Below, piece after piece: positions 1 through 64,000 of a stretch of DNA of 64,000 bases. The notes beneath the pieces were generated by a model. That model was not told where the DNA came from. It did not search any database and saw nothing but the letters and a program-made list of their open reading frames with translations. A program made the position numbers and the translations under genes. Source of the DNA: Candidatus Pacearchaeota archaeon (lineage in GTDB: Archaea; Nanobdellota; Nanobdellia; Pacearchaeales; GW2011-AR1); the NCBI GenBank assembly GCA_050302495.1, contig JBNLBP010000001.1:191269-255268 (forward strand). Direction: 5' to 3'. How positions within the stretch are numbered: the stretch's first letter is position 1; the number at the start of each line of letters is the position of its first letter.

Positions 1-3
1 TAT

Positions 4-708
4 TTGGTCGAGGACAGCAGGGAAGAATTTTCTATGGAAAATATAGAAAAGAAAGTTTTGATGTATAGAATGCAGGCAGGAAATCCAATAAATAATCCAA
101 AGTTTCCGATTAAAGAATCTCCTCAATTAACAAGGTTATTGTTTCATCTTTTAGGTGATGGCTATGCAGGAAAGAAAGGAGAGAATGCGGGATATAGAAA
201 CACTTGTAAAGAACTTTTGGAAGAATTTAAAGAAGATTTGAAGATATTTGGAGATGTGCCTCTTTATGAACAAGAATATTCAGTAAAGTTCCCAAGAATT
301 TTAGCTAAAATTATTGAAGATTTTTATTGTGTGGATTGTGGTTGTTATAATAGTAATATTTCAAGAAATATTCTTAGAATTTCAAAAGAAAATCTATGTT
401 TTGGCATAAGAGCTTTTACAGATGATGAAGGATGTGTTTATCCTTATATAATTAGAATTACTTCTGCTAATTTGAATCTTCTTAGTGGAATTAAGGACAT
501 TTTGGATTTTTTGAAAATAAAAAATAATGAAATAAAATTTCAATTCAATTCAAAATCAAAATATGGGAAAGTTTATTATTTGGATGTTAGAGATTTAGAA
601 ACTTATAGAAGATTAATTGGGTTTACATCTCCGAAGAAAAAAGAATTGCTGGATAATTATGTGAAAAGAATTAAAAGCATAAGAAGAAAGAAGCTACTCA
701 AGACCTAA
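4..708 (+). CDS. LAGLIDADG-type homing endonuclease-like protein (double motif), 5' end probably truncated by window edge
   Basis: Motifs LLFHLLGDGYAG and IRAFTDDEGCVY resemble two LAGLIDADG dodecapeptides in one chain. The first in-frame start-like codon at nt 4 is TTG right at the window edge, so the ORF likely continues upstream. The 3' end overlaps the 3' end of convergent ftsY by 15 nt. Confidence 0.55.
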   Translation: MVEDSREEFSMENIEKKVLMYRMQAGNPINNPKFPIKESPQLTRLLFHLLGDGYAGKKGENAGYRNTCKELLEEFKEDLKIFGDVPLYEQEYSVKFPRILAKIIEDFYCVDCGCYNSNISRNILRISKENLCFGIRAFTDDEGCVYPYIIRITSANLNLLSGIKDILDFLKIKNNEIKFQFNSKSKYGKVYYLDVRDLETYRRLIGFTSPKKKELLDNYVKRIKSIRRKKLLKT

Positions 709-1971
709 ACTATTTATGAAGTCGGTTCTATTGAATGGAATTAAATCATCTAATCTCTGTCCAGTGCCCAAATAAAGTATTGGTTTGCCTGTTGTTGCTC
801 CAACACTTAAGGCAGTTCCACCTTTTTCATCTATATCTGCTTTTGTAAGTATTATTCCATCAATTTTTACTGATTTGTCAAATTCTTTTACTTGTTCTAT
901 GATATCATTTCCAGTAATTGATTCTCCAACAAATATCTTTAAATCAGGTTTGCAAACTCTTGTAACTTTTTCTATCTGAGCCATAAGGTTCTTTTCAGTG
1001 TGCATTCTTCCAGCTGTATCTATTAGAACTACATCAATTTCATTTTTCTCTGCATATTTTATTGCATCAAAACCTACTGAAGCTGGGTCTGACCCGTATT
1101 CGTGAGCAATAACTTTTGTCCCTAAAACTTCTGAGTGTTTCTTTAATTGTTCAATTGATGCGGCTCGGAAAGTATCTCCTGCTGCTAAAACAGAGGTTAA
1201 ATTATTTCTTGATAGTAAGTCTGAGATTTTTGCTATCGTGGTGGTTTTTCCTGTTCCATTAATTCCACAGAAAAGTATTATGTATGGTTTCTTTTGTTCT
1301 TTTCCACGGTATAATTTTATGTTTTTTATTACGTTAAATGGTTCGACTAATAATTCATAGATTATATCTTTCAGAGTCTCATTTATTTGAAATTCCATTT
1401 CTTTCTTTAGGAATTCTTTGTCAACAATTCTTTCTTTTAGTTGTTCTATTATTTTTTCAGATACTTCAAATGCAACGTTATTCTCTAAAAGAATTATTTC
1501 AAGATCTTCTGCATATTTCCAAAAATCTTTTTCAGATATTTTTACTTTATTTATTTTGGAAGTGAATTTTCCTAATATTGACTTTTTTGGAGTTTCTTTC
1601 TTTTCTATTAATTCCTCTTCTATTTCTTTTATTTTTTCTGTATCTGGTTCATAGATCTGCCTCCCTTCATTATATTTTAAAGGGGTTTCTATTAATTCAG
1701 GTATTGTTTCTTTTTCTTCATATTCAGGAGGCTCTATTTCAGGTATTTCTGGGACTATTCCTTCTTTGACTTTTGTTTTGGCCTTTTTTGCTTGATTTTG
1801 GGCTTTCTCAGATTTCTTCTCTTTTTTTGCTTTCTTAGTTTCTTCTTGTTTTGGAGCTTTTTCCAATTCTGTTTCTTCTACTTCTTGAATTATCTCTTCT
1901 ACTGATTCTTCACTCTTTTTTGACAGCCCTTTTGTCCAGGATTTCAATCTATCTTTAAGTTTTCCAAACAT
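694..1971 (-). CDS. ftsY: Signal recognition particle receptor FtsY
   Basis: SRP GTPase NG domain motifs: GINGTGKTTT (G1), DTAGR (G3), TKADID (G4). K/E-rich low-complexity N-terminal extension. ATG at 1969-1971. Confidence 0.9.
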   Translation of the reverse strand: MFGKLKDRLKSWTKGLSKKSEESVEEIIQEVEETELEKAPKQEETKKAKKEKKSEKAQNQAKKAKTKVKEGIVPEIPEIEPPEYEEKETIPELIETPLKYNEGRQIYEPDTEKIKEIEEELIEKKETPKKSILGKFTSKINKVKISEKDFWKYAEDLEIILLENNVAFEVSEKIIEQLKERIVDKEFLKKEMEFQINETLKDIIYELLVEPFNVIKNIKLYRGKEQKKPYIILFCGINGTGKTTTIAKISDLLSRNNLTSVLAAGDTFRAASIEQLKKHSEVLGTKVIAHEYGSDPASVGFDAIKYAEKNEIDVVLIDTAGRMHTEKNLMAQIEKVTRVCKPDLKIFVGESITGNDIIEQVKEFDKSVKIDGIILTKADIDEKGGTALSVGATTGKPILYLGTGQRLDDLIPFNRTDFINSLGLE

Positions 1972-2069
1972 GTTTTTAAAAGAAATCTATTATTTATAAT
2001 ATTAACTCTGTTACCACTCTTATTTTGTCTAAATTTTTATAAATAATTTGGTTCTTGTATTTCTATAAA

Positions 2070-3323
2070 ATGAAGGGTATATTTGTTATAATGGATGGGC
2101 TGGGTGATTTGCCTCATCCCATGTTGAAGGATGAAACTCCTTTAGAGGCCGCTAGAACATTAAATATGGACTTTTTTGCTGCTAGAGGGGAGTTGGGCTA
2201 TGTTTATTCTGTTAAGCCTGGTTTTGTTCCAGAGTCAGACGAGGCAATTGTTTCTTTGTTTGGGAATGAGTTGATTTCTAGCTCAAGAGGGCAGCTTGAG
2301 GCTCGGGGTGCAGATATGAAGCTTACTAGAGGAGATCTTGCTTTGAGAATTAATTTTTCTGCAATTGATTCTTTAGATGAAGGGAAGAAGAATATCTTGG
2401 ATAGGCGGTCTGGAAGGACTCTTAGCACCAAAGAAGCGGAACAACTTTCTAAGGCAATAAATAAAATTAAGATGCCGGTCAAATTTGAATTTAAACCCAC
2501 AATTCAGCATAGGGCAGCTTTGGTTTTCAAAGGAGGGTTTTCTGACAATGTTTCAGGGAATGATATGGCTTATGAGGCTGGTAAGAATAAAATTTTTGAT
2601 AAAGTGGTTAAATGTAGACCTCTTGATGAAGAGGACAACACGCAATATACTGCGAATATATTAAATGAATTTTTGGAAAAGGTTTACGATGCTTTAAAGG
2701 ATCACCCTGTTAACGTTGAGAGGGTTAAGAAAGGTCTTATGCCTGCAAATTACCTTTTAGTGCGTGGAGCAGGTATTGAACCTCCAAAATTAAAACAATA
2801 TAAAAAATGGGTTTCTGCTAGCTATATGCCTTTGGAGATTGGTTTTTCAAAAGTATGTGGTATGAAAAATTTTTCTTTCGAATATCCAAAACTAAAATCT
2901 TTAGATGCTTATGAGAATCTTTGGAGAGGTTTAAGGAAAGCTTGTAAGAACGCTATTAAAGTTATAAGTAAAAACCATAAGAAATTTGATTATGCTTATA
3001 TACATTTAAAGGAGACAGATCTTCCAGGACATGATAACAAACCTGTTGAGAAGAAATTAATGTTGGAATATATAGATATGACTCTCTTTAAATTCTTGAG
3101 AAAGTTCTGTCCTTCTAAGCAAGTTAGACTTTTGGTTACAGGAGATCATTCTACTCCTTGTAAGCTTAAAGCTCATTCAGCCGATCCAGTTCCTTTGCTG
3201 TATTATCCTGCTGAAGAAGTTAAGCCTGAAGAGAGACATTTTAATGAAAAGGAAGCTAAAAAAGGTAGTTTAGGAAAGATTGTAGGTAAGGATTTGTTCA
3301 AGAAAGTTAAGTTTTTGAAATAG
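2070..3323 (+). CDS. apgM: 2,3-bisphosphoglycerate-independent phosphoglycerate mutase, archaeal type
   Basis: N-terminus IMDGLGD and VTGDHSTP motif typical of archaeal ApgM. ATG chosen at 2070 (MKGIF); the ORF-track start at 2055 is also possible. Confidence 0.85.
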   Translation: MKGIFVIMDGLGDLPHPMLKDETPLEAARTLNMDFFAARGELGYVYSVKPGFVPESDEAIVSLFGNELISSSRGQLEARGADMKLTRGDLALRINFSAIDSLDEGKKNILDRRSGRTLSTKEAEQLSKAINKIKMPVKFEFKPTIQHRAALVFKGGFSDNVSGNDMAYEAGKNKIFDKVVKCRPLDEEDNTQYTANILNEFLEKVYDALKDHPVNVERVKKGLMPANYLLVRGAGIEPPKLKQYKKWVSASYMPLEIGFSKVCGMKNFSFEYPKLKSLDAYENLWRGLRKACKNAIKVISKNHKKFDYAYIHLKETDLPGHDNKPVEKKLMLEYIDMTLFKFLRKFCPSKQVRLLVTGDHSTPCKLKAHSADPVPLLYYPAEEVKPEERHFNEKEAKKGSLGKIVGKDLFKKVKFLK

Positions 3324-3325
3324 TT

Positions 3326-4462
3326 TTGGATTATAATAATTGTTATAAATGGATTCTTTTTGGCTATTTTATGTCAGAAAGCTATAACTTCGATAAAAAT
3401 ATGTCTTTTGAAGAACTATATGATAGATATTATCTTCTGCAGATGGGAAAACGTGAGATTCCTATTGTAAGGAATTTCCTTGATCTTCAGCAGGGAACTA
3501 TGAAGATTCTCGGAGAAAAAGTCCTTAAGAAGCTTGGAAAGGGCAAGGATACTTTATTTTTGCCCGATAAGTCTCTTGAAGGCCTTGTTAAATTTGAGAA
3601 TTCTTTAGCTGAGGATAAAATAAGGGGTTATTCTTCAGAGATTGAAGGTGAAATTGATTTGCTTAAGAAAGTCATAAAGAATAAGGTTTTAGATTATGTT
3701 CATTCTGATAATTTTAAAGTTAATTTTGATTTATCTTATGGTGGTGCAAATTATGACAACCCTAATGAAAAGGCAATAAAAGAGAGCTTTTCTATGAAAT
3801 TAACTGGCCTTAATTCTGAAAGTGCTTTGGGCGTTTATTATGTTTTTAATGGAGATATTCCTCAGACTGAATTTTTTAGTGAGCAATATGGTTTTGCTTT
3901 AAAAATCTCAAAATTCCCTGAAGTTGAAGAAAAGATAAAGGAGATAAGAGAATTGCATGGCATTAAAAAGCCTCGAGATTTAAGTAGGACGATAGATGAA
4001 AAGGGAAGACATGAGGAAAATAATAAGAAACAAACTAGTTTGCTTTATGCGATTTCTGGTGAAAAAGAGATTTATGACTTTCTTAACGGGTATTTGAATT
4101 TGAATTTTGGTATTCCTGCAAAATCTGATCAGGGTTTTTTATTACCTGCTTTGGAAGAAAAGATGCTTCTTAAATTTGTTTTTGACTATGATAAAAGAAT
4201 AATTAAAAAGAAAAAATCTGACGAAGAATCAAATAAATGGGGTGTTGTTTGGACAGGGGATGTTAGTTTAAATCTTGTGGAGCTGTATAATTATCAAGGA
4301 GATTCTAAACCTAATAATTTTAAGAAAGATTCCTTTAGAGAACATAGCCATTTTGAGGAAGAAGGAGACCCTGAGAAAGTTTGTGCGGTAATTATAGAGA
4401 AATTTGTTGAAAAAGATTTGACTGATAAGCTTAAGATCGGATTGTCTAAGAAATACTATTAG
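3326..4462 (+). CDS. hypothetical protein
   Basis: Long ORF in the coding-dense region with K/E-rich composition like its neighbours. No recognisable motifs. Confidence 0.5.
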   Translation: MDYNNCYKWILFGYFMSESYNFDKNMSFEELYDRYYLLQMGKREIPIVRNFLDLQQGTMKILGEKVLKKLGKGKDTLFLPDKSLEGLVKFENSLAEDKIRGYSSEIEGEIDLLKKVIKNKVLDYVHSDNFKVNFDLSYGGANYDNPNEKAIKESFSMKLTGLNSESALGVYYVFNGDIPQTEFFSEQYGFALKISKFPEVEEKIKEIRELHGIKKPRDLSRTIDEKGRHEENNKKQTSLLYAISGEKEIYDFLNGYLNLNFGIPAKSDQGFLLPALEEKMLLKFVFDYDKRIIKKKKSDEESNKWGVVWTGDVSLNLVELYNYQGDSKPNNFKKDSFREHSHFEEEGDPEKVCAVIIEKFVEKDLTDKLKIGLSKKYY

Positions 4463-4530
4463 TTTTTTGTAACCATTTTTTAAATTACAACAATGATTAA
4501 AAAGAAGGAAAAGTTTTCTGAGGTATTACA

Positions 4531-5088
4531 ATGATAACTTATAATGATATTTATGAAGCGGCAAGAAAAGAAAGGTATTCGGAGCAATTGCAATCAATAC
4601 CTAAGAATTTTATAAAAGAGATTTCAGAGTATCTTAGGGAGAAGAAAGAGGCTGCTTCAAAGGGCAATAGTGACTTTTCTGATAGTGCCGTAAAAGTTAA
4701 GAAACAACTTGAAAATGCAGTTACACTTTTTAGGGAATTGATTATTCGTAGGAGGAAGAAGATTTTGGGCTTGGTCTTAATTGCTTCTGAAACAGGGATT
4801 TCTAAACAAGATTTTGAAAATATGCTTCAAATAGAGAAAGAATTGTTCGAGGAGATAATGAAGTGTGTTGAAGTGTCAGATAAAAAGCTTAGCGAGTTAG
4901 TTAGCGGTAGCGCTGAAGAAAAGACCTCTGATAATAATATGATTTTATTTTTGGATAATGTTGACTCATTTGTGGGTTTGACTGGAGAGAAGATGGGCCC
5001 TTATGAAAAAGGTCAGATTGCAAATATTTCAAAGGAAATTGCGGATATTTTGGTTCAGAGTGGTAAGGCAGAATTAATCGATAAGTAG
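4531..5088 (+). CDS. hypothetical protein (weak resemblance to GINS-family replication subunit)
   Basis: 185-aa alpha-helical ORF. The N-terminal Y-E-E-R-Y-S-L pattern is only loosely reminiscent of GINS A-domains and is not diagnostic. Confidence 0.45.
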   Translation: MITYNDIYEAARKERYSEQLQSIPKNFIKEISEYLREKKEAASKGNSDFSDSAVKVKKQLENAVTLFRELIIRRRKKILGLVLIASETGISKQDFENMLQIEKELFEEIMKCVEVSDKKLSELVSGSAEEKTSDNNMILFLDNVDSFVGLTGEKMGPYEKGQIANISKEIADILVQSGKAELIDK

Positions 5089-5164
5089 TGCGGTAATTCT
5101 GAAAGGGTTTTTGCAGTTCTTAAAAGAGTTTATAAAGTACGGTCATTTTTTAGCAGTAGTTAAA

Positions 5165-5482
5165 ATGGTAGAGCTTTTGACACGAGAAAATTTTGATGAG
5201 GAAGTTATGAATTCCAAAGTCCCTGTAGTTATTGACTTTTATGCGGATTGGTGTATGCCTTGTAGAATGATGGCTCCTGTTTTTGAATCTCTTAGTAAAG
5301 AGTTTGAAGGCAAGGTTAAATTCTTGAAGTTGGATACTCAAGCCCAAAATCAAATTGCTGGAGCTTTTAGAGTTCAAAGTATACCTACTTTGTCTTTTGT
5401 TAAGGATGGAAAAGAAGTGGATAGGTCTGTAGGTTTGTTAGATGAAGATTCTTTAAGGGATGTATTGAAGAAACTTTTGTAA
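5165..5482 (+). CDS. trxA: thioredoxin
   Basis: Active-site DWCMPC (CxxC) inside a typical thioredoxin fold sequence, VIDFYADWCMPCRMMAPV. ATG at 5165 gives about 105 aa. Confidence 0.85.
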   Translation: MVELLTRENFDEEVMNSKVPVVIDFYADWCMPCRMMAPVFESLSKEFEGKVKFLKLDTQAQNQIAGAFRVQSIPTLSFVKDGKEVDRSVGLLDEDSLRDVLKKLL

Positions 5483-5483
5483 A

Positions 5484-5831
5484 ATGATGGACTTTGGATG
5501 TGGTAATTTGGATTTGGATGAAGTAATAAAATGCACTTTTGGTCTTAGCAAAGCAGAATTTAGATTGTTTAATTTTTTTATTAAAAATTCTCAGGGGGAA
5601 TTTTCAAGTGATGATCTTTCTAAGAAAATTGGTTTGGATAAGTCAACAATTCAGAGAGGGTTGAAGAAGCTTCATGCTAAAGGTTTGCTTTTTAGAAAAC
5701 AAATTAATCAGGCTTCTGGAGGGTATATTTTCTTTTACAAAATTAAGAATAAGCAGGCAGTTAGAGAAAAGATCTTTGGGATAATTGAAAATTGGAGTAA
5801 GAGAGTGGATGAGGAGTTAAGTAAGTGGTAA
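5484..5831 (+). CDS. winged-helix DNA-binding protein (putative transcriptional regulator)
   Basis: Central LSKKIGLDKSTIQRGLKKLHAKGLL segment resembles a MarR/TrmB-like wHTH recognition helix. Confidence 0.5.
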   Translation: MMDFGCGNLDLDEVIKCTFGLSKAEFRLFNFFIKNSQGEFSSDDLSKKIGLDKSTIQRGLKKLHAKGLLFRKQINQASGGYIFFYKIKNKQAVREKIFGIIENWSKRVDEELSKW

Positions 5832-5861
5832 GGTTTATTAAATATTAAATCATGTTTTTTT

Positions 5862-6068
5862 ATGGTAAGTATAAGTAGGTTGATTGCAGGAATCTTTTTT
5901 ATCTTGTTGGGTATATTTTTTATCGGGTTATCTTTTGTTGAAACTTTGTTTATTTTGATTTATGGAATACCTTTGATTGTTGTTGGAATCGTTTTATTGT
6001 TAAATAAGAATGAGGATAAGATAGAAGAACGATTGGACGGAAAAGGTAAAACTTTAAATAAAAAATAA
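5862..6068 (+). CDS. small membrane protein
   Basis: 68 aa with two hydrophobic helices and a charged C-terminal tail. Confidence 0.4.
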   Translation: MVSISRLIAGIFFILLGIFFIGLSFVETLFILIYGIPLIVVGIVLLLNKNEDKIEERLDGKGKTLNKK

Positions 6069-6081
6069 TATTTGAATTAAT

Positions 6082-6408
6082 ATGAATAAACAAGTTATTG
6101 TAACAACAGCTTTTGAAGTTCCCAATAGAAAGATTGTTGAAGTTATGGGGATTGTTAGAGGGAATACTGTTAGAGCTAGAAATGTTGGAAGAGATATTGG
6201 TGCTGCTTTTAAGAATCTTGTAGGAGGAGAAATAAAGACTTATTCTGATATGACTGCTCAATCAAGAGACGAGGCTTTTAATAGGATGGTGAATGAAGCT
6301 GTACAAATGGGAGCAGATGCAATAATTGGTTTTAATTTTTCTACTTCAATGGTTATGCAAGGGGCTTCAGAAATGTTGGCTTATGGTACAGCTGTTAAGT
6401 TGAAATAA
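6082..6408 (+). CDS. YbjQ/UPF0145 family protein
   Basis: About 105 aa. Pattern VTTAFEVPNRKIVEVMGIVRGNTVRARNVGRDIGAAFKNLVGGEI matches the UPF0145 (YbjQ) family. Confidence 0.7.
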   Translation: MNKQVIVTTAFEVPNRKIVEVMGIVRGNTVRARNVGRDIGAAFKNLVGGEIKTYSDMTAQSRDEAFNRMVNEAVQMGADAIIGFNFSTSMVMQGASEMLAYGTAVKLK

Positions 6409-6447
6409 TTATCTTCTGTACATCACTGATTGAACAAAAAGTATTAG

Positions 6448-6663
6448 CTAAAATGTTCCCGTTAGAAATGCTATTATTGTTGAAAAATAAAGGTTTAATG
6501 TATAATAGACAAAACATACTACATACATTCCTATGAAAGTTATCAATGCTGTTTGTATTGTTATTGTTGTTCTTTTTGTTTTGAAACCCTTTATTACTTG
6601 GGGGATTAGGGCATAAGTTAGAAATATTGTTGCAGTTGTTAGAACTATATCTTGCCATATCAT
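6448..6663 (-). CDS. PQ-loop / SemiSWEET-like small membrane protein, possibly C-terminally truncated
   Basis: TM1 carries the PQ motif followed by a K-T-K-R-T-T-I stretch (ALIPQVIKGFKTKRTTITIQTALITF), as in SemiSWEET TM1. Only 71 aa. The alternative overlapping frame 6395-6658 is N-rich low-complexity and looks spurious. Confidence 0.45.
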   Translation of the reverse strand: MIWQDIVLTTATIFLTYALIPQVIKGFKTKRTTITIQTALITFIGMYVVCFVYYTLNLYFSTIIAFLTGTF

Positions 6664-6672
6664 TTTAAAAAA

Positions 6673-6762
6673 AGCCTGTGACCGGATTTGAACCGGCGAC
6701 CTACTGCTAACTTGTTAAATTTTAAGTACAAGGCAGCCGCTCTGCCACTGAGCTACACAGGC
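6673..6762 (-). tRNA. tRNA-Thr (anticodon TGT) with an 18-nt intron at canonical position 37/38
   Basis: Reverse complement folds as acceptor GCCTGTG/CACAGGC, D-arm GCTC-AGTGGCA-GAGC, anticodon stem GCTGC/GCAGT, loop CTTGTA..A, T-arm GCCGG-TTCAAAT-CCGGT. Intron about 6709-6726; its ACAAG segment pairs with loop CTTGT, giving a BHB-like helix. No encoded CCA. Confidence 0.8.
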
Positions 6763-6785
6763 GTAATTTACCGAAATCAAAATCG

Positions 6786-6793
6786 CTTTTAAA
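6786..6793 (-). promoter_or_regulatory. TATA-like box for tRNA-Thr
   Basis: TTTAAAAG on the minus strand, centred about 27 nt upstream of the tRNA 5' end. The same spacing recurs at the other tRNAs. Confidence 0.35.
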
Positions 6794-6868
6794 TTTTCCG
6801 CTATTTAATTTTAAATAGATGATTGCATTTGGCATAAAACTTATATACAAGTAAGTTCTATATTTGTA

Positions 6869-7315
6869 ATGAACTGGAGCTACTTTGCTGGATTTATGGA
6901 CGGAGAAGGTTCCATTATTCTTAAACCTCCTAGAGTTAGACTTTATGTGGCAAACACCAATAAGCAAGTTTTAGAAGAAATTAGTAATTTTCTTGGTTGT
7001 GGTAAAGTTTACGATATAAATATGAAAAACAAAAGTGATAAATGGAGTAAACAATATGGTTGGACGATTGCCAATCATAAAGATGTTCTTAGGATTTTGA
7101 AAGGTTTGAAAAACAGATTAATAATTAAAAAACAACTTTGTCAGGATGCAATTAAGTATATTGAAAATAAACGATGGCAGAGGAACTATTTATCCAAGGA
7201 AGAATTGCAAAAGTGGGTTTATTTAAAATCCAGTCGAAAAATTGCCAGAAAATTAGGTGTTAGTCAATCTGCAGTTTTAAATTATCTTAAGAAGTATGGA
7301 ATTTATTATCGGTAA
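6869..7315 (+). CDS. LAGLIDADG homing endonuclease-like protein (single motif, with C-terminal HTH)
   Basis: N-terminal YFAGFMDGEGSI is a near-canonical LAGLIDADG motif. C-terminal SRKIARKLGVSQSAVLNYLKKYG looks like an HTH. 148 aa. Starts 107 nt from the tRNA-Thr 5' end and abuts rps3ae tail-to-tail. Confidence 0.7.
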   Translation: MNWSYFAGFMDGEGSIILKPPRVRLYVANTNKQVLEEISNFLGCGKVYDINMKNKSDKWSKQYGWTIANHKDVLRILKGLKNRLIIKKQLCQDAIKYIENKRWQRNYLSKEELQKWVYLKSSRKIARKLGVSQSAVLNYLKKYGIYYR

Positions 7316-7921
7316 TTATTCTGTTTTTTCTTCAGTTTCTTCATCTTTCTTTTTTTCTGCTTTTGGTTCCTCTTTTGGAGCAGATTCTAGAACTTTCTTA
7401 ACTTGTAATGCTCTTATTTCAAAAGCTGAAAGAGGGTATATCTTCTTTGCTTTAAGACTTATTTCTTTTTGCAGTTTGTTTCTTAGTATGTCTGTGAATA
7501 ATTCTTCGTAAGTAAGGTTTTTTGCATATTCCTTTAATTCTTGATTTACTTTGTTTCTTAATGCTCTTCTTAGAGCTTTAGATACTTTTCTTCTTGTAAC
7601 TAAAATTGGTTTTATTATTAATACTGCATCTTTACAATCCAACTCAAAAGAGTCTTCTACATAATCTGTACCCTTTCTTATTATTCTCTTTACATAATAC
7701 GGAACTATTGATATTTTTCTAGGAGTTGAAGTTGCTTTGCCATCTTTTACTGATACTTCTGAATCTAATAGTATACTTTTTCCTTTGAGTATTCTTGTTA
7801 AGTCGTATTTTATGAATTTTCCTTCTAATTCTTCAACTTCAAATGCAATTAATTGGGTTTCTTTTCCAATTATAGGCATTTCCACTTCAAAAAATCTTTT
7901 TTTACGTTTTGCTATTGCCAT
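7316..7921 (-). CDS. rps3ae: 30S ribosomal protein S3Ae (eS1)
   Basis: MAIAKRKKRFFEVEMP N-terminus and overall profile match archaeal S3Ae. ATG at 7919-7921 chosen over the longer ORF-track start, which would overlap the upstream gene. Confidence 0.8.
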   Translation of the reverse strand: MAIAKRKKRFFEVEMPIIGKETQLIAFEVEELEGKFIKYDLTRILKGKSILLDSEVSVKDGKATSTPRKISIVPYYVKRIIRKGTDYVEDSFELDCKDAVLIIKPILVTRRKVSKALRRALRNKVNQELKEYAKNLTYEELFTDILRNKLQKEISLKAKKIYPLSAFEIRALQVKKVLESAPKEEPKAEKKKDEETEEKTE

Positions 7922-7922
7922 T

Positions 7923-8240
7923 TTATTCTTGTACCTGTTTTCCTGCTCGTTTATTTCTTGTTGAATCTCTGTATTTTGACTTGTTACATTCACTACAGGT
8001 GTACATTATGTTTGTCTTTTTAGTTGTTTTGGATTTTCTCTTAAATTTTGACACAGCTGGTTTAGATCCCCACTTTCCTTTATTTCCTATCCCAATCCCT
8101 AATCCTCTTTTTTTAGCTCTTGAAATTGAACCTCTTGTAAGAGTACCTCTTTTATTTCCAGTCGAGACTAGTTTTATCTTTTGTTCTGTTTTCTTTTTAC
8201 AATATGGACAAAATCTGTTTGTCTTTTTTGGAATCTTCAT
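7923..8240 (-). CDS. rpl44e: 50S ribosomal protein L44e (eL42)
   Basis: MKIPKKTNRFCPYCKKKT...TKKTNIMYTCSECNKSKYR matches the zinc-ribbon L44e/eL42 family. ATG at 8238-8240. Confidence 0.75.
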   Translation of the reverse strand: MKIPKKTNRFCPYCKKKTEQKIKLVSTGNKRGTLTRGSISRAKKRGLGIGIGNKGKWGSKPAVSKFKRKSKTTKKTNIMYTCSECNKSKYRDSTRNKRAGKQVQE

Positions 8241-8305
8241 AGAAATCTTTATTGGAGTTGGTTTATAAAGGTTTTTATAGTATGGTGTCACAGTTATATT
8301 TGTAA

Positions 8306-8581
8306 ATGGCTCGGGTAAAATTCAAAAAAGGAAATCAAAGAAAGTTTCTTCAGGAAGTTTTAATTCGGATTAATTGTCCTTCTTTAAGGGAACTTCGTAA
8401 AAGAGGTTTTGATGTTTCCTACTCTAGCTTGAAAAATTATTTTGTTGAGAGAAGATATTTACCTGAAGAATTGTTTAGGGATCTTTTGGAAATTTCGGAT
8501 ATTCAGGAGAAAGATTTGGACTTTGAGATTGTTGAAGACAATTATGGGCAGATTGTTGGGGGCAAGAGAAGTAGAAAATAA
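8306..8581 (+). CDS. hypothetical protein
   Basis: 91-aa ORF in intergenic context. No motifs recognised. Confidence 0.4.
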   Translation: MARVKFKKGNQRKFLQEVLIRINCPSLRELRKRGFDVSYSSLKNYFVERRYLPEELFRDLLEISDIQEKDLDFEIVEDNYGQIVGGKRSRK

Positions 8582-8618
8582 TTATTTTTTTAAATAGTCT
8601 TTATCTGAGATTTTTATC

Positions 8619-9128
8619 ATGAGCAATCAAAGAAAACCAAATTTAATTAGTAAGGTTTTTTATTTTAACGATAAGGTTTTGAAGGATCTTTATGGCATTC
8701 ACGAATTATTGAAAAGGGTCTCTAATGCTGATAATGTTACCAAAACCTATTCTATTGTTTTTCAATTTACAAGAAATTATTTAGAAGAATCTCTTAAATC
8801 GCCCTTTGAACAAGATTGGACTAACGATTTTAAGTCTATTTTGGATCCTTTGGAAGTTAAAGATTATTTGGATAAGTCCTCTTATAAGAAATGTATTTTT
8901 AATTTTAATAGGGGGACTCTTGATAATATTGAATGGGGGGTAAATTATTTGGGTAGTTATTACCCTCTTCTTACAAGAGAGGATAAGAATATTTTGTTTC
9001 TTGCTTCAGGAGTAAAGTTACTTGAAGATTTTATTGGAACAGAGAATTTTTATTCTGACTCTTCAAATTTTGATCTCGGAGACAAATCTAGAAACCCTTT
9101 TGGAGATTATGATTTTGAGTTAAATTAA
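8619..9128 (+). CDS. hypothetical protein
   Basis: 169-aa ORF ending 3 nt before tRNA-Val. No motifs recognised. Confidence 0.45.
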   Translation: MSNQRKPNLISKVFYFNDKVLKDLYGIHELLKRVSNADNVTKTYSIVFQFTRNYLEESLKSPFEQDWTNDFKSILDPLEVKDYLDKSSYKKCIFNFNRGTLDNIEWGVNYLGSYYPLLTREDKNILFLASGVKLLEDFIGTENFYSDSSNFDLGDKSRNPFGDYDFELN

Positions 9129-9130
9129 AA

Positions 9131-9202
9131 TGGTCCTGCGAGGAATTGAACCTCGATCTCATCCAAGTCAGGGATGCGTCTTAGCCACTGGACTACAGGA
9201 CC
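9131..9202 (-). tRNA. tRNA-Val (anticodon GAC)
   Basis: Reverse complement GGTCCTG-TA-GTCC-AGTGGCTA-AGAC-G-CATCC-CTGACTT-GGATG-AGATC-GAGGT-TCAATTC-CTCGC-AGGACC-A gives a clean cloverleaf. 72 nt, no intron. Confidence 0.85.
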
Positions 9203-9264
9203 CTGTTAATTTGAATTATATTTTTGTCTCCGGAAATATTTAAATATCTATTTATTCTATTTAC

Positions 9265-9465
9265 ATGATGAGGCGACTTAAGACTATACTTTTTGTAATT
9301 TATTTGTTATTGGCTATTTATCTTTTTAATAAGGCTTTTAGCTTTGTGCCTATATCAGAATTTTTGCTTAAAATAGAAAATTGGCTTTTCTTTTTTGCAG
9401 GTATTTTTTTGATTATCGGAGGAATAAATCTTTTGAAGAATAGGAGACGTTCTCATATAATCTAA
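9265..9465 (+). CDS. small membrane protein
   Basis: 66 aa with two hydrophobic segments. Immediately upstream of the 617-aa and giant-protein genes. Confidence 0.35.
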   Translation: MMRRLKTILFVIYLLLAIYLFNKAFSFVPISEFLLKIENWLFFFAGIFLIIGGINLLKNRRRSHII

Positions 9466-9499
9466 TAAAGTTTATATACGTATTTTTCATTATTTTGCT

Positions 9500-11353
9500 A
9501 TGCTATTAAGAGGTGTAAAGAAGGGGCAAGTTACTATTTTTATTATCATTGCAATAGTTATTGTTGCTGCCGTTGGAATTTTCTTTTTATTGAGGAGTCA
9601 GACTAGTATTTCTAGGATTCCTTCTGAGTTTGCACCAACTTACGAAAGCTTTACTTTTTGTCTAGATAGCAAGGTTGAATCAGGGGTTAAGGCTTTGGAA
9701 TCTCAAGGAGGCTACATTGATTTGCCTGAGTTTGTTTCTGGTTCAGAGTATATGCCTTTCTCTTCTCAACTTAATTTATTAGGTAATCCTATTCCTTATT
9801 GGTATTATGTGTCTGGAAATAACATTGAGAAGGAACAGGTTCCAAGTAGGCAAGATATGGAAAATGATTTGAGCGGTTTTATTGAATCCAAAGTTGTTGA
9901 TTGTATCCCTGAAGACTTGGATGAAGGTTTTGAGATTACTGTGGGAGATCCTTTGGTCCGGACTAGCATTAAACCAGGAGAAGTCCAGGTCAATGTTAGA
10001 ATGGATTTTACAATTAGTAAAGATGATGAGTCAGTGAGTATTAATAATCATCAATTGATCTTTGATTCAGAGTTAGGAAGGTTGTATTCTAATGCAATTA
10101 TTGCTTACGAGGCTGAACAAGATGAGTTGTTTTTAGAGAATTATGGTGTTGATGTTTTGAGATTATATGCTCCTGTTGATGGAGTTGATTTTACTTGTAG
10201 CCCTAAGGTTTGGAGTGCTGATGAAATATTTGAGGATCTATCTGTCGCAATACAAGAAAACACACTTTCTATTAAATCTCAGGGTAACTCTGAAGATTAT
10301 TTTGTGGTAGATTCTTTGAATTCAAGAATTTCTGATGGGTTTTATGTGAAATTCCTTAATTCAGAAAGTTGGTCAAGTAGTTTTGAAGTAAATCCTTCTG
10401 ATGGTCCTATTTTAATTGCAAATGCAATTGGAAATCAGCAAGGTTTGGGGGTTTTAGGATTCTGTTATGTTCCATATCATTTTGTGTACAATGTTAATTA
10501 CCCTGTTTTGGTTCAGGTTTATAGTGAAAATACAGATGAGTTCTTCCAGTTTCCTGTTGCTGTAGTCTTAAGGGGTAATAAAGCTAGGGAGGCTGTTGCT
10601 TCTTCTGGTGCTTCAACTTATGAGGGCCCCAATATATGTGAAAATAAAAATACTGGTCTGAGAGTAAGGACTATTGATTCTAACTCGAATCTTGTTAATT
10701 CAGAGATTTATTTTGAGTGCTTTGGGGATAGTTGTAAAATAGGAGATAGTGAAAATGGTATCTTAGAAGATGCTTTCCCTCAGTGCGTTAATGGATATAT
10801 AATTGCAAAGGCTGAAGGTTTTGAGGATACTAGTGTCCAGATAACTAACATTGGTCCTGGGAACTTTGATATTATCATGAATAAACTTTATGATACAGAA
10901 GTTCTTTTGAATTTGGATGCGATTGCTTATAATGGAGAAGCTACAATTACTTTTGAAAGAGAGGGTTTCTCTCAAACATTGGTTTATCCAACTCAAAAAG
11001 AGATTAGTTTGAGTGAAGGGTCTTACAATATCAGTGTTTATATTTATAGAAATGCTTCTTTGAGTTTAGGATCAAGTGTTCAACAGTATTGTATTGACGT
11101 TCCTAGGGCGATAGGAGGTTCTTTGGGTTTGACTAAAGAAGAATGTTTTGATGTAGAAGTTCCTGAACAAATTATTTCTAATGCTCTTTCCGGAGGAGGA
11201 GAAGTTAATTATTATGTTTCTGAAAATCAATTAAGTAGTGCAAGTCAGATTGTTGTGGGTGCAACTAGCCTTCCAGAGCCAAATTCACTTAATCAACTTC
11301 AGCAAAACTATGTTTTATTTGATAGTAAAAGTTTGGAGGTTTTACTTAGATGA
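9500..11353 (+). CDS. membrane-anchored extracellular protein, hypothetical
   Basis: N-terminal TM/signal anchor (TIFIIIAIVIVAAVGIFFLL) followed by about 580 aa of S/N/G-rich non-hydrophobic sequence. Its stop overlaps the giant-protein ATG (ATGA, 11350-11353), suggesting translational coupling. Confidence 0.6.
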   Translation: MLLRGVKKGQVTIFIIIAIVIVAAVGIFFLLRSQTSISRIPSEFAPTYESFTFCLDSKVESGVKALESQGGYIDLPEFVSGSEYMPFSSQLNLLGNPIPYWYYVSGNNIEKEQVPSRQDMENDLSGFIESKVVDCIPEDLDEGFEITVGDPLVRTSIKPGEVQVNVRMDFTISKDDESVSINNHQLIFDSELGRLYSNAIIAYEAEQDELFLENYGVDVLRLYAPVDGVDFTCSPKVWSADEIFEDLSVAIQENTLSIKSQGNSEDYFVVDSLNSRISDGFYVKFLNSESWSSSFEVNPSDGPILIANAIGNQQGLGVLGFCYVPYHFVYNVNYPVLVQVYSENTDEFFQFPVAVVLRGNKAREAVASSGASTYEGPNICENKNTGLRVRTIDSNSNLVNSEIYFECFGDSCKIGDSENGILEDAFPQCVNGYIIAKAEGFEDTSVQITNIGPGNFDIIMNKLYDTEVLLNLDAIAYNGEATITFEREGFSQTLVYPTQKEISLSEGSYNISVYIYRNASLSLGSSVQQYCIDVPRAIGGSLGLTKEECFDVEVPEQIISNALSGGGEVNYYVSENQLSSASQIVVGATSLPEPNSLNQLQQNYVLFDSKSLEVLLR

Positions 11354-14300
11354 TTAAGAATAAGTTTTTTGTTGTAGGTATTTTTGTTTTGATATTGGGG
11401 ACTCTTCTTTTGGGAGGGATAGAGGCTTATAGCGTTTCTACTCCTAGTTATTCTTTGTATAACAATGCTGGAGGTGTTGGGGGAAGTTTTGCAAGTTTTA
11501 CTCAGCAAGGTTTTGATAGCGAATTATGTTCTGCTGGAACAGATTTTCTTTTACAAATACAACCTTTTGAATGTGAGCCTGCAGTTGTGAGGAGTGATCT
11601 TCTTGAAGAACAAGATGTTACTGTTTTGTGTAAAATTGGAGCTACACAAATAAATCCTTTGATTGATGTTCAAGCTATAAACACTCTAAACATTGTTGGG
11701 GAGTATCCTAGAGAAATAAAGAGTATTGGTTATTTCCCTTCCCAGTCTGCTTTGGGTTATTATGATTTTGATGAAACTCTTACTGATCCTGCTTTGAATA
11801 ATTTGGGTTATGTTGCTATAACCCTTAGACAAAACCCTAATGAAAGTTCTATGCCTGATTTTGTTTCTGGAAATCTAACAGCCAAGATTAATTATGATGT
11901 TAAGAATGCATTTGGCGTTGGTCAGGCTGAATTTTATCTTCCTGTTTTGAATGATGAGGATTATTTTAACAATATAAATCAGTATAGTTTTTGGGAAGGT
12001 AGAGGGTACCTTAGGGCTGATAGTGTTGGCACGGATGATGCCAGTATATCTCTTTATTCTGATGTTTCTTCTGGATCTGCTAGTTTTGGAAACTCTGGAA
12101 AGCAAAGAGTTACTCAAGTTAGATTGAATGGAGGTGAAACTTCTGGTTCGATTTATATTCCTGGTTTTAGCCCTTGTTTGGCTTCAATGAAGTTGAAACT
12201 TAATGGTGTTGAAGATCCAGATACTAGAGCAGAGTTGTTGATTAATACAGATCATGTTGAAATTAATGATAATGGTGATTTCTTAGAAAGTAAGTGTACT
12301 GTAACAGATTTGGACAAGAATGGTTTGAATCAGAAAGTTAGTATTAGGTGTAAGGAAGATGATGGCAGTTCTAGTTTTAATTTATTTTTGTCCCCTAGAG
12401 TGAGAATCTCTATTGATGGAATTGCTAAAGATTATTCTGTTGGAGATTATCTTTATTCTAACAATGGAAGAGGTGTTTATTTGGGTTATATTAGTTCTAA
12501 GGGTGGATCAACAGATGTTGAAAATTTATATGCCGTTTTGGTTTCTTTACCTGAAGAGAAAACTAAGTTAACAGAGGATGAAATTTCAAGTATTGCAATA
12601 CAAATGAATCTGTTGTTTTCGGATACTGAAGGTTCAGGAGCAGCGGTTTTTGATATTGGGGCCGAAATTCTAAAGAAATTCTCAGGGGCTTCAGTTACTC
12701 TTGCCAAATGGACTGTTAGCGGACAAAATATACAAAAAGTTGATTTTAAGACAAATGTTGTTTCCCCTCAATATGATTTTGAAGGAGAAAAAGTTTCCTT
12801 AAGTGGTTTTTCTGAAGGAGAAGATAATGGGGTTGTTGAGGTTGTTCCGGAATCTTATGATTTACAGAAAGCTAATTTAGATGTTGGAGGGATTTTGCCT
12901 AAACAAGTTTACAAAGTTTACAAGGATGGAGAAGATACAGGTTATTATTTTACTGCTAGTGAGAGTGGATCTCCTAAATTTATTTTGAGAAAGAACACTG
13001 TGACGGAGATTTTAGGTGTGGGAGAATTTTATGGAAAGGATTGTTCTTTACATCAGTCTTGTTCTGAGTATATTTTATCAAAGGTAGATAACAGCGTTTC
13101 AGGAGACTTTTTTGAAGGAGTTGTTTCAGGAAGTGTTTTAGTTAATGAGAATAAACTTGTTTTAAACAAACTTGTATTTAATTCAAATTCAAACGAGTTG
13201 TATAAACAATATTATGATAAAGCTATAACTGATTTTGAAACTGTTTTGAATAGTTTTGGAGGGTTAAGTATTGATGGGGCAGATGATACTTATGGTGAGA
13301 GAGCTTTGTATCAGGCTATTAATCTTTCTAAAAGGATCAATCAAAATAAGGCTTTGAAACAACTTTGTCAAGAATTTATTGAGAGCTATCCTGATTCAAT
13401 TAAACCTTTAGATATGTGTGAAGATGACTATTCTTTATCTAACTCGGGTATTTCTAATAGAGATGTTTTAGTTAACGGAGAGATAAAAACAATTTCCTTT
13501 GAAGGTATAAAAGAGCCTACTTACCAAGAATACGGTGCAGAAGTTTTGATAAGAAGTTCGGACGGTAAGATCCAGACTTATCAATTAAGAAAGGATAAAG
13601 TTGTATATTTGAATTTAAAAGATAATGCTTCTGGTTCAGAATATATTAAACTAGATTCGGTGGATGAAGATTCTGCAAGGGTTACGGTTTATGTTTCTGG
13701 AGAAAATCTTGCAAATCAATTATTTTCTTTGAATAGCTATACTTTTGATATTGATGAAACAAGAGGTATTGGAGGAGGGTATAGTTTAACCCTTACTGAT
13801 ACTAACATAGAAAAGGTTGCAAGGGTTTCAGTGGTTCCAAGTTTTAATTATCAGAATTCTGAATCTGAATTTGGATTTAATATTGGCATAGAGAAACGTT
13901 CAATACAACTTTCTGACGAACAGATTGAGAATAGGGTTGATAGTTTAAGTAATGCAATTTCTGATCTTGAAAAGGCTTCAAATGCTCTCAATACGTTTAA
14001 TGAAGCTAGTGCTAAGGTTTGTTTAGCAACAGGAGCTGTTTTAACTGCTAAGAATTTCTTGGCTAACTCGGATGGTAAATCTATAGCGAGACAGAAGGTC
14101 ATGCGTAGTTCTGGAGGGTGGAATGATTTTTGTGCTAGTGAAGTAAGTAAAGGGAATTATATTTCTCTAGATGATTGTTTCCTTGAGAATTCTGATGAGA
14201 TAGATTCTCAAGTTGATGAAGTTTTCAATACAATACAAACTCAGAATGAAAGAATAAAACAACTTGAAGCTGATTCTTTGCAAACAGGAACTTTAACAAA

Positions 14301-17300
14301 TAAGGTTGTTGATCAACAGGAATTTATGAAGGATTATTCTCAGATTGGATCTGATTCTTTAGTGGGCTTGGGTAATACTTTCGTCGATCCTACTGGTAAA
14401 AATGAACCTCTTGAGATTGATGAAATTAAGAATTTGTTAAGTTACCAGGGTTGGGAAAGTGGTATCTATAGCATAGATGATCTTAAAGATATAGAGCTTT
14501 ATGCAACTTTAGTTAAGAGTACAAATGATGCTGAGAGCAAGAAGTCTTACAGCCAAACACTTTACTCTTTGCTTTATGACGTTCAAAATAACGCAGGGAA
14601 TTTTGTAGAAAGAACTTCTTTCTTTGACAAGTATTCTCTAGAGGGTCACCAGGGAGGATTTATTTCTTCAGATGATAAGATAAAGAGAATTCAGGTTTCT
14701 GATTTAAAGACTTGGGCAGATGTTGAAAGTTCATATCCTGGAGGGATGAGTGTTGTTTTACTTCCAAATTCGATTATCTTCCCTGGAAACCCTGCAGATT
14801 ATCTTATTGCGGATAATGAATTGGTTTATCCGGTTGTTGATATAGCTACTAATAGGGAATATCTTTTGGTTTTGAATGATGATTATATTGTTACTAGAAC
14901 ATTCCAGTTAAATCCTTTGAATGGTCAGTTGGTTATGGTTAATGATAAAGTAAACCCTCTGAGTTTAGCTTTTGATAAATATGATGAAGGTTCATATGAG
15001 AATAGTTATAAGAATCCAGAAGTAAGGTATTATGAGGAAGACCCTTACAAAGGTTATCCTGCGATTGTTCCTTTAGATACAAATGATGGTTGGTATGCTG
15101 CAACTAAACCTAAGCTTCCTGTTGGAAGTCAGATTACTGCTTATGATGCTTCAGGTAGATTGAATAGTTTCTGGTTATGTAACGTTGGATCTAATGGTTT
15201 GGAAGAATTTTCTAGTTCTGGTTTAGGAGATGATATTTGCCAACAAATTAATGTGGGGGTTCCTGGAACTGTTTATAATCAATTTGCTGGATTGAGTGAA
15301 AGTAAAACTACAAGGCTTGTAACTGATGCTGTTGATTCGATTGAGAAGGCTCAGAGAGCTTATAAGAATGGAGTTAATTCTGTTAGAATCAACGGTCAGA
15401 ATTACAAAGTTGGAGAACCTGCGGTAGAAACTCCCGCAGTTCAGTGTCAAGATTTCATGTCTCCTAAAGAATGTAATTTATTGTTTAATGTTTGTGATCC
15501 TGTTGTTTGTCCTAGCTCAAGATGTGATTTTGGAGGGGCTTACCCTGTTAAGGATGTTGTTCAGACAGGAATAGTTGGAAGTATTGCTCTCTGTGCACCA
15601 AATTATAAAGAGGGGATAAAGGTTCCGGTTTGTACAACAGGTGTTCAAGCTGGTTTGGATTCATGGATAAGTGTCCAGGAATCATATAGGGATTGTTTGC
15701 AGGAAAATTTGGAGAGTGGAGAAACTATTGGTGTTTGTGACGAGATACATAGTGTTTATGCTTGTGAATTCTTTTGGAGACAATCAATACCTTTGGCTAA
15801 AGTAGCTGTTCCAAAATTAATTGGATTAATTTCAGGAGAGAACACCCGTGGTGGAGGAGAATATCTGGGATTACAGAGTGCATGGGATAATGCAAAAGAT
15901 TCTTTAGACTACTTTAAACAATATTATGCTTCTGAATCTTATAATGCTTTCAAAGTTAGAAGTGTTGATGAAGCTGGAACTGCGGTTTGTAAAAGTTATG
16001 TATCTACGGTTTACCCTTCTAGTGCTGAATTATTAGATAGTTTAACTACTCCACGTTCGCCTCCGCAATTTACAGGAAGCTTTGATGAGATTCCATTTAC
16101 TACCGCAACAAATCCTCCCACCTCACAGTATAAGGTTTATTACCACATTTATTCTGGACAAGATTCTGGAGCTTATTACAGAGTTTATCTTAAGGGTGGA
16201 AGTGGGAGTTTCTATCAAGATAGCGCGCTTAATAGAGTAGTTGATTCCGGTTACGTTTCAGTAGGAGATTATGCTTCAGATACAGTTGACTTTACTGCAC
16301 CTTCAGGATATACCCAATTATGTATTGTTGTAAATAATCAGGAAGAGTGTGGTTTCGGAAAAGTGTCAACTTCTTTTGCAGTTAATTATGTTAATGATTT
16401 GTATTTGCAGGAACAAACTACTTCGGGGGTTACAACAGAAGAAGAATGTGTTTCTGGAAGTGCTAGTTTGTATAGCTTATTGAATCCTAACCTTCAAGAT
16501 GTGGCTGAAGGTTTAATCAACCCTGAGCTGTACCAAAAAGGTATTACAAGAGTTTGTGCTACAAACAGCCCTGGTATTGGAACGGATGCTAAGGATGGGA
16601 CTGAAAATGCAAGATGGAGAAAAGTGGGTTACTGTACAGATACAAACGTTGGTTGTTGGCTAGATACTGATTCCGTTAAAGATGCTATTAAATCCTTAGA
16701 TGTTGAGAATTCTGTTTTAAATGACACCGCTCAGAGTTATCTTGATGATTTGGTAAATTCTGGAGATTATGTTAACAATCAGAATTATAGTCAGACTTTA
16801 AGAGACGTTAAGAAAGAATCTGATTCTTCTAAGAAGATAGAAATAATAAATAATATTTTGGATAAGGTATTCTTTAGTAATCAAAAAGCTGAACTTTATT
16901 TCTTGAGAGGTTTGGCTTATGGAGATCTTTCTGGTTTGGAATTTGGTAAGATTGAACAAATAAAAACAAATAGTGTGGACCTTGGAACAATTGTTGATGA
17001 CCAAGGAAACGTTTGCATCTTGCCTCAAGTTCCTAGTGATATTTCTTCAATTGATGATGCTCGGCAAAGAGTATTGAAAGCTGCAGAAAAATTAGATGGG
17101 GGTTTGGCTTTCTCTGGAGATTATGCGTGCTATAGTGCTGCTGTTTATGTATACCAATATGCAGGGGTTTCTGCTGTTCCTTCTTATGCAGATAAATCTG
17201 GGGCCACCTATACCTTAAAGGATTCAAATTCAAAAGTTACAATTGGCGTAGATAAAACTTCTCAAGGAAGTGTTATTTTCCAAGTTGGAACAGGTTATAA

Positions 17301-19425
17301 TAAGATCGGAGAAGATAACTATGATACTAAACTAGCATCTCTTCAACCTGGAGACCAGTTGGATATTGTTTGGGCCTCTAAATTGCCTCACTCGGTTATA
17401 TTTATTTCTTGGATTAATCCTGCCACAAATGAAGAAACTACTTCTGTTACTGGATATGCTAGAATCTTTGATTGGAATGGTGCAGATTTGAAGATCGATG
17501 AGAAAGATGAAAATGGGCTTGTTTGTGGAGAAGATAATAAGTATGTTAGAACTCTTAATAAGGGTAAAGTTAATGAGGAACAATATTGTAATACTTACAG
17601 ATACACGAATTTGTATTTAACTTCTGATGTTCATCCTGTTTATCTATATAGATCTCCTCAATTAAGTGGCACAACTATTTCTACGGGTACTGGTGGTACG
17701 GGAGTTAGTAGTGTTTTAGCCAAGTTTTCTTCAGGATATTCTTCTCCTGATATTGAATTCCAAGATGGAACTAGTTATAGAAATGTTCACTATAAGTTCC
17801 AAGAGGGAGGTTGGTATTGGTTTAATCCCAAAGATAATTTTTGGTATTCTGTTAGCGATAGTATTGAAGGTAAGGCAGTTTCATTGGAGGTGAATAGACA
17901 AATAATTACTTCTCTTCAAGAACGTAATGGCAACTACATAGAGGGTCTTGGAGTTATTATAAATAATGTTCTTAGTTTCAGTGGGGGTGTTTTGTTTGGT
18001 AGAATTAATTTCATTAGTTCTAGTCCGGATTTGAAAACAGAGAATGTTAATTTGAATAGTGAAGGTATCTTTAAGGTAGATCTTTCTTTTAATGAACAGC
18101 CTTATTACTTTAGATTTAAAGAAGGTGTATGGGAATTTAATCCTACTAGGGGTATTGATCCACGTTATTGGTTTGATGTTTCGGACGTTTCATTTAATAA
18201 AGCTGCTAGTCAGGTTTTGGTTTCAGGTGAAGCTAAGGTTGTAGGTTCAATTCCTTCAGATCCAATACAATCTGTTACCGTGAGCCTTGTTGATAAGACT
18301 TATTTTGAGGGGGCTGCCCTGCTTTATGATTTGTCGGATAATTCAATAATTGAGTCTACACAGGATGTTGATTCTCAAAAATTGGATTCTTGGGAGAGTG
18401 AGAATTTAGGAAGCACCGATTTGGGCAGGTTTACTTCAAAACAAATTTCAATACTTTATGATGCTCCTAGTTGCGTTTATTGTGAGAGTTATCCTGATGA
18501 TTGTGATAGTAATTTATGTGCAGTTATTGGTAAAAAATTAGGCGCTTCTTGTCAGTATTATGCAAAGGGTGCAGATATAAGTGATACTCCTATATACAAT
18601 TGTCGTGCAGGAGAAGGGTACACAGATAGAGAATTAAGATCAATATATGAAGCAACTCAGTGTAATGATTGTGGGTCTGGTTTGGGTAACTTCTGTGGTG
18701 AGACTGAATGCTTAGATATTGGGGAAAGAATTGGTAAGACTTGTGAATATGGGTTCTTGAGTTGTAAAGAAGCACAACCTGCTCAAGACGACACTTCTGA
18801 TATTCCGAATTGGAATACTCTTTCTGCTGAACAAAGGGACGTTTATTCTAGTGCAACACAGTGTAGTGATTGTATAACAAGTATAAGTTCTACAAGTGGC
18901 ACTTCTAATTATTGCGATGCTAATCTTTGCGCATCAATTGGTTACAAATTAGGCAAGAATTGTGTTCAGGAACCAGGCTTGACTAAAACTTGTATTGAGG
19001 GAATTGGTTTAGATAATCTTGATCAACAGTTAGTTGATGCTCTTTATAGAGGTCTGGATGACAATAATAGGGCTGAGATAATGTCCTTGATTGAACAAGG
19101 AGCTGATATCAATGTTAAAGATGATGATGGATGGACTCCTTTGATTTATGCATCTCGTCTTGGACATCTTGACCTTGTAAAATATCTTGTTGAAAATGGT
19201 GCAGATGTTAGTGTTAAAGATGGTATAGAAGGTTGGACCGCTCTTATACATGCCTCTATTAAGGGAGATGTTGACATTGTAAAATATCTTGTTGAAAATG
19301 GTGCAGAGGTTAATACCCAAAGTGATTCTGGAGAAACAGCGTTAGATCGAGCTGTTCAACTTAATAATGTTGATGTTGTTAGTTATTTGCAATCTAAAGG
19401 TGCTAAATCTGGGAGTGAACTTTAG
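11350..19425 (+). CDS. giant (2691 aa) secreted/surface protein with C-terminal Cys-rich modules and ankyrin repeats
   Basis: Uninterrupted 8.1-kb ORF. N-terminal hydrophobic signal/anchor (FVVGIFVLILGTLLLGG). Several Cys-rich blocks, e.g. around 15450-15800 and 18468-19010. The last about 125 aa are 3-4 ankyrin repeats (DGWTPLIYASRLGHLDLVKYLVENGADV; GWTALIHASIKGDVDIVKYLVENGAEV; GETALDRAVQLNNVDVVSYL). Confidence 0.8.
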   Translation: MIKNKFFVVGIFVLILGTLLLGGIEAYSVSTPSYSLYNNAGGVGGSFASFTQQGFDSELCSAGTDFLLQIQPFECEPAVVRSDLLEEQDVTVLCKIGATQINPLIDVQAINTLNIVGEYPREIKSIGYFPSQSALGYYDFDETLTDPALNNLGYVAITLRQNPNESSMPDFVSGNLTAKINYDVKNAFGVGQAEFYLPVLNDEDYFNNINQYSFWEGRGYLRADSVGTDDASISLYSDVSSGSASFGNSGKQRVTQVRLNGGETSGSIYIPGFSPCLASMKLKLNGVEDPDTRAELLINTDHVEINDNGDFLESKCTVTDLDKNGLNQKVSIRCKEDDGSSSFNLFLSPRVRISIDGIAKDYSVGDYLYSNNGRGVYLGYISSKGGSTDVENLYAVLVSLPEEKTKLTEDEISSIAIQMNLLFSDTEGSGAAVFDIGAEILKKFSGASVTLAKWTVSGQNIQKVDFKTNVVSPQYDFEGEKVSLSGFSEGEDNGVVEVVPESYDLQKANLDVGGILPKQVYKVYKDGEDTGYYFTASESGSPKFILRKNTVTEILGVGEFYGKDCSLHQSCSEYILSKVDNSVSGDFFEGVVSGSVLVNENKLVLNKLVFNSNSNELYKQYYDKAITDFETVLNSFGGLSIDGADDTYGERALYQAINLSKRINQNKALKQLCQEFIESYPDSIKPLDMCEDDYSLSNSGISNRDVLVNGEIKTISFEGIKEPTYQEYGAEVLIRSSDGKIQTYQLRKDKVVYLNLKDNASGSEYIKLDSVDEDSARVTVYVSGENLANQLFSLNSYTFDIDETRGIGGGYSLTLTDTNIEKVARVSVVPSFNYQNSESEFGFNIGIEKRSIQLSDEQIENRVDSLSNAISDLEKASNALNTFNEASAKVCLATGAVLTAKNFLANSDGKSIARQKVMRSSGGWNDFCASEVSKGNYISLDDCFLENSDEIDSQVDEVFNTIQTQNERIKQLEADSLQTGTLTNKVVDQQEFMKDYSQIGSDSLVGLGNTFVDPTGKNEPLEIDEIKNLLSYQGWESGIYSIDDLKDIELYATLVKSTNDAESKKSYSQTLYSLLYDVQNNAGNFVERTSFFDKYSLEGHQGGFISSDDKIKRIQVSDLKTWADVESSYPGGMSVVLLPNSIIFPGNPADYLIADNELVYPVVDIATNREYLLVLNDDYIVTRTFQLNPLNGQLVMVNDKVNPLSLAFDKYDEGSYENSYKNPEVRYYEEDPYKGYPAIVPLDTNDGWYAATKPKLPVGSQITAYDASGRLNSFWLCNVGSNGLEEFSSSGLGDDICQQINVGVPGTVYNQFAGLSESKTTRLVTDAVDSIEKAQRAYKNGVNSVRINGQNYKVGEPAVETPAVQCQDFMSPKECNLLFNVCDPVVCPSSRCDFGGAYPVKDVVQTGIVGSIALCAPNYKEGIKVPVCTTGVQAGLDSWISVQESYRDCLQENLESGETIGVCDEIHSVYACEFFWRQSIPLAKVAVPKLIGLISGENTRGGGEYLGLQSAWDNAKDSLDYFKQYYASESYNAFKVRSVDEAGTAVCKSYVSTVYPSSAELLDSLTTPRSPPQFTGSFDEIPFTTATNPPTSQYKVYYHIYSGQDSGAYYRVYLKGGSGSFYQDSALNRVVDSGYVSVGDYASDTVDFTAPSGYTQLCIVVNNQEECGFGKVSTSFAVNYVNDLYLQEQTTSGVTTEEECVSGSASLYSLLNPNLQDVAEGLINPELYQKGITRVCATNSPGIGTDAKDGTENARWRKVGYCTDTNVGCWLDTDSVKDAIKSLDVENSVLNDTAQSYLDDLVNSGDYVNNQNYSQTLRDVKKESDSSKKIEIINNILDKVFFSNQKAELYFLRGLAYGDLSGLEFGKIEQIKTNSVDLGTIVDDQGNVCILPQVPSDISSIDDARQRVLKAAEKLDGGLAFSGDYACYSAAVYVYQYAGVSAVPSYADKSGATYTLKDSNSKVTIGVDKTSQGSVIFQVGTGYNKIGEDNYDTKLASLQPGDQLDIVWASKLPHSVIFISWINPATNEETTSVTGYARIFDWNGADLKIDEKDENGLVCGEDNKYVRTLNKGKVNEEQYCNTYRYTNLYLTSDVHPVYLYRSPQLSGTTISTGTGGTGVSSVLAKFSSGYSSPDIEFQDGTSYRNVHYKFQEGGWYWFNPKDNFWYSVSDSIEGKAVSLEVNRQIITSLQERNGNYIEGLGVIINNVLSFSGGVLFGRINFISSSPDLKTENVNLNSEGIFKVDLSFNEQPYYFRFKEGVWEFNPTRGIDPRYWFDVSDVSFNKAASQVLVSGEAKVVGSIPSDPIQSVTVSLVDKTYFEGAALLYDLSDNSIIESTQDVDSQKLDSWESENLGSTDLGRFTSKQISILYDAPSCVYCESYPDDCDSNLCAVIGKKLGASCQYYAKGADISDTPIYNCRAGEGYTDRELRSIYEATQCNDCGSGLGNFCGETECLDIGERIGKTCEYGFLSCKEAQPAQDDTSDIPNWNTLSAEQRDVYSSATQCSDCITSISSTSGTSNYCDANLCASIGYKLGKNCVQEPGLTKTCIEGIGLDNLDQQLVDALYRGLDDNNRAEIMSLIEQGADINVKDDDGWTPLIYASRLGHLDLVKYLVENGADVSVKDGIEGWTALIHASIKGDVDIVKYLVENGAEVNTQSDSGETALDRAVQLNNVDVVSYLQSKGAKSGSEL
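18468..19010 (+). repeat. three tandem Cys-rich modules within the giant protein (coding repeat)
   Basis: Modules SCVYCESYPDDCDSNLCAVIGKKLGASC / ATQCNDCGSGLGNFCGETECLDIGERIGKTC / ATQCSDCIT...NYCDANLCASIGYKLGKNC share the pattern ATQC-DC...C..LC..IG..LGK.C. Confidence 0.5.
19030..19422 (+). other. ankyrin-repeat region (C-terminus of giant protein)
   Basis: Repeated 33-aa units with the consensus G-TPL--A---GH-D-VK-L---GA-VN. Confidence 0.7.
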
Positions 19426-20132
19426 AAGAAATCTCTTAAATCTATAACCGATTTTCTTATATTTTCAAAGGGAGTTGCTATTTTTGGATTGATCCCTCTG
19501 TATATTTCTCCAGGAGTTTTTATTAGTGCACTTTCGTTTTCTTCAGAGATTTCTATGTTGTTGTTAGCAGGGATTACATAAAAGGGTGTTTTTCCTTCTG
19601 CTTTTTCATCGCTGGTTGTTACTAAAGGATATATGTAATCTGTTTTTAATAGGCTGAACGGTTTTAAGGCCCTTTGGATATTGTCTATGGTGTAAACCCT
19701 TATTGTTGAATCTGATTGGAGGCTAGGATTTTTTGAACGATATCCCAGTATTTCTAGTTCTTGAATAAGGTTGTTTTTGGAAGGTGTTTCTGCCCTTGCT
19801 TTTAAGAAAATGTATTCGTTGTCTGGATTAATGTTTTGTTTGACTAGTTTTTTGTTTTCCTTGTTGAAATCATATATTATGAAAGGGAGCATTTCTTCAT
19901 TATTTGCAGTATCACTTATTTCTATCTTTTGTATAAAATATTTGTTAAAACCTTGAATTTTTAGTTCGCCTATCTCTCCAATCTTTTCATATTTTGGTAT
20001 TGAGATGTTTGCAAGTCCGTTTTCTTGATAAGTTGCTCTTGGTTTTGGATTTTCTTGTATTTTATTTTCTATCGAACAACTTGTTAGAGCTAAGATTGTT
20101 GCTAATCCTCCTAAAATTGTAGCTTTGTTCAT
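19422..20132 (-). CDS. putative secreted lipoprotein
   Basis: N-terminal MNKATILGGLATILALTSCS has a hydrophobic signal plus a lipobox-like L-T-S-C. Convergent with the giant gene; its stop overlaps 19422-19425. Confidence 0.55.
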   Translation of the reverse strand: MNKATILGGLATILALTSCSIENKIQENPKPRATYQENGLANISIPKYEKIGEIGELKIQGFNKYFIQKIEISDTANNEEMLPFIIYDFNKENKKLVKQNINPDNEYIFLKARAETPSKNNLIQELEILGYRSKNPSLQSDSTIRVYTIDNIQRALKPFSLLKTDYIYPLVTTSDEKAEGKTPFYVIPANNNIEISEENESALIKTPGEIYRGINPKIATPFENIRKSVIDLRDFF

Positions 20133-20180
20133 GTATTTTTTTTGGGATAAGTATTTTATAAAGATTTATAGAATTTTGAA

Positions 20181-20253
20181 AGCGGAGGGTGGGACTCGAA
20201 CCCACGAAAAGCCGGGTTGCAGCCGACCGCAGTAGCCGCTGTGCCACCTCCGC
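20181..20253 (-). tRNA. tRNA-Cys (anticodon GCA)
   Basis: Reverse complement GCGGAGG-TG-GCAC-AGCGGCTA-CTGC-G-GTCGG-CTGCAAC-CCGGC-TTTTC-GTGGG-TTCGAGT-CCCAC-CCTCCGC-T. 73 nt, discriminator U. Confidence 0.85.
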
Positions 20254-20276
20254 ATAATTATTGGACTAGTTTTAAG

Positions 20277-20284
20277 TTTTTAAA
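20277..20284 (-). promoter_or_regulatory. TATA-like box for tRNA-Cys
   Basis: TTTAAAAA on the minus strand, centred about 28 nt upstream of the tRNA 5' end. Confidence 0.35.
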
Positions 20285-20332
20285 ATCTATGATTTAGAAA
20301 AGTATTTAAAATGAATTTCATTTCATTCTTTT

Positions 20333-20743
20333 ATGTTAGGTGATTTAAACTATTTGTCTGTTGTTGTAGCTCTTGTAGCTAGCTTTGTATTTGGGTGGCT
20401 TTGGTATGGAGTTATCTTTAGCAAGACTTGGATGAGGCTAAATGGTATGAATATGAAGGGGAAGAAGCCTAAGAAAGGTGTTATGGCTAAGGCTATGATA
20501 TTGAATATTCTTGGGACCTTTATTATGGTTTGTGTATTTGGTTTATTGATTTTAGCTACAGGGATGATTACGGTTAGTGGAGTTTTAACACTTGCACTTT
20601 GGATATGGTTAGGATTCTTTGTTAGTACAACTCTTTTAGGAAGTGTATTGTGGGATATGAAGCCTTGGGCGTTATTTTGTTTTAATGCTGTTTATTGGTT
20701 AATCAACTTAGTTATAGTTGGATTGATTCTTGTTTCTATATAG
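20333..20743 (+). CDS. integral membrane protein, hypothetical
   Basis: 136 aa with four predicted TM helices. Confidence 0.55.
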   Translation: MLGDLNYLSVVVALVASFVFGWLWYGVIFSKTWMRLNGMNMKGKKPKKGVMAKAMILNILGTFIMVCVFGLLILATGMITVSGVLTLALWIWLGFFVSTTLLGSVLWDMKPWALFCFNAVYWLINLVIVGLILVSI

Positions 20744-20813
20744 TTTTCTTGGTTGTTACTTTGGGGTTTAGCTAAATTTTTATTTATTTTTCTGTTTATT
20801 TATTTCTTAGGAA

Positions 20814-21551
20814 ATGGAGATTACAGAAGGTCTTTCGGAAATATTTGGAATGTTTGCAGCAGATGGGAATTTGCAGGAGAATCATATTAGTATGTGGGGC
20901 AATATTCATGAAGATAAGGAATACTATGATAGGGTTGTTTGCCCTTTGTTTTCTAAAGTATTTGGAATAAATGTAAATGCACATGAGAAAGAAAGCAATT
21001 CTGTTTATGGGTTTTACATCTGTAGGAAGGAGATAATTAAGATTTTCAAGGATTTTGGTTTTACTCGTAGAAAGACCTATTCGGTAAAAATTCCACATGA
21101 AATTTTATTTTCTAAAGACAAGAACATAATTTCGGCTTTTATAAGGGGTTTTGCTGATTGTGATGGTTGTTTAAATTTTATGAAACGTTATGAAAAAGGA
21201 TATTCTTCTTTTAAGAGAAAATATCATACTTATCCGAGGATTTTTATTGGTGTTGTTTCTAAGCAAATTATTTTTGATTTGAGTTTTTTGTTGGATTTCT
21301 TGAACATTGGCCATTCTGTTCACTTTTCTTCAAAGAAGAAGGTTAATGAGGCAGATGTTTATCGGATTGCTGTTAGGGGTCCAGAAAGAATAAATAAATG
21401 GATGGATTCTATAGGTTTCAATAATTACTCTAAATTTACGAAATATCTTGTCTGGAAAAAACATGGTTTTTGTCCAACCCCTTCTTCTCTTAAACAAAGA
21501 GAATTGATCTTGCAAAATGAATTAATTCCAGAAAGTCTTTATGAAATGTAA
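20814..21551 (+). CDS. LAGLIDADG homing endonuclease-like protein (double motif)
   Basis: Two dodecapeptide-like motifs, IFGMFAADGNL and FIRGFADCDGCL, about 100 aa apart. ATG at 20814. Stop lies 35 nt upstream of the intron-containing tRNA-Leu. Confidence 0.7.
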   Translation: MEITEGLSEIFGMFAADGNLQENHISMWGNIHEDKEYYDRVVCPLFSKVFGINVNAHEKESNSVYGFYICRKEIIKIFKDFGFTRRKTYSVKIPHEILFSKDKNIISAFIRGFADCDGCLNFMKRYEKGYSSFKRKYHTYPRIFIGVVSKQIIFDLSFLLDFLNIGHSVHFSSKKKVNEADVYRIAVRGPERINKWMDSIGFNNYSKFTKYLVWKKHGFCPTPSSLKQRELILQNELIPESLYEM

Positions 21552-21553
21552 AA

Positions 21554-21561
21554 CTTTTAAA
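21554..21561 (+). promoter_or_regulatory. TATA-like box for the intron-containing tRNA
   Basis: CTTTTAAA centred about 28 nt upstream of the tRNA 5' end. Confidence 0.35.
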
Positions 21562-21585
21562 CCCTATTTTATATGATTATAATAT

Positions 21586-21711
21586 GCTCCGGTAACTCAG
21601 CCTGGATAGAGTGCCAGATAAATTGAATAAAATGAGATTTAGGCAAACCTTCTATCCAGTTAAGTCTGGAAAGTAAGCTGGAAGTCGCAGGTTCGAATCC
21701 TGTCCGGGGCA
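21586..21711 (+). tRNA. class-II tRNA, probably tRNA-Leu (anticodon TAA), with an about 41-nt intron at a non-canonical position
   Basis: Acceptor GCTCCGG/CCGGGGC + A, D-arm ACTC-AGCCTGGATA-GAGT (Leu-like AGCCTGG loop), T-arm GCAGG-TTCGAAT-CCTGT. Total 126 nt; a class-II tRNA of about 85 nt would leave an intron of about 41 nt. The only canonical loop reading is U33-UAA-G37 (TTAAG at 21660-21664). This forces the intron (about 21619-21659) to lie after position 32 rather than 37. A 9-bp helix CTGGATAGA (21603-21611) / TCTATCCAG (21651-21659) spans it. Exact junctions unresolved. Confidence 0.6.
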
Positions 21712-21718
21712 TTTATCT

Positions 21719-22627
21719 TTATATCTCAATTGTGTCAAAATCATTTACTATAGAAGAATTCTTGAAATGTTTCTTTGCATTTTTTAATAATTCATCAAGT
21801 CTTGTTTCGTAACGTTGTGAAATATGAGTTAGAATAAGTTTTTGGACATTGGCACGTTTTGCAATTTGTCCTGCTTGTCCTGAAGTCATGTGTTTGTGTT
21901 CCTTTGCAGTTTCTGATTCAGTGTCATCGAAGCTACTTTCGCAAATTAATAGATCAGAGTCTTCTACAAATTTTTCAATTTTCTTGTTGAAAACCGTATC
22001 AATTATGAATGAGATTTTCTTTCCCTTTTCTAAATAGGTGAAATCTTTTGCCTTGTAAGTTTTTCCCTTGACTTTTATGTTCTTTCCATTCTTTAATTCG
22101 GATAAATGCTTTCCGTGAGGAATTTTTGCTTTCTTTAGTTTGTTTTTGTCAATTCTAAGTTTATCTTTTATTACAAAATTATATGCGTTTGTGGGAATTC
22201 CATGTTCCATTATTTCAGATTCTAAGTATAGCTCAGAGTCCTCAAAGAATTTTTGTTTTTTTGTTACTTCTTCTATTTTTGCTTTAAATCTAAAAACGGG
22301 AACGAATATTCTTATGAAGTTTTTTAGATATTCTTTTGTATTCTTTGGACCAAATATTCTTAGTTCTTTATTATATTCGCTTAGAGCTAGGGTTTGGAAT
22401 AATCCGGGGAGACCTAGGACATGATCTCCATGCCAGTGAGTTATTAGAATTTTTGTTAATTTTCCAGGGTTTAGTTTAGCTTTACGGAATTGTCTCTGAG
22501 TTCCTTCTCCACAATCTATTAGAATATTCTCTTTTTTGTATTGAAGAAGTATTGCGGTGTGATTTCGCTTCAAAGTAGGAATGCTTGCAGATGTTCCTAG
22601 AAATGTTATTTTTATTTTCTCTGTCAT
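21719..22627 (-). CDS. rnz: ribonuclease Z (tRNA 3' endonuclease), metallo-beta-lactamase fold
   Basis: ITHWHGDHVLGLPGL (HxHxDH motif) and overall RNase Z profile. Stop lies 8 nt from the tRNA 3' end on the opposite strand. Confidence 0.85.
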   Translation of the reverse strand: MTEKIKITFLGTSASIPTLKRNHTAILLQYKKENILIDCGEGTQRQFRKAKLNPGKLTKILITHWHGDHVLGLPGLFQTLALSEYNKELRIFGPKNTKEYLKNFIRIFVPVFRFKAKIEEVTKKQKFFEDSELYLESEIMEHGIPTNAYNFVIKDKLRIDKNKLKKAKIPHGKHLSELKNGKNIKVKGKTYKAKDFTYLEKGKKISFIIDTVFNKKIEKFVEDSDLLICESSFDDTESETAKEHKHMTSGQAGQIAKRANVQKLILTHISQRYETRLDELLKNAKKHFKNSSIVNDFDTIEI

Positions 22628-22665
22628 GGAATATACAAAGAAAAAGGATTTTTATAATTAGTGAT

Positions 22666-22887
22666 TCATAACCATTTAATGTGTTTCCATTTCTCTCTCA
22701 ATTGACCTATAAAAATCAATATATAAGAAACTATTGAGAATACAAAACCCATTGAAAAACTAACTTTCCATAAATTTGTCCCAAATTCAAAAAAGGTTAA
22801 AATAAATAGGCATATCGCAAAGAAAGCCATAGCCCACCCAGTTTCATATTGCCAATTTTTGTCTGTTTGAATTTTTTCTTTTGTCAT
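22666..22887 (-). CDS. small membrane protein
   Basis: 73 aa with two TM helices. Confidence 0.35.
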   Translation of the reverse strand: MTKEKIQTDKNWQYETGWAMAFFAICLFILTFFEFGTNLWKVSFSMGFVFSIVSYILIFIGQLREKWKHIKWL

Positions 22888-22991
22888 TGTTTTTTTTAGT
22901 AAATGATACTTAATAAAATTTCCTAAAGCTCACACTATCAATAATAAGCCAGAAATCGGCCTCGCGAAAATTAATTAGGCATAATCGCAAT

Positions 22992-23243
22992 TTACTCTTT
23001 CTTTAGTGCTGTTGAAGCTGGAGAAATGTATATGATTGTATCTCCTCGAAGGAAAGTCAATCCTAAACTTTTCTTTAATTCTCCGTTTTGCATTTCTTTG
23101 ACGTTATCCAACACAAGATTTATGTGGATGTCAAAAGCTAGCAAAGTTCCTACGAACTGTTTGTCGCCTTTCAAATGCACTAAAACTTCCTTTCCCTTTG
23201 AGTTGTTCAAAAGGTCAAGAGGTCTTTCGTATCCGTTAACCAT
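22992..23243 (-). CDS. Sm-like archaeal protein (SmAP/LSm)
   Basis: Sm1/Sm2 motifs: VLVHLKGDKQFVGTLLAFDIHINLVLDNVKE ... RGDTIIYIS. Start set at internal ATG (MVNGYERPLDLL) for a typical about 84-aa Sm protein. The ORF-track start at 23330 would add 29 aa. Confidence 0.7.
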   Translation of the reverse strand: MVNGYERPLDLLNNSKGKEVLVHLKGDKQFVGTLLAFDIHINLVLDNVKEMQNGELKKSLGLTFLRGDTIIYISPASTALKKE

Positions 23244-23340
23244 AATGGGATTATTGAGAAATTTGTTTTTAAACATTTCTCTTTGTTTGAATCTGGGTCG
23301 CTTTAGTAAGGTTTTTAAATCAAATTTCAATCAGATTAAC

Positions 23341-23709
23341 ATGACAACGAAGAAAGGTAAAAAGATTTCCGGTGGGAAGTACATTAAACAGAGAAAGAAG
23401 AAGAAAAATGAAAGAACTGGTCAGAAGAAGCTGGTCAAGCTTTCTGAGTCTGATAAGAGAAAATCTTCTAAAGTTTTAGGGGGAAATAAGAAGACTATTT
23501 TGCTTAGGGCTAAGTCAGTTAATATTCAAGATAAAGGAAAGACTATCAAAGCAGAGATAAGTAATGTTCTTGAAACTCCTTCAAATAGATTCCTTGCAAG
23601 ACAGAATGTTATTACAAAGGGGACAATTGTTGAGACCTCTAAAGGAAAGGTTAGAATTACTAGTAGACCTACCCAAGAAGGAACTTTGAACGGAATTCTT
23701 GTAGAATAA
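23341..23709 (+). CDS. rps8e: 30S ribosomal protein S8e
   Basis: MTTKKGKKISGGKYIKQRKKKK...GNKKTILLRAKSVNIQDKGKTIKAEI...TKGTIVET matches the archaeal S8e pattern. The upstream part of the ORF-track frame (23026-23340) is antisense to the Sm gene and rejected. Confidence 0.8.
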   Translation: MTTKKGKKISGGKYIKQRKKKKNERTGQKKLVKLSESDKRKSSKVLGGNKKTILLRAKSVNIQDKGKTIKAEISNVLETPSNRFLARQNVITKGTIVETSKGKVRITSRPTQEGTLNGILVE

Positions 23710-23805
23710 CTTTTACTATTTTTTACGACGACATCTACCGAAAGCTTTATAAATGGAAAAGGTTTATAAACCTTACTTAAACTTTTGAATAGTAAAATTC
23801 TAAAA

Positions 23806-24738
23806 ATGGCGAATATAAGAAGATGTCCTGAGTGTGGAAGTGTTAATTTAACGTATGACTCTCATTTGGGGGAAGTTATCTGTAATGATTGTGGTCTTGT
23901 TGTTGAGGATAAGATGGTTGATACTGGAGTAGACTTATCTGGTAAGTTTGATAAATCTGAGAAAAAGGGTAGGGGTGGAGCTCCTATTTCTATGCAGAAA
24001 TTTGATAAGGGTTTAACTACAAATGTTGGAGAAATTTCAGATATCTATAGATTGGATCCAAAACATACTAGGAAATTCTTAAGATTAAAAAAATGGCAAG
24101 AAAGAGTTAGTACAAGTATTGAAAGAAATTTGAGATTGGCTATGGCTGAATTGAGGGTTATTGCTTCTTATTTGAATTTACCTAATGTGGTAAGAGATGA
24201 AGCTTCAAGAATCTATAATTATGTTTTACAGAGGGGTTTGGTAAGAGGTAGGAGCATGGAGTCAGTTATTGCTGCTTGTTTGTATGCTGCTTGTAGAAGT
24301 TATAATATCCCAAGAACCTTGGATGAGATGGCTACTGCTTCAGATGTTGAAAGAAAAGAAATTGGTAGAACATATAGATTTATTATAAGAAAATTGGGAA
24401 TTAAGGTTGCTCAGAGCTCACCCAAAGATTATATTTCAAGATTCTCTTCGGTGTTGAAGCTTAGCCCTAAGACTCAGAATGATGCTTTGAAGGTTTTGAA
24501 GCAGGCAGAAAGTGTTGAGTTGACTTCAGGAAGAGGTCCAGCGGGTATTGCTGCTGCAGCTTTATATGTTGCTGCACTAATGAATGATGAGAAGAAAACT
24601 CAAAGAGAGGTTGCAGATATTGCAGGTATTACTGAAGTTACAATTAGAAATAGATATAAGGAATTAATAGAGAAATTAGATTTAGAGGAAAAGATAAAGC
24701 AGAAAGAAGCTGAGTCTAAGAAAAAGAAATCTGAGTAA
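23806..24738 (+). CDS. tfb: transcription initiation factor IIB (TFB)
   Basis: N-terminal zinc ribbon CPECGS...CNDCG followed by two cyclin-fold repeats. ATG at 23806; the ORF-track start at 23785 is TTG. Confidence 0.9.
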   Translation: MANIRRCPECGSVNLTYDSHLGEVICNDCGLVVEDKMVDTGVDLSGKFDKSEKKGRGGAPISMQKFDKGLTTNVGEISDIYRLDPKHTRKFLRLKKWQERVSTSIERNLRLAMAELRVIASYLNLPNVVRDEASRIYNYVLQRGLVRGRSMESVIAACLYAACRSYNIPRTLDEMATASDVERKEIGRTYRFIIRKLGIKVAQSSPKDYISRFSSVLKLSPKTQNDALKVLKQAESVELTSGRGPAGIAAAALYVAALMNDEKKTQREVADIAGITEVTIRNRYKELIEKLDLEEKIKQKEAESKKKKSE

Positions 24739-24740
24739 TT

Positions 24741-24989
24741 TTAAGGAATTTCTTTTGATAAAGTGTATTTTGATTTGTACCAGTCAATTTTTTTAAGAAC
24801 TTTGTTTTCATGTTCTTTCTTTAGTTTTATATCCTTTGAAATGAACACGAGCATAAATATGAATACTCCTAATACAAGTAGTGATCCGTATGCTTTGAAG
24901 TACATAAATATAAAGAGTTGCACAACACAAAATAACAGGATCCAGAATATCTTTTTTGATAATTCAAAGGGCATTGCTTCATCGTCCAT
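24741..24989 (-). CDS. small membrane protein
   Basis: 82 aa with two TM helices. Confidence 0.35.
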   Translation of the reverse strand: MDDEAMPFELSKKIFWILLFCVVQLFIFMYFKAYGSLLVLGVFIFMLVFISKDIKLKKEHENKVLKKIDWYKSKYTLSKEIP

Positions 24990-25063
24990 TTTGTTTTTGT
25001 GTTGAATGTCTATTTAAAGGTGATTTACCCAGATTTTGGATAACAATTTTGGATAACCTAAGG

Positions 25064-25071
25064 TTTTTATA
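25064..25071 (+). promoter_or_regulatory. TATA-like box for tRNA-Leu(TAG)
   Basis: TTTTTATA centred 27 nt upstream of the tRNA 5' end. Confidence 0.4.
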
Positions 25072-25094
25072 CTGGTTTTATGATAAATTATTAA

Positions 25095-25178
25095 GCGGAT
25101 ATGCCGGAGTGGTCAAACGGGCGACGTTTAGGGCGTTGTAGCTTAGTGCTTACTTAGGTTCGAATCCTAATATCCGCA
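25095..25178 (+). tRNA. tRNA-Leu (anticodon TAG), class II
   Basis: GCGGATA-TG-CCG-GAGTGGTCAAA-CGG-G-CGACG-TTTAGGG-CGTTG-TAGCTTAGTGCTTAC (variable arm)-TTAGG-TTCGAAT-CCTAA-TATCCGC-A. 84 nt, no intron. Confidence 0.85.
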
Positions 25179-25185
25179 TTTTAAG

Positions 25186-25752
25186 ATGAAAAGAGTTTAT
25201 TTTGTTCATGGTTGGGGTGGAAGTAGTGCTAGTGAAGCTTGGTCTGGTTGGTTAAAAAGTGAATTGGATAAGAAGGGCGTAGAGTTAATTTCTTTTGATA
25301 TGCCAAATACCGAAGAGCCTAAAATTGAAGAATGGATTGGTTTTCTTAAGGAAAATGTTGTTGGTTTAGATGAAGAAACTTATTTTATTGGACACAGCAT
25401 TGGATGTCAGGCAGTTTTGAGATATTTGGAAACTCTTGATAAAGATGTTAAAATTGCGGGTGCGGTTTTTATTGCTCCTTGGATGGAATTAGATCAAAAT
25501 ACTATTGAAGAAGAAGGTCCAGAAAGTGTTGAAATTGCTAAACCTTGGATGGAAACCCCAATAGATTTTGAGAAAGTTAGAGACCATACAGATAATTTCT
25601 TATGTATTCTTTCAGATGATGACCCTTATGTTCCCTTGAGTAATGAAGAATTTTTTAAAGAAAAACTTGGAGCTAAGACTTTGATTAAACATAACGAAGA
25701 GCATTTCAATGAAACTAAGGAAATTCCTGAGATGCTTGAGATATTAAAATGA
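25186..25752 (+). CDS. alpha/beta hydrolase, RBBP9/YdeN-like serine hydrolase
   Basis: VYFVHGWGGS ... GHSIGC nucleophile elbow and about 190-aa size fit the YdeN/RBBP9 family. Confidence 0.65.
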   Translation: MKRVYFVHGWGGSSASEAWSGWLKSELDKKGVELISFDMPNTEEPKIEEWIGFLKENVVGLDEETYFIGHSIGCQAVLRYLETLDKDVKIAGAVFIAPWMELDQNTIEEEGPESVEIAKPWMETPIDFEKVRDHTDNFLCILSDDDPYVPLSNEEFFKEKLGAKTLIKHNEEHFNETKEIPEMLEILK

Positions 25753-26600
25753 ATAAAAAAGAAATTCGGGATATCTTCCAGAATCGTCTTGGGGCATCGA
25801 TTATTAGCATAACAGATTCTTCGAAAGGTGTTGATCAAAAAGTTGATATTGTTGAGACTTCTAAAGGCAAATTTGTTCTAAAAATTCCTCTTAGAGAAGA
25901 AAATAAGATTTCTAAGCAAGAACTGGGTATTAATAAAAGTTCTAGCAAAAAGATACCTGTTCCTAAGATCATCCTTTTGGATAAGAAATTTCTTGTTGAA
26001 AGTTATTTGGAAGGAGAAGATTTAGATGATGTTGTCTTTGATAGAAAGGATTTTGAACAAATATACTTTGAACTAGGTGAAATTCTTAGAAAGATACATA
26101 CAATAAAAGGGGAGAATTTTGGAGACGTGGTTTCCAATAAATTAATTGGGAATTTTTCTACTCAGAAGAAAGCTATTGAGTCTTGGTTTAAGAATGATTT
26201 GCAGAAGTTAGTAAAATTGGATTATTTTTCTAAAGAAGAATTGTCTAGAATATTTGAAAAATATGAGAATAATAAACACTATTTGAATACAAAGAAATCA
26301 GTGATGCTTCATTCGGATTTTGCCGATTATAATATTCGAATTAATAATAGAAAGATTGAGGGGATAATGGATTTTGCCGATTTATCTGTTGGTCCTCCTA
26401 TGCAAGATTTTGCAAGGATGTATATTGATCACAGCGAAGATTATAAGTTTGAAAAGCTTCTAGAAGGCTATCGGAATTATGACTTAGAAGAAATTAAATT
26501 TTATGCTTTTTGTTGGTCAGTTTGGAAGATTTATTCAATGATTGAAAATAGAAAATTTACCAAAAAGTTTTATAGACTGAAGAAAATACTATTAGATTAA
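25749..26600 (+). CDS. phosphotransferase (APH/choline-kinase-like kinase fold)
   Basis: Catalytic loop [10 protein letters not shown] and IMDFAD, the Brenner H-x-D-x4-N and D-F-x motifs of the APH/ChoK family. 4-nt overlap with the upstream gene. Confidence 0.6.
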
Positions 26601-26601
26601 A

Positions 26602-27015
26602 ATGCACACTTATACAAAAAAGATTTTGATTAACACGGAAGAAAAAATAGAATTTGTTAATATTACTGATAAAGTTTTGCAAGTTGTTAAGGAATCTGGA
26701 ATTCAAGATGGTTTGGTTTTAGTTAATCCAATGCATATTACCGCCTCGGTTTTTATCAATGATAATGAAGGAGGTTTGTTAAGAGATTTTAAGATATGGT
26801 TGGAGAAACTCGCACCTCAGAAGTTTGATTATAATCATCATCAGACAGGAGAAGATAATGGTTTTGCTCATTTGTGGAGAACAATCATGGGGAGAGAAGT
26901 CGTTATTTCCCTCACGGATTATAAATTAGATTTTGGTCCTTGGGAAGAAATTTTCTATGGAGAGTTTGATGGTCAGAGAGATAAAAAAATTTTAGTTAAA
27001 ATTATTGGTGAATAA
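26602..27015 (+). CDS. YjbQ/UPF0047 family protein
   Basis: [19 protein letters not shown] ... [20 protein letters not shown] ... [13 protein letters not shown] matches UPF0047. Starts 2 nt after the kinase stop. Confidence 0.7.
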
Positions 27016-27045
27016 CTTTTTATACACTACTTGTTTATTTTTAGT

Positions 27046-28698
27046 ATGTACATAGCAAAACAGAAAATTAATGGAAAAGATTATTTTTATCTTAGGAAAG
27101 CTGTTCGTGAAAATGGAAAAGTTGTAAGTAAACACATGGCTTATTTGGGGAAAACTCGTGATGAGGCTGAAAAAAAGATGACAGAAATTCTTAAAAATAG
27201 AAATGATGCTAATCAAGATATGGAAACGATTCAAGAAGAAAATCAAGATGTTTTGAAGAGAAAAGATGTTTCTGTTGAAGAACTTGCTAAGTTTTGTAAG
27301 GAGAAGGGTTTTGTTTATAGATCAAGCGATATTTATGGAGGTTTTGCTGGTTTTTGGGACTATGGTCCTTTAGGTGTTGAGTTGTTTAATAATATAAAGA
27401 AGGAATGGTGGAATTTCTTTGTTCATGATAAAGACAACATGGTGGGTATGGAGGGGTCTATAATTTCCCACCCTAGAACTTGGAAGGCTTCGGGTCATTT
27501 AGACAATTTTGCTGATGTTTTTGTTAAATGTAAGAAATGCGGAAAGACTGGAAAGTTAGATGAAAATGAAGTTGGTAAAGTTAATTGTCCTGATTGCGGA
27601 GGAGAGTATGAATCTCAAGGTAAATTTAATTTAATGTTTGGAACTGATGTGGGTGTTGGAGAAAGCACACAGAAAGCTTATCTTAGAGGAGAAACTGCTC
27701 AAGGAATGTTTTTGGATTTTAAATTGATCTCTCAAACTACTAGGCAACAATTGCCTTTTGGTGTTGCACAGATTGGAAGATGTTTTAGGAATGAGATTGC
27801 TCCGAGAGACTTTTTGTTTAGAAGTAGGGAATTTCATATAGGAGAATTTGAATTTTTTATTAACCCTGAAGATGAGAAGTGTGATTTACTTGATGAAGAA
27901 CATTTGAATGTTAAATTTAGTTTCTTATCTGAAGAGAATCAAAAGAATGATTCTAACTCTCTTGAGAAGGCAACAATAAAAGAATTAATTGAGAAAAAAA
28001 AGTTGGGTGAATGGCACGCTTATTGGCTTGCTGAACAAATAATTTGGTTTAGAAGATTAAATTTAGACGAAATTAAAATTAGAGAGCATACAAAAGATGA
28101 ATTGAGTCATTATAGCTCTGCAACTTTTGATATTGACTACGAATATCCTTTTGGTTCAAAAGAAGTTGCAGGAAATGCTAACCGTGGCCAGTATGATTTA
28201 ACACAACATCAAAAAGAAAGTAAGGAAAAAATGGAAATTTTCGACGAGAGAACTGGCAAAAAGGTTATTCCGAGAGTTATAGAGCCTACCTTTGGTATTG
28301 AAAGAATATTTTTGGCTGTTTTGACCAAATCTTATTGCGTTGATGATAAAGATAATACTGTTTTGAAACTTCCGTTTAGGCTTTCGCCTATAAAAGCTGC
28401 AGTTTTTCCTTTGATTAAAAGAGAAGACTTTGATGTTTTATCGAAAGATATTGTTAGAAATTTGAAAAAAGAATTTAATGTTGTTTATGACAAGTCGGGA
28501 AGTATTGGAAGAAGATATGCAAGAAATGATGAAGTGGGTACACCTTTTTGTATAACTATCGACGAGGATTCACTAAAAAATAAAGATGTAACTTTAAGAT
28601 TTAGAGATACAAAAGAACAAAAAAGAATTTTGATCAAGGATTTAAGAAATATTTTAAGAGATTTGCTTGATGGAGAGAAAAATTTCTCAGATTTGTAA
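27046..28698 (+). CDS. glyS: glycyl-tRNA synthetase (archaeal/eukaryal dimeric type)
   Basis: FVYRSSDIYGGFAGFWDYGPLGVELFNNIKKEWW and class-II motifs throughout. ATG at 27046; the ORF-track start at 27031 is TTG. Confidence 0.9.
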   Translation: MYIAKQKINGKDYFYLRKAVRENGKVVSKHMAYLGKTRDEAEKKMTEILKNRNDANQDMETIQEENQDVLKRKDVSVEELAKFCKEKGFVYRSSDIYGGFAGFWDYGPLGVELFNNIKKEWWNFFVHDKDNMVGMEGSIISHPRTWKASGHLDNFADVFVKCKKCGKTGKLDENEVGKVNCPDCGGEYESQGKFNLMFGTDVGVGESTQKAYLRGETAQGMFLDFKLISQTTRQQLPFGVAQIGRCFRNEIAPRDFLFRSREFHIGEFEFFINPEDEKCDLLDEEHLNVKFSFLSEENQKNDSNSLEKATIKELIEKKKLGEWHAYWLAEQIIWFRRLNLDEIKIREHTKDELSHYSSATFDIDYEYPFGSKEVAGNANRGQYDLTQHQKESKEKMEIFDERTGKKVIPRVIEPTFGIERIFLAVLTKSYCVDDKDNTVLKLPFRLSPIKAAVFPLIKREDFDVLSKDIVRNLKKEFNVVYDKSGSIGRRYARNDEVGTPFCITIDEDSLKNKDVTLRFRDTKEQKRILIKDLRNILRDLLDGEKNFSDL

Positions 28699-28822
28699 TT
28701 ATTTTATCTCCGACGGTAAAAACTAATTTTTTTATTATAAATTTTTTTACAAAAAATAATTTTACAAAAAGTTTTTAAAGAATTAATACTTGATTCTAGT
28801 AATTAAAAAAGAGGTGGTCGTC

Positions 28823-28984
28823 ATGGCTATGAAAAAGAAAGCAGTGAAGAAAAAGATGCCTAAGAAAAAAATGGCTAAGAAGAAGATGGTGAAAAAGAAA
28901 GCCGTTAAGAAAAAAGCTGTTAAGAAAAAGGCTGTAAAAAAGAAAGCTGCAAAGAAAAAGACTGTTAAAAAGAAAAAGAGATAA
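28823..28984 (+). CDS. small lysine-rich basic protein with KKKAVKKK repeats (histone H1 tail-like)
   Basis: MAMKKKAVKKKMPKKKMAKKKMVKKKAVKKKAVKKKAVKKKAAKKKTVKKKKR. ATG at 28823 follows an SD-like AAGAGGTGG by 7 nt. The ORF-track start at 28790 is further upstream. Confidence 0.55.
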   Translation: MAMKKKAVKKKMPKKKMAKKKMVKKKAVKKKAVKKKAVKKKAAKKKTVKKKKR

Positions 28985-29052
28985 TTTGTTTTATTTTTTA
29001 TTTTATTAGTTTAATATGCAAATGAGCGATTTGGTTGCAATGATTTTGGTTT

Positions 29053-29667
29053 TTAGTCACCCTGTTTCAGGGTTGATTTTATTGTTTTTATTATAGTATT
29101 GTTTTTTGATTCTTTTTTTATTAATTTGTAATCGCTAGGTATTATCTTTGATTTGTTCTTGTTTATTTCTGTTAATTTTATATTATTTTTTGTTGTAGCT
29201 GTTATAAGAATTAATATGAAGGAATTAATTATTTTTTTGTTTTTTACTAAGTGTTCTAGTGATATTGAATTTATTTTTTTAAGTGATATGTCAACATTGT
29301 GTTTTTCTTTCATTATCCTTTTTGCTGCTGTTTCAATTTCCTCTCCTTGTAATAATCTTCCTCCAGGAAGACTTAGTAGATTTTTGTATGGTCTTTTTTC
29401 TCTTTTTTGGAGGAATGCTTCGTTTTTGTTCCCAATTAATATAAGTATTACAGGTAAGGTTGAATTCTTTTCAGATAGATAAGGTATTATATTTTCAGAC
29501 CCTTCGCTTAACTGGTAAAATTCTTTTTGTTTAGTGATTATTCCTTTTTTTAAGAGTTTTTTTAGGTGATAGTCTAGCTTGTTTGATCTTACTTTTAGAT
29601 ATTTTTCGATTTCGCTGAATTTTAATTTATTCTCTGTAAGAAAGAGTTTTAGTATTTCTTTTTCCAT
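29053..29667 (-). CDS. winged-HTH / Nudix-domain fusion protein (putative Nudix-related regulator)
   Basis: The N-terminal about 55 aa look like a wHTH (KFSEIEKYLKVRSNKLDYHLKKLLKKGII). A degenerate Nudix box follows (GGRLLQGEEIETAAKRIMKEKHNV; Gx5E ok, REx2EE degraded to RIx2EK). Confidence 0.55.
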   Translation of the reverse strand: MEKEILKLFLTENKLKFSEIEKYLKVRSNKLDYHLKKLLKKGIITKQKEFYQLSEGSENIIPYLSEKNSTLPVILILIGNKNEAFLQKREKRPYKNLLSLPGGRLLQGEEIETAAKRIMKEKHNVDISLKKINSISLEHLVKNKKIINSFILILITATTKNNIKLTEINKNKSKIIPSDYKLIKKESKNNTIIKTIKSTLKQGD

Positions 29668-29726
29668 TATCCTTAAGTCAATTTTTTTGAGGAATTATTT
29701 AAATATTATTGTGATAAAATTTTTCT

Positions 29727-30224
29727 ATGTCCAATAAAAATCTTACTCATTTTGTTGTTGTTACAGGAATAATTGTTAATCAAGAAGGTAAATTTTTGGT
29801 TGTTAAACGTGCTGATTGGGAAAAAGCTTTCCCTGGGAGGTGGACTGTTCCAGGAGGTAAGTTAGAAGTTTTAGATTATGTTCTTAGAAATAAAGATACT
29901 CCTCACCATTGGTATAATGTTTTGGAAGATTTGTTAAAAAAGGAAGTTAAGGAAGAGGTTGGACTTGAGATTCAAAACATAGATTATGTTACTAGCATGG
30001 TTTATATTCGTCCAGACAAGGTTCCTTGTTTGATTGTTAGTTTATTTGCTGAACTCCTTAAAGAAACAAATGTTAATCTGTGTAATGCTTTAATTGAATA
30101 TGCTTGGGTGAGCTTGGAAGAGGCTAAAAATTACGATTTAATTGAAGGAATTTATGATGAATTGGTCATTCTTGATAGAAAAATTAATGGTGAGAAAACT
30201 GTTTGGAAAGGTAACAATATATAA
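29727..30224 (+). CDS. Nudix hydrolase
   Basis: Nudix box GGKLEV...EDLLKKEVKEEVGLEI (E-x2-EE-x-G-u). Divergent from the wHTH-Nudix gene. Confidence 0.7.
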   Translation: MSNKNLTHFVVVTGIIVNQEGKFLVVKRADWEKAFPGRWTVPGGKLEVLDYVLRNKDTPHHWYNVLEDLLKKEVKEEVGLEIQNIDYVTSMVYIRPDKVPCLIVSLFAELLKETNVNLCNALIEYAWVSLEEAKNYDLIEGIYDELVILDRKINGEKTVWKGNNI

Positions 30225-30254
30225 TTTTTTAAACTTGTTTTGTTTTTTGGTTTT

Positions 30255-30602
30255 ATGGAAGATTGCATTTTTTGTAAGATAGCTTCTGGTGAAGTTACCT
30301 CAGATAAAATCTATGAAAATGATAGCTTTTTTTCTATGCCAGATAAAAATCAACAGATAGAAGGGCATAGTTTGGTTATATCAAAAAGACACTTTAAGAC
30401 TACTTTAGATATGCCTTCGACTGTTGGTACGGAGTTGTTGGATTGTGTTAAACAAACTGCTTTGAAAGTTTTAGACTCTGAGAAGGCCGATGGATTTAAT
30501 CTTGTTCAGAATAACTTTGAATCTGCAGGACAGGTGGTCAACCATGTTCATTTTCATATACTCCCTAGAAAGAAAGGTGGAAAAGTTCCAAGAGTTTACT
30601 GA
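30255..30602 (+). CDS. HIT family (histidine triad) nucleotide hydrolase/transferase
   Basis: CIFCKI N-terminus and HVHFHILPR histidine triad. Confidence 0.85.
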   Translation: MEDCIFCKIASGEVTSDKIYENDSFFSMPDKNQQIEGHSLVISKRHFKTTLDMPSTVGTELLDCVKQTALKVLDSEKADGFNLVQNNFESAGQVVNHVHFHILPRKKGGKVPRVY

Positions 30603-30667
30603 TTTTTGTGTTTAATTATAGAATAGTTCTAAAATATTATATTATTTTTTGTTTTGTATTTGTTGTG

Positions 30668-31447
30668 ATGTTTGATATCAATAAGTTGTCTCATGATGAA
30701 AGATTTGCTCTACTTTATGGAATAATGTTGGGAGATGGATGTTTGTCAAAATATGTTACAAAACAAAAAAGAACGATATTTGGCATATCAATCGTTTGTA
30801 ATTACTACGATGATATTCCTTTTATTAAAGAATTTGTAGCTCCAATAATAAATTCTTTGCGATCTGGGATGAAACCTTTGAGAATTATTAGAAGGCCTGA
30901 AAAAGGAACTGTTGAATTGTTCTTCTCTGATAAAAGTCTTTTTTGCAAAATTAATTCTTTAGGATTTCCTATTGGTAAGAAAGGAACAAAGATAATTATT
31001 CCTGGAGAATTCCATAGGAGAGATCTTGTCAAATATGTTATTCAAGGAATTTTTGCTACGGATGGTAGTTTGGTTTTAACAAAAAATCCTAACAAATTTT
31101 ATCCAAGATTGGAGGTCCATATGATTGCTCATGATTTGATAAGACAAATTCATGAATTCTTGATCGAGAATGGTTTTAATGGTAACATGTATGAATGCAA
31201 AAGGAATAAGGATGAGAGGGGATTTATTAAAATCTTCAAAAAGTTTCGTGTGCAGTTTAATGGGAAAAAGAATTTGATATTGTTTTATAAAAATATCGGA
31301 TTTGTTAATCCTAAACAACTGAAAAAATTCCAGGCATTTATGAGATATGATCGGAAATATCTTTCTTCTAAAAAGGAACTGTTTAATCGGGTAATTTTGA
31401 AAGATATGGCTGCACTGAGATTCGAACTCAGGACCTCAAGCTCATGA
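30668..31447 (+). CDS. LAGLIDADG homing endonuclease-like protein (double motif)
   Basis: LLYGIMLGDGCL and VIQGIFATDGSL motifs. First ATG at 30668; the ORF-track start at 30608 is GTG. The 3' end overlaps tRNA-Met on the opposite strand by 41 nt. Confidence 0.65.
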   Translation: MFDINKLSHDERFALLYGIMLGDGCLSKYVTKQKRTIFGISIVCNYYDDIPFIKEFVAPIINSLRSGMKPLRIIRRPEKGTVELFFSDKSLFCKINSLGFPIGKKGTKIIIPGEFHRRDLVKYVIQGIFATDGSLVLTKNPNKFYPRLEVHMIAHDLIRQIHEFLIENGFNGNMYECKRNKDERGFIKIFKKFRVQFNGKKNLILFYKNIGFVNPKQLKKFQAFMRYDRKYLSSKKELFNRVILKDMAALRFELRTSSS

Positions 31448-31479
31448 GACTTGCGCTCTACCAACTGAGCTATGCAGCC
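31407..31479 (-). tRNA. tRNA-Met (anticodon CAT; elongator, or Ile2-type)
   Basis: Reverse complement GGCTGCA-TA-GCTC-AGTTGGTA-GAGC-G-CAAGT-CTCATGA-GCTTG-AGGTC-CTGAG-TTCGAAT-CTCAG-TGCAGCC-A. G1-C72 argues against an initiator. Confidence 0.85.
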
Positions 31480-31503
31480 TTAATTTATAGAGATCTACCT
31501 ACC

Positions 31504-31511
31504 TTTAAAAG
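31504..31511 (-). promoter_or_regulatory. TATA-like box for tRNA-Met
   Basis: TTTTAAAG on the minus strand, centred about 28 nt upstream. Confidence 0.35.
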
Positions 31512-31526
31512 TTTAAGGTTTTAGAA

Positions 31527-31733
31527 TTATTTAACTTCAAGCTCTGCCTTTTTTATGGCTTCTTGCCTTTTCATTCTAGAAATTAATCCTGCTGTTTTGT
31601 TTCTAAGCTTCTTACTTGGCATTGTATCTCCAAGTATCTTTTTGTTAGTTTCAAAATCTTCTGTAAATGGTAGTCCTTCTTTTATTAGAGTCTCTGAAGT
31701 ACTTCTCATCATCTTTGATTTTATCTTTCCCAT
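31527..31733 (-). CDS. rps17e: 30S ribosomal protein S17e
   Basis: MGKIKSKMMRSTSETLIKEGLPFTEDFETNKK matches the conserved S17e N-terminus (DFETNKK). Confidence 0.8.
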   Translation of the reverse strand: MGKIKSKMMRSTSETLIKEGLPFTEDFETNKKILGDTMPSKKLRNKTAGLISRMKRQEAIKKAELEVK

Positions 31734-31771
31734 GATTAATTCTAAACTATTTCGTTTTTAAAGCTTTCTTA

Positions 31772-32674
31772 TCAAATTTTTTGTATATCTGACATGTTTT
31801 TTAGTGCCTCAATTAGGTTTATTGTCTTTTTTAGAGGTTCTGCAGTGCTTAGTATTGCGTACTTTAGGTTTAAGTCCTGTGCTTTTTTGTTTGCTGCAAT
31901 TATCTCTTTTTCTCCTGCTTTCTTTTTGTAGGCCACGAGTAATTGTTCTTCTTGGTTTTTTCTTACTTTAAATGTTAATTCAGATTTCCCTATTGAAACT
32001 AGGTCTATAATTTCTATGTTATTTTGCGAAAGGTATTCTTTTACCATATTAAAGAATTTATCATCTTGTTTGCTTGCGGTTTTCTTTTTAGAGGTTTTTT
32101 TTGGTTTATCCTTTTTTTCTTTGGGTTCTTCTTTCTCAAATATGTCTAATTCCTCTTTTTTGCTTTCTTGAGAGGGATTTTCTTTTATTTTTGGTTCTTG
32201 AGTTTCTTTAGGTTTTTGGATTTCTTCTCTTTTTTCTTCGGGATTCTTATCTGGGATCCTTACTTCTTCTTCCGATGCTATAAAATACTTCCAATACAAT
32301 TCATTATTCTTCTCTTGAGGTATTGCAAAATCTCTTATTTCTCGCAACGCAACACGTATTGCTGGTTCTTGTTCAGTATCCTTTAGAATTTTATTTTCTT
32401 GGAGTTTTATGAAAGCTTCTTTTTCTTTGCTTTTTAGGTATTTTATTGCAAAACTTTCTAATTGAGACTCTTGTCCTGGAATGTAGTATATGGGAGAACT
32501 TCCTACTTTCATATTAGTTATTTTAATTTGCTTTTCTGAGAGTAGTTCTGAGAGGAATGCGGAAGTGAATAGAATGCTTGTTTGTATTTCGCTGGCTATG
32601 GGCGATGGAAAACCTGGGCCTTTTGCGTTCAGAATTGAAATTATCCTCTCTTTTATTTTGTTTGTATCAAGCAT
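31772..32674 (-). CDS. hypothetical winged-helix protein with long charged K/E linker
   Basis: N-terminal wH-like segment (ISILNAKGPGF...KVGSSPIYYIPGQ), central KEKKDKPKK low-complexity region, and a conserved-looking C-terminal domain. Confidence 0.5.
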   Translation of the reverse strand: MLDTNKIKERIISILNAKGPGFPSPIASEIQTSILFTSAFLSELLSEKQIKITNMKVGSSPIYYIPGQESQLESFAIKYLKSKEKEAFIKLQENKILKDTEQEPAIRVALREIRDFAIPQEKNNELYWKYFIASEEEVRIPDKNPEEKREEIQKPKETQEPKIKENPSQESKKEELDIFEKEEPKEKKDKPKKTSKKKTASKQDDKFFNMVKEYLSQNNIEIIDLVSIGKSELTFKVRKNQEEQLLVAYKKKAGEKEIIAANKKAQDLNLKYAILSTAEPLKKTINLIEALKNMSDIQKI

Positions 32675-32744
32675 AATCTAGAAAAATTATTCTGTGTTAT
32701 AAATATTTGGTTAATTTTATAAATAGTTCTTATTTCTGGATTTT

Positions 32745-33140
32745 ATGGATGTAAAAGATGAAGATTATTACGGGGATTTGATCTTGGATTTAAATCGAAG
32801 TATGGAGGAAAGAATTCAGGGCGCTTTTCAGCTTGAAAATGCTAAAAAAGAAGAGAATCTTATGAAATTGGTTAAAGGTTTATTTACTGATCCTTCTCCT
32901 ATTGTTCGGCATGAATTTGCCTTTTCTTTGGGTGAAACGGGTAGAGGAGATCTTATTGGGAAATATTTGATGAAATCTGTTGAAGAAGATTATAATTTGT
33001 TTGTGAGGCATGAGGCAATATTGGCCTTATCTACTTTAGGAGATAAAGATTTCATTCCGTTTGTTAAGAAATTTTTAGATGCTCCAGAGAAGGAGATGTC
33101 AGAGAGTGCGGAGATTGCTTTGCAGAGACTTGAGAGCTAG
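32745..33140 (+). CDS. HEAT-repeat protein (PBS-lyase-like repeats)
   Basis: Repeated VRHEFAFSLGETG / VRHEAILALSTLGD units typical of PBS-lyase HEAT repeats. 4-nt overlap with convergent endA. Confidence 0.55.
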   Translation: MDVKDEDYYGDLILDLNRSMEERIQGAFQLENAKKEENLMKLVKGLFTDPSPIVRHEFAFSLGETGRGDLIGKYLMKSVEEDYNLFVRHEAILALSTLGDKDFIPFVKKFLDAPEKEMSESAEIALQRLES

Positions 33141-33661
33141 GTTCTAATCCACCTAATTTCGTAATAAGAAATATCGGATTCTTCATCAACTATTGCAATT
33201 AGTAAGTTCTTTTTTGTGCTATGCGCTACACGGTTTTTTGCAGAGAATTCATGCCATGAAAATTTCTTTGATTCGTGTTCGCAGAAAACAATCCACTTTG
33301 AATGTTGGTTTTTTTGTCCTACTTTCACGCCTTTTGGATACACTCTGAAATCTGCTCCAAATTTTAATGCTGTTTTTACTACATATCCTTTTTCTCTTAA
33401 ATCCTTGAATACAGGATATTTTAGTTGAATTCTTGAATCTATTCTTTTTATTTTGTTGAACAATTCGTTGTGACTTAGCACTTTATTTTTTTGTAACACC
33501 TCAATTTTATTTTTTTCTAAAAGATATAATGCTTCTGATAAAGTATATTGTATTTTTTGTCCAGATTGTTCTCCGAATTGAGATTTCTTTTGTAACGTGA
33601 ATGCTTCTGATTCGTTTGTGGAGATTGTTTCTCCAATTAAGTGTGCTTGAATCTTTTTCAT
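33137..33661 (-). CDS. endA: tRNA-splicing endonuclease (EndA)
   Basis: C-terminal catalytic domain ALKFGADFRVYPKG...HSKWIV (conserved Y-H-K arrangement of archaeal EndA). 174 aa. Confidence 0.8.
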   Translation of the reverse strand: MKKIQAHLIGETISTNESEAFTLQKKSQFGEQSGQKIQYTLSEALYLLEKNKIEVLQKNKVLSHNELFNKIKRIDSRIQLKYPVFKDLREKGYVVKTALKFGADFRVYPKGVKVGQKNQHSKWIVFCEHESKKFSWHEFSAKNRVAHSTKKNLLIAIVDEESDISYYEIRWIRT

Positions 33662-33734
33662 ATATAGTATATATTAGGAGAATATTTAAAAGTTGTGAAG
33701 TGAAGTTATTACTTCTTTTAGGAAGTTTTTTAAA

Positions 33735-34052
33735 TTGGAGGTTTGTGGAAAAATTATGAAACTTTATAATATTGTGTGTGAAGATGAAGATGTTAAGAAG
33801 GCTTTAGAAGTATTGCCAGATTCTACTATTGGCGAATTTGTTGCAGGTAATGCAAGATATTCTAAAGATTTATCAGAAGTTGTTGTTTTTATGAATGAGG
33901 CTTTTGATAGCATGAAGTTTCCGAAACTTTCTACTAAGAATAGGTTTTATCGTAAAAATTCTCCGGAAGGTAAATATAATGAATTTCGGTTCACTTATCT
34001 TGACACAAATTATATCTTTTTGGATAGAACAGAGATAAGTAAAGCAAAATAA
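33735..34052 (+). CDS. hypothetical protein
   Basis: 105-aa ORF divergent from endA. No recognisable motifs. Confidence 0.4.
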   Translation: MEVCGKIMKLYNIVCEDEDVKKALEVLPDSTIGEFVAGNARYSKDLSEVVVFMNEAFDSMKFPKLSTKNRFYRKNSPEGKYNEFRFTYLDTNYIFLDRTEISKAK

Positions 34053-34097
34053 TCTCTGAACAATAATTTATTAAATCATTAATTCTATCCTATATAC

Positions 34098-36599
34098 ATG
34101 CCAGAGTCTAATAAAATTAATTTTGCAAAAATAGAACAAAAGTGGCAGAAACGTTGGGCTGATAAGAAAGCTTTTGAAGTTAAAGAGCCTCGAACGCCGG
34201 CGGGCACGAAGAAACCTAAATTTTATGTTCTTGAAATGTTTCCTTATCCTTCAGGTAGTGGTTTGCATATGGGACATGCCTGGAATTATTCAATTGGAGA
34301 TGTTTTTGCAAGATTTAAATTAATGCAAGGGTTTAATGTTCTCCATCCTATGGGTTATGATGCTTTAGGGCTTCCTGCAGAGAATGCTGCTATTAAAGAT
34401 GGGACTCATCCTGAAGATTATACTAAGAAATCTATGAAACATTTTATGAAGCAACAGAAGATGCTTGGATTGAGTTATGATTGGTCTAGAATAATTAATA
34501 CTTCAAGTCCGGATTATTATAAGTGGGATCAATGGATTTTCCTTAAGATGTTAGAAAAGGGTTTGGCTTATCAAAAAGAAGCTTCTGTTAATTGGTGCCC
34601 TTCTTGTAAGACTGTTTTGGCAAATGAACAGGCCCAAACTGGTAATTGTGAAAGATGCGGGACAAAAGTGGAATTGAAGACTTTGAGACAGTGGTTTTTT
34701 AAGATTACAGATTACGCTGAAGAACTTTTAGATAAGATTGATGATTTGGATTGGCCTTCGAGAACCAAAGCAATGCAGAAAAATTGGATAGGAAAGAGCT
34801 ATGGTGCTGAGATTGATTTTGAGATAGAGAGTTTTGGAAAGTTTCCAGTATTTACAACAAGACCAGATACTATTTATGGAGTTACATTTATGGTAATTTC
34901 TGCACAGCATCCTAAATTGATGGATATTGTTGCAAACTCTGAGAAAAAGAAAGTTGAAGCGTTTTTGAAGAGAGTTAAAGGTGTTTCAGAGAAGCAGATG
35001 GAGGATATGGAGAAAGAAGGAATTTTTACTGGAAGTTATGCAATTAATCCTGTAACTAATGAGAAAGTTCCAGTTTATGCAGGAAATTTTGTTGTGGCTG
35101 ATTACGGTTCTGGGATGGTGATGGCTGTTCCCGCGCATGATCAAAGGGATTTCGAATTTGCTAAGAAATATGAAATTCCTATAAAAGTTGTAATTGATCC
35201 TGTTGGTCAGGAAATTGAAAAGCCTGAGAAAATGACTCATGCTTATACTGAAAAAGGCAACCTAATTAATTCTGGGGAATTTAGTGGTTTGGAGAATTCT
35301 GATGCAAAGAAAAAGATTGTTGCATTTTTAGAAAGGAAGAAAATTGGGAGAAACAAAGTTCAGTTTAAGTTAAGAGATTGGTTAATTTCTAGGCAGAGAT
35401 ATTGGGGAACTCCGATACCCGTTGTGTATTGCAATGATTGTGGTGTTGTTGCGGTTAAGGAGAAAGATCTTCCAGTTAAGCTTCCTAAAGAGGTTAAATT
35501 TGGGGAAGGAAATCCTTTGTTGACTAATGATAAATGGGTTAAAACAAAATGCCCTAATTGTGGAAATAAAGATTCTAAAAGAGAAACTGATACTATGGAT
35601 ACTTTTGTTAATTCCTCGTGGTATTTTTTGAGATATGCAGATAGCAAAAATGATAAGAAAATTTTTGATCCTAAAAAGGTAGATTATTGGTGTCCGATCG
35701 ATCAATATATTGGGGGGGCTGAACATGCTTGTATGCATCTGATTTATTTCCGATTTTATACTAAATTCTTGAGAGATTTAGGTTTGTTGAAATTTGATGA
35801 ACCTGCAATTAAATTATTTCATCAGGGTATGTTGCACGGCGAGGATGGAGATAAAATGAGTAAATCTAAAGGAAATGTTGTTTTGCCTGAAACTGTTTCT
35901 GAGAAGTATGGAATTGATACAGCAAGAATGTTTTTGATTTCTGTAGCGTCTCCAGATAAAGATATTGATTGGAGTGAGAAAGGTATTGACGGAAGTTTGA
36001 AATTTATAAATAAATTATTTGATTTTTTTTCAAGAGTTGAGTTAACTAAGAAATCAAGCCCTAAGATTGAAAGTAAGTTGAATAAAATAATAAAAGAAGT
36101 TACAAATCAGATTGAGAGTTTCAAATACAATCTTGCAATCATAAAAGTAAGGGAACTGTTTAATACTTTGTTTGATGGAGGGGAAGTTTCAAAAGATGTT
36201 CTTGAGAAGAGTTTGAAATTATTGAGTCCTTTCTGCCCACATGTTTCAGAAGAGCTTTGGGAAAAGATTAAGGGCAAAGGTTTCATTAGTCTCAGTGAGT
36301 GGCCTAAGCCAGAAGATAACAAAATAGATGAACGTTTTGAGAAGCAGGATGAAGCTGTTGAGAAACTAGTTGGAGATATAATTAACATAAATAAAATTGT
36401 TGAAAGTAAGGGAGAATCTAAAGAAAATGTTTATGTCTATGTTCTTCCAAATGAATTAGATTTCTTTTCAGATGAGGAGATTAGTAAGAGGATTGGAAAA
36501 CCAGTTAAGGTTTATGCTGTTAACGATAAAGATAAATATGATCCAAATAATATTTCTAAGAAGGCTAAACCTCATAAGCCAGGTATTTATTTTGAATAA
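34098..36599 (+). CDS. leuS: leucyl-tRNA synthetase (archaeal type)
   Basis: HIGH motif (PYPSGSGLHMGHAWNY), KMSKS motif (KMSKSKGN), CP1 editing-domain signatures, and an archaeal-type C-terminus. Confidence 0.9.
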   Translation: MPESNKINFAKIEQKWQKRWADKKAFEVKEPRTPAGTKKPKFYVLEMFPYPSGSGLHMGHAWNYSIGDVFARFKLMQGFNVLHPMGYDALGLPAENAAIKDGTHPEDYTKKSMKHFMKQQKMLGLSYDWSRIINTSSPDYYKWDQWIFLKMLEKGLAYQKEASVNWCPSCKTVLANEQAQTGNCERCGTKVELKTLRQWFFKITDYAEELLDKIDDLDWPSRTKAMQKNWIGKSYGAEIDFEIESFGKFPVFTTRPDTIYGVTFMVISAQHPKLMDIVANSEKKKVEAFLKRVKGVSEKQMEDMEKEGIFTGSYAINPVTNEKVPVYAGNFVVADYGSGMVMAVPAHDQRDFEFAKKYEIPIKVVIDPVGQEIEKPEKMTHAYTEKGNLINSGEFSGLENSDAKKKIVAFLERKKIGRNKVQFKLRDWLISRQRYWGTPIPVVYCNDCGVVAVKEKDLPVKLPKEVKFGEGNPLLTNDKWVKTKCPNCGNKDSKRETDTMDTFVNSSWYFLRYADSKNDKKIFDPKKVDYWCPIDQYIGGAEHACMHLIYFRFYTKFLRDLGLLKFDEPAIKLFHQGMLHGEDGDKMSKSKGNVVLPETVSEKYGIDTARMFLISVASPDKDIDWSEKGIDGSLKFINKLFDFFSRVELTKKSSPKIESKLNKIIKEVTNQIESFKYNLAIIKVRELFNTLFDGGEVSKDVLEKSLKLLSPFCPHVSEELWEKIKGKGFISLSEWPKPEDNKIDERFEKQDEAVEKLVGDIININKIVESKGESKENVYVYVLPNELDFFSDEEISKRIGKPVKVYAVNDKDKYDPNNISKKAKPHKPGIYFE

Positions 36600-36663
36600 A
36601 GGTTATCTCTTTTTTATTTTGATTTCTAAAAGGTAAGTTGTAGGAAAATTTATAAATCCTTCT

Positions 36664-37290
36664 TTGACACTACTTATTATGGGAATGGATAAAGCCTGGT
36701 CGCTTGTGAAAGAAAATGATTCTTTTAGTTATAGAGAATTTAATTTTACTTCTTTTGTAGATTATAATGATTCTCTAATTGCAAAAATCGAACGTGAAAA
36801 CTTTAGTGAAATTAATGGTTTGTATAAAGTTGTTCTTGATAAATTTAAGGAGCATTCAGAAAAGATTGAATCTAGAATTCAATCGATGCCTAAAAGATTT
36901 TTAGATGATATTTCCCTTAATGATTCTTTTGTTTCTAAAAAACAAAACAAGGAATATTTTTTCAAAAATATTAAATTGGAATCCAGTGCAACTACAGATA
37001 ATTTGGTTTCAGAATTTAGCAAATTAGGTTATGTTCCTGTAGATTTGCACCAAATGTTAGAAGCTAGTAAAGTTTTTCCCCATATAAAAAAAGACACTGG
37101 GGGTTTGTGGAGTTTGTTGCCTGCTTTTAATTATAAGCATGATTTGTGGTTGCCCTTTTTAGCAAATGTTTCTATGTATGATCAAGACAATTCTTCTTTA
37201 GGTGTTGCATGTAGAACCCCGAAAGAAATTGAGGAAAGAAGTTGGGTTCCTGGGAGAGGTTCTGAGAAATTTGTTTTTGTCAAAAAGTAG
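36664..37290 (+). CDS. hypothetical protein
   Basis: 208-aa ORF. No recognisable motifs. Confidence 0.45.
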   Translation: MTLLIMGMDKAWSLVKENDSFSYREFNFTSFVDYNDSLIAKIERENFSEINGLYKVVLDKFKEHSEKIESRIQSMPKRFLDDISLNDSFVSKKQNKEYFFKNIKLESSATTDNLVSEFSKLGYVPVDLHQMLEASKVFPHIKKDTGGLWSLLPAFNYKHDLWLPFLANVSMYDQDNSSLGVACRTPKEIEERSWVPGRGSEKFVFVKK

Positions 37291-37354
37291 ATTTCTTGAA
37301 TTGAATTTATTTTGAATAATTAACTTTTTATAATCCATTTATGTTTCTTAGATT

Positions 37355-38458
37355 ATGTCTGAAGAGGTTGGTTATGGGGAGGGGAGATTTTGGAGTTTTT
37401 CTTTAAGGAAAAATTTAGTTTATTCTTTTATAGTTCTTATAGTATTACTATTTGTATTAATTTTTGTTTCCTACCTTGTGAATGTCAGTCGGATAAATAC
37501 AATGAGCTCTGTTGAAACTTGTGGGGATGGGGGTTTTGTTGGAACTTGTTCTATAAATAAACCTTATTATTGTAGTTCGGATGGACAATTGGTAAGGAAC
37601 TCAAATTTTTGTGGTTGCCCCTTTAATTCTTCTAAAGTAAATGGAGATTGTTATAGTTCTTATTCTGTTGCGGCTAAAGAAATTAACCTTAGATATCTTT
37701 TAGATGGGAAAGAAAACTCTTTTTCTTTTAGTGTTTATGGGGGATTGGATAATTATCTTTCTTCTCTTGACCAGTCGATAAAGTACCAGGCTTCGGAGAT
37801 TTCTTCTAGGGCAGATTTCAAATTAGATAAAATTAATGAAGATGTTCAGAGAGAATTTTTGATGCCATTAGTGGTGGAAATACAGAATAGAGCTCCTGAC
37901 AATAAAGATGATCAAGCTAGAATTGCGATTAGTCTTGTTCAGAATATTCCTTATGGACAGTCAGATAAGACTTATTCTTTTGCAGGACAGGAGGTTCCTT
38001 ATTCGAGATACCCTTACCAGGTTTTATATGATAATGAAGGAATATGTGGTGAGAAAACAGAATTGCTTTCCTTTTTATTGAGAGAAATTGGTTATGGCGT
38101 TTCATTCTTTTATTATTTGGATGAGAATCATGAGGCTTTAGGTATTAAATGCCCTGTTTATGAAAGTTTTTCAAATACAGGATATTGTTTTATTGAAACA
38201 ACTGCCCCTTCTATAATTGGTGATAGCGGTATTAATTATGTTGATTTAGGAAATCTTTATTCAGACCCTGAATTGTTTTTTATCTCGGAAGGTTTGACTT
38301 TTGGAGAGGATAATTTTTATGAGGTTCGGGATGCAAAGAGGCTAAATAGAATAAGGAGTTTTATTGATAATTATGGTTGGATCGGTCCTTTGAGAAGGAA
38401 TCTTTACGATAGACTTAAAATTAAGTATAAGTTGGTTGACGAATATTATGGAGAATAA
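37355..38458 (+). CDS. membrane-anchored Cys-rich protein with possible transglutaminase-like core
   Basis: N-terminal TM (FIVLIVLLFVLIFVSYLV), a Cys-rich stretch, and GICGEKTELLSFLLREIGY plus a downstream His/Asp resembling a transglutaminase-like Cys-His-Asp core. Weak. Confidence 0.45.
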   Translation: MSEEVGYGEGRFWSFSLRKNLVYSFIVLIVLLFVLIFVSYLVNVSRINTMSSVETCGDGGFVGTCSINKPYYCSSDGQLVRNSNFCGCPFNSSKVNGDCYSSYSVAAKEINLRYLLDGKENSFSFSVYGGLDNYLSSLDQSIKYQASEISSRADFKLDKINEDVQREFLMPLVVEIQNRAPDNKDDQARIAISLVQNIPYGQSDKTYSFAGQEVPYSRYPYQVLYDNEGICGEKTELLSFLLREIGYGVSFFYYLDENHEALGIKCPVYESFSNTGYCFIETTAPSIIGDSGINYVDLGNLYSDPELFFISEGLTFGEDNFYEVRDAKRLNRIRSFIDNYGWIGPLRRNLYDRLKIKYKLVDEYYGE

Positions 38459-38460
38459 TT

Positions 38461-40194
38461 TTATTCTAAAATAGCTTTTATTCTTCTTATTCCTGCACTT
38501 GAAGATTCTTCTTTTTTTATTTTGAATTTTCCTAGTTCTTTAGTGTTGTTTACGTGGGGCCCTGTGCAAATCTCTTTTGAATACCAGTCTTTTGAATTAT
38601 TTGGTTTGTGTATTGTGTATACAGATACCATTTCAGGATATTTTGTTCCAAATTCGGATTGTGCTCCAGATTTAACTGCCTCTTCCAAAGGGATTTCTTC
38701 TCTTGTTATTTCTAATCCTGATTGGATTATTTCGTTCATCTTTTCTTCAATTTCAGTTATTTCTTCGGGGGTTATTTTTCGGGGAAAGGTGAAGTCAAAT
38801 CTTAATCTTTCGGGAGTTATGTTTGATCCACGTTGTTTTATGTTTTTATCTTTGAGTACGAACCTTAGGGTTTCATTAAGTAAATGTGTTGCTGTATGGA
38901 GCTTTCTTGTTTGTTCTGAATTATCTGCTAGGCCTGATTTAAACTTCCCTTCTGATGCTGTCCTTGATAAATCCTGGTGTTTTTTGAATTCAATATTGTA
39001 TTCTTCTAAGTCTATTTTTATTCCTTTTTCATTTGTTAGTTCTTCGGTCATTTCAATTGGGAATCCGTAAGACTGGAATAGTAAAAATGCTTCTTTTCCT
39101 GATATTAAATTATCTTTAGACATCTGTTCGAATTTTTTAAGACCTTTTTCGAGTGTTTGTAAAAATTTTTCCTCTTCTTGATCTAATTCTTTTATTATCC
39201 TTTTATGGTTTCTTTTTAATTCTTGGTGATCTGTGTATTCTCTTATTATTATTTTTGCTATTTTTGAGAGGAAGTTCTTTTCTCGGATGTTTAATTTTTT
39301 CCCATACCTTATTGCTCTACGTATTAATCTTCTTAATACGTATCCTTGATCTGCGTTTGAAGGCACTATTTGTTTATCATCTCCCAAAATAAATGTGGCT
39401 GTTCTTATATGATCTGCAATAATCCTCATATACCTTTTTTCTTCTTGGTTTGATTTGGAGTAGTCTTTTTTGGATATCTTTTCTATTTCGCTTATTATTG
39501 GTTTGAACATATCTGTAAGGTAGTTATCATTTAGATTATTTAAAATTGCTAATGTTCTTTCTACCCCCATTCCAGTGTCAACATTTTTTTGTTGTAATTG
39601 TGTGAATTTTCCCTGGGAATTCTTATTGTATTCCATGAATACATTATTCCATATTTCTACCTTGTTTACAAAAATCTCTGTGTCTGGCCCACATGGTCCT
39701 GTTTGCCCTGCAGGGCCCCACCAGTTATCTTTTTTTCCTAAGAACTTGATATTCTTTATCCCGAGTGATTTCCATGTTTTTTCTGATAGAGTGTCCTTTG
39801 GAGCGTCTTTGTCTCCTTTAAAACACGTTACATAAATTTCTTTGGGAGATATGTTTAGTTCTTCTGTAAGGAATTCAAATGAATATTTTATTGACTCCTC
39901 TTTAAAGTAATCTCCTAAAGACCAATTTCCAAGCATCTCAAAGAAAGTATGGTGCGTTGTGTCTCCTACTTCCTCTATGTCTCCTGTACGGATGCATTTC
40001 TGTACAGAAACTAATCTCTTACCTAGAGGGTGTTTTTGGCCTAAAAGAAATGGTACTAAAGGGTGCATTCCTGCTGTAGTAAATAGCACAGTGGGATCAT
40101 TTTCGGGTATTAGGCTTGCGCTAGGAATATGTTGATGTTTTTTCTTTTTGAAGAATTCTATATACTTTTTTATTAATTCTGATCGTGTAACCAT
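38461..40194 (-). CDS. alaS: alanyl-tRNA synthetase, compact bacterial/eukaryal-type
   Basis: N-terminus IPSASLIPENDPTVLFTTAGMHPLVPF and HHTFFEMLGNWSLGDYFK closely follow bacterial/eukaryal AlaRS, not the archaeal-type N-terminus. Editing-domain HTATHLL and CTGPHV (HxxxH/CxxxH) present. Only 577 aa, with no C-Ala domain. Confidence 0.8.
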   Translation of the reverse strand: MVTRSELIKKYIEFFKKKKHQHIPSASLIPENDPTVLFTTAGMHPLVPFLLGQKHPLGKRLVSVQKCIRTGDIEEVGDTTHHTFFEMLGNWSLGDYFKEESIKYSFEFLTEELNISPKEIYVTCFKGDKDAPKDTLSEKTWKSLGIKNIKFLGKKDNWWGPAGQTGPCGPDTEIFVNKVEIWNNVFMEYNKNSQGKFTQLQQKNVDTGMGVERTLAILNNLNDNYLTDMFKPIISEIEKISKKDYSKSNQEEKRYMRIIADHIRTATFILGDDKQIVPSNADQGYVLRRLIRRAIRYGKKLNIREKNFLSKIAKIIIREYTDHQELKRNHKRIIKELDQEEEKFLQTLEKGLKKFEQMSKDNLISGKEAFLLFQSYGFPIEMTEELTNEKGIKIDLEEYNIEFKKHQDLSRTASEGKFKSGLADNSEQTRKLHTATHLLNETLRFVLKDKNIKQRGSNITPERLRFDFTFPRKITPEEITEIEEKMNEIIQSGLEITREEIPLEEAVKSGAQSEFGTKYPEMVSVYTIHKPNNSKDWYSKEICTGPHVNNTKELGKFKIKKEESSSAGIRRIKAILE

Positions 40195-40218
40195 GATTAT
40201 TCAAGAGCTAGAGAGTTT

Positions 40219-40434
40219 TTAAAAATTGTTTTCTTGAGAGTTTGGGATCTTCCTTAGCAAAGCATCAAGATGGGATTTTGCATTCTTTGTCGCATTTTCT
40301 ATACATTCTTTGAAATTTGTTTCTTCTTGATTTGGATCATATATTTTATACTTTAGAACTTTTTTTATTGCTGGATTTTCAATCACGTCTTTATGTTTTT
40401 CTCTTAAATATTCTAGACTATATTCATTGCTCAT
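40219..40434 (-). CDS. hypothetical small protein
   Basis: 71-aa alpha-helical ORF. Confidence 0.35.
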   Translation of the reverse strand: MSNEYSLEYLREKHKDVIENPAIKKVLKYKIYDPNQEETNFKECIENATKNAKSHLDALLRKIPNSQENNF

Positions 40435-40477
40435 GATTATCTATAATTTTCATGTATAAAAAGATTTGTGTAAAGAA

Positions 40478-40867
40478 CTATTCAAGCTGTTTTAGCTTTA
40501 TCTGTAATTCCATAAGTTCTTTTTCAATATCGCTTTGAGTCATATCTTGTCCAAAGATATCCTCTTTCTTTTCCTTCTTTTTATGTAGTTCTTCAACGTT
40601 TTCTTTAATTATGTCTGGTATCTTTATTTTTGGAAGAGTCTTGTTCAGTTTAGATATATTTGTTTTTGTTTCTTTTATTCTTTTTAGAAGCATTAATTTA
40701 AATTTTAGTTCCTCTATTCTTATTAAATGGAATCTTTTAACTGTTCTTAGAAGCTGAATCAAATTTCTCTGTGTTTCAAGAATATCTTTCTTAGATTTAA
40801 TTGCTTCCTGATAATTTAATTTTATATGTATTATCTCGTCGTTTGCCGGTTTTTTTTCTTTTTTCAT
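40478..40867 (-). CDS. coiled-coil protein, hypothetical
   Basis: 129 aa with heptad-like K/E/L periodicity. Confidence 0.4.
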   Translation of the reverse strand: MKKEKKPANDEIIHIKLNYQEAIKSKKDILETQRNLIQLLRTVKRFHLIRIEELKFKLMLLKRIKETKTNISKLNKTLPKIKIPDIIKENVEELHKKKEKKEDIFGQDMTQSDIEKELMELQIKLKQLE

Positions 40868-40869
40868 TA

Positions 40870-41475
40870 TTATATTTTTGAGAAAATATCCTGGTCTACT
40901 TTGTCTATTTGATTTTTAATTTCCTGGATTTGGTTTTCCCAATCATTTAATTCAGACTCTTCTTTTTGTTTTAATTCTTTTATGTCGTTAAGAAGGTCTT
41001 GTATTTCTGATATTTGTTCTTTTGCTTCTTTAAATATTTCAAGGCTGTCTTCAAATTTATCTAGTCTTATGAAAACGGGACCTTGTGTTTTGTTTTGAGT
41101 GTACTGTGATCTTACTTGAATAGGGTTATTTATCCTTGAAGGCATCTCTCTTTTTGAAGGAGCCCGCATTTCTGGTTCTTCTTGCAGAGTATTTGGCATC
41201 ATTTGATCTTCTTCCATATTCATGGAGTCATCTGCGTATTCCTCTGTCACCTCTTTTTCCCCAGCAACGGCTTCCTTGATCGTGTTCTGAGAAAATTTGT
41301 CCCCTGTAGAACTATTTGGGAAACTGGGTAACTTTGGAAGTTCCATGTTTTCATCTAACTCTTCTCCCATCTCGGGAAGAGAAGGTAATTTTGGCAACTC
41401 TGGTAACCTTGGAGCAGAATCTTGTCTGGCATTCGCCGACGGTTTTTTGTCCTCTTTTTTCTTAAACAATCCCAT
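40870..41475 (-). CDS. acidic protein with LPKLPS repeats and C-terminal coiled coil, hypothetical
   Basis: PRLPELPKLPSLPEMGEELDENMELPKLPSFP repeat region, then a coiled-coil C-terminus. Starts 3 nt after the previous gene. Confidence 0.45.
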   Translation of the reverse strand: MGLFKKKEDKKPSANARQDSAPRLPELPKLPSLPEMGEELDENMELPKLPSFPNSSTGDKFSQNTIKEAVAGEKEVTEEYADDSMNMEEDQMMPNTLQEEPEMRAPSKREMPSRINNPIQVRSQYTQNKTQGPVFIRLDKFEDSLEIFKEAKEQISEIQDLLNDIKELKQKEESELNDWENQIQEIKNQIDKVDQDIFSKI

Positions 41476-41591
41476 TTGACCTCTTTTAAATATTCTTTTT
41501 AATGTATATATGAAAGAATATAGGTTTAAAAACTTTATTTATTTTTCTTTTGGACCGAAAAGTATTTATTTCGGTTAAAATTGGATTTAAA

Positions 41592-42326
41592 ATGCTTAAA
41601 GATTTTCTAAGAGAAGTCGTTGTTATCACCGCCGGAAAACCCGCTGAACCTATTGTAGATTTACTTCATAGTTCTAAGCATGTTAATGAGTTTGTTATAG
41701 CAAAGAAACTTGACTTGACCATCAATCAAACTAGAAACATTTTGTATAAGATTTCTGATTTTGGATTTGTTAGTTCTATTAGGAAGAAAGATAAGAAGAA
41801 AGGATGGTATACTTATTTTTGGAAAATTGAAGTTTTGAAAGCTTTGGAGTTTTTGAAATCTTATACTCAAAAGAGACTGGACCAATTTGAGAACCAGGTT
41901 AATAGTAGGGAGACAAAAACATTCTACATTTGTGAGAGGTGTAATTTAGAGTTTAACGAGGATAATGCAATGAATATAGAATTTACCTGCCCAGAATGTG
42001 GGGATATTCTCTCTCTTAAAGATAACTCTAAGTTGGTTAAGGATTTCAGGAGAAATATGGACAAACTTAATGAAAAGATGGATTTAATTGATGCTGAAAT
42101 TGAAATTGAAAATCAGAAAATCGGAAAAGAGAGAGAAAGGCAGAGGAAAAAAGTTGAGAAGGAGTTGGCTAAGAAGAAAGCTGTTAAGAAGGCAATTAGA
42201 GATGCGGCAAAAAAAACAGTTAAGAAAAAGACTGTAAAAAAGAAATCTACTAAGAAGAAAACTCCTAAAAAAACCGTTAAGAAAAAGGCAGTTAAGAAAA
42301 AGACTATAAAGAAGAAGTCTAAGTAA
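41592..42326 (+). CDS. tfe: transcription factor E (TFE alpha) with lysine-rich C-terminal tail
   Basis: wH domain with KKDKKKGWYTYFWKI (TFE signature), zinc ribbon CERCN...CPECG, then about 55 aa of KKAVKKA/KKTVKKK repeats. ATG at 41592; the ORF-track start at 41550 is TTG. Confidence 0.75.
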   Translation: MLKDFLREVVVITAGKPAEPIVDLLHSSKHVNEFVIAKKLDLTINQTRNILYKISDFGFVSSIRKKDKKKGWYTYFWKIEVLKALEFLKSYTQKRLDQFENQVNSRETKTFYICERCNLEFNEDNAMNIEFTCPECGDILSLKDNSKLVKDFRRNMDKLNEKMDLIDAEIEIENQKIGKERERQRKKVEKELAKKKAVKKAIRDAAKKTVKKKTVKKKSTKKKTPKKTVKKKAVKKKTIKKKSK

Positions 42327-42358
42327 ACTTTATAACAATTGTTTGTTTTTAATTGATT

Positions 42359-43027
42359 ATGGCTTATGTATATACGATTAATGCTCCTGAGAGGAAAAAG
42401 AAATTTAATTTTAGTTTAAACACTTGGATTATTTTTATCAATGTTTTAGCATTTATTATTTTTACTTCTCTTCTTTCTTTAAAAGTTTTATCGATTGATT
42501 CGATAGCAATTAAGCCTTCAAATATTCTTACTGGAAAATATCTTTGGACTTTTATTACTAGTATGTTTATGCATGGTGGTTTTTTCCATTTGTTTGTTAA
42601 TATGCTTTCTTTATTCTTTGTCGGATCCCTTGTAGAGAAGCTTATAGGAAAAAAGAGATACCTTTGGTTTTATTTTATTTCGGGTATTTTTGCAGGTTTG
42701 TTGTTTGTTTTGACTGCTTTGTTCTTTGGTATTGATTTGAATACTTATGCAGTTGGGGCTTCAGGGGCGTTATTTGGTCTGGTTGGTTTGTTAGTTTTGC
42801 TTACGCCTAACCTCCCTGTTTATGTTATGTTTGTACCAATACCTATTAAGTTGAAATATGCTGCCCCTGGTTTGTTGGCTTTGCTTTGGATTATTTCTAT
42901 CTTGGGTAATGTTCCTATTGGAAATGTTGCTCATCTTGGAGGACTTATTGCGGGACTAGTTTATGGATTATACTTAAGAAATAAATTCAAGAGGAAAACT
43001 TCTTATATTAGGAAGCACTTTGTTTGA
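42359..43027 (+). CDS. rhomboid family intramembrane serine protease
   Basis: GASGALFGLVG (GxSG catalytic Ser) and AHLGGLIAGL (catalytic His) in a six-TM protein. Confidence 0.75.
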   Translation: MAYVYTINAPERKKKFNFSLNTWIIFINVLAFIIFTSLLSLKVLSIDSIAIKPSNILTGKYLWTFITSMFMHGGFFHLFVNMLSLFFVGSLVEKLIGKKRYLWFYFISGIFAGLLFVLTALFFGIDLNTYAVGASGALFGLVGLLVLLTPNLPVYVMFVPIPIKLKYAAPGLLALLWIISILGNVPIGNVAHLGGLIAGLVYGLYLRNKFKRKTSYIRKHFV

Positions 43028-43029
43028 TA

Positions 43030-43638
43030 ATGGTTAAAACAAAGGTAGACAAAAAAAGAGGGGAATTCTCTTTTAAGGATCAATACATTAAGAGTTGGAA
43101 TTATTTGAAGGAATCTAAGAATTTTGTTTATGCTATTCTTGTAATCTTTTTTGTTTTTGCTTTTATTGGATTTTTTGTTAAGACGCCTGATGAAATTTCA
43201 GATAAAATATTAAATTATTTTAAAGACTTAATAGAGATGACTTCTGGTTACGGTTTTTTACGTATGTCTAATTTTATTTTCTGGAATAATCTTAGGAGCA
43301 GTTTCTTTTCCTTGTTTTTTGGATTTTTATTTGGGATTTTTCCTTTTTTTGTAGCTCTCCTTAATGGTTATGTTTTAGGTTTTGTGGCTTCCCTAGCTGT
43401 TGATCAATCTGGGATTTCTTCTTTATTGAGTCTTGTCCCACATGGAATTTTTGAACTTCCAGCAGTTTTTATTTCGATGGGATTGGGTCTGAGGTTGGGT
43501 AGTTTTGTTCTTCAGAAGAATAAATCAGAATCTTTTAGGAGATATCTTTGGGAAGGTTTGAGAGTTTTTGTCTTTATTGTTTTGCCGCTTTTAATAATAG
43601 CTGCGTTAATAGAAGGATTTTTTATTTCTTTAAAATAA
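43030..43638 (+). CDS. SpoIIM/DUF95-like membrane protein
   Basis: LNGYVLGFVAS ... PHGIFELPAVFISMGLGLRLG pattern resembles the SpoIIM/DUF95 family. Confidence 0.5.
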   Translation: MVKTKVDKKRGEFSFKDQYIKSWNYLKESKNFVYAILVIFFVFAFIGFFVKTPDEISDKILNYFKDLIEMTSGYGFLRMSNFIFWNNLRSSFFSLFFGFLFGIFPFFVALLNGYVLGFVASLAVDQSGISSLLSLVPHGIFELPAVFISMGLGLRLGSFVLQKNKSESFRRYLWEGLRVFVFIVLPLLIIAALIEGFFISLK

Positions 43639-43641
43639 TTT

Positions 43642-43827
43642 TTACTCTCTAAGTCCACTTATTCCTACAACAACTAGAACTAATCCGATCAATAGAACTA
43701 TCCACATTATTCCTCCCTTAAGGAAATTTAATGCGGCTTCTCCGAAACTAAAGAAATTCAGTCCCCAGACGTAAATTCCTCCTAGAAGGAGAATTAGTCC
43801 GATTAATATTTGTAGTAGTTTATTCAT
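43642..43827 (-). CDS. small membrane protein
   Basis: 61 aa with two TM helices. Confidence 0.35.
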   Translation of the reverse strand: MNKLLQILIGLILLLGGIYVWGLNFFSFGEAALNFLKGGIMWIVLLIGLVLVVVGISGLRE

Positions 43828-43917
43828 ACTAATCTTTTGGTTTCTTCATTTTAAAAGATTTTTGTTTTGGAACATATATTTAGAAAACCTTATATACGTA
43901 CCTTATGTCGGGAAAAT

Positions 43918-44895
43918 ATGGCTACAGATGATATTGCTAGAGATAGTATACTTAAGGAAAGTGATAAGATAGGAGGAGCAATTATAGAAGGTTATGACTT
44001 TAACGAAGGTGTTGATTATGATAAGTTAATTGATAACTTTTCAAATATGGGTTTCCAGGCATCTCACCTATCTAAGGCTATAGAGATTGTTAAAGAAATG
44101 GTGGAATCAAAATCAAATATTTACTTGGGATATACATCAAATATGGTTAGTTCTGGTTTGAGAGAGGTTATTCGTTATCTTGTACAGAATAAGAAAATTA
44201 ATGTTTGTGTTACAAGTGGGGGAGGATTTGAGGAAGATATAATAAAATGCTTGGGAGATACTGTTTTGGGTGATTTTAGGCTTCCGGGTAAGGAATTGAG
44301 AGAAAAGGCAATAAATAGGATTGGAAATCTTCTTGTTCCAAATAACAATTACATTAAATTTGAGGAATTTACTATGCCTGTTCTTGAAGAAATTTATGCT
44401 GAACAAAAAGAAACTGGAAAAGTCTACACACCTTATGAAATAATCTGGAAATTTGGGGAGAAAATAAACGACGAGAAAAGTATTTCATACTGGGCTTGGA
44501 AGAATAAACTTCCTATTTATTGTCCGGCTATTCTTGATGGAAGTTTTGGAGATATGGTTTATTTCTTTAAATATAAACATCCGGACTTCAAGATTGATAT
44601 TGCGGAAGAGACAAAGATGCTTAATGAATCTACTTCTGGTTTAAAAAAATCAGGGGTTTTAATTTTGGGAGCAGGAATAATTAAACATGCTATACTTAAT
44701 GCACATTTATATAGAAATGGTGCAGATTATGCTGTTTATATAAATAATGCTCAGGAGTTTGACGGTAGTGATGCAGGTGCTGTTCCTGAAGAGGCTGTTT
44801 CTTGGGGTAAATTAACTCCTGAATCTAAGAGAGTAAAGGTTTATGGGGATGCGACGATTTTGTTTCCTTTGTTGGTTGCAAAGTGTTTTTGTTGA
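43918..44895 (+). CDS. dys: deoxyhypusine synthase
   Basis: VLILGAGIIKHAILNAHLYRNGADYAVYINNAQEFDGSDAGAVPEEAVSWGK is the characteristic DHS C-terminal region. ATG at 43918; the ORF-track start is TTG. Confidence 0.9.
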   Translation: MATDDIARDSILKESDKIGGAIIEGYDFNEGVDYDKLIDNFSNMGFQASHLSKAIEIVKEMVESKSNIYLGYTSNMVSSGLREVIRYLVQNKKINVCVTSGGGFEEDIIKCLGDTVLGDFRLPGKELREKAINRIGNLLVPNNNYIKFEEFTMPVLEEIYAEQKETGKVYTPYEIIWKFGEKINDEKSISYWAWKNKLPIYCPAILDGSFGDMVYFFKYKHPDFKIDIAEETKMLNESTSGLKKSGVLILGAGIIKHAILNAHLYRNGADYAVYINNAQEFDGSDAGAVPEEAVSWGKLTPESKRVKVYGDATILFPLLVAKCFC

Positions 44896-44949
44896 GTAAT
44901 TGTTATATTTCTCATAAAAGCTTAAATATTTCTTCTTTATGGATTGTGC

Positions 44950-46056
44950 ATGGCCGAACCTGAAGAGAAAAAAGAGAATGTTGAGGATCTTTTTGTTCCT
45001 AATAAGGATTCAATTAAAATAGATTTTGATCAGAAGGATTTTTTTGATGTTTTGAAGATGGTTGCTCCGGGCACATCTATTCGAGCGGCATTAGATGATT
45101 TACTTAATGCAGAGATGGGAGCTTTGATTGTTATTGATAATGGAAGGGTTTCTTCTGTGGTTGAAAAGGGTTTCAAGATTTATTCTAAGTTTTCCCCTCA
45201 GAAACTTGTTGAGCTTGCTAAAATGGATGGTGCAATTGTTTTATCTGGAGATGTTAAAAAGATCCTTTACGCAAACACTCTTCTTGCTCCTGATCCTCAA
45301 ATTCCAACTCGTGAGACTGGAACTAGGCATAAGGCTGCTGAAAGAACTTCAAAACAAACAGGTTCAATAATTGTTGCAATATCCGAAAGGAAGAGAAAGA
45401 TTACACTTTATTATGGAGATAAAAGGCATGAACTTAGAAAATCTTCAGAGGTTTTAAGAAGAGCTTCAGAAAATATGCAAATACTTGAGAAACAGAGAGA
45501 AAGTCTTAACGAATCTGTTTTAGATCTTAACGTTTTAGAATTGCAGAAGATGGTTACTGTTAACGATGTTTCTAAGGTGATTCAAAATTTTGAAATTCTT
45601 AAGAGAATCTCTTCTGTGATAAAGAAGTATCTTATTGAACTTGGTAAAGAGGGAGTTATTGTTAGTTCTAGATTAAGAAATCTTACTCAGGGATTAGATC
45701 GTGAAGAAGACCTTGTTTTAAGAGATTATTTTGCTTCAAATCATTCTAAAATAGAGCAACTTTTGGGGGAAATGGATCTTGATTCTCTTTTAGAAACTCA
45801 GGATATTTCGGATATACTTTTTGATGAAGTTTACGATATGAAAATTTTTCCTAGGGGATTAAGAATACTTAAGAAGACCAATATCCCTGAACGTTATATT
45901 GATTCTCTTGTTGCTCATTTTGGAACTCTTGGTAAAATTTTATCTGCTCGTTATGAAGATTTGCTTAGAATTTTCCAGAGTGAGGGCATGGTTGACTTCT
46001 TTAAAGAAGAACTTTATAATTTAAGAGAGAAAATTAGTTTTGGAAGAAAACTTTGA
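44950..46056 (+). CDS. DisA-like diadenylate cyclase (DAC domain protein)
   Basis: N-terminal DAC-domain signatures DGAIVL...GTRHKAAERTSKQTGSIIVAISE, followed by an about 200-aa helical C-terminal region. Confidence 0.7.
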   Translation: MAEPEEKKENVEDLFVPNKDSIKIDFDQKDFFDVLKMVAPGTSIRAALDDLLNAEMGALIVIDNGRVSSVVEKGFKIYSKFSPQKLVELAKMDGAIVLSGDVKKILYANTLLAPDPQIPTRETGTRHKAAERTSKQTGSIIVAISERKRKITLYYGDKRHELRKSSEVLRRASENMQILEKQRESLNESVLDLNVLELQKMVTVNDVSKVIQNFEILKRISSVIKKYLIELGKEGVIVSSRLRNLTQGLDREEDLVLRDYFASNHSKIEQLLGEMDLDSLLETQDISDILFDEVYDMKIFPRGLRILKKTNIPERYIDSLVAHFGTLGKILSARYEDLLRIFQSEGMVDFFKEELYNLREKISFGRKL

Positions 46057-46385
46057 TTTTTAGAAATATTTATAAGGTTGAGGCTCTTAGATTTTATATG
46101 AATTTCGGACATTGTAAGGCATGGAATCCTATGAATTACTTAGTCTGCACTTCATTTATTAAACTAAGACTCTCAATGTAATTCGGCTTTAAGGCTTGAG
46201 TTGAATGAGAGTATCGGTTTCTTCTTAAGCTTGAAAAGTAATTCATTGTTGGTTTTGGGTTATCAATTAAAATGGCCTCGAAACAAAGAATGGAAAAAGA
46301 ATATGTAGAAGGTGAGTTGAGCAAATTGCTAGAATCAACTCTTCGGTTGGAAGATGAGCTTAACGCGCTTATTCTTAGGTAGTTT

Positions 46386-47834
46386 TTAGTATGTTTTACC
46401 TACGTAGACCCAATAAGAAGGTTTGCTGTCACAGAACATACATTTGGAATTCTTTAAGGGCTCGTTTTTTGGATCCAAGAATAATGTTTTTGCACCATTG
46501 GTTTCTTCTTTTAATTTTGATTCACATTTTTCTGAATCACACATTGGTATTTTTACCATCTTTTTATTTTTTATGAGTTTTATGAGTTCTTTTTTATTTT
46601 CTGTTTTCTCAATTGAATTTTTTAAGATTTCTTCTGCTTTGGAATAAAGTTCCCTTTGCATTTCTTCTAGTATTTCTGGTATTTTTTTTGATAGGTTGGA
46701 TATTTTTATTTGGTTTTTTTCAAGAGTGTTTCTTTTTACAAGTGTTACTGAATTCTTTTCTAGGTCTTTTGGTCCAATTTCAATTCTTATGGGCACCCCT
46801 TTTAACTCCCATTCTGAGAACTTTCTTCCTGGAGAATATTCTTCTCTTGAGTCTAAGATTGGGTTGAATTTCTTTAAGACCTTATTTATTTCTTCAGATT
46901 TCTTTATGACTTGTTTTTCTTTTCCTTTGATAATTATTGGAACTATTACGATTTTATTTTCTGCAATTCTTGGGGGGATGACTAACCCTTTATCATCAGA
47001 ATGCATTGCTAACATTGTTCCAAGCATTCTTGTTGTAATTGCATGGGTATTTTGGTGTACTAATTGATCTTTTTCATTTTTGTCTTTGAATTTTATGTCA
47101 TAGGCTTTTGCAAAATTTTGTCCGTCATAGTGGAAACAAGTTCCTTCAATTATTCTCCCGTTTTCAAGATAGTGGTGGACCTTTTCTGTGAATACTGCTC
47201 CGGCAAATTTCTCATTATCTGTTTTCCTTCCTTGGATTCCGGGCAGAGCCATTAGATCTTGAGTTATTTTGTTGTATGCTTTCATTACTTTATTTCCATG
47301 TTCTATAGCTTCTTTTTCAGTTGCAAATGCAGTATGTATTTCGTTCCATAAAAATTCCCTTGTTCTAAAGAAAGGTACGGGGTTGTTAAATTCCCAACGA
47401 ACTACATTACACCATTGGTTTAGTAATAAAGGTAGATCTCTCCAGCTTCTTATCCATTTGGAATACGATTCGTACATGATTGATTCTGATGTTGGACGGA
47501 TTGCAAGTTTTTCACTTAATTTTGTGTTTCCTGCTTGGGTAACCCAAGCTACTTCTGGAGCGAAACCTTCTACATGTTCTGCTTCTTTCTCGAAAGATTT
47601 TTCTGGTATAAATAGTGGGAAGTAACAATTTTTTAATCCTATTTTTTTGAATTCTTCGTCACAAGAGGCTTTTATTTTTTCCCATAGTTGGTAGGATAGA
47701 GGTCTAAATATAATACATCCCGAAACAGAGGAATAATCTGCCAATTCAGATTTAATCATTAATTGAGTGAACCATTCTGTGAAACTTTCTTCTTTTTTTA
47801 TTGTTAATCCTTCTTGGGACTTTTTGCCTGCCAT
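46386..47834 (-). CDS. proS: prolyl-tRNA synthetase (archaeal/eukaryal type)
   Basis: Class-II motifs and a C-terminal zinc-binding tail (CMFCDSKPSYWVYVGKTY) typical of archaeal ProRS. ATG at 47832-47834; the ORF-track start is TTG. Confidence 0.85.
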   Translation of the reverse strand: MAGKKSQEGLTIKKEESFTEWFTQLMIKSELADYSSVSGCIIFRPLSYQLWEKIKASCDEEFKKIGLKNCYFPLFIPEKSFEKEAEHVEGFAPEVAWVTQAGNTKLSEKLAIRPTSESIMYESYSKWIRSWRDLPLLLNQWCNVVRWEFNNPVPFFRTREFLWNEIHTAFATEKEAIEHGNKVMKAYNKITQDLMALPGIQGRKTDNEKFAGAVFTEKVHHYLENGRIIEGTCFHYDGQNFAKAYDIKFKDKNEKDQLVHQNTHAITTRMLGTMLAMHSDDKGLVIPPRIAENKIVIVPIIIKGKEKQVIKKSEEINKVLKKFNPILDSREEYSPGRKFSEWELKGVPIRIEIGPKDLEKNSVTLVKRNTLEKNQIKISNLSKKIPEILEEMQRELYSKAEEILKNSIEKTENKKELIKLIKNKKMVKIPMCDSEKCESKLKEETNGAKTLFLDPKNEPLKNSKCMFCDSKPSYWVYVGKTY

Positions 47835-47880
47835 TAGGAAATAAGGCAAGAAGGTTATTTAAAATATTTGATTGATAATT

Positions 47881-47888
47881 TTTTAAAT
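47881..47888 (+). promoter_or_regulatory. TATA-like box for tRNA-Arg
   Basis: TTTTAAAT centred 27 nt upstream of the tRNA 5' end. Confidence 0.4.
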
Positions 47889-47911
47889 GGTGTAATTGTA
47901 GTATTTTTGTA

Positions 47912-47983
47912 GGGCGCATAGTTCAACGGATAGAACGCTAGGTTTCGGCCCTGGCGATGGAGGTTCGATTCCTCCTGCGCTCA
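47912..47983 (+). tRNA. tRNA-Arg (anticodon TCG)
   Basis: GGGCGCA-TA-GTTC-AACGGATA-GAAC-G-CTAGG-TTTCGGC-CCTGG-CGAT-GGAGG-TTCGATT-CCTCC-TGCGCTC-A. 72 nt. Confidence 0.85.
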
Positions 47984-48026
47984 TTTATTCAAAACTTTTT
48001 TATATGTTTATTTGCTTTTTCATTGT

Positions 48027-49151
48027 ATGAGGGGTAAGAATTCAATAACTGCAATTTCTGTTTTGGTTGGGGCATGTATTGGTGCAGGGGTTTTAGGTAT
48101 ACCTTATGTTGCATCGAAATCTGGTTTTCTTATCGCATTGATTTATATTGTTGTCTTGGGAGCGGTTATGCTTTTTACCAATCTTTGTATTGGCGAGGTT
48201 TCTTTGAGGACAAGAGATGACCATCAGCTTGTAGGATATGCTGAAAAGTATCTGGGCATGAGAGGTAGGAGGTGGATGGAATTTGCAACAATCTTTGGTA
48301 TTTATGCTGCAATAATTGCTTATTTAGTGGGAGTTGGAGATAGTTTGAGTTTCCTTATATTTGGGAATATGGATTATTCTGTTCTTTTGGGGGTTTTATT
48401 TGGGGGTTTGATGTCTCTTATTATTTGGAATGGTCTTGGTTCCCTTAAGCAGTTTGAGAGAGCAGGAGTTTTCTTTATTCTTATTTTGATGTTGATAATA
48501 TTCTTTATTTTTATTGGAGATGTAAATCTTGCAAACCTTGCTTACTTAGATAAGTTTAATTTTCTTCTGCCTTTTGGGGTTGTCTTATTTGCTTTGATGA
48601 GTTTCCATGCTATCCCGGAGGTTTCTTTGGTTTTGGGTAATGGAAAGGCTAAACTTAAGAAAGTTTTATTCTGGGGAACGATAATCTCTATAATTTTCTA
48701 CATCTTGTTTACTTTAGTTGTTGTTGGGTTTAAAGGATTTGATACTCCTCAAATTGCAACTCTTGCTTTGGGAAGTATTTTTGTTGTTTTGGGTATATTG
48801 ACAATGTTTACCTCTTATCTTGCTTTAGGTAATGCACTTCAGGAAGATTTTATTTTTGATGATCATTTCTTGAGGAGGAAATCTTGGGTTCTTTCGGCAG
48901 TTGTTCCAATCTTTTTGTATCTTGTTGTTAGTTTCTTTGATTTCTTTTCTTTTACCAAGATATTGTCTATAGGAGGGGTTGTCTCGGGAGGGATAATTGC
49001 TGTTTTAAGTTTGCTTATGACAAAAAAAGCTAAGATTCAGGGAGATAGAAAACCAGAATATAGTGTGCCTTTGAGCTGGGTTGTTATAATCTTGTTTGTG
49101 TTGATTTTTGCATTTGGAGTTGTAAGGGAAGTATTTCTTGCTTTGAGGTAA
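48027..49151 (+). CDS. amino-acid permease-like transporter (about 11 TM)
   Basis: GAGVLGIPYV near the N-terminus and a multi-TM topology resemble amino-acid/aromatic permeases. Confidence 0.55.
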   Translation: MRGKNSITAISVLVGACIGAGVLGIPYVASKSGFLIALIYIVVLGAVMLFTNLCIGEVSLRTRDDHQLVGYAEKYLGMRGRRWMEFATIFGIYAAIIAYLVGVGDSLSFLIFGNMDYSVLLGVLFGGLMSLIIWNGLGSLKQFERAGVFFILILMLIIFFIFIGDVNLANLAYLDKFNFLLPFGVVLFALMSFHAIPEVSLVLGNGKAKLKKVLFWGTIISIIFYILFTLVVVGFKGFDTPQIATLALGSIFVVLGILTMFTSYLALGNALQEDFIFDDHFLRRKSWVLSAVVPIFLYLVVSFFDFFSFTKILSIGGVVSGGIIAVLSLLMTKKAKIQGDRKPEYSVPLSWVVIILFVLIFAFGVVREVFLALR

Positions 49152-49188
49152 CCAACAGATTTTTAATTAGTTGGTTCTTTTTCTAGTC

Positions 49189-50487
49189 ATGGTAAAAATT
49201 AATGCTTATCCTGGAGATAGAGTAGAACTGCATTTTATGAAGACTATTTATGAAGGTACTTTGATTGAAAGTCCCGAGTCGGATAAAGGGGTTGTTTTGT
49301 TAAAGTTAGATAATGGGTATAATATTGGTTTTAATAAGAAAGACGTTATGAAGACAAAAGTTCTTAAGAAATCTAAATCTGTTGAAGAAAAAATTGAAAT
49401 TAAGAAAAATCCTTCTAAACCAAATATTGGGATGATAATTACTGGAGGTACAATTGCAGCTAGACTTAATCCTAAGAAAGGAGGGGTTGATTGGTTGGAT
49501 ACTCCAGAGAGTTTATTTAGATTTTATCCGGAAATTTTTGAGAAAGTTAACGTTTCAAAAGTTGAAATTCCTTTTATGAAAGCTTCAGAAGATATGGATT
49601 ATAGGGATTGGCAGAAGATAGCTAGATCTTGTGAGAAATTACTCAATGATTCAAATGTACAGGGTGTTGTAATTACTCATGGGACTGATTTTTTGCATTA
49701 TACTGCTAGTGCTTTAAGTTTTTTCTTTTCTGATAAATTAACTAAACCAATTGTTTTAACATATTCCCAGAGGAGTATTGATCGTGCTTCGAGTGATGCA
49801 AATTTGAATCTGGTTTGTTCTGCAGAGATTGCGGGTTTGAGTGAGATTGCTGAGGTTGTTTTGGTAGGACATAGTAGTTCCAATGATGATTATTGTTATG
49901 TTATGCCTGGTACCAAAGTTAAGAAGATGCATACTTCAAGAAGAGATGCTTTTCATGTTATTAATGATACTCCTATTGCAAAAGTGTTTTCTGATGGGAA
50001 CTTGGAAGTTTTGGATAATTACAATAAAAGAAAAAAAGGGAAGGTTAAATCTGATTTGAAGTTTGAAGATAAAATTGCTCTGGTTAAGATTTATCCTGGG
50101 CAGGATCCGGGAATACTTGACTGGTATGTTAAGAACAAGTATAAAGGAATTATTTTAGAGGTCTCTGGTTTGGCCCATGTTCCAACAATGAGGTCTAGAA
50201 CAGGATGGACTAAAAAATTGAAAGAAATAATTTCTAAGGGGATTGTTGTTTGTGCAACTGCTCAGACAATCAACGGAAGGTTAGACCCTTATGTTTATTC
50301 TAATGGAAGGGAAGTGTTAGATGCGGGAGTTATATTCTTGAAAGATATGTTGTCTGAGACGGCTTTGACTAAATTGGGATGGGTTTTAGGACATGAAGCT
50401 TGGGCTAAAGATAAGAAACTTGTGAAGGAAAAAATGTTAGAAAATATTTCCAGGGAATTTAATGATCGTTTGGAATTTGAGAATTAA
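49189..50487 (+). CDS. gatD: Glu-tRNA(Gln) amidotransferase subunit D
   Basis: Asparaginase-like domain motifs ITGGTIAA and HGTDFLHYTA (threonine-containing HGTDT-like). An N-terminal GatD-specific domain is present. Confidence 0.8.
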   Translation: MVKINAYPGDRVELHFMKTIYEGTLIESPESDKGVVLLKLDNGYNIGFNKKDVMKTKVLKKSKSVEEKIEIKKNPSKPNIGMIITGGTIAARLNPKKGGVDWLDTPESLFRFYPEIFEKVNVSKVEIPFMKASEDMDYRDWQKIARSCEKLLNDSNVQGVVITHGTDFLHYTASALSFFFSDKLTKPIVLTYSQRSIDRASSDANLNLVCSAEIAGLSEIAEVVLVGHSSSNDDYCYVMPGTKVKKMHTSRRDAFHVINDTPIAKVFSDGNLEVLDNYNKRKKGKVKSDLKFEDKIALVKIYPGQDPGILDWYVKNKYKGIILEVSGLAHVPTMRSRTGWTKKLKEIISKGIVVCATAQTINGRLDPYVYSNGREVLDAGVIFLKDMLSETALTKLGWVLGHEAWAKDKKLVKEKMLENISREFNDRLEFEN

Positions 50488-50488
50488 T

Positions 50489-50920
50489 TTATTTTTTTCC
50501 GCCTATTTTTCTATCTATTCTATCTAGAACTTTCTTTAGATCTTGTATTTCTCTTTCAGCTTTTCTATTAACTGCGTAATCGTATTCGGCTCTTTGCCTG
50601 TCTTTTTGAGCTTCCCTATTTTGACTCATAAGTATTATCGGAGCTTGTATTGCCGCTAAGCAAGATAATGCAAGGTTTAGTAATATGAATGGATAGGGGT
50701 CCCATGTTTTTCCGAAAAGTATCCATGAACTATTTACTATTATCCATAGAACTAAAACTACTAGAAATCCGATTATAAATCCCCAACTACCCGCAACTTT
50801 TGTTAACGCATCTGCAGATTTCTCTCCGAATGTTCTTGGGAGTATGTTTGGGTGAGTTATCATTTCTATAACTCCTTTTTTATTTTTCTTTAGAGATATT
50901 CTATCCTCTTTTTCTGCCAT
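50489..50920 (-). CDS. DUF1003 family membrane protein
   Basis: DPYPFILLNLALSCLAAIQAPIILMSQNREAQKDRQRAEYDYAVNRKAEREI matches the DUF1003 consensus. Confidence 0.65.
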   Translation of the reverse strand: MAEKEDRISLKKNKKGVIEMITHPNILPRTFGEKSADALTKVAGSWGFIIGFLVVLVLWIIVNSSWILFGKTWDPYPFILLNLALSCLAAIQAPIILMSQNREAQKDRQRAEYDYAVNRKAEREIQDLKKVLDRIDRKIGGKK

Positions 50921-50999
50921 ATTATTTCTTGTGTAAAATTGGTTATAAATTTATTGTTTTTTTGGGAAGCTTTAAATAATTCTTAAAATTGTTGTTTTT

Positions 51000-52460
51000 A
51001 TGTCAGAATTAATTGATTATGCTAAATTAAAATTTAAGTCTGGTTTAGAGATTCATCAGCAGTTAGATGCTAATGGAAAGAAATTATTTTGTGATTGTCC
51101 TGCTGTTCTTAGGAGTGATGAGCCTGATTCTTCTGTCAAGAGAAGACTTCATGCTGTTGCAGGAGAGAGTGGGGAAGTTGATGTTGCTGCAAAATATCAG
51201 GCTTCTTTAAACAAAACATTTGTTTACAAAGGTCATAAAGAGAACTCTTGTTTAATTGATTTTGATGAAGAACCTCCGCATGAAATTAATCCAGAGGCTT
51301 TGAAAATTGGAGTTCAGATTGCTTTGCTTTTGAATTGTAATATTATTCCTGTTGCTCAAATAATGAGGAAGACTGTTGTTGACGGGTCAAATACTTCTGG
51401 ATTTCAGAGAACCGTTTTAATTGCAAGGGACGGTTATGTTGAAACGTCTTCTGGAAAAGTAGGAATTGACACCGTATGTATCGAAGAAGATTCTGCTAGA
51501 AAAATTAAATCTGAGAAAGAGGAGGTTCATTATACTTTGGACAGATTGGGAATACCTTTAATTGAAATTGCTACATCTCCCGATATTAAAACTCCTGAAC
51601 AGGCTAAGGAAGTTGCTTTGTATATTGGAGAGGTATTAAGAAGTTGCAAAGTTAAGAGAGGTCTTGGAACTATAAGACAGGATGTCAATATTTCTATACG
51701 TGGAGAGAATCGGGTTGAGTTGAAAGGTATGCAGGATATGAAGACTTTTTTGAATACAATTGATAATGAAGTTCTTAGACAGAAAGAATTATCTGATAAA
51801 AAAAATCCTACTCCTGCAGAAGTAAGAAATGCATTGAATGACAAGGATTTTGGGACAGAATTTCTTAGGCCTATGCCTGGAGCAGATAGAATGTATCCTG
51901 AGACTGATTTGCCTTTATTGAAAATTTCTAGAGATTTCATAAACGAATGTAAGAAAGATCTTCCTAAGCTAAGAAGTGATATTGCAGGAGAATTGAAAGA
52001 AAAAGGTTTGAGTGAAGAAATGATTAAACTCTTATTGAAGATGGATAGAATTAATGAATTTAAGGATTTGCTTAATGTTTATGACAAGGTTAATTTTGTT
52101 GCAAAAATGATGTTACTTTTCCCTAAAGAAATTTCTTCAAAAGAAAATAAGAGTTTAGAAGAAGTTGAAGAAATCTTGAGTGATTATTATGTGGAGATTC
52201 TTAAGAAAATAAGAGATAAAGAGCTTCTAGAAAGTGATGTGAAGGACATATTGATCAAATTAACTAAGGGCGAAGAATTTGATAAGGCTGTAAAAGTAGA
52301 AAAGAAAGATACTTCTGAAGTGGAGGAGAAGATATTGAAATTGATAAAAGAAAAACCTGGATTGAATGCTAATGCATATATGGGATTAGTTATGAAAGAG
52401 TTTAAAGGACAGATTAATGGGAAGGAAGTTATGGAGATAGTAAATAAACTTTTAAAGTAG
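51000..52460 (+). CDS. gatE: Glu-tRNA(Gln) amidotransferase subunit E (GatB/GatE family; short form)
   Basis: N-terminal KSGLEIHQQLD..KLFCDC core and C-terminal GatB/YqeY-like helical domain. Called GatE because gatD lies 500 nt upstream. 486 aa, shorter than the typical about 620-aa GatE. Confidence 0.7.
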   Translation: MSELIDYAKLKFKSGLEIHQQLDANGKKLFCDCPAVLRSDEPDSSVKRRLHAVAGESGEVDVAAKYQASLNKTFVYKGHKENSCLIDFDEEPPHEINPEALKIGVQIALLLNCNIIPVAQIMRKTVVDGSNTSGFQRTVLIARDGYVETSSGKVGIDTVCIEEDSARKIKSEKEEVHYTLDRLGIPLIEIATSPDIKTPEQAKEVALYIGEVLRSCKVKRGLGTIRQDVNISIRGENRVELKGMQDMKTFLNTIDNEVLRQKELSDKKNPTPAEVRNALNDKDFGTEFLRPMPGADRMYPETDLPLLKISRDFINECKKDLPKLRSDIAGELKEKGLSEEMIKLLLKMDRINEFKDLLNVYDKVNFVAKMMLLFPKEISSKENKSLEEVEEILSDYYVEILKKIRDKELLESDVKDILIKLTKGEEFDKAVKVEKKDTSEVEEKILKLIKEKPGLNANAYMGLVMKEFKGQINGKEVMEIVNKLLK

Positions 52461-52477
52461 ATTTTGATGGTTTTATT

Positions 52478-53296
52478 ATGAAAATTCTAGTAGTTGGAGA
52501 TCCTCATGGAGATATGAAGAAACTTTCGAAAGTTCCGAATAAAGATATTGATTTAGTTTTATGTACTGGTGATGTTGGCAAAGCAGATTTCGCGAGAAAA
52601 TTTTTCTTTGAAAACATAAAAAGAAAACAACAAGGGCTAGAAGAACTTGAATATGACGGAGAGGCTTTAAAAAAATCTTACAAAGAAATTTGTGATTCTT
52701 CCTTAGATGTTTGGAAATATCTTTCAAAGATTGCACCAACATACTCCATCTTAGGGAATGTTGGAATGAGCATGATTTATGATTCAGAAGTTAAAAAAGA
52801 TGAAAAGAAATACAACATAAAACTACCTTCATTAAGACAAGGAATGAATAAAATTGATAATTTTTATTTCATAAGAAATGTTGTCAGAAATATCAATGGG
52901 CTAAGAATTGGTTTTTTAGAATATTTTAATGATGTCTGTTGGAATAAAGAATTTGGAACAAAAGATAAAAAGAAAATCTCAAAGGCGAAAAATGAAACTG
53001 CAAAAGCAAAAAGGTTTTTGAATAATTTTGGTGGTTTGGATATCCTTGTTTGCCACCAGCCTCCGTTTGGATACCTTGATAAGGTTTCTGGGAAATGGGG
53101 AGCTCCGAAAAATTATGTGGGAAAACATGCTGGAAGTAAAGTTATTTTAAATTATATAAAAAAATACAATCCAAAATATGTTTTTTGTGGACACATTCAT
53201 GAAGGAGAAGGAAAAGCAAAGATTGGGAAATCTGAGATCTACAATTTGGGTGTTGCATCTTATAAAGTTATTGAAATGACAAAATCAAAATCTTAA
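52478..53296 (+). CDS. metallophosphoesterase (calcineurin-like)
   Basis: VVGDPHGD, LCTGDVG, VCHQPPFG, FCGHIHEGEG are the standard MPE metal-binding motifs. Confidence 0.75.
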   Translation: MKILVVGDPHGDMKKLSKVPNKDIDLVLCTGDVGKADFARKFFFENIKRKQQGLEELEYDGEALKKSYKEICDSSLDVWKYLSKIAPTYSILGNVGMSMIYDSEVKKDEKKYNIKLPSLRQGMNKIDNFYFIRNVVRNINGLRIGFLEYFNDVCWNKEFGTKDKKKISKAKNETAKAKRFLNNFGGLDILVCHQPPFGYLDKVSGKWGAPKNYVGKHAGSKVILNYIKKYNPKYVFCGHIHEGEGKAKIGKSEIYNLGVASYKVIEMTKSKS

Positions 53297-53301
53297 TAAA
53301 T
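53283..53301. repeat. 19-nt direct repeat copy 1 (AATCAAAATCTTAATAAAT) at the 3' end of the MPE gene
   Basis: Identical 19-mer recurs at 53663-53681, at the 3' end of the next gene. Both genes therefore end ...KSKS-stop. Confidence 0.6.
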
Positions 53302-53322
53302 GGTTTTTTCTTCTATACACTT

Positions 53323-53676
53323 ATGGACCCAGAGAAAAGAGGAGTGTGGAGAGCGGTTTTGCTTGTGACTTTGCTTTTTTCCTTAATTTTTGTTTCTGCG
53401 AAAGTTTTTCAGAAATTTGAAGGGTGGAGTTTTATTGATGCAATTTATTTTACTGTTATCACCTTTACAACTATTGGCTACGGGGATTTAACCCCTCAGA
53501 CTTCAGTAGGGAAGATTTTTACTATAGCGTTTTCTTTTTTGGGAATAGTTATTGTATTTTATGTTGTTTCTTTAGTGGGGAGTCATGTTTTCAAAAAGAA
53601 GATTGATCAAAAAGTGAACCAAATAAAACAAGCAACCAAAGAACAGGAATCTGTTAAAAAGGAATCAAAATCTTAA
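53323..53676 (+). CDS. minimal two-TM potassium channel
   Basis: Selectivity filter TTIGYGD between two TM helices. 117 aa. Confidence 0.75.
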   Translation: MDPEKRGVWRAVLLVTLLFSLIFVSAKVFQKFEGWSFIDAIYFTVITFTTIGYGDLTPQTSVGKIFTIAFSFLGIVIVFYVVSLVGSHVFKKKIDQKVNQIKQATKEQESVKKESKS

Positions 53677-53681
53677 TAAAT
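53663..53681. repeat. 19-nt direct repeat copy 2
   Basis: Same 19-mer as 53283-53301, covering the last codons and stop of the K-channel gene. Confidence 0.6.
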
Positions 53682-53703
53682 ACTTCTTGATTGGTTAAGA
53701 TGC

Positions 53704-54984
53704 ATGGAACAGACTTATGTTAAAGATTTGAGGACTTCTTCTAAGGAAGTTTTGTTGAAAGGTTGGGTTTATGAGATAAGAAATCTAGCTAAGCTTGGAT
53801 TTGTTCTTTTGCGAGATAGAACTGGAATTGTTCAATGTGTTGCTAAATCTGAAGATATTATGGCTAAGATTTCGGGGTTGTCTTTAGAGAGTGCAGTTGA
53901 AATTACTGGGAAAGTTAAAAGTGCTAAGGTTAAGGCGGAATTTACTAGAGATGATGTTGAAATTGAAGTTACGGGATTAGAAGTTATCTCTATTGCGGGT
54001 AAATTACCTATACATGTTAATGAAAAAAATGAAAAACCTGCTTCATTCCAGAATAGACTTGACTATAGGTTTTTGGATATTAGAAAACCAAAGGTTCAGG
54101 CAGTTTTTGAGATACAATCAACAATAATGAGTGCGTATAGAGAGTTTATGATCAAAGAGGAAGGGGCTTTAGAAGCGGTATTTCCTTCAATAATTGCAGC
54201 TAGTTCTGAAGGCGGTACTGAATTATACAAATTGAAATATTTTGAAAAAGATGCTTATTTATCTCAGAGCTGCCAATTGTATAAACAAATGATTGCTTGT
54301 TCTTTAGAGAAGGTTTTTACAATCTTTACTGTTTGGAGAGCAGAAAAGCATAATACTCCTAGACATTTAAATGAATCAAGGCAGCTGGATTATGAGCAGA
54401 GTTTTGCCGATGAGTTTAAGGTTATGGATGTTTTGGCTAGGTGCGTTCAGTTTGTTATACAGAAAGTTATAGACACTAATAAAAGAGAACTAGATATTTT
54501 GGGTCTGAGTTTGAAGATTCCTAAGACTAAATATCTTACTTTTGAAGAAACAAATCAGTTATTGAGAAAAAACAAGATACATACAGAGAAATTAGATTTG
54601 ACTGGAGATGGAGAGAAGAAATTAGGGGAATTATTTCCAGATACAATTGTTTTTGTTCATGATTGGCCTATAGAGGGAAAACCCTTTTACATAATGCCTA
54701 AGGGAGATGGTTTAAGCGGAGGATTTGATGCTATTTATCAAGGCATGGAAATTTCTTCGGGTGGGCAGAGAGTACATATTCCAGAATTGCTTGAAAAGAG
54801 GTTGAAAGTTAAAGGTTTGAATCCTAAGGACTTTAAGGGTTATATTGATAGCTTTAGATATGGTGCTCCGCCTCATGCTGGATGGGGTCTTGGTTTGGAA
54901 AGATTAACTATGCTAATTTTAGGGCTAGAAAATATAAGAGAGGCAGTTTTGTTCCCTAGAGATAGGACAAGATTAACTCCTTAA
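53704..54984 (+). CDS. aspS: aspartyl-tRNA synthetase (archaeal type)
   Basis: Class-IIb synthetase. Motif-2 region WRAEKHNTPRHLNESRQLDYEQSF (RHLNE...D.E pattern of AspRS) and C-terminal GAPPHAGWGLGLERL...FPRDRTRLTP. Confidence 0.8.
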   Translation: MEQTYVKDLRTSSKEVLLKGWVYEIRNLAKLGFVLLRDRTGIVQCVAKSEDIMAKISGLSLESAVEITGKVKSAKVKAEFTRDDVEIEVTGLEVISIAGKLPIHVNEKNEKPASFQNRLDYRFLDIRKPKVQAVFEIQSTIMSAYREFMIKEEGALEAVFPSIIAASSEGGTELYKLKYFEKDAYLSQSCQLYKQMIACSLEKVFTIFTVWRAEKHNTPRHLNESRQLDYEQSFADEFKVMDVLARCVQFVIQKVIDTNKRELDILGLSLKIPKTKYLTFEETNQLLRKNKIHTEKLDLTGDGEKKLGELFPDTIVFVHDWPIEGKPFYIMPKGDGLSGGFDAIYQGMEISSGGQRVHIPELLEKRLKVKGLNPKDFKGYIDSFRYGAPPHAGWGLGLERLTMLILGLENIREAVLFPRDRTRLTP

Positions 54985-55035
54985 AGATTTTTATTTCCTA
55001 ATAAGATATATAAAAGAAAATGTCTTTTTCAGATA

Positions 55036-56079
55036 ATGTTAACTAAGAAACAAGTTTCTGAAATTAAGGATCACTTGGATAAGGCGCAAAATCCTCTTTT
55101 TCTTTTTGACAACGATCAGGATGGTTTGTGTAGCTATCTTTTGTTGAGAAGATTCTGTGGAAAAGGAAAAGGTTTCCCAATAAAAGGAAATGATTTGTCA
55201 ATAGACTATTTTAGGAAGATTCATGAGCTGGAAGCTGATTATATTTTTGTTTTAGATAAGCCACGAATTTCTCCAGAATTCTTTGAAGAGCTTAAGAAAT
55301 TCAACATTCCTTTGGTTTGGATAGATCACCATGAAAATGATAGGAAAACAATCCCGAAGTTTATTTTTTATTATAATCCTTTATACAATAGAAAGAAGAG
55401 TAACGAGCCTGTTACTGCCTTATGTTATCAGATTTCAGGTAAGAAGGAAGATTTGTGGTTGGGGATGGTAGGTTGTATATCTGACAGGTTTATTCCTGAT
55501 TTTTATAAGAATTTTAAGAAAGAATATCCTGAATTGTGTTTAGATGATAAGAAGCCAAAGGCTTTTGATTTGCTTTACAAGTCTGAGATTGGGAAAGTAG
55601 CTAGAATATTTGGCTTTGGAATAAAAGATAAAACTACTAATGTAATTGGGATGATGAATTTCTTAGTTAAGTCTAGTGGTCCTTACGATGTTCTACAAGA
55701 GAATAATTTTAATAAGGTCTTTTATAAGAGATTTTTAGATATTGAGAAAAAATATTCTTCAATAATGAGTAAGGCTAGGAGTAAAGTTGATGAATCTAAA
55801 GTTTTGTTTTTTGAATATTCAGGAGAGATAAGTATGAGTTCTGAGATATCCAATGGTTTGAGTTATCTGTTTTCAGATAAGGTTATTGTTGTGGTTTATG
55901 CTAAGGGCCCTAGAGTAAACATTTCTGTTAGAGGTTTGAAAGTTAGAGATAAAATTGTCAAGATTATATCCAAGTTAGATAGTGCAACCGGAGGAGGGCA
56001 TGAAAATGCGGTTGGGGGCCAGATAAGGAAAGAGGATTTGGAAAAATTTGAAGAAATGGTTAGAAAGGCCTTTAGCTAA
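55036..56079 (+). CDS. DHH/DHHA1 family phosphoesterase (RecJ-like / nanoRNase-like)
   Basis: Motifs LFDNDQDGLCS (DHH motif I/II-like), WIDHHEN (DHH), and C-terminal TGGGHENAVG (DHHA1 GGGH). Confidence 0.7.
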   Translation: MLTKKQVSEIKDHLDKAQNPLFLFDNDQDGLCSYLLLRRFCGKGKGFPIKGNDLSIDYFRKIHELEADYIFVLDKPRISPEFFEELKKFNIPLVWIDHHENDRKTIPKFIFYYNPLYNRKKSNEPVTALCYQISGKKEDLWLGMVGCISDRFIPDFYKNFKKEYPELCLDDKKPKAFDLLYKSEIGKVARIFGFGIKDKTTNVIGMMNFLVKSSGPYDVLQENNFNKVFYKRFLDIEKKYSSIMSKARSKVDESKVLFFEYSGEISMSSEISNGLSYLFSDKVIVVVYAKGPRVNISVRGLKVRDKIVKIISKLDSATGGGHENAVGGQIRKEDLEKFEEMVRKAFS

Positions 56080-56111
56080 ATTTTTATAAATAGCTTATTG
56101 TTTTTACTCTT

Positions 56112-57413
56112 ATGGTGGATAAGTTTGTTTCAATTCAGGATGCAATGAAGAAAGGTAAAGGAGATCTTTCTATTCGAGGATGGGTTTATAGAGAGCGTGG
56201 AAGTAATAAGATGAAATTTCTTGTTGTAAGGGATTCTAGTAATATAATTCAATGTGTTCTGAAGAAAGAGGATTTTGATAAGCAATGGGATGATATTGAT
56301 AAGTTGAAAGTTGAGAGCTCTGTAGAAATTACTGGAATTATAAAGAAAGATGATCGAGCTCCTACTGGATATGAAGTTTCTGTTAAAAAAATAAATATTG
56401 TTCAAATTGCAGAAGATTTTCCAATAAAGAAAGATCTTAATGAAGAACTTTTGGGAGATAGAAGACATCTTTGGTTGAGAAGTATGAAGATGACTGCTAT
56501 ATTGAAAATTAGAAGTACTGTCTTTGGAGCAATACATGAATATTTTAGAGATAATGGATTTTATGAGTATCAGAGTCCAATTTTCCAGGCAGTTCAGGCA
56601 GAAGGTGGAAGTACTTTGTTTAATGTAGATTATTTTGGAAAGAAAGGAGTATTTTTGGCACAGACTTGGCAGTTATATGCTGAGCCGGCCATTTTTGCTT
56701 TAGAAAAGATTTACACTATTGCTCCTTGTTTTAGGGCAGAAGAAAGCAAGACGTCTAGACATTTGACTGAATTTTGGATGAATGAAATGGAAATGGCTTG
56801 GGCTTCATTTAAGGATATACAGGACCATGGAGAAGGTTTGTTGAAACATATTGTTAAGAAAGTTCTTGAAAAGAATAAACCTGAATTGAAAATATTGGAG
56901 AGGGACGTTAAGAAATTAGAACCTACGGTTAAGAAGAAATTTCCAAGAATGACCTATGATGAAGCTTTGAAGATACTTAAGGATAAATGTAAAATGAAGG
57001 TTCCTTGGGGTAAAGATCTTAGAACTATTGAAGAGGATAAAATAAGCAAGTTATATGACACTCCAATAATTATTACAGAGTATCCCAAGGCTGTTAAGGC
57101 CTTTTACATGAAAGAGACTGAAGGCAACCCCAAAGTTGTTAATGGATGCGATTTTATTGCTCCTGATGGCTATGGTGAGATAATTGGAGGTAGTGAGAGG
57201 GAAGCTGACCCTGAGAAAATAAAGGAAAAATTGTCAGAAATGGGGGAGAATCCTGAACAGTATAGTTTTTATTTGGATACTAGAAGATATGGCAGTGTAC
57301 CTCATGGAGGTTTTGGTATGGGTGTTGAGAGAGTTATATCTTGGATATGTGGTTTAACGACGATAAAAGATGCTATCCCTTTCCCTCGAACTATGACTAG
57401 AGTTAGTCCTTAG
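56112..57413 (+). CDS. asnS: asparaginyl-tRNA synthetase
   Basis: Class-IIb synthetase with FRAEESKTSRHLTEFWMNEMEMAW (the EFWM pattern typical of AsnRS rather than AspRS) and C-terminal GGFGMGVERV...FPRTMTRVSP. Confidence 0.8.
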   Translation: MVDKFVSIQDAMKKGKGDLSIRGWVYRERGSNKMKFLVVRDSSNIIQCVLKKEDFDKQWDDIDKLKVESSVEITGIIKKDDRAPTGYEVSVKKINIVQIAEDFPIKKDLNEELLGDRRHLWLRSMKMTAILKIRSTVFGAIHEYFRDNGFYEYQSPIFQAVQAEGGSTLFNVDYFGKKGVFLAQTWQLYAEPAIFALEKIYTIAPCFRAEESKTSRHLTEFWMNEMEMAWASFKDIQDHGEGLLKHIVKKVLEKNKPELKILERDVKKLEPTVKKKFPRMTYDEALKILKDKCKMKVPWGKDLRTIEEDKISKLYDTPIIITEYPKAVKAFYMKETEGNPKVVNGCDFIAPDGYGEIIGGSEREADPEKIKEKLSEMGENPEQYSFYLDTRRYGSVPHGGFGMGVERVISWICGLTTIKDAIPFPRTMTRVSP

Positions 57414-57534
57414 GTTTGCTATTTTGTATTTTTGGTTTTTAAATATTTCTTATTTTTTTATCTATTTTTGAGTGTACCGCAATCTTTAAAAGCAATTAAG
57501 GAAATTGGGTTTTAACTAAAATGGAGGTCTTATA

Positions 57535-57615
57535 ATGGCTGAAGACGAATACGAAGAAGACGATATGGACATGGAAGAAGATGATGACATGTCTGATGAT
57601 GAAGACGACGAATAA
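57535..57615 (+). CDS. hyper-acidic 26-aa peptide (MAEDEYEEDDMDMEEDDDMSDDEDDE), hypothetical
   Basis: ATG preceded by GGAGGT at 7-nt spacing and followed by a T-rich tract. Not in the ORF track because it is under 60 aa. 21 of 26 residues are D/E. Confidence 0.35.
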   Translation: MAEDEYEEDDMDMEEDDDMSDDEDDE

Positions 57616-57694
57616 TTTTTATTATTTTTTTCTATTTTCTTTTTTGGGATTTTTTTATAAAAATCCTTAAAAACCTTTGTTGTTTTTTTGTTAT

Positions 57695-58360
57695 ATGAAT
57701 TTTGGAAATATTGAAATAAAGTGGCTTGGTCACTCGGGATTTTTGATTAAAAATTCAAAGGTAATTTATATTGATCCTTATAACATAAAGGAAGGTTTGG
57801 ATAAGGCAGACATAATTTTGATAACCCATAGCCATTATGACCATTGTAGTTTTGCGGACTTGGAGAAGATTGTTAAGGAAGGCACTAAAATTATTATCAC
57901 TGCGGATTGTCAGAGTAAAATTGTTAGGTTTAAAGTTCCAATAAAAATCGAAATTATTGAGCCTATGCAGGAAATGGACCTTGGAGGAATTTCTATCTCA
58001 ACTATTCCCTCTTATAATACTGATAAACATTTTCACCCTAAAGATGAAGGTTGGGTAGGTTATGTTATTAAGATGAATAATGTTATTATTTATCATTCTG
58101 GAGATAGTGATCTTGTACCTGAGATGCAAAGACTTACTGGCCATAAACAACCTGGAAAGGAGTTTATTGCTTTACTTCCTATTGGAGGAAGGTTTACTAT
58201 GAACGTAGAGGAGGCCGCTGAGGCCGCTAAATTGATTAAGCCTAGTGTTGCTATTCCTATGCATTGGGGGAGCATCATTGGCTCTGAGGATGATGCTAAA
58301 GAGTTTAAGGAACTTTGTGAAGAGAATAATATAAAGTGTGAGATTTTGAGGAAAGAATGA
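57695..58360 (+). CDS. metallo-beta-lactamase fold hydrolase
   Basis: ILITHSHYDHC (HxHxDH) and downstream His/Asp ligands. ATG at 57695; the ORF-track start is TTG. Confidence 0.75.
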   Translation: MNFGNIEIKWLGHSGFLIKNSKVIYIDPYNIKEGLDKADIILITHSHYDHCSFADLEKIVKEGTKIIITADCQSKIVRFKVPIKIEIIEPMQEMDLGGISISTIPSYNTDKHFHPKDEGWVGYVIKMNNVIIYHSGDSDLVPEMQRLTGHKQPGKEFIALLPIGGRFTMNVEEAAEAAKLIKPSVAIPMHWGSIIGSEDDAKEFKELCEENNIKCEILRKE

Positions 58361-59388
58361 AATATCTCTTAGGCTCTCCTGACGACTTTCATAATTTTGT
58401 TAATTCCATTAAAGAAGGAGATAAAGTTGGGGTTGTTACCCACACAGATGTTGATGGTTTGGTTTCAGGATTGTTTTTACAAAAGATTTTGGAATCCCGA
58501 AATATTGAAATTAATTTTATTGAATTTTTGAATTATGGCGCCGGTGTCTTGGAAGAATTTTATTTTAGAAGAGATTATGATAAATTATTCTTTACTGATT
58601 GGAAGGTTGATGAGGATTTAGATATATTGAATCTTTTGAGGGAAAAGGGAGAAGTCTTGGTCTTTGATCATCACCCTTTGAATGAAGAACTGAAAGATAG
58701 AAAATTGATTATAAAAACTGAAGGACAGTATTGTTCTGCTCATGCCCTTTTTGATTTAGCTAAGGATTATTTTGATATTGAAGAATTGTCTTGGTTGGTC
58801 TGTTCGGCAGTTATTACGGATTATACCTATAATAACGAGGAGGTGTGGAGTTTTTTGAAGAGTTTTTATCCGGAGGTAAATAAAGATGACATTTATGAGT
58901 CTATTCCTGGAAGGAATGGATTGACAATTGATAATGCTCTAATTTATTACAAGCCGGATTTTAAGAAAGTTTATGACTTGGTTCTTAAAAAGGACTTAAT
59001 TTCTTTAGAATCCGTTAGTGGAGAGGTTGAAGAAGCTGCACTTGATGCAGAAGTTACTTACCTTTCGGAGGCAGAATATTTCCCTGAAAAGAACCTTTAT
59101 TTTGGTTATATTAACCCTAAGTTTGGTATGCTGTCTAAAGTAATCTCTAAGATTTCTCATGAACACCCCGATGAGGTTTTTATTATGGCTGCAGATTCAT
59201 CTAGGGAGGGATTTGTGAAGCTTTCTGGGAGGGTTCAGTCTGTGAATGTCGATTTGGGTGTTTTGTTAAAGAAATGTGTTGAAGGTTTTGAAGATGCATC
59301 TGCGGGGGGGCATCCAAAAGCCTCTGCAGCTAGTTTTCCCAAGAAATATTTGGAAGAGTTTAAGGAGAGATTTCTTAAAGAATTGTAA
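58357..59388 (+). CDS. DHH/DHHA1 family phosphoesterase (second copy)
   Basis: VVTHTDVDGLVSG (motif I/II), VFDHHPL (DHH), and C-terminal SAGGHPKASAAS (DHHA1). ATGA overlap with the upstream MBL gene. Confidence 0.7.
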   Translation: MKYLLGSPDDFHNFVNSIKEGDKVGVVTHTDVDGLVSGLFLQKILESRNIEINFIEFLNYGAGVLEEFYFRRDYDKLFFTDWKVDEDLDILNLLREKGEVLVFDHHPLNEELKDRKLIIKTEGQYCSAHALFDLAKDYFDIEELSWLVCSAVITDYTYNNEEVWSFLKSFYPEVNKDDIYESIPGRNGLTIDNALIYYKPDFKKVYDLVLKKDLISLESVSGEVEEAALDAEVTYLSEAEYFPEKNLYFGYINPKFGMLSKVISKISHEHPDEVFIMAADSSREGFVKLSGRVQSVNVDLGVLLKKCVEGFEDASAGGHPKASAASFPKKYLEEFKERFLKEL

Positions 59389-59497
59389 AAATCCCTATTT
59401 TCTAACGACATAATTCTTATAAATAAGGATGGGCTGTTTTTTCTATGAGAATTTGCTTAGCAAATAAAAAATATAATTTGAAAGGAGGTAAAAAGAG

Positions 59498-60577
59498 ATG
59501 GTATTAGATTTTGCAAAAGAGGCAATACAGAACGCTGAATCCCATAGTATTAACTTTGATGAGTTGAAAGCTGGAAAAGCTAACATTAAAGTTGTAGGAT
59601 GTGGTGGATGTGGAGCTAATATGATAACTTGGCTTTTCAATAAAGGTATAAATGGTGCTACTGTTTATGCTGCAAATACAGACGCTCTTCATTTGAGTGT
59701 TACTAAAGCTGATGAGAAGATTCTTATTGGTAAGGAACATACAAGAGGTCTTGGTGCTGGTGGAAAACCTAATGTTGGAAGGGAAGCCGCAAAAGAAGCA
59801 TTGACTGATGTTAAAAAAGCTGTTGGTGGTGCTGATATGGTTTTCGTTCTTGCAGGTATGGGTGGTGGAACTGGTACAGGTGCTGCTCCTGTTGTTGCAC
59901 AAGTTGCTAAAGAATCAGGAGCTGTTGTAATCGGAGTTGTTACAATGCCTTTTGAATCCGAAAAAGCAAGAATAGACAAAGCTGAGTTTGGTTTGCAAGA
60001 ACTTAGAGAAGTAACTGATACTTGTATTGTTTTAGATAACAACAAGTTGGTTGACATTGCAGGACAATTACCTATCGAACAAGCCTTTGCTGTTGCTAAC
60101 GAATTAGTTTCAACTATGATAAAAGGTATTGTTGAAACTATTACTTTGCCTAGTTTAATTAATTTGGACTATGCAGACGTTTCTGCTATTATGAAGAATG
60201 GCGGAGTTTCAGTTATAGGTATTGGAGAGGCAGATACACAAAATAAAGTTGTAGAAGCTGTACAACAAGCACTTACCAATCCTCTACTTGATGTGGATTA
60301 TAAAGGAGCTAGCGGTGCACTTATACATATTACTTGTGGACCTGACTTAAAATTAGAAGAGTTTGATGTTATAAGTAGAACTGTTTCAGAAAACTTAAGT
60401 CCTGAAGCTAATGTTATAATTGGTGCTAGAATTAGTAAAGACTTTGCCGGAAAGGTTAGAGTTATTACAATTATGACAGGTGTTAAATCTCCATATGTTC
60501 TTGGAAGAGAAGTTGAAGAATATTCAAAACCAGTTGGAAAGGAAATGTCCGACTTAGGTATTGAAGTTTGGAGATAA
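59498..60577 (+). CDS. ftsZ: cell division GTPase FtsZ
   Basis: GCGGCGANM and tubulin signature GMGGGTGTGAAP. SD-like AGGAGGT 9 nt upstream of the ATG. Confidence 0.9.
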   Translation: MVLDFAKEAIQNAESHSINFDELKAGKANIKVVGCGGCGANMITWLFNKGINGATVYAANTDALHLSVTKADEKILIGKEHTRGLGAGGKPNVGREAAKEALTDVKKAVGGADMVFVLAGMGGGTGTGAAPVVAQVAKESGAVVIGVVTMPFESEKARIDKAEFGLQELREVTDTCIVLDNNKLVDIAGQLPIEQAFAVANELVSTMIKGIVETITLPSLINLDYADVSAIMKNGGVSVIGIGEADTQNKVVEAVQQALTNPLLDVDYKGASGALIHITCGPDLKLEEFDVISRTVSENLSPEANVIIGARISKDFAGKVRVITIMTGVKSPYVLGREVEEYSKPVGKEMSDLGIEVWR

Positions 60578-60609
60578 AAAGACACCTAACGGTTTCTTTT
60601 TTAAGCTTC

Positions 60610-60689
60610 CCTTAAGTTACGCTTAAGGCTAATGCTTCAAAGAATTTTTTATTTTTTTATTTTGATTCCCCTTGAGAAATTGAGGGGAA
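60610..60689. terminator. two hairpins flanking a T-rich tract between convergent ftsZ and the nitroreductase gene
   Basis: Hairpin 1: CCTTAAG-ttacg-CTTAAGG (60610-60628). Hairpin 2: TTCCCCT-tgagaaattg-AGGGGAA (60666-60689). An oligo-T run (60634-60662) lies between them, the usual archaeal termination signal. Confidence 0.4.
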
Positions 60690-60692
60690 TTT

Positions 60693-61244
60693 TTATGCAC
60701 TTAATTTATCTGGAGACTGCATTTTTGTGTTTCCATATTTGTTGAAGAAAATGTTTGAGTCTAAATCTGGAATTGATTTCTTTTTTGGTTTTTCATTCGC
60801 ATAGCCAATTGGGAAAATTGCTTCTAATTCTGTGTCTTCAGGGATTTTAAGGAGTCTTTTTATTTTGTCGTCATAGAAGTGCCCGACCCAACAAGTAGAT
60901 AATTTTGAGTTTTCAAGGCTTAATAAGAAATTTTGTATTGCTGCTCCTGCTTGTTGTCTTAGGTATTTTTCTGCTCTATCTCCAAAAGATATTTTTGTTC
61001 TTCCTTCTTTTGAACAGACCGCGACAACATATTGAGCATTTTTTATGAATTGTTGTTCTGAATGTTTTGCAATTTCTTCTATTATTTCTGGATCGTCAAT
61101 TAAAATGGTTTTTATGGAATAATTTCCACCGGCCATTGGAGCATGCCTCATGGAATCAATACATTCAATTATTACCCTCCAATCAGGAGTTTTTGATTTG
61201 TATTTTTTTATGGACCTTCTTGATTTGATTAGTTTGTCTAGCAT
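60693..61244 (-). CDS. nitroreductase family protein
   Basis: RRSIKKYK N-terminal FMN-binding motif and a size of about 180 aa. Confidence 0.75.
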   Translation of the reverse strand: MLDKLIKSRRSIKKYKSKTPDWRVIIECIDSMRHAPMAGGNYSIKTILIDDPEIIEEIAKHSEQQFIKNAQYVVAVCSKEGRTKISFGDRAEKYLRQQAGAAIQNFLLSLENSKLSTCWVGHFYDDKIKRLLKIPEDTELEAIFPIGYANEKPKKKSIPDLDSNIFFNKYGNTKMQSPDKLSA

Positions 61245-61278
61245 GTTTGTTTTAAGAAAAGCACTTATTTAAATTTAA

Positions 61279-62403
61279 TCAAAAGGAGATTTCTCCTCCA
61301 CCAATACATTTCTCTCCTTGGTATAAAACAACAGCTTGTCCTTCAGATACCCCTGTTATTGATTCTTTAAGTGTGATCTTCCATTTTTTATTTTTGTATT
61401 CCAATATGCTTGGAAGTAATTCTCCAACATGCCTTATTCTAGATAAGACTTTTGTTTTTTTCTTCTCAAAAGTTGTTTTCTTATCGGATATTAAATAGAA
61501 ATTCTTTACAATTATATTTTTACGGAAATTTAAAAGATGGTCTTTTGGTGCTGCAATGATTGTATTTTTCTTTATGTCCTTCCTTGCTACGTACCATCTT
61601 TCAATTTTTTCATGAGAATTCTTTTGTCTTTCTACTTCAAATCCGTATCTTGGGCCAAGTCTTTCACCTATTGTGTAATAAAATATTCCATCATGTTTTC
61701 CTATAATGTTTCCTTCAGGATCTAATATTTTTCCTGGTTTAGGGGGGATCTTTTTTCTAAGGAAATCTTTGAAATTTATTTTCCCTATGAAACAAATTCC
61801 TACTGTTCCTTTTTTATTGTAATTTGGAAAATGATTCTTTTCTGCTATTTCTCGGATTTGTTTTTTTGTATAGTTGCCTATTGGAAATAATGTGTGCCTT
61901 AATTCAGATTCTTTGGTTCTATATAGGAAATACGATTGATCTTTTGATTCATCCAAACCTCTATATAATTCGTATTTCTTCGTCTTAGGATTTTGTTTGA
62001 CTCGGGCATAATGCCCTGTAGCAATAATATCTATTTTACGTTTCTTTGCTTCTTTTAGTAATAAAGGGAATTTTATTTTTTGGTTACAATCTATATCTGG
62101 ATTTGGTGTAATTCCTTTTTTGTATTTTTCAAACATTTTTTCAATAACGTCTTTTCTGTAGATTTTTTCAAAATCAAGGGTTATTAGGGGAATGTTTAAT
62201 TTAGAAGCGATTTTTATTGCCATTTTTCTCTCTCCACGCCAGGCACATATCCCAGTTAGAGGGTCTTTTGTATCTGACCAATTCTTCATGAATGCACCTA
62301 TAACTTCATACCCTTGTTTTTTTAGTATTAGCGCAGCTATTGAGGAATCTACTCCTCCAGACATTGCTAGAAGAACTTTTTGTTTTTTTGTTTGAGATTT
62401 CAT
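61279..62403 (-). CDS. mnmA: tRNA-specific 2-thiouridylase MnmA (bacterial-type)
   Basis: PP-loop LLAMSGGVDSS, GAFMKNW, TPNPDIDCNQKIKF, ATGHYAR are all MnmA hallmarks. Confidence 0.85.
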   Translation of the reverse strand: MKSQTKKQKVLLAMSGGVDSSIAALILKKQGYEVIGAFMKNWSDTKDPLTGICAWRGERKMAIKIASKLNIPLITLDFEKIYRKDVIEKMFEKYKKGITPNPDIDCNQKIKFPLLLKEAKKRKIDIIATGHYARVKQNPKTKKYELYRGLDESKDQSYFLYRTKESELRHTLFPIGNYTKKQIREIAEKNHFPNYNKKGTVGICFIGKINFKDFLRKKIPPKPGKILDPEGNIIGKHDGIFYYTIGERLGPRYGFEVERQKNSHEKIERWYVARKDIKKNTIIAAPKDHLLNFRKNIIVKNFYLISDKKTTFEKKKTKVLSRIRHVGELLPSILEYKNKKWKITLKESITGVSEGQAVVLYQGEKCIGGGEISF

Positions 62404-62447
62404 AGAATTGTTAGTAAAATTTGAGTTAAAAAGTTTGGGGGAAAACC

Positions 62448-62455
62448 TTTAAATA
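62448..62455 (+). promoter_or_regulatory. TATA-like box for tRNA-Asn
   Basis: TTTAAATA centred 27-28 nt upstream of the tRNA 5' end. Confidence 0.4.
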
Positions 62456-62478
62456 AGAAAATTATCTTCAGATTTAAT

Positions 62479-62566
62479 GCCCTGGTAGCTCAGTTGGTTA
62501 GAGCGAACGGCTGTTATTTCCCAAACAGATACCGTTAGGTCGCAGGTTCAAGTCCTGCCTGGGGCG
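62479..62566 (+). tRNA. tRNA-Asn (anticodon GTT) with a 14-nt intron at canonical position 37/38
   Basis: GCCCTGG-TA-GCTC-AGTTGGTTA-GAGC-G-AACGG-CTGTTA[TTTCCCAAACAGAT]A-CCGTT-AGGTC-GCAGG-TTCAAGT-CCTGC-CTGGGGC-G. Intron at 62517-62530; its AACAG pairs with loop CTGTT, giving a BHB-like helix. Confidence 0.8.
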
Positions 62567-63609
62567 TATTTCCTTCTTTTATTACATATTTCTAGTAGGT
62601 CTTGATGACCTATTTTTCCTTTAATTAATGCTATTCGTTCTGTTGTTTTTGAATTTGGGAAAGTATTTCTAAATTTTATGTAACATTCATATTTTGAAAG
62701 GTGTTTTATATTGTTTAATTTCCATTTATTTATTATTTCTATTGCTCCTTTTTTGTTGATGTAGAATCTTCCGTATCCTTTATATTTTGTTAGTTTAAAC
62801 TTGATTTTGTTTTTTGTGAATATTTCTGCTAGTTGGTCAAGAATAGTAAAACTTGCTAATTTTCCTGTGATTGCTATCGAACTTGTTATACTAAAATCGG
62901 TATCAATAATCCCTGCAGCACATCTTTTTGATAACTCTTTGTTTTTCATTATTTCTCCAGGAATTTTTATTTTTTTCTTGTTTCCAGAATCTAATTTTAG
63001 AATATTCTTTTTAAATTCTGTCACGGCTCTGGACTTAATTCTTGTTTCAATGGAATTTTTTGATGGTCTTTCTATAATTGTTGGTTTTATTCCATAAATC
63101 TTATGTAATAATTCTTTGAGATGCTTTTTGTGATATATTTCTTCATCTTTTAAATCTCCAGTAATTGTGTAAACATAATATTTTATTCCATCTTTTCTTG
63201 GTGCATTTTGCAGATTTCCGTCTCCTATATGTATTCCTACCTCTTCCGCTAGATCTCCTGTTATTTCTTTTGGTATTCTTACTCTTCTCTTTATGTCTGG
63301 CCAAGAAAGATGTACTTCTGAATGATGTTCAATATCTTTAAAGAAGATTTTGTAAAGATTTTTTGTAGATCCAAATTTTTGTCTTATTACTACATCACTC
63401 CCGTATCCTGCAATCCAAGTTGTTATGTAAGAATTTATTTGTCTAAACTTTTCATATTGTATTCTTGCAGCTTCAATTAATCTTGTTTTTGGGTCTTTTA
63501 TTTTCCTAATGTTTTCTATTTTTGATGAAGATATTTTGAATTCTTTTTCAGGAATATTTAATCTTTCTTCTTTCGGCAACTCTCTCCATTTTTTCTTTAT
63601 AGAAATCAT
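62548..63609 (-). CDS. LAGLIDADG homing endonuclease-like protein (double motif, N-terminal extension)
   Basis: LAEEVGIHIGDGNL and RCAAGIIDTDFSIT motifs after an about 110-aa N-terminal region. ATG at 63607-63609. Last 19 nt overlap the 3' end of tRNA-Asn on the opposite strand. Confidence 0.7.
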   Translation of the reverse strand: MISIKKKWRELPKEERLNIPEKEFKISSSKIENIRKIKDPKTRLIEAARIQYEKFRQINSYITTWIAGYGSDVVIRQKFGSTKNLYKIFFKDIEHHSEVHLSWPDIKRRVRIPKEITGDLAEEVGIHIGDGNLQNAPRKDGIKYYVYTITGDLKDEEIYHKKHLKELLHKIYGIKPTIIERPSKNSIETRIKSRAVTEFKKNILKLDSGNKKKIKIPGEIMKNKELSKRCAAGIIDTDFSITSSIAITGKLASFTILDQLAEIFTKNKIKFKLTKYKGYGRFYINKKGAIEIINKWKLNNIKHLSKYECYIKFRNTFPNSKTTERIALIKGKIGHQDLLEICNKRRKYAPGRT

Positions 63610-63655
63610 TTATTTTTAATATCTATAAAGTATTTATAAGTTTCTATGTCCACTC

Positions 63656-63961
63656 TTAGGCGTTCTTTTCTTTTTTCTTTAATCCGAGGTCTCCTAGGGG
63701 CTTTGGTTGATGCTTTTCGAGGTGGGCATATACATTTCCTATTTTAGAACCCTTTACTATTGAGATTATTGCTTCTTGAGCGTTCTTTATGAATTCTGGC
63801 TCTCCTATTATTCCTATGTTGTTATCTTTTATTTCTAGATAGCAATTAGATAAATCTGAGATTGTTTTTAGGACTTTTCCCCCCTTTCCAATGATTCTAC
63901 CTCTTACTCTTTGGAGGTTCTTTTGATTGCTATATTCTTTTATGTTAAGTGTTTCGAACAC
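63656..63961 (-). CDS. KH-domain RNA-binding protein
   Basis: GRIIGKGGKVLKTISDLSNCYLEI contains the KH GxxG loop. Start codon is GTG (63959-63961) with an in-frame TAG just upstream, so the ORF is complete at 101 aa. Confidence 0.55.
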   Translation of the reverse strand: MFETLNIKEYSNQKNLQRVRGRIIGKGGKVLKTISDLSNCYLEIKDNNIGIIGEPEFIKNAQEAIISIVKGSKIGNVYAHLEKHQPKPLGDLGLKKKEKNA

Positions 63962-64000
63962 TAAATCTTCTGTTTTTAGTTCTGATACTGTGGAATAGGG

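Follow-up and report, generated by a model that had tools for sequence, protein, structure and literature searches.

Free-standing LAGLIDADG genes beside tRNA genes in a Pacearchaeota chromosome: probable intron-less homing with co-conversion

Introduction

Archaeal homing endonucleases are known from rRNA introns and inteins, and free-standing endonucleases that spread by intron-less homing are known mainly from phages. A 64,000-nt stretch of a Candidatus Pacearchaeota archaeon (JBNLBP010000001.1, assembly GCA_050302495.1, positions 191,269-255,268 of the forward strand; hereafter the window) raises the question of what five LAGLIDADG open reading frames are doing in a single chromosomal region. 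They lie at 4-708(+), 6869-7315(+), 20814-21551(+), 30668-31447(+) and 62548-63609(-), and are called copies 1 to 5 here. tRNA genes adjoin copies 2-5; copy 1 overlaps the 3' end of ftsY instead. A preliminary description of this DNA proposed intron-less homing into spacers beside conserved genes, with domestication in a tRNA-related role as the alternative, and asked whether the genes are connected with tRNA intron gain. We consider it probable that these are five separate lineages of free-standing LAGLIDADG homing endonuclease genes, carried on the chromosome of a DPANN archaeon of the Pacearchaeota/Woesearchaeota type, and that each is specific to its neighbour and propagated by intron-less homing with co-conversion.

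Results

Five free-standing LAGLIDADG proteins with intact acidic motifs

All five ORFs have their own start and stop and occupy intergenic positions outside introns and inteins, as first described. That all five encode LAGLIDADG proteins, one with a single motif plus a helix-turn-helix (copy 2, HTH_50) and four with double motifs, was likewise confirmed. In a Pfam profile search, LAGLIDADG_3 scored above cut-off for copies 1-4 and copy 5 had no match; by profile, the membership of copy 5 rests solely on hhalign, in which its family matches the copy-4 family (probability 98.5%, E 2e-15). Copy 5 begins with a helical domain (about 110 aa), followed by a double-motif core, and Foldseek superposes its AlphaFold model (pLDDT 93.5) on I-DmoI with a TM of 0.78 and an rmsd of 2.7 A. 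In this model, the one on which the fold was examined, the monomer contains the twice-repeated alpha-beta-beta-alpha-beta-beta-alpha core. The copy-4 family profile also matches I-DmoI, its HMM matches copy 3 at 3e-16, and profile links tie copies 3, 4 and 5 together.

LAGLIDADG endonucleases are distinguished by site-specific DNA cleavage that leaves 4-nt 3' overhangs, and domesticated proteins of the WhiA type have lost the catalytic acidic residues. The motifs in the window read GDG and DDEG in copy 1, DGEG in copy 2, ADG and DCDG in copy 3, GDG and TDG in copy 4, and GDG and DTDF in copy 5. Their acidic residues, which the preliminary description had marked out for checking, are intact, and they are invariant among 30 relatives of copy 4 (Asp in both motifs), 26 of copy 5 and 11 of copy 1, whose homologues keep GDG and DDEG. 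We infer from these sequences that the five proteins probably cut DNA.

Each family keeps to one neighbour

The features around copies 1, 2, 3 and 5 are as follows.

1..708, + strand: copy 1, double-motif LAGLIDADG gene, open at the window edge (Pfam LAGLIDADG_3, 29.4 bits, two stretches)
694..1971, - strand: ftsY, SRP54-type GTPase (Pfam SRP54, 1e-67)
6673..6762, - strand: tRNA-Thr(UGU) with an 18-nt bulge-helix-bulge intron at 37/38 (Rfam alignment, ARAGORN -i, fold)
6869..7315, + strand: copy 2, single-motif LAGLIDADG with C-terminal HTH (Pfam HTH_50, 4e-10; LAGLIDADG_3, 24.5 bits)
7316..7993, - strand: ribosomal protein S3Ae gene, rps3ae (Pfam Ribosomal_S3Ae), abutting copy 2
20181..20253, - strand: tRNA-Cys(GCA), directly beside tRNA-Arg(UCU) in relatives (Rfam and ARAGORN)
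20333..20743, + strand: DUF1761 membrane-protein gene (Pfam DUF1761, 1e-24)
20814..21551, + strand: copy 3, double-motif LAGLIDADG gene (Pfam LAGLIDADG_3)
21586..21711, + strand: tRNA-Arg(UCU) with two introns (alignment with the intron-less orthologues of loci L057 and L028; Rfam, 42.5 bits)
62479..62566, + strand: tRNA-Asn(GUU) with a 14-nt intron at 37/38 (Rfam alignment, ARAGORN -i, fold)
62548..63609, - strand: copy 5, 353 aa, GDG/DTDF core (hhalign, 98.5% to the copy-4 family; AlphaFold model)

The tRNA partners first described stood for Thr, Met and Asn, and failed for Leu: ARAGORN -i and orthologue alignment identify the tRNA beside copy 3 as tRNA-Arg(UCU). Default ARAGORN labels that turn the Thr gene into Leu and the Asn gene into Thr are likewise wrong against the Rfam alignment and ARAGORN -i. 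The convergent overlaps with ftsY (15 nt), tRNA-Met (41 nt) and tRNA-Asn (19 nt) were reproduced, as were the tail-to-tail ends of copy 2 and rps3ae at 7315 and 7316 and the introns in three of the adjacent tRNAs; all three intron-bearing tRNAs of the window adjoin a LAGLIDADG ORF.

Comparison of about 90 related loci indicates that each copy belongs to a separate conserved family tied to one partner, and the family-to-partner pairs recur in other Pacearchaeota and Woesearchaeota genomes. In about 875 kb of related sequence just two other LAGLIDADG ORFs were found, both abutting tRNAs. Copy 2, divergent from tRNA-Thr(UGU) at a distance of 106 nt, has eleven metagenome homologues (62-74% identity), beside which the S3Ae gene is conserved; apart from the window, tRNA-Thr(UGU) adjoins them in seven distinct loci (L074, L075, L076, L079, L081-83, counted once, and L084). 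In L084, 20 nt of the tRNA-Thr 3' end are repeated after the copy-2 homologue, and an apparent 569-nt tRNA intron there was rejected as an artefact of this duplicated end. The tRNA-Thr of L084 also has a T-loop intron precisely where the duplicated stub starts.

The partner of the copy-3 type is the tRNA-Cys/tRNA-Arg(UCU) pair. Copy 3, with 1075 representative homologues, lies on the same strand as tRNA-Arg(UCU) and stops 35 nt before it, and a similar ORF in L028 lies 35 nt from the pair. The tRNA-Arg introns (30 nt at 30/31 and 20 nt at 37/38) flank a 7-nt micro-exon. The gap between the two tRNAs is 1.3 kb in the window, with the DUF1761 gene inside it, versus 3-220 nt in relatives, and in L008, L009, L012 and L057 the two are adjacent without the ORF; these empty sites are read from tRNA adjacency in relatives, direct empty sites being those of copy 4.

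Copy 5 (79 clusters) is convergent with tRNA-Asn(GUU) and touches it in 4/4 loci. Gene and tRNA are inverted together, as one block, where they lie between mnmA and a KH gene, and in L005 they stand in unrelated flanks. All four copy-5-linked tRNA-Asn genes have an anticodon-loop intron; these are of two kinds at two positions, one of them group I.

Copy 1 runs past the 5' edge of the window and lacks about 13 codons relative to P0201, a homologue 58% identical to it and likewise convergent on ftsY. Genes of this type are tied to the 3' ends of ftsY or endA. The proposed connection of the endonuclease genes with tRNAs holds for four copies and gives way, for copy 1 and its relatives, to one with protein-gene 3' ends. 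The conserved ftsY is presumably the target or homology flank of copy 1.

Empty sites and probable allele replacement at the tRNA-Met locus

Copy 4, whose partner is the 3' end of tRNA-Met, belongs to a conserved array of S17e, tRNA-Met, [copy 4] and HIT.

30240..30602, + strand: HIT-family gene, right-hand flank (Pfam HIT, 4e-20; synteny)
30668..31447, + strand: copy 4, double-motif LAGLIDADG gene (Pfam LAGLIDADG_3)
31407..31479, - strand: tRNA-Met(CAU), 'type A' allele, convergent with copy 4 (Rfam, 72.8 bits; allele typing)
31527..31733, - strand: ribosomal protein S17e gene, left-hand flank (Pfam; synteny)

The last 13 codons of copy 4 are tRNA antisense, with the stop codon in the anticodon loop, and a tRNA-antisense tail of this kind ends at least 42 of 120 family proteins. 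The family has at least 378 homologues at 45-59% identity and contacts tRNA-Met in all ten loci compared.

The empty-site polymorphism that had been set beforehand as the test of mobility was found here. Among 51 orthologous loci from different species, copy 4 is present in nine lineages, and in many of the others the tRNA-Met 3' end lies just 20-200 nt from HIT, a clean empty site. The carriers are scattered on the host tree, implying at least six gains or losses, a rough count from a two-protein neighbour-joining tree. Between L027 and L043, copy 4 is 43% identical, as against 81% for EndA and 73% for protein X300; between L027 and L034 it is 91% identical, as against 84% and 75%. By these comparisons, copy 4 and its hosts have discordant phylogenies. 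Overall rates of divergence are nevertheless similar (47-50% for the copy-4 family against 50-66% for neighbouring host proteins), and therefore much of the inheritance is vertical.

Two observations point to co-conversion of a flanking marker. First, copy 4 occurs at 7/17 type-A and 2/34 type-B tRNA-Met sites (p = 0.004); type A is not the sole compatible allele, because two copy-4 lineages adjoin type-B tRNAs. Second, L001 and L055, whose DNA is 89% identical, are set apart by a 782-bp insertion that holds copy 4, a different tRNA-Met allele and nothing else; the exchange took in the entire tRNA, 5' half included, together with about 20 nt upstream of it. Beyond copy 4, 3' stubs of type-B tRNA-Met remain in L001, L027, L034, L043, L067 and L070, and L014 and L018, which have no copy 4, retain such stubs too; their lengths vary from 17 to 44 nt, and the window and L066 have none. 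A classical homing cycle predicts some decayed endonuclease copies; a search at E <= 0.5 returned no copy-4 fragments in the empty sites. Loss of copy 4 looks like clean deletion in which the type-A tRNA, the stub or both remain (L018, L023).

Some copy-4 cassettes hold extra cargo (an RHH-like ORF, a TrmB-like ORF). Genes for tRNA-splicing endonucleases are found in the vicinity of copy 4 and beside copy-1-type genes.

Discussion

A proposed mobile unit of tRNA and endonuclease

Empty sites, patchy carriers, a discordant phylogeny and allele linkage at the copy-4 locus support the proposal of intron-less homing beside conserved genes. Mobility into spacers with tRNA flanks stands, with one amendment: in place of a simple drop-in, the evidence supports a moving unit that would usually comprise tRNA plus endonuclease and replace the resident tRNA. 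Our comparisons suggest that the five genes are selfish mobile genes that may travel together with the adjoining tRNA gene and at times supplant it. The enzyme would cut an endonuclease-free allele of the neighbour gene in another genome, the break would be repaired from the carrier copy, and the endonuclease gene would be copied in together with its adjoining cleavage-resistant allele. At copy 4, a cassette of about 0.8-2 kb made up of type-A tRNA-Met and the endonuclease would displace the resident type-B tRNA-Met and leave the type-B 3' end as a stub; the endonuclease gene could later be lost while the resistant tRNA allele stays. The cut presumably lies in the tRNA gene, and the stub boundaries suggest the T-arm or the anticodon arm; type A would be the cleavage-resistant form.

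Alternatively, the endonucleases may be passengers of small integrative elements, or of illegitimate recombination, that target tRNA genes by other means, such as an integrase supplied in trans, with the tRNA stubs as att-like repeats. A partial tRNA 3' copy at the far end of an insert is the classic signature of tRNA-gene integration, some cassettes do carry additional ORFs, and in Caldiarchaeum a comparable tRNA fragment lies beside a recombinase-carrying insert (PMC3293823). We nevertheless regard this explanation, stubs included, as fairly unlikely. The insert in L001 has room for the endonuclease gene and tRNA only, with no recombinase gene; an integrase would change only the 3' part of the tRNA, whereas the whole gene was replaced; and the variable stubs have no fixed att core at the borders. 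Furthermore, the five sites are unrelated, each with its own endonuclease lineage, and no homologue was found in viral contigs. Integration of the pNOB8 or SSV type likewise takes place at a tRNA gene and leaves part of the tRNA duplicated at the distal border; the window-type loci differ in having no integrase, inserts under 1-2 kb, whole-tRNA replacement and stubs of variable length.

Domestication, in which the proteins would serve a host function tied to the neighbouring tRNA (for example as a WhiA-like regulator, a tRNA-gene-binding factor or a splicing helper) and be inherited vertically with repeated loss, is unlikely. It would accommodate the 45-60% identity over full length and stable lengths of family members, their host-like divergence, the HTH on copy 2, the nearby tRNA-splicing endonuclease genes and the lack of pseudogene debris in copy-4 empty sites. 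It fits poorly with a gene found in so few syntenic lineages and absent from an 89%-identical sister genome, with a gene tree discordant with host proteins, and with neighbouring tRNA alleles that were swapped while the old tRNA was left as a stub; moreover, the invariant acidic residues that WhiA-type proteins lack fit a nuclease.

Chance adjacency in a compact genome deserves hardly any credence: 13 of the 61 window genes lie within 110 nt of a tRNA, hence the prior is not small, but four of the five LAGLIDADG genes are among them (hypergeometric p = 0.006), and recurrence of the same family-to-tRNA pairs in dozens of independent genomes refutes it, so that the adjacency noted at the outset does exceed chance.

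Relation to known systems

T4 SegB and SegF spread by intron-less homing with co-conversion, and SegB is the closest analogue of homing with tRNA replacement as we envisage it. Like the seg and mob genes, which are associated with intron-less homing and marker exclusion, the window genes are free-standing and lie among or beside tRNA genes, and the target is again thought to be in the conserved neighbour. SegB sits in a tRNA cluster, recognises a T-arm motif and drives the spread of the tRNA genes around it (PMC2330249); endonuclease and flanking tRNA genes are inherited jointly, and the rival allele loses (PMC2330249, PMC2988022). Unlike SegB, a GIY-YIG enzyme acting in phage during co-infection, the window genes encode LAGLIDADG proteins on cellular archaeal chromosomes, in five lineages each dedicated to one tRNA or protein gene, and whole-tRNA replacement and stubs are visible in the archaeal loci, known here from sequence alone. 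The best sequence and structure matches, I-DmoI, I-Tsp061I and PI-PfuI, share the fold and the double-motif monomer; these lie inside rRNA introns or inteins, where removal of the element restores the host gene, whereas the window genes are intergenic, each with a start and stop codon of its own, and border on or run into a neighbour's 3' end.

Collaborative homing (F-CphI with the psbA intron; mobE with I-TevIII) also places a free-standing endonuclease beside a target with an ORF-less intron, and copy 5/tRNA-Asn, copy 2/tRNA-Thr and copy 3/tRNA-Arg resemble such pairs. Here, however, most introns are protein-spliced bulge-helix-bulge introns rather than ribozymes, and for tRNA-Met there is no intron-endonuclease association (introns in 3/9 carriers versus 13/46 non-carriers), which goes against the suggested connection with intron gain in that case. 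It is a doubtful, though conceivable, extension that tRNA-targeting endonucleases are a major force in tRNA gene turnover in DPANN archaea and that tRNA introns spread by breaking the recognition site. Hints in that direction are the introns in all copy-5-linked tRNA-Asn genes, the two in the tRNA-Arg beside copy 3, those in both copy-4-linked type-B tRNA-Met genes, and the position of the T-loop intron in L084. If true, this would amount to archaeal collaborative homing and would explain, in terms of selection, why introns are so abundant in archaeal tRNA genes and so oddly placed.

The window and its relatives show several free-standing LAGLIDADG lineages, each dedicated to a single tRNA gene or conserved protein gene in cellular DPANN chromosomes, together with comparative evidence that endonuclease genes may carry a tRNA allele along and overwrite the resident one. 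If this is true, stray tRNA fragments would be explained, a natural set of meganucleases with predictable tRNA-derived targets would be at hand, and the frequent interruption of archaeal tRNA genes would become a directly testable question. Homing of this kind would be a further way in which tRNA genes are replaced horizontally in reduced genomes.

Results

Five LAGLIDADG genes and their tRNA neighbours

The window (G+C 32%) is archaeal sequence, and its proteins match metagenome-assembled genomes of Pacearchaeota, Woesearchaeota and Nanoarchaeota. ORF calls recover the five LAGLIDADG ORFs of the preliminary description, and the convergent overlaps of 15, 41 and 19 nt that it gave for copies 1, 4 and 5 are correct.

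LAGLIDADG ORFs in the window
4-708, plus strand: copy 1, overlapping ftsY; about 13 codons missing, cut off at the window edge
6869-7315, plus strand: copy 2, with one motif and a C-terminal HTH_50 domain (Pfam)
20814-21551, plus strand: copy 3
30668-31447, plus strand: copy 4, overlapping tRNA-Met
62548-63609, minus strand: copy 5, overlapping tRNA-Asn

tRNA genes beside these ORFs
6673-6762: tRNA-Thr(UGU), 18-nt intron at 37/38
21586-21711: tRNA-Arg(UCU), introns of 30 nt at 30/31 and 20 nt at 37/38, placed by alignment with intron-less orthologues
31407-31479: tRNA-Met(CAU), intron-less
62479-62566: tRNA-Asn(GUU), 14-nt intron at 37/38

We assigned tRNA identities from Rfam alignments and from ARAGORN with introns allowed; the gene beside copy 3, earlier read as tRNA-Leu, is by both tRNA-Arg(UCU). 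Its introns are separated by a 7-nt micro-exon (CCTTCTA), and the predicted fold pairs the first of them with the D-arm. ARAGORN gives wrong names to archaeal tRNAs that contain introns: Thr is called Leu, Asn is called Thr, Tyr, Ser or Stop, and Met is called Ser (window 6673-6762 and 62478-62567; L002, L004, L005, L079, L081 and L084 among loci from related genomes). The adjacency to tRNA genes described earlier stands: four of the five LAGLIDADG genes lie within 110 nt of a tRNA, as against 13 of 61 among all genes (p = 0.006), and each of the window's three tRNAs with introns touches a LAGLIDADG ORF. The window also holds a single ORF of 2691 aa (11350-19425), in a small-genome archaeon.

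Copies 1-4 score above the curated cut-off of Pfam LAGLIDADG_3, and copy 5 has no match in Pfam. In the 79-member copy-5 family, however, GDG and DTDF are invariant, the profiles of the copy-5 and copy-4 families align over 234 columns (hhalign probability 98.5%, E 2e-15), and an AlphaFold model of copy 5 (pLDDT 93.5) superposes on I-DmoI (TM 0.78, rmsd 2.7 Å). Together, the invariant motifs, the profile alignment and the modelled structure place copy 5 in the LAGLIDADG family. The copy-4 family profile matched I-DmoI, I-Tsp061I and PI-PfuI in the PDB and also detects copy 3 (3e-16) and copy 5; profiles were needed, as PDB searches with the single sequences of copies 4 and 5 gave nothing useful. 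The acidic residues of the motifs are intact, being invariant in 30 relatives of copy 4, 26 of copy 5 and 11 of copy 1. NCBIfam has no dedicated model, its matches being confined to intein regions of large proteins, and the copy-4 profile picked up no relative when run against viral contigs. Copy 1 lacks an identical database entry because it is truncated at the window edge.

Each family has a fixed partner gene

Each copy is a member of a family with a fixed partner gene. Copy 4 has at least 378 homologues (45-59% identity), and in every locus examined it is flanked by HIT and the tRNA-Met 3' end, within a conserved array of ProRS, HIT, copy 4, tRNA-Met, S17e, X300 (a conserved protein of about 300 aa without a Pfam match), EndA (tRNA-splicing endonuclease) and LeuRS. 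In at least 42 of 120 copy-4 family proteins the C-terminal peptide is an antisense reading of the tRNA 3' half. This tail comprises about 13 residues (window 31407-31447; homologous proteins P0002, P0006, P0009 and others; for example MAALGVEPRTSSS), and the CAU anticodon loop, read antisense, supplies the TGA stop codon. Because the tail is encoded antisense to the tRNA, copy-4 transcription would cross the tRNA in antisense. A small ORF (about 45-60 aa) without a Pfam match, RHH-like by eye only (L002:3822-4004; L013:12249-12440; L067:1773-1960; L070:12519-12700), is found immediately upstream of copy-4 homologues and is preceded by a promoter-like conserved element, TGTAATACAGTAATACTTATAAA.

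Homologues of copy 5 converge on tRNA-Asn(GUU) in four of four loci; relative to the window, the gene and tRNA are inverted as a unit between mnmA and a KH gene in L003 and L004, and in L005 the pair has unrelated flanks. Homologues of copy 2 (62-74% identity) have a divergent tRNA-Thr(UGU) 95-118 nt away in L074, L075, L076, L079 and L081-83, with L084 arranged differently. A copy-3-like ORF lies 35 nt from a tRNA-Cys/tRNA-Arg(UCU) pair in L028, and another LAGLIDADG ORF overlaps the start of an intron-bearing tRNA in L068; these two are the only additional LAGLIDADG ORFs among about 875 kb of sequence from relatives. The copy-1 type is the exception, without a tRNA link: a homologue 58% identical likewise converges on ftsY, and more remote relatives, extended at the N terminus in their longer forms, overlap genes for tRNA-splicing endonucleases at the latter's 3' ends. 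In L071:3001-5115 and L072:1833-4402, such relatives (357 and 300 aa) overlap one member of an adjacent pair of EndA paralogues at its 3' end; in L072 the pair is separated by the LAGLIDADG gene and a nitroreductase gene.

Probable mobility of copy 4 and replacement of tRNA-Met

A genome scan with X300 gave 65 loci from different species, 51 of which cover the tRNA-Met site. The proposed empty-site polymorphism is present among them: nine lineages carry copy 4, and in many of the remainder HIT and the tRNA 3' end are 20-200 nt apart. Carriers are scattered on a neighbour-joining host tree of EndA and X300, implying at least six gains or losses. By pairwise comparison, copy-4 identities disagree with host identities; between L027 and L043 copy 4 is 43% identical, yet EndA is 81% and X300 73%; between L027 and L034 copy 4 is 91% identical against 84% for EndA and 75% for X300.

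The site holds two tRNA-Met alleles, type A (3' end ...GGTTCRACTCCCAGTGYAGCCA) and type B (...GGGTTAAAWTCCCYCAGAGMCA). Copy 4 occurs at 7 of 17 type-A sites but 2 of 34 type-B sites (Fisher p = 0.004); parsimony makes the root of the host tree type B, with about 13 allele switches. Position 37 is G in both alleles. The type-B T-loop is unusual, GTTAAAW, with A replacing the near-universal C56 (L055:11357-11429, L028:11390-11463 and about 30 other loci), and has a sub-variant, GGTCAGCAC.

L001 and L055 align collinearly (DNA identity 89%) except at a 782-bp insertion in L001, which begins about 20 nt before the tRNA and holds a type-A tRNA and copy 4. Just past the copy-4 start is a 44-nt 3' fragment identical to the L055 type-B tRNA, followed by L055-like flank. 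Such type-B stubs (leftover 3' fragments of a displaced tRNA), 17-34 nt long, occupy the corresponding position in L027, L034, L043, L067 and L070; in L067 a TrmB-like HTH ORF lies between copy 4 and the stub. L014 and L018 have type-B stubs though they lack copy 4, and the resident tRNA of L018 is type A. L023 has type A without copy 4, its downstream flank abutting the tRNA; the same flank in L070, a sister that carries copy 4, comes after the stub. Extra partial copies of the tRNA-Met T-arm and 3' end downstream of the resident tRNA in L040 (11346-11364, 11468-11492) and L014 (2419-2590), again without copy 4, may be scars of earlier insertions. L020 and L028 are too divergent for their comparison to define a conversion tract.

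For copy 2, L084 has, after the homologue, 20 nt that exactly duplicate the tRNA-Thr 3' end, and the resident tRNA-Thr has a 31-nt T-loop intron where the duplicate begins. ARAGORN had called a 569-nt intron here, so that the homologue looked intron-encoded; the sequence is instead a complete tRNA-Thr, the gene and the 20-nt duplicate. No stubs were found in the window or beside copy-5 homologues.

tRNA introns

The preliminary description also raised an evolutionary link between the endonucleases and tRNA introns. At tRNA-Met there is no association (introns in 3 of 9 carriers and 13 of 46 non-carriers), so the idea of introns as immunity finds no support there. Introns are common in these lineages regardless: tRNA-Arg(UCU) is interrupted in 12 of 20 loci, and the one locus of the 20 with a LAGLIDADG ORF beside the tRNA-Cys/tRNA-Arg pair, L028, has an intron-less tRNA-Arg. 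All four copy-5-linked tRNA-Asn genes have an anticodon-loop intron, which in one of them is a group I intron; introns occur in six of seven tRNA-Thr genes beside copy-2 homologues, as well as in the window's tRNA-Thr, and in both copy-4-linked type-B tRNA-Met genes. We take these as hints, and offer a link for copies 2 and 5 and for type-B tRNA-Met as a hypothesis.

The group I intron (about 222 nt; Rfam RF00028, 81 bits, E 3e-19) interrupts the tRNA-Asn(GUU) at L003:5080-5374, minus strand, in a Nanoarchaeota metagenome-assembled genome (GCA_030648155.1). It lies between anticodon positions 35 and 36, preceded by U and ending in G. The group I introns reported in tRNA-Asn of Patescibacteria occupy the same site (PMC13011429), and the archaeal group I introns of Nawrocki et al. 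2018 are all within rRNA genes (PMC6125680).

Discussion

We conclude from these sequence comparisons that the five ORFs are probably free-standing homing endonuclease genes that would spread by intron-less homing, with co-conversion of the linked tRNA allele. The simplest reading of the stubs and alleles is that a cassette of endonuclease and tRNA would invade, the resident tRNA would be overwritten, and the endonuclease gene would sometimes be deleted afterwards. The linked allele, type A, is presumably cleavage-resistant; we infer both the DNA cut itself and its position. Some observations do not fit a textbook homing cycle: copy-4 divergence is broadly host-like, a search of empty sites found no copy-4 pseudogene debris, and two carriers adjoin type-B tRNAs. 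Alternatively, the ORFs could be a domesticated LAGLIDADG family, but this is unlikely because their distribution is patchy, their phylogeny discordant and their catalytic residues invariant. An integrase-type element is also unlikely, since the insert lacks a recombinase, replacement extends to the entire tRNA, and the stubs differ in length.

The closest studied case to these LAGLIDADG-tRNA cassettes is T4 SegB, a GIY-YIG enzyme within a tRNA cluster that recognises the T-arm motif and promotes inheritance of the tRNA genes around it (PMC2330249, PMC2988022). Free-standing homing endonucleases that spread by intron-less homing are an established type of element. Our text search of the literature turned up no account of free-standing LAGLIDADG genes associated with archaeal tRNA genes. 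Three features appear to be new: these genes reside in the chromosomes of cellular DPANN archaea, each lineage of the set is devoted to a single tRNA, and stubs accompany the tRNA-replacement cassettes.

Follow-up and report, generated by a model that had tools for sequence, protein, structure and literature searches.

The 617-aa and 2691-aa genes of the window (the whole 64-kb stretch of DNA analyzed here) are a conserved, translationally coupled pair, encoding a partner protein with an archaeal class III (prepilin-type) signal and a giant secreted protein. Residues 1–1860 of the giant make up a clade-restricted core that has no Pfam or PDB relative and is conserved to about the same degree as ribosomal protein S3Ae. 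We give about an even chance to the reading that the partner and the giant form a cell-surface complex of Pacearchaeota and Woesearchaeota that presents cell-wall-directed modules to bacterial partners. Pace- and Woesearchaeota are tiny, probably symbiotic, and among the most abundant uncultured archaea; to our knowledge, the clade has no cultured organism and no known host or attachment mechanism. A near-universal, strongly constrained surface pair whose tails repeatedly bear peptidoglycan enzymes is the best genomic handle on both hosts and attachment, as it points to bacterial partners for these archaea and names concrete proteins.

Gene Organization and Transcription Units

Three ORFs of 66 aa (9265..9465), 617 aa (partner; 9500..11353), and 2691 aa (giant; 11350..19425) lie in series on the + strand, exactly as set out in an earlier, sequence-only reading of this DNA; all other features described below are on the same strand. 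The chance of an 8.1-kb open frame at ~33% GC is ~3e-89, and the giant is colinear with >100 homologues across aa 1–1860; thus, it is a real, intact gene. The partner stop and the giant start share a 4-nt ATGA overlap (11350..11353), the translational-coupling junction that the sequence-only reading had pointed out; this overlap was called in 46 of 82 scorable loci (window included), and ~16 further listed partner/giant junctions have ATGA at the partner stop. Of 84 related loci, 83 have the giant core after the partner. Downstream of the giant are a convergent lipoprotein-like ORF and tRNA-Cys in the window, and convergent TFIIB or other housekeeping genes in the loci of relatives.

The same reading proposed a three-gene operon, which holds for the 617-aa gene and the giant but probably not for the 66-aa gene. 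A BRE/TATA-like promoter, GAAATATTTAAATA (9233..9246), lies 19 nt before the 66-aa ATG, a spacing that implies a leaderless or near-leaderless mRNA. This 14-mer has a single occurrence in the window; among 48 non-redundant related loci, 25 have an exact copy and 42 have one with at most two mismatches, which begins at exactly −35 in 34 of them. A second TATA box, TTTATATA (9471..9478), is situated in the 34-nt spacer between the 66-aa and 617-aa genes, 21 nt before the partner ATG, and the block aATAAAsTTTATATA..TTtCATTA takes an identical position in all 20 of the 20 loci that lack an extra 45-aa ORF. Because the 66-aa and 617-aa genes each have their own conserved promoter, the three genes are probably read as two transcripts, the 66-aa gene forming one unit and the pair the other. 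Coupling of the upstream genes, also claimed in that reading, is likewise confined to the 617-aa/giant junction and does not extend to the 66-aa gene, which is set off by the spacer with its conserved TATA box. The description of the 66-aa product as a two-TM protein is upheld, its translation being that of a small membrane protein with two hydrophobic helices. Of the 84 related loci, 51 have a homologue directly ahead of the partner (median identity 36%), and there is no family match to this protein in Pfam, NCBIfam, or PHROGs.

The 617-aa Partner

The N-terminus of the partner reads MLLRGVKKG/QVTIFIIIAIVIVAAVGIFFLL (the slash marking the predicted cleavage site) and matches the archaeal class III pattern [KR][GA]/QVTIF: a short, charged leader has [KR]-[GA] at its end, and Q/A/S and a hydrophobic helix of ~20 residues come next. 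Q10, T12, and F14 are invariant across 38 homologues, and leader length varies. The N-terminal anchor assigned earlier is therefore present as a hydrophobic helix, but its type is that of a prepilin-like signal. The remainder comprises an alpha/beta domain (aa ~45–360) and a tandem beta-sandwich (aa ~383–573), and the partner family is about as conserved as S3Ae. A test for secretin (GspD/PilQ/InvG) gave neither a secretin fold nor a Secretin Pfam domain.

Export and Core of the Giant Protein

The giant begins with a Sec-type signal peptide (aa 1–26; 11350..11427), with predicted cleavage at GIEA/Y27. The pattern is conserved in homologues, which keep a K/R-rich n-region, a hydrophobic core, and S/A-x-A/Y, with Y27 at least 90% conserved. 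There is no hydrophobic or TM segment in the giant beyond this N-terminal one. Of the signal/anchor once assigned to this end, the signal therefore stands and the anchor does not, since the signal is of the cleavable Sec type. N-X-S/T sequons are scarce, with six observed against 26.7 expected in the window giant (z −4.1); the family medians of the observed/expected ratio are 0.31 (giant) and 0.26 (partner), vs. a ratio of 1.05 in cytoplasmic ORFs, although some depletion (0.58) is also seen in 18 other exported ORFs. This depletion fits exposure of both families to the export/glycosylation side of the membrane. The n-h-c signal, the lack of any other TM segment, and the sequon depletion together suggest that the giant is extracellular.

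The core is strongly constrained and 1700–1850 aa long. It opens with a conserved N-terminal domain (aa 55–500; 11512..12849) that is present in 119 of 119 listed homologues (median identity 42%) and has no Pfam match. A variable insert (aa 510–620; 12877..13209; alignment occupancy ~0.2) leads to a middle region of a beta-sandwich followed by long helices (aa 630–1110; 13237..14679; median identity 36%). The most conserved part is a Cys-rich region (aa 1201–1860; 14950..16929), in which nearly all of 19 Cys are invariant, the alignment showing invariant C/G/P columns; its median identity is 52.6%, compared with 56.6% for S3Ae in the same loci. A profile search with this region recovered 1111 representative clusters (50% identity), 1063 of them at E ≤ 1e-10; the region has no Pfam or PDB match. 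The predicted structure of aa 661–1500 consists of generic Ig-like sandwiches and long helices with no confident fold match; within this stretch, it does not bear out the adhesin-like beta-sandwich or pectate-lyase fold that had been suggested for the N-terminal 1500 aa.

An Exchangeable C-Terminal Tail

The tail of the window giant has a module containing Cys1927, His2014, and Asp2041 (17047..17679), a candidate papain-like (NlpC/P60/CHAP-clan) hydrolase that is present, at varying positions, in ~58 of the 119 listed homologues. Among 19 aligned copies, the Cys and His are invariant and the Asp is at least 90% conserved, in an order that fits NlpC/P60/CHAP. Pfam matches to the module are weak (best E 0.0054 for NLPC_P60, which matches three of the 19; 0.033 for CHAP; 0.098 for Amidase_6), with none for the window copy, and a PDB profile search with the module found nothing. 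Alignment by hhalign to Escherichia coli MepS, for which an approximate sequence was used, gave 2.3% probability, the aligned region being the GD..H motif alone. The module is possibly an amidase or peptidase. It is followed by two copies of a Y-x-F-x-E-G-x-W-x-F-N-P...W-x-x-V-S-D motif region, as read from the sequence (aa ~2140–2285; 17767..18204; no Pfam match); by three Cys-rich repeats of six Cys each (aa ~2368–2555; 18451..19014), with CxxC starting at aa 2375, 2438, and 2505; and by C-terminal ankyrin repeats (aa ~2560–2690; 19027..19419). The last of these match Pfam Ank_2 (E 3.1e-25), Ank_4 (E 2e-24), and Ank (E 3e-22), all within aa ~2580–2686, as well as ankyrin/DARPin structures in PDB, so that the ankyrin and Cys-rich modules of the sequence-only reading are both verified. 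Giants that terminate in ankyrin repeats make up ~4 of the 119 listed homologues.

In 52 tails of relatives, Pfam identified SLT (15), Peptidase_M15_4 (3), NlpC/P60 (3), VanY (2), and Amidase_2, Glucosaminidase, PT-HINT, LRR, and Ank (one each). Roughly half of the tails lack any Pfam domain, and some giants stop directly after the core; thus, a function must reside in the core itself. Cores that are 80–85% identical bear tails without detectable similarity (e.g., P0050/P0057 and P0070/P0270), and by this comparison the tail is a swappable cassette, exchanged between close relatives. No SLT (PF01464) match was obtained in the Pfam scan of the window giant, and its tail contains no recognizable peptidoglycan hydrolase. 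SLT is therefore one of many exchangeable modules, optional for the family as delimited here rather than its defining feature.

Family Range and Previous Descriptions

The homologue search returned 399 matches, the 119 listed being 38–58% identical and including SLT-annotated proteins (e.g., P0077, named "transglycosylase SLT domain-containing protein" at NCBI); with SLT-bearing members, the window giant shares the 1860-aa core at 40–58% identity. Every relative is a Pace-, Woese-, or Nanoarchaeota MAG, which supports the earlier view that the giant is secreted by an archaeon with a small genome (DPANN). The family is large but sharply bounded. Pace/Woese-specific proteins that bear an SLT domain and reach 3000 aa have been described as fam00969 (Castelle et al., 2021; PMC8204110), and comparable giants of these lineages are AR20 (Castelle et al., 2015) and those of Vigneron et al. 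(2022; PMC9723730). The fam00969-like giants share with the window giant the clade, the size range up to ~3000 aa, and an extracellular location, but are SLT-bearing, unlike the window giant. Going by the published description, the window giant probably belongs to this fam00969-like family, and the novelty earlier claimed for the surface system does not extend to the giant family, which has already been flagged in the literature and never characterized. Attachment to bacterial cell walls was proposed independently for SLT-bearing members in both PMC8204110 and PMC9723730. The available text of PMC8204110 makes no mention of the core, the class III-signal partner, the small membrane gene, or the promoters, and in the literature searched there was none of the partner, promoters, tail swapping, or sequon avoidance.

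A Proposed Two-Component Surface Complex and Its Alternatives

In the surface complex that we favor, the partner would be processed at its class III signal and remain lodged, by its hydrophobic helix, in the membrane or a pilus-like fiber. The giant, its Sec signal cleaved and with no anchor of its own, would be held on the cell surface by the partner, and its core may be the scaffold or stalk from which the tail is presented to a neighboring cell. The 66-aa membrane protein, conserved and separately transcribed, may help assembly. The bacterial cell wall is the likely target, for attachment, local breaching, or feeding, because ~40% of relatives' tails carry enzymes that act only on bacterial peptidoglycan. 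The window tail looks like a binding-oriented variant because it combines the Cys/His/Asp module with Cys-rich and ankyrin repeats; the "giant ankyrin protein" of the window would thus be one cassette variant of the family rather than a eukaryote-like oddity. The host-interaction role put forward in the sequence-only reading gains plausibility from the hydrolase tails of relatives. Several observations weigh against the complex: the window tail lacks a recognizable hydrolase and its Cys/His/Asp module is only weakly NlpC/P60-like, many tails match no Pfam domain, and neither a prepilin peptidase nor a pilus ATPase was seen near the locus. More tentatively, the pair might be the core of an undescribed, clade-defining envelope machine, with a new-fold body of ~1800 aa, a type-IV-pilin-like anchor, and interchangeable "warheads" (peptidoglycan hydrolases and ankyrin/LRR binders) directed against bacteria. 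Such a machine would amount to a new class of contact-dependent, interdomain effector-display system, and its existence would mean that most Pace- and Woesearchaeota live on bacteria, not archaea.

An S-layer of the SlaA/SlaB type, with the giant as lattice canopy, the partner as membrane stalk, and the tail modules as decorations, seems to us unlikely. The pair does resemble SlaA/SlaB of Sulfolobales in that an anchorless large secreted protein and a single-anchor beta-sandwich stalk are encoded by adjacent genes, but the likeness to SlaB amounts to a generic beta-sandwich; no sequence homology was detected, gene order is reversed, and SlaB is anchored by a C-terminal TM helix, the partner by an N-terminal class III helix. 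S-layer proteins seldom show the ribosomal-protein-level conservation of this pair, nor do polymorphic enzyme tails or a PT-HINT domain belong to an S-layer. Sequons are strongly depleted rather than enriched, a weak point given that other exported ORFs are depleted too. A conserved N-terminal region with swappable C-terminal enzyme cassettes is the layout of polymorphic toxins (Rhs, CdiA, and MafB), one relative has a pre-toxin HINT domain, and archaeal peptidoglycan hydrolases have been shown experimentally to kill bacteria (PMC12352652). We nevertheless regard it as improbable that the giant is a released bacteriolysin or toxin that kills or digests bacteria at a distance, with the partner as export or maturation factor: an ultra-conserved 1850-aa carrier would be a high price for a diffusible enzyme, many giants have binding repeats (Ank, LRR) as their tail or no tail at all, and the tight coupling to a partner anchored in the membrane speaks for a giant that stays on the cell. 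The system differs from Rhs, CdiA, and MafB in lacking both a T5/T6/T7 secretion partner and Rhs/YD or haemagglutinin repeats, and in having cell-wall hydrolases or binding repeats, not nucleases or deaminases, as its effectors. Neither the window nor the inspected loci of relatives have an immunity-like gene downstream of the giant, which is neutral because archaea without peptidoglycan would need none.

The canonical class III signal also raises the reading, which we hold to be very doubtful, that a type IV pilus-like filament has the partner as a minor or tip pilin and the giant as its tip adhesin, which would place the complex at the fiber end and not on the cell body. One relative has a second class III-signal gene immediately after the giant (L017:18699-19517), and the giant, predation-linked "Archaeovorins" of Omnitrophota adjoin T2SS/pilin-like loci (West-Roberts et al., 2023; bioRxiv 10.1101/2023.11.21.568195). 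These are, however, bacterial proteins, 10–30 times longer, with other domains and beside a full secretion-system locus, and no sequence relationship to the window giant was detected. The globular part of the partner (~600 aa) is atypical for, and far larger than, filament-forming pilins, and no prepilin peptidase, pilus ATPase, or platform protein was found in the loci inspected (L001–L004; 20 window ORFs scanned). Nor are class III signals confined to filament proteins; they are present, for example, on the sugar-binding "bindosome" proteins of Sulfolobus (10.64898/2026.04.22.720090), which resemble the partner in being large and globular, with a prepilin-type signal, and in being encoded apart from pilus assembly genes. 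They are coupled to ABC transporters, whereas the partner is coupled to the giant and has no solute-binding domain. Besides these rivals, the two-component complex that we favor has a parallel in a DPANN episymbiont, with no homology to the window giant detected. The SPEARE giant surface proteins of Nanohaloarchaeota, reportedly described by Hamm and colleagues in 2019, are said to be proposed for contact with an archaeal host; they belong to a different lineage, and their domains are protease, adhesion, and restriction endonuclease domains.

Gene Organization and Synteny

Three ORFs lie in series on the + strand of the window, encoding a small protein of 66 aa (9265–9465), a partner protein of 617 aa (9500–11353), and a giant protein of 2691 aa (11350–19425; residue numbers refer to this protein). 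All three were recovered at exactly the positions reported in a sequence-only reading of this DNA, which had also described the ATGA shared by the partner stop and giant start codons (11350–11353). The block is bounded upstream by tRNA-Val (9131–9202, − strand) and downstream by a convergent 236-aa ORF (19422–20132, − strand), with tRNA-Cys beyond, and archaeal ribosomal protein S3Ae (Pfam scan) is encoded beside it. The GC content of the window is ~32%; at such AT richness, an open frame of 8.1 kb would arise by chance with a probability of ~3e-89. In addition, the giant is colinear with its homologs across aa 1–1860. Together these rule out a pseudogene or chance ORF, and show the giant gene to be neither fortuitous nor visibly decayed. 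The three-ORF feature is real, and its first interpretation was broadly right in outline.

The partner was found in 293 genomes (scanned as one genome per species), from which 80 loci were retained, all from Pace-/Woese-/Nanoarchaeota MAGs or archaeal MAGs without a finer label. Synteny comparison, as the sequence-only reading had advised, places the giant core directly 3′ of the partner in 83/84 related loci, the remaining one being interrupted by a contig end. The ATGA overlap was called in 46 of the 82 scorable loci, including the window, and is also visible at the partner stop in ~16 others. Cluster neighbors are housekeeping genes (SRP54, FtsY, S3Ae, GINS, and TFIIB). The small ORF, which encodes two hydrophobic helices, has recognizable homologs in the same position in 51/84 loci, and the protein may have a role in the system.

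A promoter-like element, GAAATATTTAAATA, begins at the fixed distance of −35 relative to the ATG of the small ORF; it occurs only once in the window, and is exact in 25/48 non-redundant loci and present with ≤2 mismatches in 42/48. Upstream of the partner, TTTATATA lies inside a conserved block 21–31 nt before the ATG, which is kept in 20/20 loci sharing the arrangement of the window. By general archaeal promoter geometry, with the TATA box centered at ~−26, both mRNAs should be leaderless. Because conserved promoter-like elements precede both the small ORF and the partner, two transcription units, the small ORF alone and then partner plus giant, are more likely than the three-gene operon originally proposed; partner–giant coupling is upheld by the synteny and the ATGA overlap, but the small ORF is probably transcribed separately.

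In about half of the relatives, the small gene and the partner are separated by an additional ORF of 44–45 aa (e.g., L001:9874–10008 and L003:9874–10011, plus ~24 other loci). It encodes a soluble protein (MKKYLLLIEDEK..), runs into the partner start in loci L001–L004, and is preceded by a Shine–Dalgarno-like leader, with an inverted repeat (TTACTAA-N6-TTAGTAA) 5′ of its TATA box; ORF and repeat look like a small regulator and its operator. A tblastn search found no copy in the window (best E 0.096), whose equivalent site is 9466–9499.

Export Signals and Conserved Core

The partner family comprises 2296 homologs. The 120 listed are about 605–640 aa long and 50–62% identical over their full length, and all carry [KR]-[GA]-Q-[VT]-T-[IV]-F-I-I-[IV]-A after a leader of variable length, with Q10, T12, and F14 invariant; the motif is that of an archaeal class III (prepilin-type) signal. 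A 272-aa ORF directly after the giant gene of one relative (L017:18699–19517, + strand) shares this signal (..RKRGQVTIFIIIAVLIL) and is the second pilin-like gene of its cluster.

The giant begins with a classical Sec signal, consisting of a K-rich start, a hydrophobic core, and ..GIEA|Y27, a pattern that its homologs repeat (usually as ..SA|Y). No other hydrophobic segment was detected, so that the signal-peptide and transmembrane check suggested by the sequence-only reading yields a Sec signal as the single hydrophobic segment. A word-index search identified 399 homologs of 1900–3600 aa, all either unnamed or labeled Pace-/Woese-/Nanoarchaeota. Coverage and conservation profiles delimit a conserved core (aa 1–1860), which includes a variable insert (aa 510–620) and a looser stretch (aa 1110–1200), and a variable tail from aa 1860. 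The most conserved part, aa 1201–1860, contains 19 nearly invariant Cys. Searched against 1.84 billion representative proteins, its profile retrieved 1111 clusters at E ≤ 1e-3, of which 1063 were already at E ≤ 1e-10; the family is therefore large, but its limits are sharp, and hardly any matches fall in a twilight zone. Domain scans across the 2691 aa, likewise advised, returned only Ank (Pfam), and the core, partner, and small ORF had no match in Pfam, NCBIfam, or PHROGs. PDB profile searches with the partner, the whole family, and a Cys/His/Asp module of the tail gave no meaningful match, and a single-sequence PDB search was swamped by ankyrin.

Median identity, taken against the window proteins over a single set of related loci, is 50% for the partner and, for the giant, 52.6% (aa 1201–1860), 42% (aa 1–500), and 36% (aa 630–1110), compared with 56.6% for ribosomal protein S3Ae. 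That a surface protein should change at nearly the pace of a ribosomal protein points to a structure that is machine-like or closely packed, and not to a free adhesin.

In one MAG, gene calling recovers from the giant gene only a 972-aa piece carrying SLT and VanY (L004:17543–20461), preceded by an open frame of 1852 aa starting at 11839 (L004/L008:11839–17397); in a closely related MAG it is an intact 2887-aa ORF (L003:11839–20502). Either the assembly contains a frameshift here, or the gene was recently disrupted where core and tail meet.

An Exchangeable Tail

Tails range from ~7 to 1260 aa. A Pfam scan of 52 tails, each from a different species, identified SLT (15/52), Peptidase_M15_4 and NlpC/P60 (3/52 each), VanY (2/52), and, in one tail each, Amidase_2, Glucosaminidase, Pre-toxin HINT, LRR, and Ank, the last being that of the window giant. 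All of the enzymatic domains are of kinds known to target bacterial peptidoglycan, which archaea lack. Two studies discuss SLT-bearing members as acting on bacterial peptidoglycan (PMC8204110; PMC9723730). Pairs with cores 80–85% identical have tails without detectable similarity (homologous proteins P0050/P0057 and P0070/P0270; loci L032/L074), and thus the tail acts as an exchangeable cassette.

The window tail consists of a Cys/His/Asp module, two W-rich repeats, and the two features recognized at the outset from sequence: three Cys-rich repeats (CxxC at aa 2375, 2438, and 2505) and ankyrin repeats (aa ~2560–2690; Pfam E 3e-25). The module (~200 aa), in which Cys1927 and His2014 are invariant and Asp2041 near-invariant, is found in about half of the giant family, at varying positions. 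Matches to the NlpC/P60/CHAP clan are weak and confined to few copies, the window copy having none in Pfam, and an hhalign comparison with MepS fell below significance; a papain-like (NlpC/P60) hydrolase at aa 1900–2110 is at most a reasonable guess. In a database search, the profile of the module matched only two stand-alone proteins, of 271–298 aa and without annotation; these metagenomic copies (P0357, 298 aa; P0358, 271 aa) fit the idea of an autonomous, mobile domain. In the homolog P0105, the module aligns not in the tail but at aa 703–847, in the variable-insert region within the first half of the protein, which raises the possibility that cassettes are also exchanged at the insert (aa 510–620).

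Proposed Surface Complex and Alternatives

The best-supported reading, which we hold to be about as probable as all others combined, is a surface complex of a partner-anchored giant with a scaffold core and an exchangeable tail facing a neighboring cell. The partner would be exported, possibly cut by a class III signal peptidase, and remain anchored through its N-terminal helix. The giant would leave the cell via Sec, with cleavage at A26|Y27; since it lacks an anchor, contact with the partner would hold it at the surface. Co-translation from the overlapping genes would favor matched amounts of the two proteins. The constrained core would serve as scaffold, and the tail, usually a peptidoglycan hydrolase, would contact the neighboring cell, presumably a bacterium; in the window these contact parts would be the putative Cys/His/Asp enzyme and the ankyrin repeats. 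Of this model, the export signals, the coupling of the two genes, the division into constant core and variable tail, and the hydrolases in related tails are observed, whereas binding of partner to giant, surface retention, the bacterial target, and any part played by the small protein are inferred.

That partner and giant instead form an S-layer pair of the SlaA/SlaB type appears unlikely. The window giant contains 6 N-X-S/T sequons vs. 26.7 expected (z −4.1), and median observed/expected ratios are 0.31 for the giant family and 0.26 for the partner family (control motifs, 0.89–1.10), the opposite of classical archaeal S-layer glycoproteins. This disfavors the pair only mildly, as the trend extends to other exported proteins: in loci L001–L084, the ratio is 0.58 in 18 other signal-peptide ORFs and 1.05 in 307 cytoplasmic-type ORFs. 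The depletion supports the predicted export of giant and partner, and suggests selection against N-glycosylation, which may be lineage-wide for exported proteins. Slightly less probable is that the giant is released as a polymorphic bacteriolysin. A pilus-tip complex of partner and giant, really a sub-variant of the partner-anchored model, seems improbable indeed; ten window ORFs scanned for pilus machinery encode aminoacyl-tRNA synthetases, GatB, tRNase Z, or no confident family.

Relation to Known Families and Flanking Genes

Castelle et al. (2021; PMC8204110) describe fam00969 as Pace/Woese-specific, with SLT-bearing proteins of up to 3000 aa, and propose that these attach to bacterial walls; SLT giants and bacterial-wall attachment are restated by Vigneron et al. 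(2022; PMC9723730) and others. By core homology, the window giant appears to belong to this family, without SLT. The giant family had been noted before, although not characterized, and the window gene adds a new ankyrin-tailed member to it. In the literature searched, we found no description of a core independent of SLT, of a partner that has a class III signal and is coupled to the giant, of conserved promoters in the cluster, of tail cassette exchange, or of sequon avoidance. The closest functional analog is the giant ‘Archaeovorin’ loci of Omnitrophota, whose neighbors include pilin-like genes. The conserved partner–giant pair gives a concrete way of approaching the question of which hosts these archaea have.

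The convergent 236-aa ORF (19422–20132) has a lipobox-like N-terminus (..LALTSC) and no family assignment, and its 3′ end shares 4 nt with the giant stop codon; it lies outside the conserved cluster, since TFIIB occupies that place in relatives. The tRNA-Val gene is directly 5′ of the small ORF promoter, and L001 has a near-identical tRNA sequence in the equivalent place (~9150–9230). Just before tRNA-Val, a 169-aa ORF (8619–9128) has no family match, and is missing from L003. Free-standing LAGLIDADG-type ORFs occur on both sides of the region (6869–7315 and 20814–21551, both + strand), the first also containing an HTH_50 domain, and L004 has a similar ORF; these are possibly mobile homing-endonuclease genes scattered across these small genomes.

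What the first reader, a model, noticed from the sequence alone, without database searches (positions are those of the whole stretch)
19030..19422. Ankyrin repeats at the C-terminus of the giant archaeal surface protein
Three to four 33-residue ankyrin units (DGWTPLIYASRLGHLDLVKYLVENGADV...) end the giant protein. Ankyrin repeats are uncommon in archaea. In symbionts and pathogens they typically mediate binding to host proteins. At the extreme C-terminus of a secreted giant protein, this suggests a protein-protein interaction head presented on a long stalk.
Basis: partly seen in the sequence, partly recalled or inferred. Interest (0 to 1): 0.6.

Follow-up and report, generated by a model that had tools for sequence, protein, structure and literature searches.

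The report
Ankyrin tip on giant archaeal protein
The last 134 residues of a 2,691-residue exported protein from a tiny, probably symbiotic (DPANN) archaeon are a genuine four-repeat ankyrin domain, a rare swap-in tip on an already described family of giant proteins thought to attack or grip bacterial cell walls.

Summary
Window 19021-19422 encodes four ankyrin repeats (N-cap, two internal, C-cap) that end ORF 11350-19425. Pfam scores are far above threshold (Ank_4 E=3.8e-32).

The organism is a low-GC DPANN archaeon of the Woese-/Pacearchaeota group. The protein has one Sec-type signal and no other hydrophobic segment, so the ankyrin block is predicted to be extracellular.

The "head on a long stalk" picture is only partly right. 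The protein belongs to a large lineage-specific family with relatives in 519 species genomes, apparently the published fam00969 "giant murein transglycosylase proteins". It has a conserved ~1,850-aa non-repetitive core and a mosaic tail.

A pilin-like partner gene lies immediately upstream in 65/65 loci.

Most likely role: an extracellular protein-binding or targeting tip (inferred, not shown). I rate it a new variant of a known kind, of moderate interest.

The parts
19021..19422 (+). Ankyrin domain, aa 2558-2691. Four repeats: R1 N-cap 19021-19125, R2 19126-19227, R3 19228-19326, R4 C-cap 19327-19422. Stop codon at 19423-19425.
   Evidence: Pfam Ank families E down to 3.8e-32. End-to-end alignment to DARPin N-cap..C-cap. 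R2 and R3 are 79% identical in DNA over 85 nt. Composition matches the rest of the gene: GC 36.5% against 35.0%.
11350..19425 (+). Giant ORF, 2,691 aa, a member of a Woese-/Pacearchaeota-specific giant protein family.
   Evidence: At least 398 homologues of 1,900-3,600 aa. Relatives in 519 species-representative genomes, nearly all labelled Woese-/Pace-/Nanoarchaeota.
11350..11427 (+). Predicted Sec signal peptide, aa 1-26 (MIKNKFFVVGIFVLILGTLLLGGIEA|YS).
   Evidence: It is the only strongly hydrophobic segment in the protein. The pattern ...SA|Y is conserved in the family, and 114/120 relatives have this as their only hydrophobic segment. Cleavage is inferred; no dedicated signal-peptide predictor was available.
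11428..16899 (+). Conserved family core, aa ~27-1850. No Pfam or PDB match, many invariant Cys, fold unresolved.
17002..17634 (+). Cys-His-Asp module, aa 1885-2095. NlpC/P60- or CHAP-like (papain-fold) probable cell-wall peptidase.
17665..18429 (+). Beta-rich repeats of unknown fold, aa 2106-2360 (motif FQDG..YKF..G.W.W).
   Evidence: Shared by 84/191 family members in within-family jackhmmer. No Pfam hit.
18472..18993 (+). Three Cys-rich repeats, aa 2375-2548, each C-x2-C-x6-13-C-x4-C-x10-C-x6-16-C.
   Evidence: Regex and register. DNA repeat D2. Present in 43/191 members. No Pfam hit, and matches outside the family covered only the ankyrin part of the query.
9500..11353 (+). Partner gene, 617 aa, overlapping the giant ORF by 4 nt. 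N-terminus has a [KR]G-Q-[VI]-T-[IV]-F motif plus a hydrophobic helix, resembling an archaeal class III (prepilin-type) signal.
   Evidence: 46-51% identity and an invariant N-terminal motif in four genomes. A homologue lies immediately upstream of the giant gene in 65/65 loci with enough sequence. No Pfam, NCBIfam or PHROG hit, so the class III reading rests on the motif only.

Best explanation
Window 19021-19422 encodes a compact four-repeat ankyrin domain. It is the C-terminal module of an exported giant protein of a Woese-/Pacearchaeota-type DPANN archaeon. The protein belongs to a lineage-specific family built from a conserved ~1,850-aa core and a mosaic, exchangeable tail. It is always co-encoded with a pilin-like partner at a fixed chromosomal locus. 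Tails combine murein-hydrolase-type modules (SLT, Amidase_3, two Cys/His papain-like modules) with small repeats and, in a minority, a solenoid binding module (ankyrin or LRR). In this member the ankyrin domain most likely acts outside the cell as a protein-binding tip. It would dock the protein, and its NlpC/P60-like module, onto a protein on the surface of a partner or prey cell. Shown: ankyrin identity, repeat number, family membership, tail mosaicism, rarity and patchiness of ankyrin, and the fixed gene pair. Inferred: export, extracellular location, hydrolase activity, and the binding role and its target.
For: Ankyrin identity. Export and single topology: one N-terminal Sec-like segment and no other, conserved in 114/120 relatives; 54 Cys, many invariant in the family, consistent with disulfides outside the cell. 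Family: with published descriptions of giant extracellular SLT proteins in these lineages (PMC8204110; PMC9723730). Mosaic tail: conservation drops stepwise after aa 1850; Pfam places SLT, Amidase_3, DUF1615, LRR and ankyrin in the tails of relatives; module table. Positional orthology with different tails. NlpC/P60-like module. Binding-tip reading: LRR, an unrelated protein-binding solenoid, is carried by eight relatives and is terminal in most, several with the same order of Cys/His module, beta repeats and Cys-rich repeats. Ankyrin co-occurs with hydrolase-type modules rather than replacing them, which resembles the catalytic-plus-targeting layout of cell-wall hydrolases (established knowledge).
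Confidence: 0.5

Rival explanations
1. Delivered effector. The family works like a polymorphic toxin: the conserved core mediates contact or translocation, and the variable C-terminal end, here ankyrin, is released into the partner cell's cytoplasm and binds a host protein there.
For: The layout of a conserved trunk plus variable C-terminal modules resembles polymorphic toxins. Ankyrin normally works in the cytoplasm, and bacterial symbionts inject ankyrin effectors (PMC3932732). The core's function is unknown. Some DPANN giant proteins have been proposed to form pores (SPEARE, PMC6642349).
Against: There is no conserved immunity-like gene downstream: the downstream genes differ in the window, L001, L003 and L004. 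Pfam finds no RHS/YD, no toxin and no recognisable cleavage domain. Most variable modules are murein hydrolases, which act outside the membrane. The adjacent Cys-rich repeats suggest a disulfide-bonded extracellular region.
Confidence: 0.13
2. Cis-regulator of the hydrolase. The ankyrin domain folds back on the NlpC/P60-like module, or on another hydrolase, and inhibits or gates it until contact. This would resemble the ankyrin protein Bd3460, which blocks the predatory endopeptidases of Bdellovibrio.
For: There is a precedent for an ankyrin inhibitor of a peptidoglycan endopeptidase (Lambert 2015, cited in PMC8080830). Ankyrin and a hydrolase-like module sit in the same chain in P0001, P0016, P0065 and P0104.
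Against: As far as is known these archaea lack murein (the published descriptions treat murein enzymes as normally absent from archaea), so self-protection is not needed. About 97% of family members carry hydrolase modules without ankyrin. P0095 has ankyrin with no recognised hydrolase module. LRR at the tail end in other members argues for target recognition.
Confidence: 0.1
3. Self-anchoring or assembly module. The ankyrin domain binds a protein of the producer itself, such as the pilin-like partner or the S-layer, and so retains the otherwise anchorless giant protein on its own surface.
For: The protein has no C-terminal transmembrane segment or other recognisable anchor. A partner gene is always co-encoded.
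Against: The partner is universal (65/65 loci) but ankyrin is present in about 3% of members, so retention cannot generally depend on it. The conserved core is the more likely interface with the conserved partner.
Confidence: 0.08

Closest known systems
[quoted passage not shown] 2021, PMC8204110; also Vigneron et al. 2022, PMC9723730)
   Same: Same lineages, same size class (2,000-3,600 aa), predicted extracellular. The window's protein shares 38-58% identity over the core with members that carry SLT. These include P0077, which NCBI names 'transglycosylase SLT domain-containing protein'.
   Different: This member has no SLT domain. It has an NlpC/P60-like module and ends in ankyrin, which neither paper mentions (0 occurrences). 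I did not check the published member list, so the link to fam00969 rests on its description.
Consensus-type ankyrin repeat domains (Pfam PF00023/PF12796; designed ankyrin proteins, DARPins)
   Same: 33-residue repeats, an N-cap + 2 internal + C-cap architecture, and end-to-end alignment to solved DARPins.
   Different: Predicted to be extracellular and fused to a 2,550-aa exported protein. The consensus TPLH motif reads TPLIY / TALIH here.
Modular peptidoglycan hydrolases (endolysins, autolysins) with a catalytic NlpC/P60 or CHAP domain plus a C-terminal targeting domain
SPEARE giant proteins of Nanohaloarchaeota (Hamm et al. 2019, PMC6642349)
   Same: Giant, mostly extracytoplasmic, multi-domain proteins of DPANN symbionts, proposed to mediate attachment to or invasion of the host.
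   Different: There is no detectable homology. SPEARE proteins have protease, laminin-G and restriction-endonuclease domains, a transmembrane segment near the C-terminus and a cytoplasmic end. The present family has only an N-terminal signal.
Bd3460, the ankyrin self-protection inhibitor of Bdellovibrio DD-endopeptidases
   Same: Ankyrin repeats functionally coupled to a predatory peptidoglycan peptidase.
   Different: Bd3460 is a separate small protein that protects the predator's own wall. Here ankyrin is fused in cis, in an organism not known to have murein.

Membership tests
Ankyrin repeat (Pfam PF00023 / PF12796 / PF13637) | Profile match above the curated threshold | tested here: met
   Ank_4 110 bits (cutoff 22.7), Ank_2 98.3 (27.3) and Ank 96 (21.1) on the last 161 aa.
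Ankyrin repeat (Pfam PF00023 / PF12796 / PF13637) | Tandem ~33-residue units forming a capped stack | tested here: met
   Four units of 35/34/33/32 aa. Continuous alignment to the N-cap, internal repeats and C-cap of solved DARPins. The 3D stack itself was not modelled here.
Giant Pace-/Woesearchaeota SLT-domain family (fam00969, PMC8204110) | Homology to the family's long conserved region; restricted to these lineages | tested here: met
   aa 1-1850 aligned in 119/119 listed relatives. 519 genomes, nearly all labelled Woese-/Pace-/Nanoarchaeota. Relatives with SLT shown.
Giant Pace-/Woesearchaeota SLT-domain family (fam00969, PMC8204110) | Murein-type lytic transglycosylase (SLT, PF01464) domain | tested here: not met
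   No PF01464 hit in this protein, and no match to within-family SLT profiles. SLT is present in only about a third to under half of the 191 members examined, so it does not define the homologous family.
Giant Pace-/Woesearchaeota SLT-domain family (fam00969, PMC8204110) | Listed in the published family | not tested
   The paper's supplementary member list was not consulted. The link is made from its description.
NlpC/P60 / CHAP papain-like cell-wall peptidases (for aa 1885-2095) | Papain-like alpha+beta fold | tested here: inconclusive
   [not shown]
NlpC/P60 / CHAP papain-like cell-wall peptidases (for aa 1885-2095) | Catalytic Cys at a helix N-terminus plus His and a polar third residue on adjacent strands | tested here: met
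   C1927 and H2014 are invariant and D2041 is invariant or nearly so (91% of 44 sequences; invariant in 21). Their positions in the model are at the start of helix 42-53, in strand 128-139 and in strand 152-157.
NlpC/P60 / CHAP papain-like cell-wall peptidases (for aa 1885-2095) | Match to the family's sequence profiles | tested here: not met
   No Pfam NLPC_P60 or CHAP hit. A PDB profile search gave only noise.
Dot/Icm-type ankyrin effectors (NCBIfam T4SS_Ank*) | Equivalog score above cutoff | tested here: not met
   Best hit is AnkY at 53.5 bits (64.4 on the 161-aa fragment) against a cutoff of 600. The matches cover the ankyrin repeats only.
Polymorphic toxin / Rhs-type systems | Conserved trunk with a variable C-terminal end | tested here: met
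Polymorphic toxin / Rhs-type systems | Cognate immunity gene immediately downstream; RHS/YD or other known trunk repeats | tested here: not met
   The downstream genes differ and are unrelated in four loci. No RHS/YD Pfam hits.
Archaeal class III (prepilin-type) signal proteins (for the partner ORF 9500-11353) | [KR]-G-|-Q/A/S followed by a hydrophobic helix near the N-terminus | tested here: met
   KKGQVTIFIIIAIVIVAAVG, with G9, Q10, T12 and F14 invariant in four orthologues. That this pattern marks class III signals is from my own knowledge.
Archaeal class III (prepilin-type) signal proteins (for the partner ORF 9500-11353) | Profile match, or processing by a prepilin peptidase | tested here: not met
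   No Pfam or NCBIfam family at E<=0.01. Processing cannot be tested with these tools.

The most novel reading that the evidence does not exclude
The giant-protein locus is a polymorphic host-recognition cassette. The core and pilin-like partner form a constant contact machine, and the exchangeable tail sets the target. Ankyrin- or LRR-tipped variants would recognise a surface protein (an S-layer or outer-membrane protein, or a eukaryotic surface) instead of, or in addition to, murein. In that case tail swapping would amount to a switch of host range in Woese-/Pacearchaeota.
Probability: 0.2. Interest if true: 0.7.

Novelty: new variant of a known kind. Interest (0 to 1): 0.4.

Why it matters
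The hosts of Woese- and Pacearchaeota are essentially unknown, and this giant protein family is the main published genomic clue that some of them attach to bacteria. The family has a constant core and partner gene but interchangeable tails, and a few tails end in protein-binding solenoids (ankyrin, LRR). These give small, soluble, expressible domains that could be used as bait to fish out the host-surface ligand. The work also shows that SLT does not define the family, and that an unannotated NlpC/P60-like module is at least as common in the set examined.

Tried and rejected
1. Exact-sequence contig look-up for the window's protein failed twice, so the source assembly and organism name could not be recovered. 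A cluster look-up gave no accession or name.

2. A homologue search with the last 338 aa returned only generic ankyrin proteins from bacteria and eukaryotes, at 45-58% identity to the ankyrin part. It did not even return the parent protein, so its prefilter seems to drop giant proteins. It says nothing about the origin of the block or about other giants with this end.

3. Common origin of the five ankyrin blocks: they share the C-cap [VI]I.YL.SKGA..G, but at 44-48% identity they are no closer to each other than to unrelated ankyrins. This remains undecided.

4. Recent horizontal import of the ankyrin block was rejected on composition.

5. Phage or defence-system origin: PHROGs matches only the ankyrin part, and the neighbourhood is housekeeping genes. 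Rejected.

8. The downstream ORF 19422-20132 (-) as an immunity-like partner: no family hit and not conserved. Rejected.
Full report
OBSERVATION. The window contains a 2,691-codon ORF at 11350-19425 on the + strand. The finding's interval 19030-19422 is in frame with it and runs to the last sense codon. Pfam scanning of the last 161 residues gives Ank_4 E=3.8e-32 (110 bits, cutoff 22.7), Ank_2 3.8e-28 and Ank 5.1e-28. On the whole protein the ankyrin families are the only Pfam hits. The last 138 residues align continuously with solved designed ankyrin proteins, from N-cap through two internal repeats to C-cap. That gives four repeats: aa 2558-2592 (degenerate cap), 2593-2626, 2627-2659 and 2660-2691, which is window 19021-19422. 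Repeats 2 and 3 are 79% identical in DNA over 85 nt, with a nearly identical 36-nt stretch, as expected of an internal duplication.

ORGANISM AND TOPOLOGY. The window is archaeal. It encodes TFB, Gins51, ribosomal proteins S3Ae and S8e and TFE, and carries a 126-nt tRNA that must contain an intron. GC content is 32.7%. Relatives of the giant protein come almost only from genome bins labelled Woesearchaeota, Pacearchaeota, Nanoarchaeota or Nanoarchaeia. The protein has one strongly hydrophobic segment, at aa 1-31, with the form of a Sec signal (MIKNK-hydrophobic-IEA|YS). It has no second membrane-spanning candidate and 54 cysteines. Of 120 relatives, 114 have the same single N-terminal segment, ending in a conserved ...SA|Y. 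With no second membrane crossing, the ankyrin block must lie on the same side as everything else, which by inference is outside the cell. No dedicated signal-peptide predictor was available, so export is inferred and not shown.

WHAT THE PROTEIN IS. A database search found at least 398 homologues of about 1,900-3,600 aa. A scan of one genome per species found relatives in 519 genomes. Residues 1-1850 are shared by essentially all listed relatives, with one variable insert near aa 500-600. After aa 1850 coverage falls in steps, and only a handful share the last 300 residues. The core has no Pfam, PHROG or PDB sequence match but contains dozens of invariant residues, including many cysteines. 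Recognisable domains lie only in the tails of relatives: SLT lytic transglycosylase, Amidase_3, DUF1615, LRR and ankyrin.

This matches a published description. Castelle et al. 2021 report a protein family (fam00969) of up to ~3,000 aa, specific to Pacearchaeota and Woesearchaeota. They recognised it by a murein-type lytic transglycosylase domain and proposed that it binds or degrades bacterial cell walls (PMC8204110). Vigneron et al. 2022 make a similar point (PMC9723730). Neither paper mentions ankyrin. I did not check the published member list.

ANATOMY OF THIS TAIL. Four modules follow the core.

(ii) aa 2106-2360 are beta-rich repeats of unknown fold, present in 84/191 members.

(iii) aa 2375-2548 are three six-cysteine repeats, present in 43/191 members.

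(iv) aa 2558-2691 is the ankyrin domain.

HOW COMMON AND HOW PLACED IS ANKYRIN. Ankyrin occurs in 5 of the 120 listed relatives: the query itself, P0016, P0065, P0095 and P0104. It occurs in none of 71 complete giant ORFs from species-representative loci. No other ankyrin ORF exists in the window or in the 84 fetched loci.

In P0016 the block lies between an SLT domain and a terminal Cys/His module. In P0065 about 130 residues follow it. "Extreme C-terminus" is therefore a property of this member and not a rule.

On distances computed from the core, the nearest relatives of P0001, P0016 and P0095 all lack ankyrin. Only P0065 and P0104 are mutual nearest neighbours. The distribution is therefore patchy, across at least four lineages.

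The ankyrin-coding DNA has the composition of the rest of the gene, so it is not a recent import.

Eight relatives carry LRR, terminal in most. Four of them (P0015, P0019, P0022, P0023) have the same order as here: Cys/His module, beta repeats and Cys-rich repeats in some order, then the solenoid at the end. Two unrelated protein-binding solenoids used alternately in this position is the best argument available here that the position is a binding tip.

GENOMIC SETTING. In four genomes the giant gene sits in the same housekeeping neighbourhood: FtsY, phosphoglycerate mutase, Gins51 and rpS3Ae upstream, and TFB, rpS8e and RNase Z downstream. Yet the tails differ. These are positional orthologues whose ends have been remodelled.

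A 600-623 aa gene overlaps the start of the giant gene by 4 nt in all four genomes. A homologue is immediately upstream in 65 of 65 loci with enough sequence. Its N-terminus has an invariant [KR]G-Q-[VI]-T-[IV]-F motif plus a hydrophobic helix, which looks like an archaeal class III (prepilin-type) signal. That reading rests on the motif and my own knowledge, since no profile matched.

Downstream genes are not conserved. In L001 the downstream gene encodes a LysM protein.

MECHANISM. The best-supported account is that the giant protein is exported and works at the cell surface together with its pilin-like partner. Its tail carries the target-specific functions. In most members these are enzymes that cut murein. 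In this member they are a probable NlpC/P60-type peptidase plus a small ankyrin domain, which binds a protein on the target cell and so positions the rest.

Three rivals remain:
- The ankyrin end is delivered into the partner cell as an effector (polymorphic-toxin logic).
- It gates the hydrolase in cis, as the ankyrin protein Bd3460 does for Bdellovibrio endopeptidases.
- It docks the protein to the producer's own surface.

The evidence for and against each is given in the structured fields. None can be excluded without experiments. The main gap is that the core could not be modelled.

COMPARISON AND NOVELTY. The repeats are ordinary, consensus-like ankyrin. The carrier is a member of a described family, although it lacks the SLT domain by which that family was noticed. 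NCBI's pipeline already names one relative (P0065) "ankyrin repeat domain-containing protein".

What appears undescribed in the papers I could search is the following:
- the ankyrin and LRR variants
- the NlpC/P60-like module
- the strictly conserved partner gene
- the picture of a constant core with exchangeable tails at a fixed locus

Ankyrin is indeed uncommon in archaea, at 11% of strains (PMC3932732). An extracellular ankyrin on a DPANN surface giant is unusual but not categorically new. SPEARE proteins of Nanohaloarchaeota are a functional analogue without homology.

VERDICT.

Noticed in passing
window 9500-11353 (+): A 617-aa ORF with a class III-signal-like N-terminus (KKGQVTIFIII...) and 10 Cys, overlapping the giant gene by 4 nt. 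A homologue lies immediately upstream of the giant gene in 65/65 loci. No family match in Pfam, NCBIfam or PHROGs.
   Followed up: partly
[not shown]
   Followed up: yes
window 15430-16059 (+), aa ~1361-1570 of the giant protein: This is the most conserved stretch of the whole family (QCQDFMSPK.C.LLFNVCDPV.CPSSRCD..G.YPV.DV.Q.G..GS..LC.PN...), with many invariant Cys. AlphaFold models it at pLDDT below 35 even with an alignment. No explanation.
   Followed up: partly
window 18472-18993 (+): Three tandem six-cysteine repeats (C-x2-C...C-x4-C-x10-C...C) with no Pfam match. They are found in 43/191 family members, and matches outside the family covered only the ankyrin part of the query.
   Followed up: partly
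window 21586-21711 (+): A 126-nt tRNA match in Rfam (42.5 bits) that ARAGORN did not report. It is presumably a tRNA with an archaeal intron.
   Followed up: no
window 6869-7315 (+) and 20814-21551 (+); L003 15622-16314, 19909-20640, 22197-23057: Several free-standing LAGLIDADG homing-endonuclease-like ORFs are scattered among housekeeping genes in this genome and in a relative.
   Followed up: no
window 44944-46056 (+) and 34098-36599 (+): A DisA-type diadenylate cyclase (DAC + DisA-linker), and a leucyl-tRNA synthetase matching the PF13603 editing domain. Both look bacterial in type for an archaeal genome.
   Followed up: no
window 53704-54984 / 56112-57413 (+) and 55036-56079 / 58357-59388 (+): Two class II Asp/Asn/Lys-type tRNA synthetase paralogues, interleaved with two DHH/DHHA1 phosphoesterase paralogues.
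   Followed up: no
L001 16183-17190 (-): In the genome carrying the ankyrin-bearing relative P0065, the gene immediately downstream of the giant ORF encodes a 335-aa protein with a LysM (peptidoglycan-binding) domain.
   Followed up: no
window 19422-20132 (-): A 236-aa ORF convergent with the giant gene and overlapping its stop by 4 nt. It has no family match and is not conserved at this position in a relative. It may not be a real gene.
   Followed up: partly
tool behaviour: The word-indexed homologue search with the last 338 aa did not return the identical parent protein P0001. Giant proteins therefore seem to be lost in its prefilter, and negative conclusions about giant relatives from that search are unsafe.
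   Followed up: no
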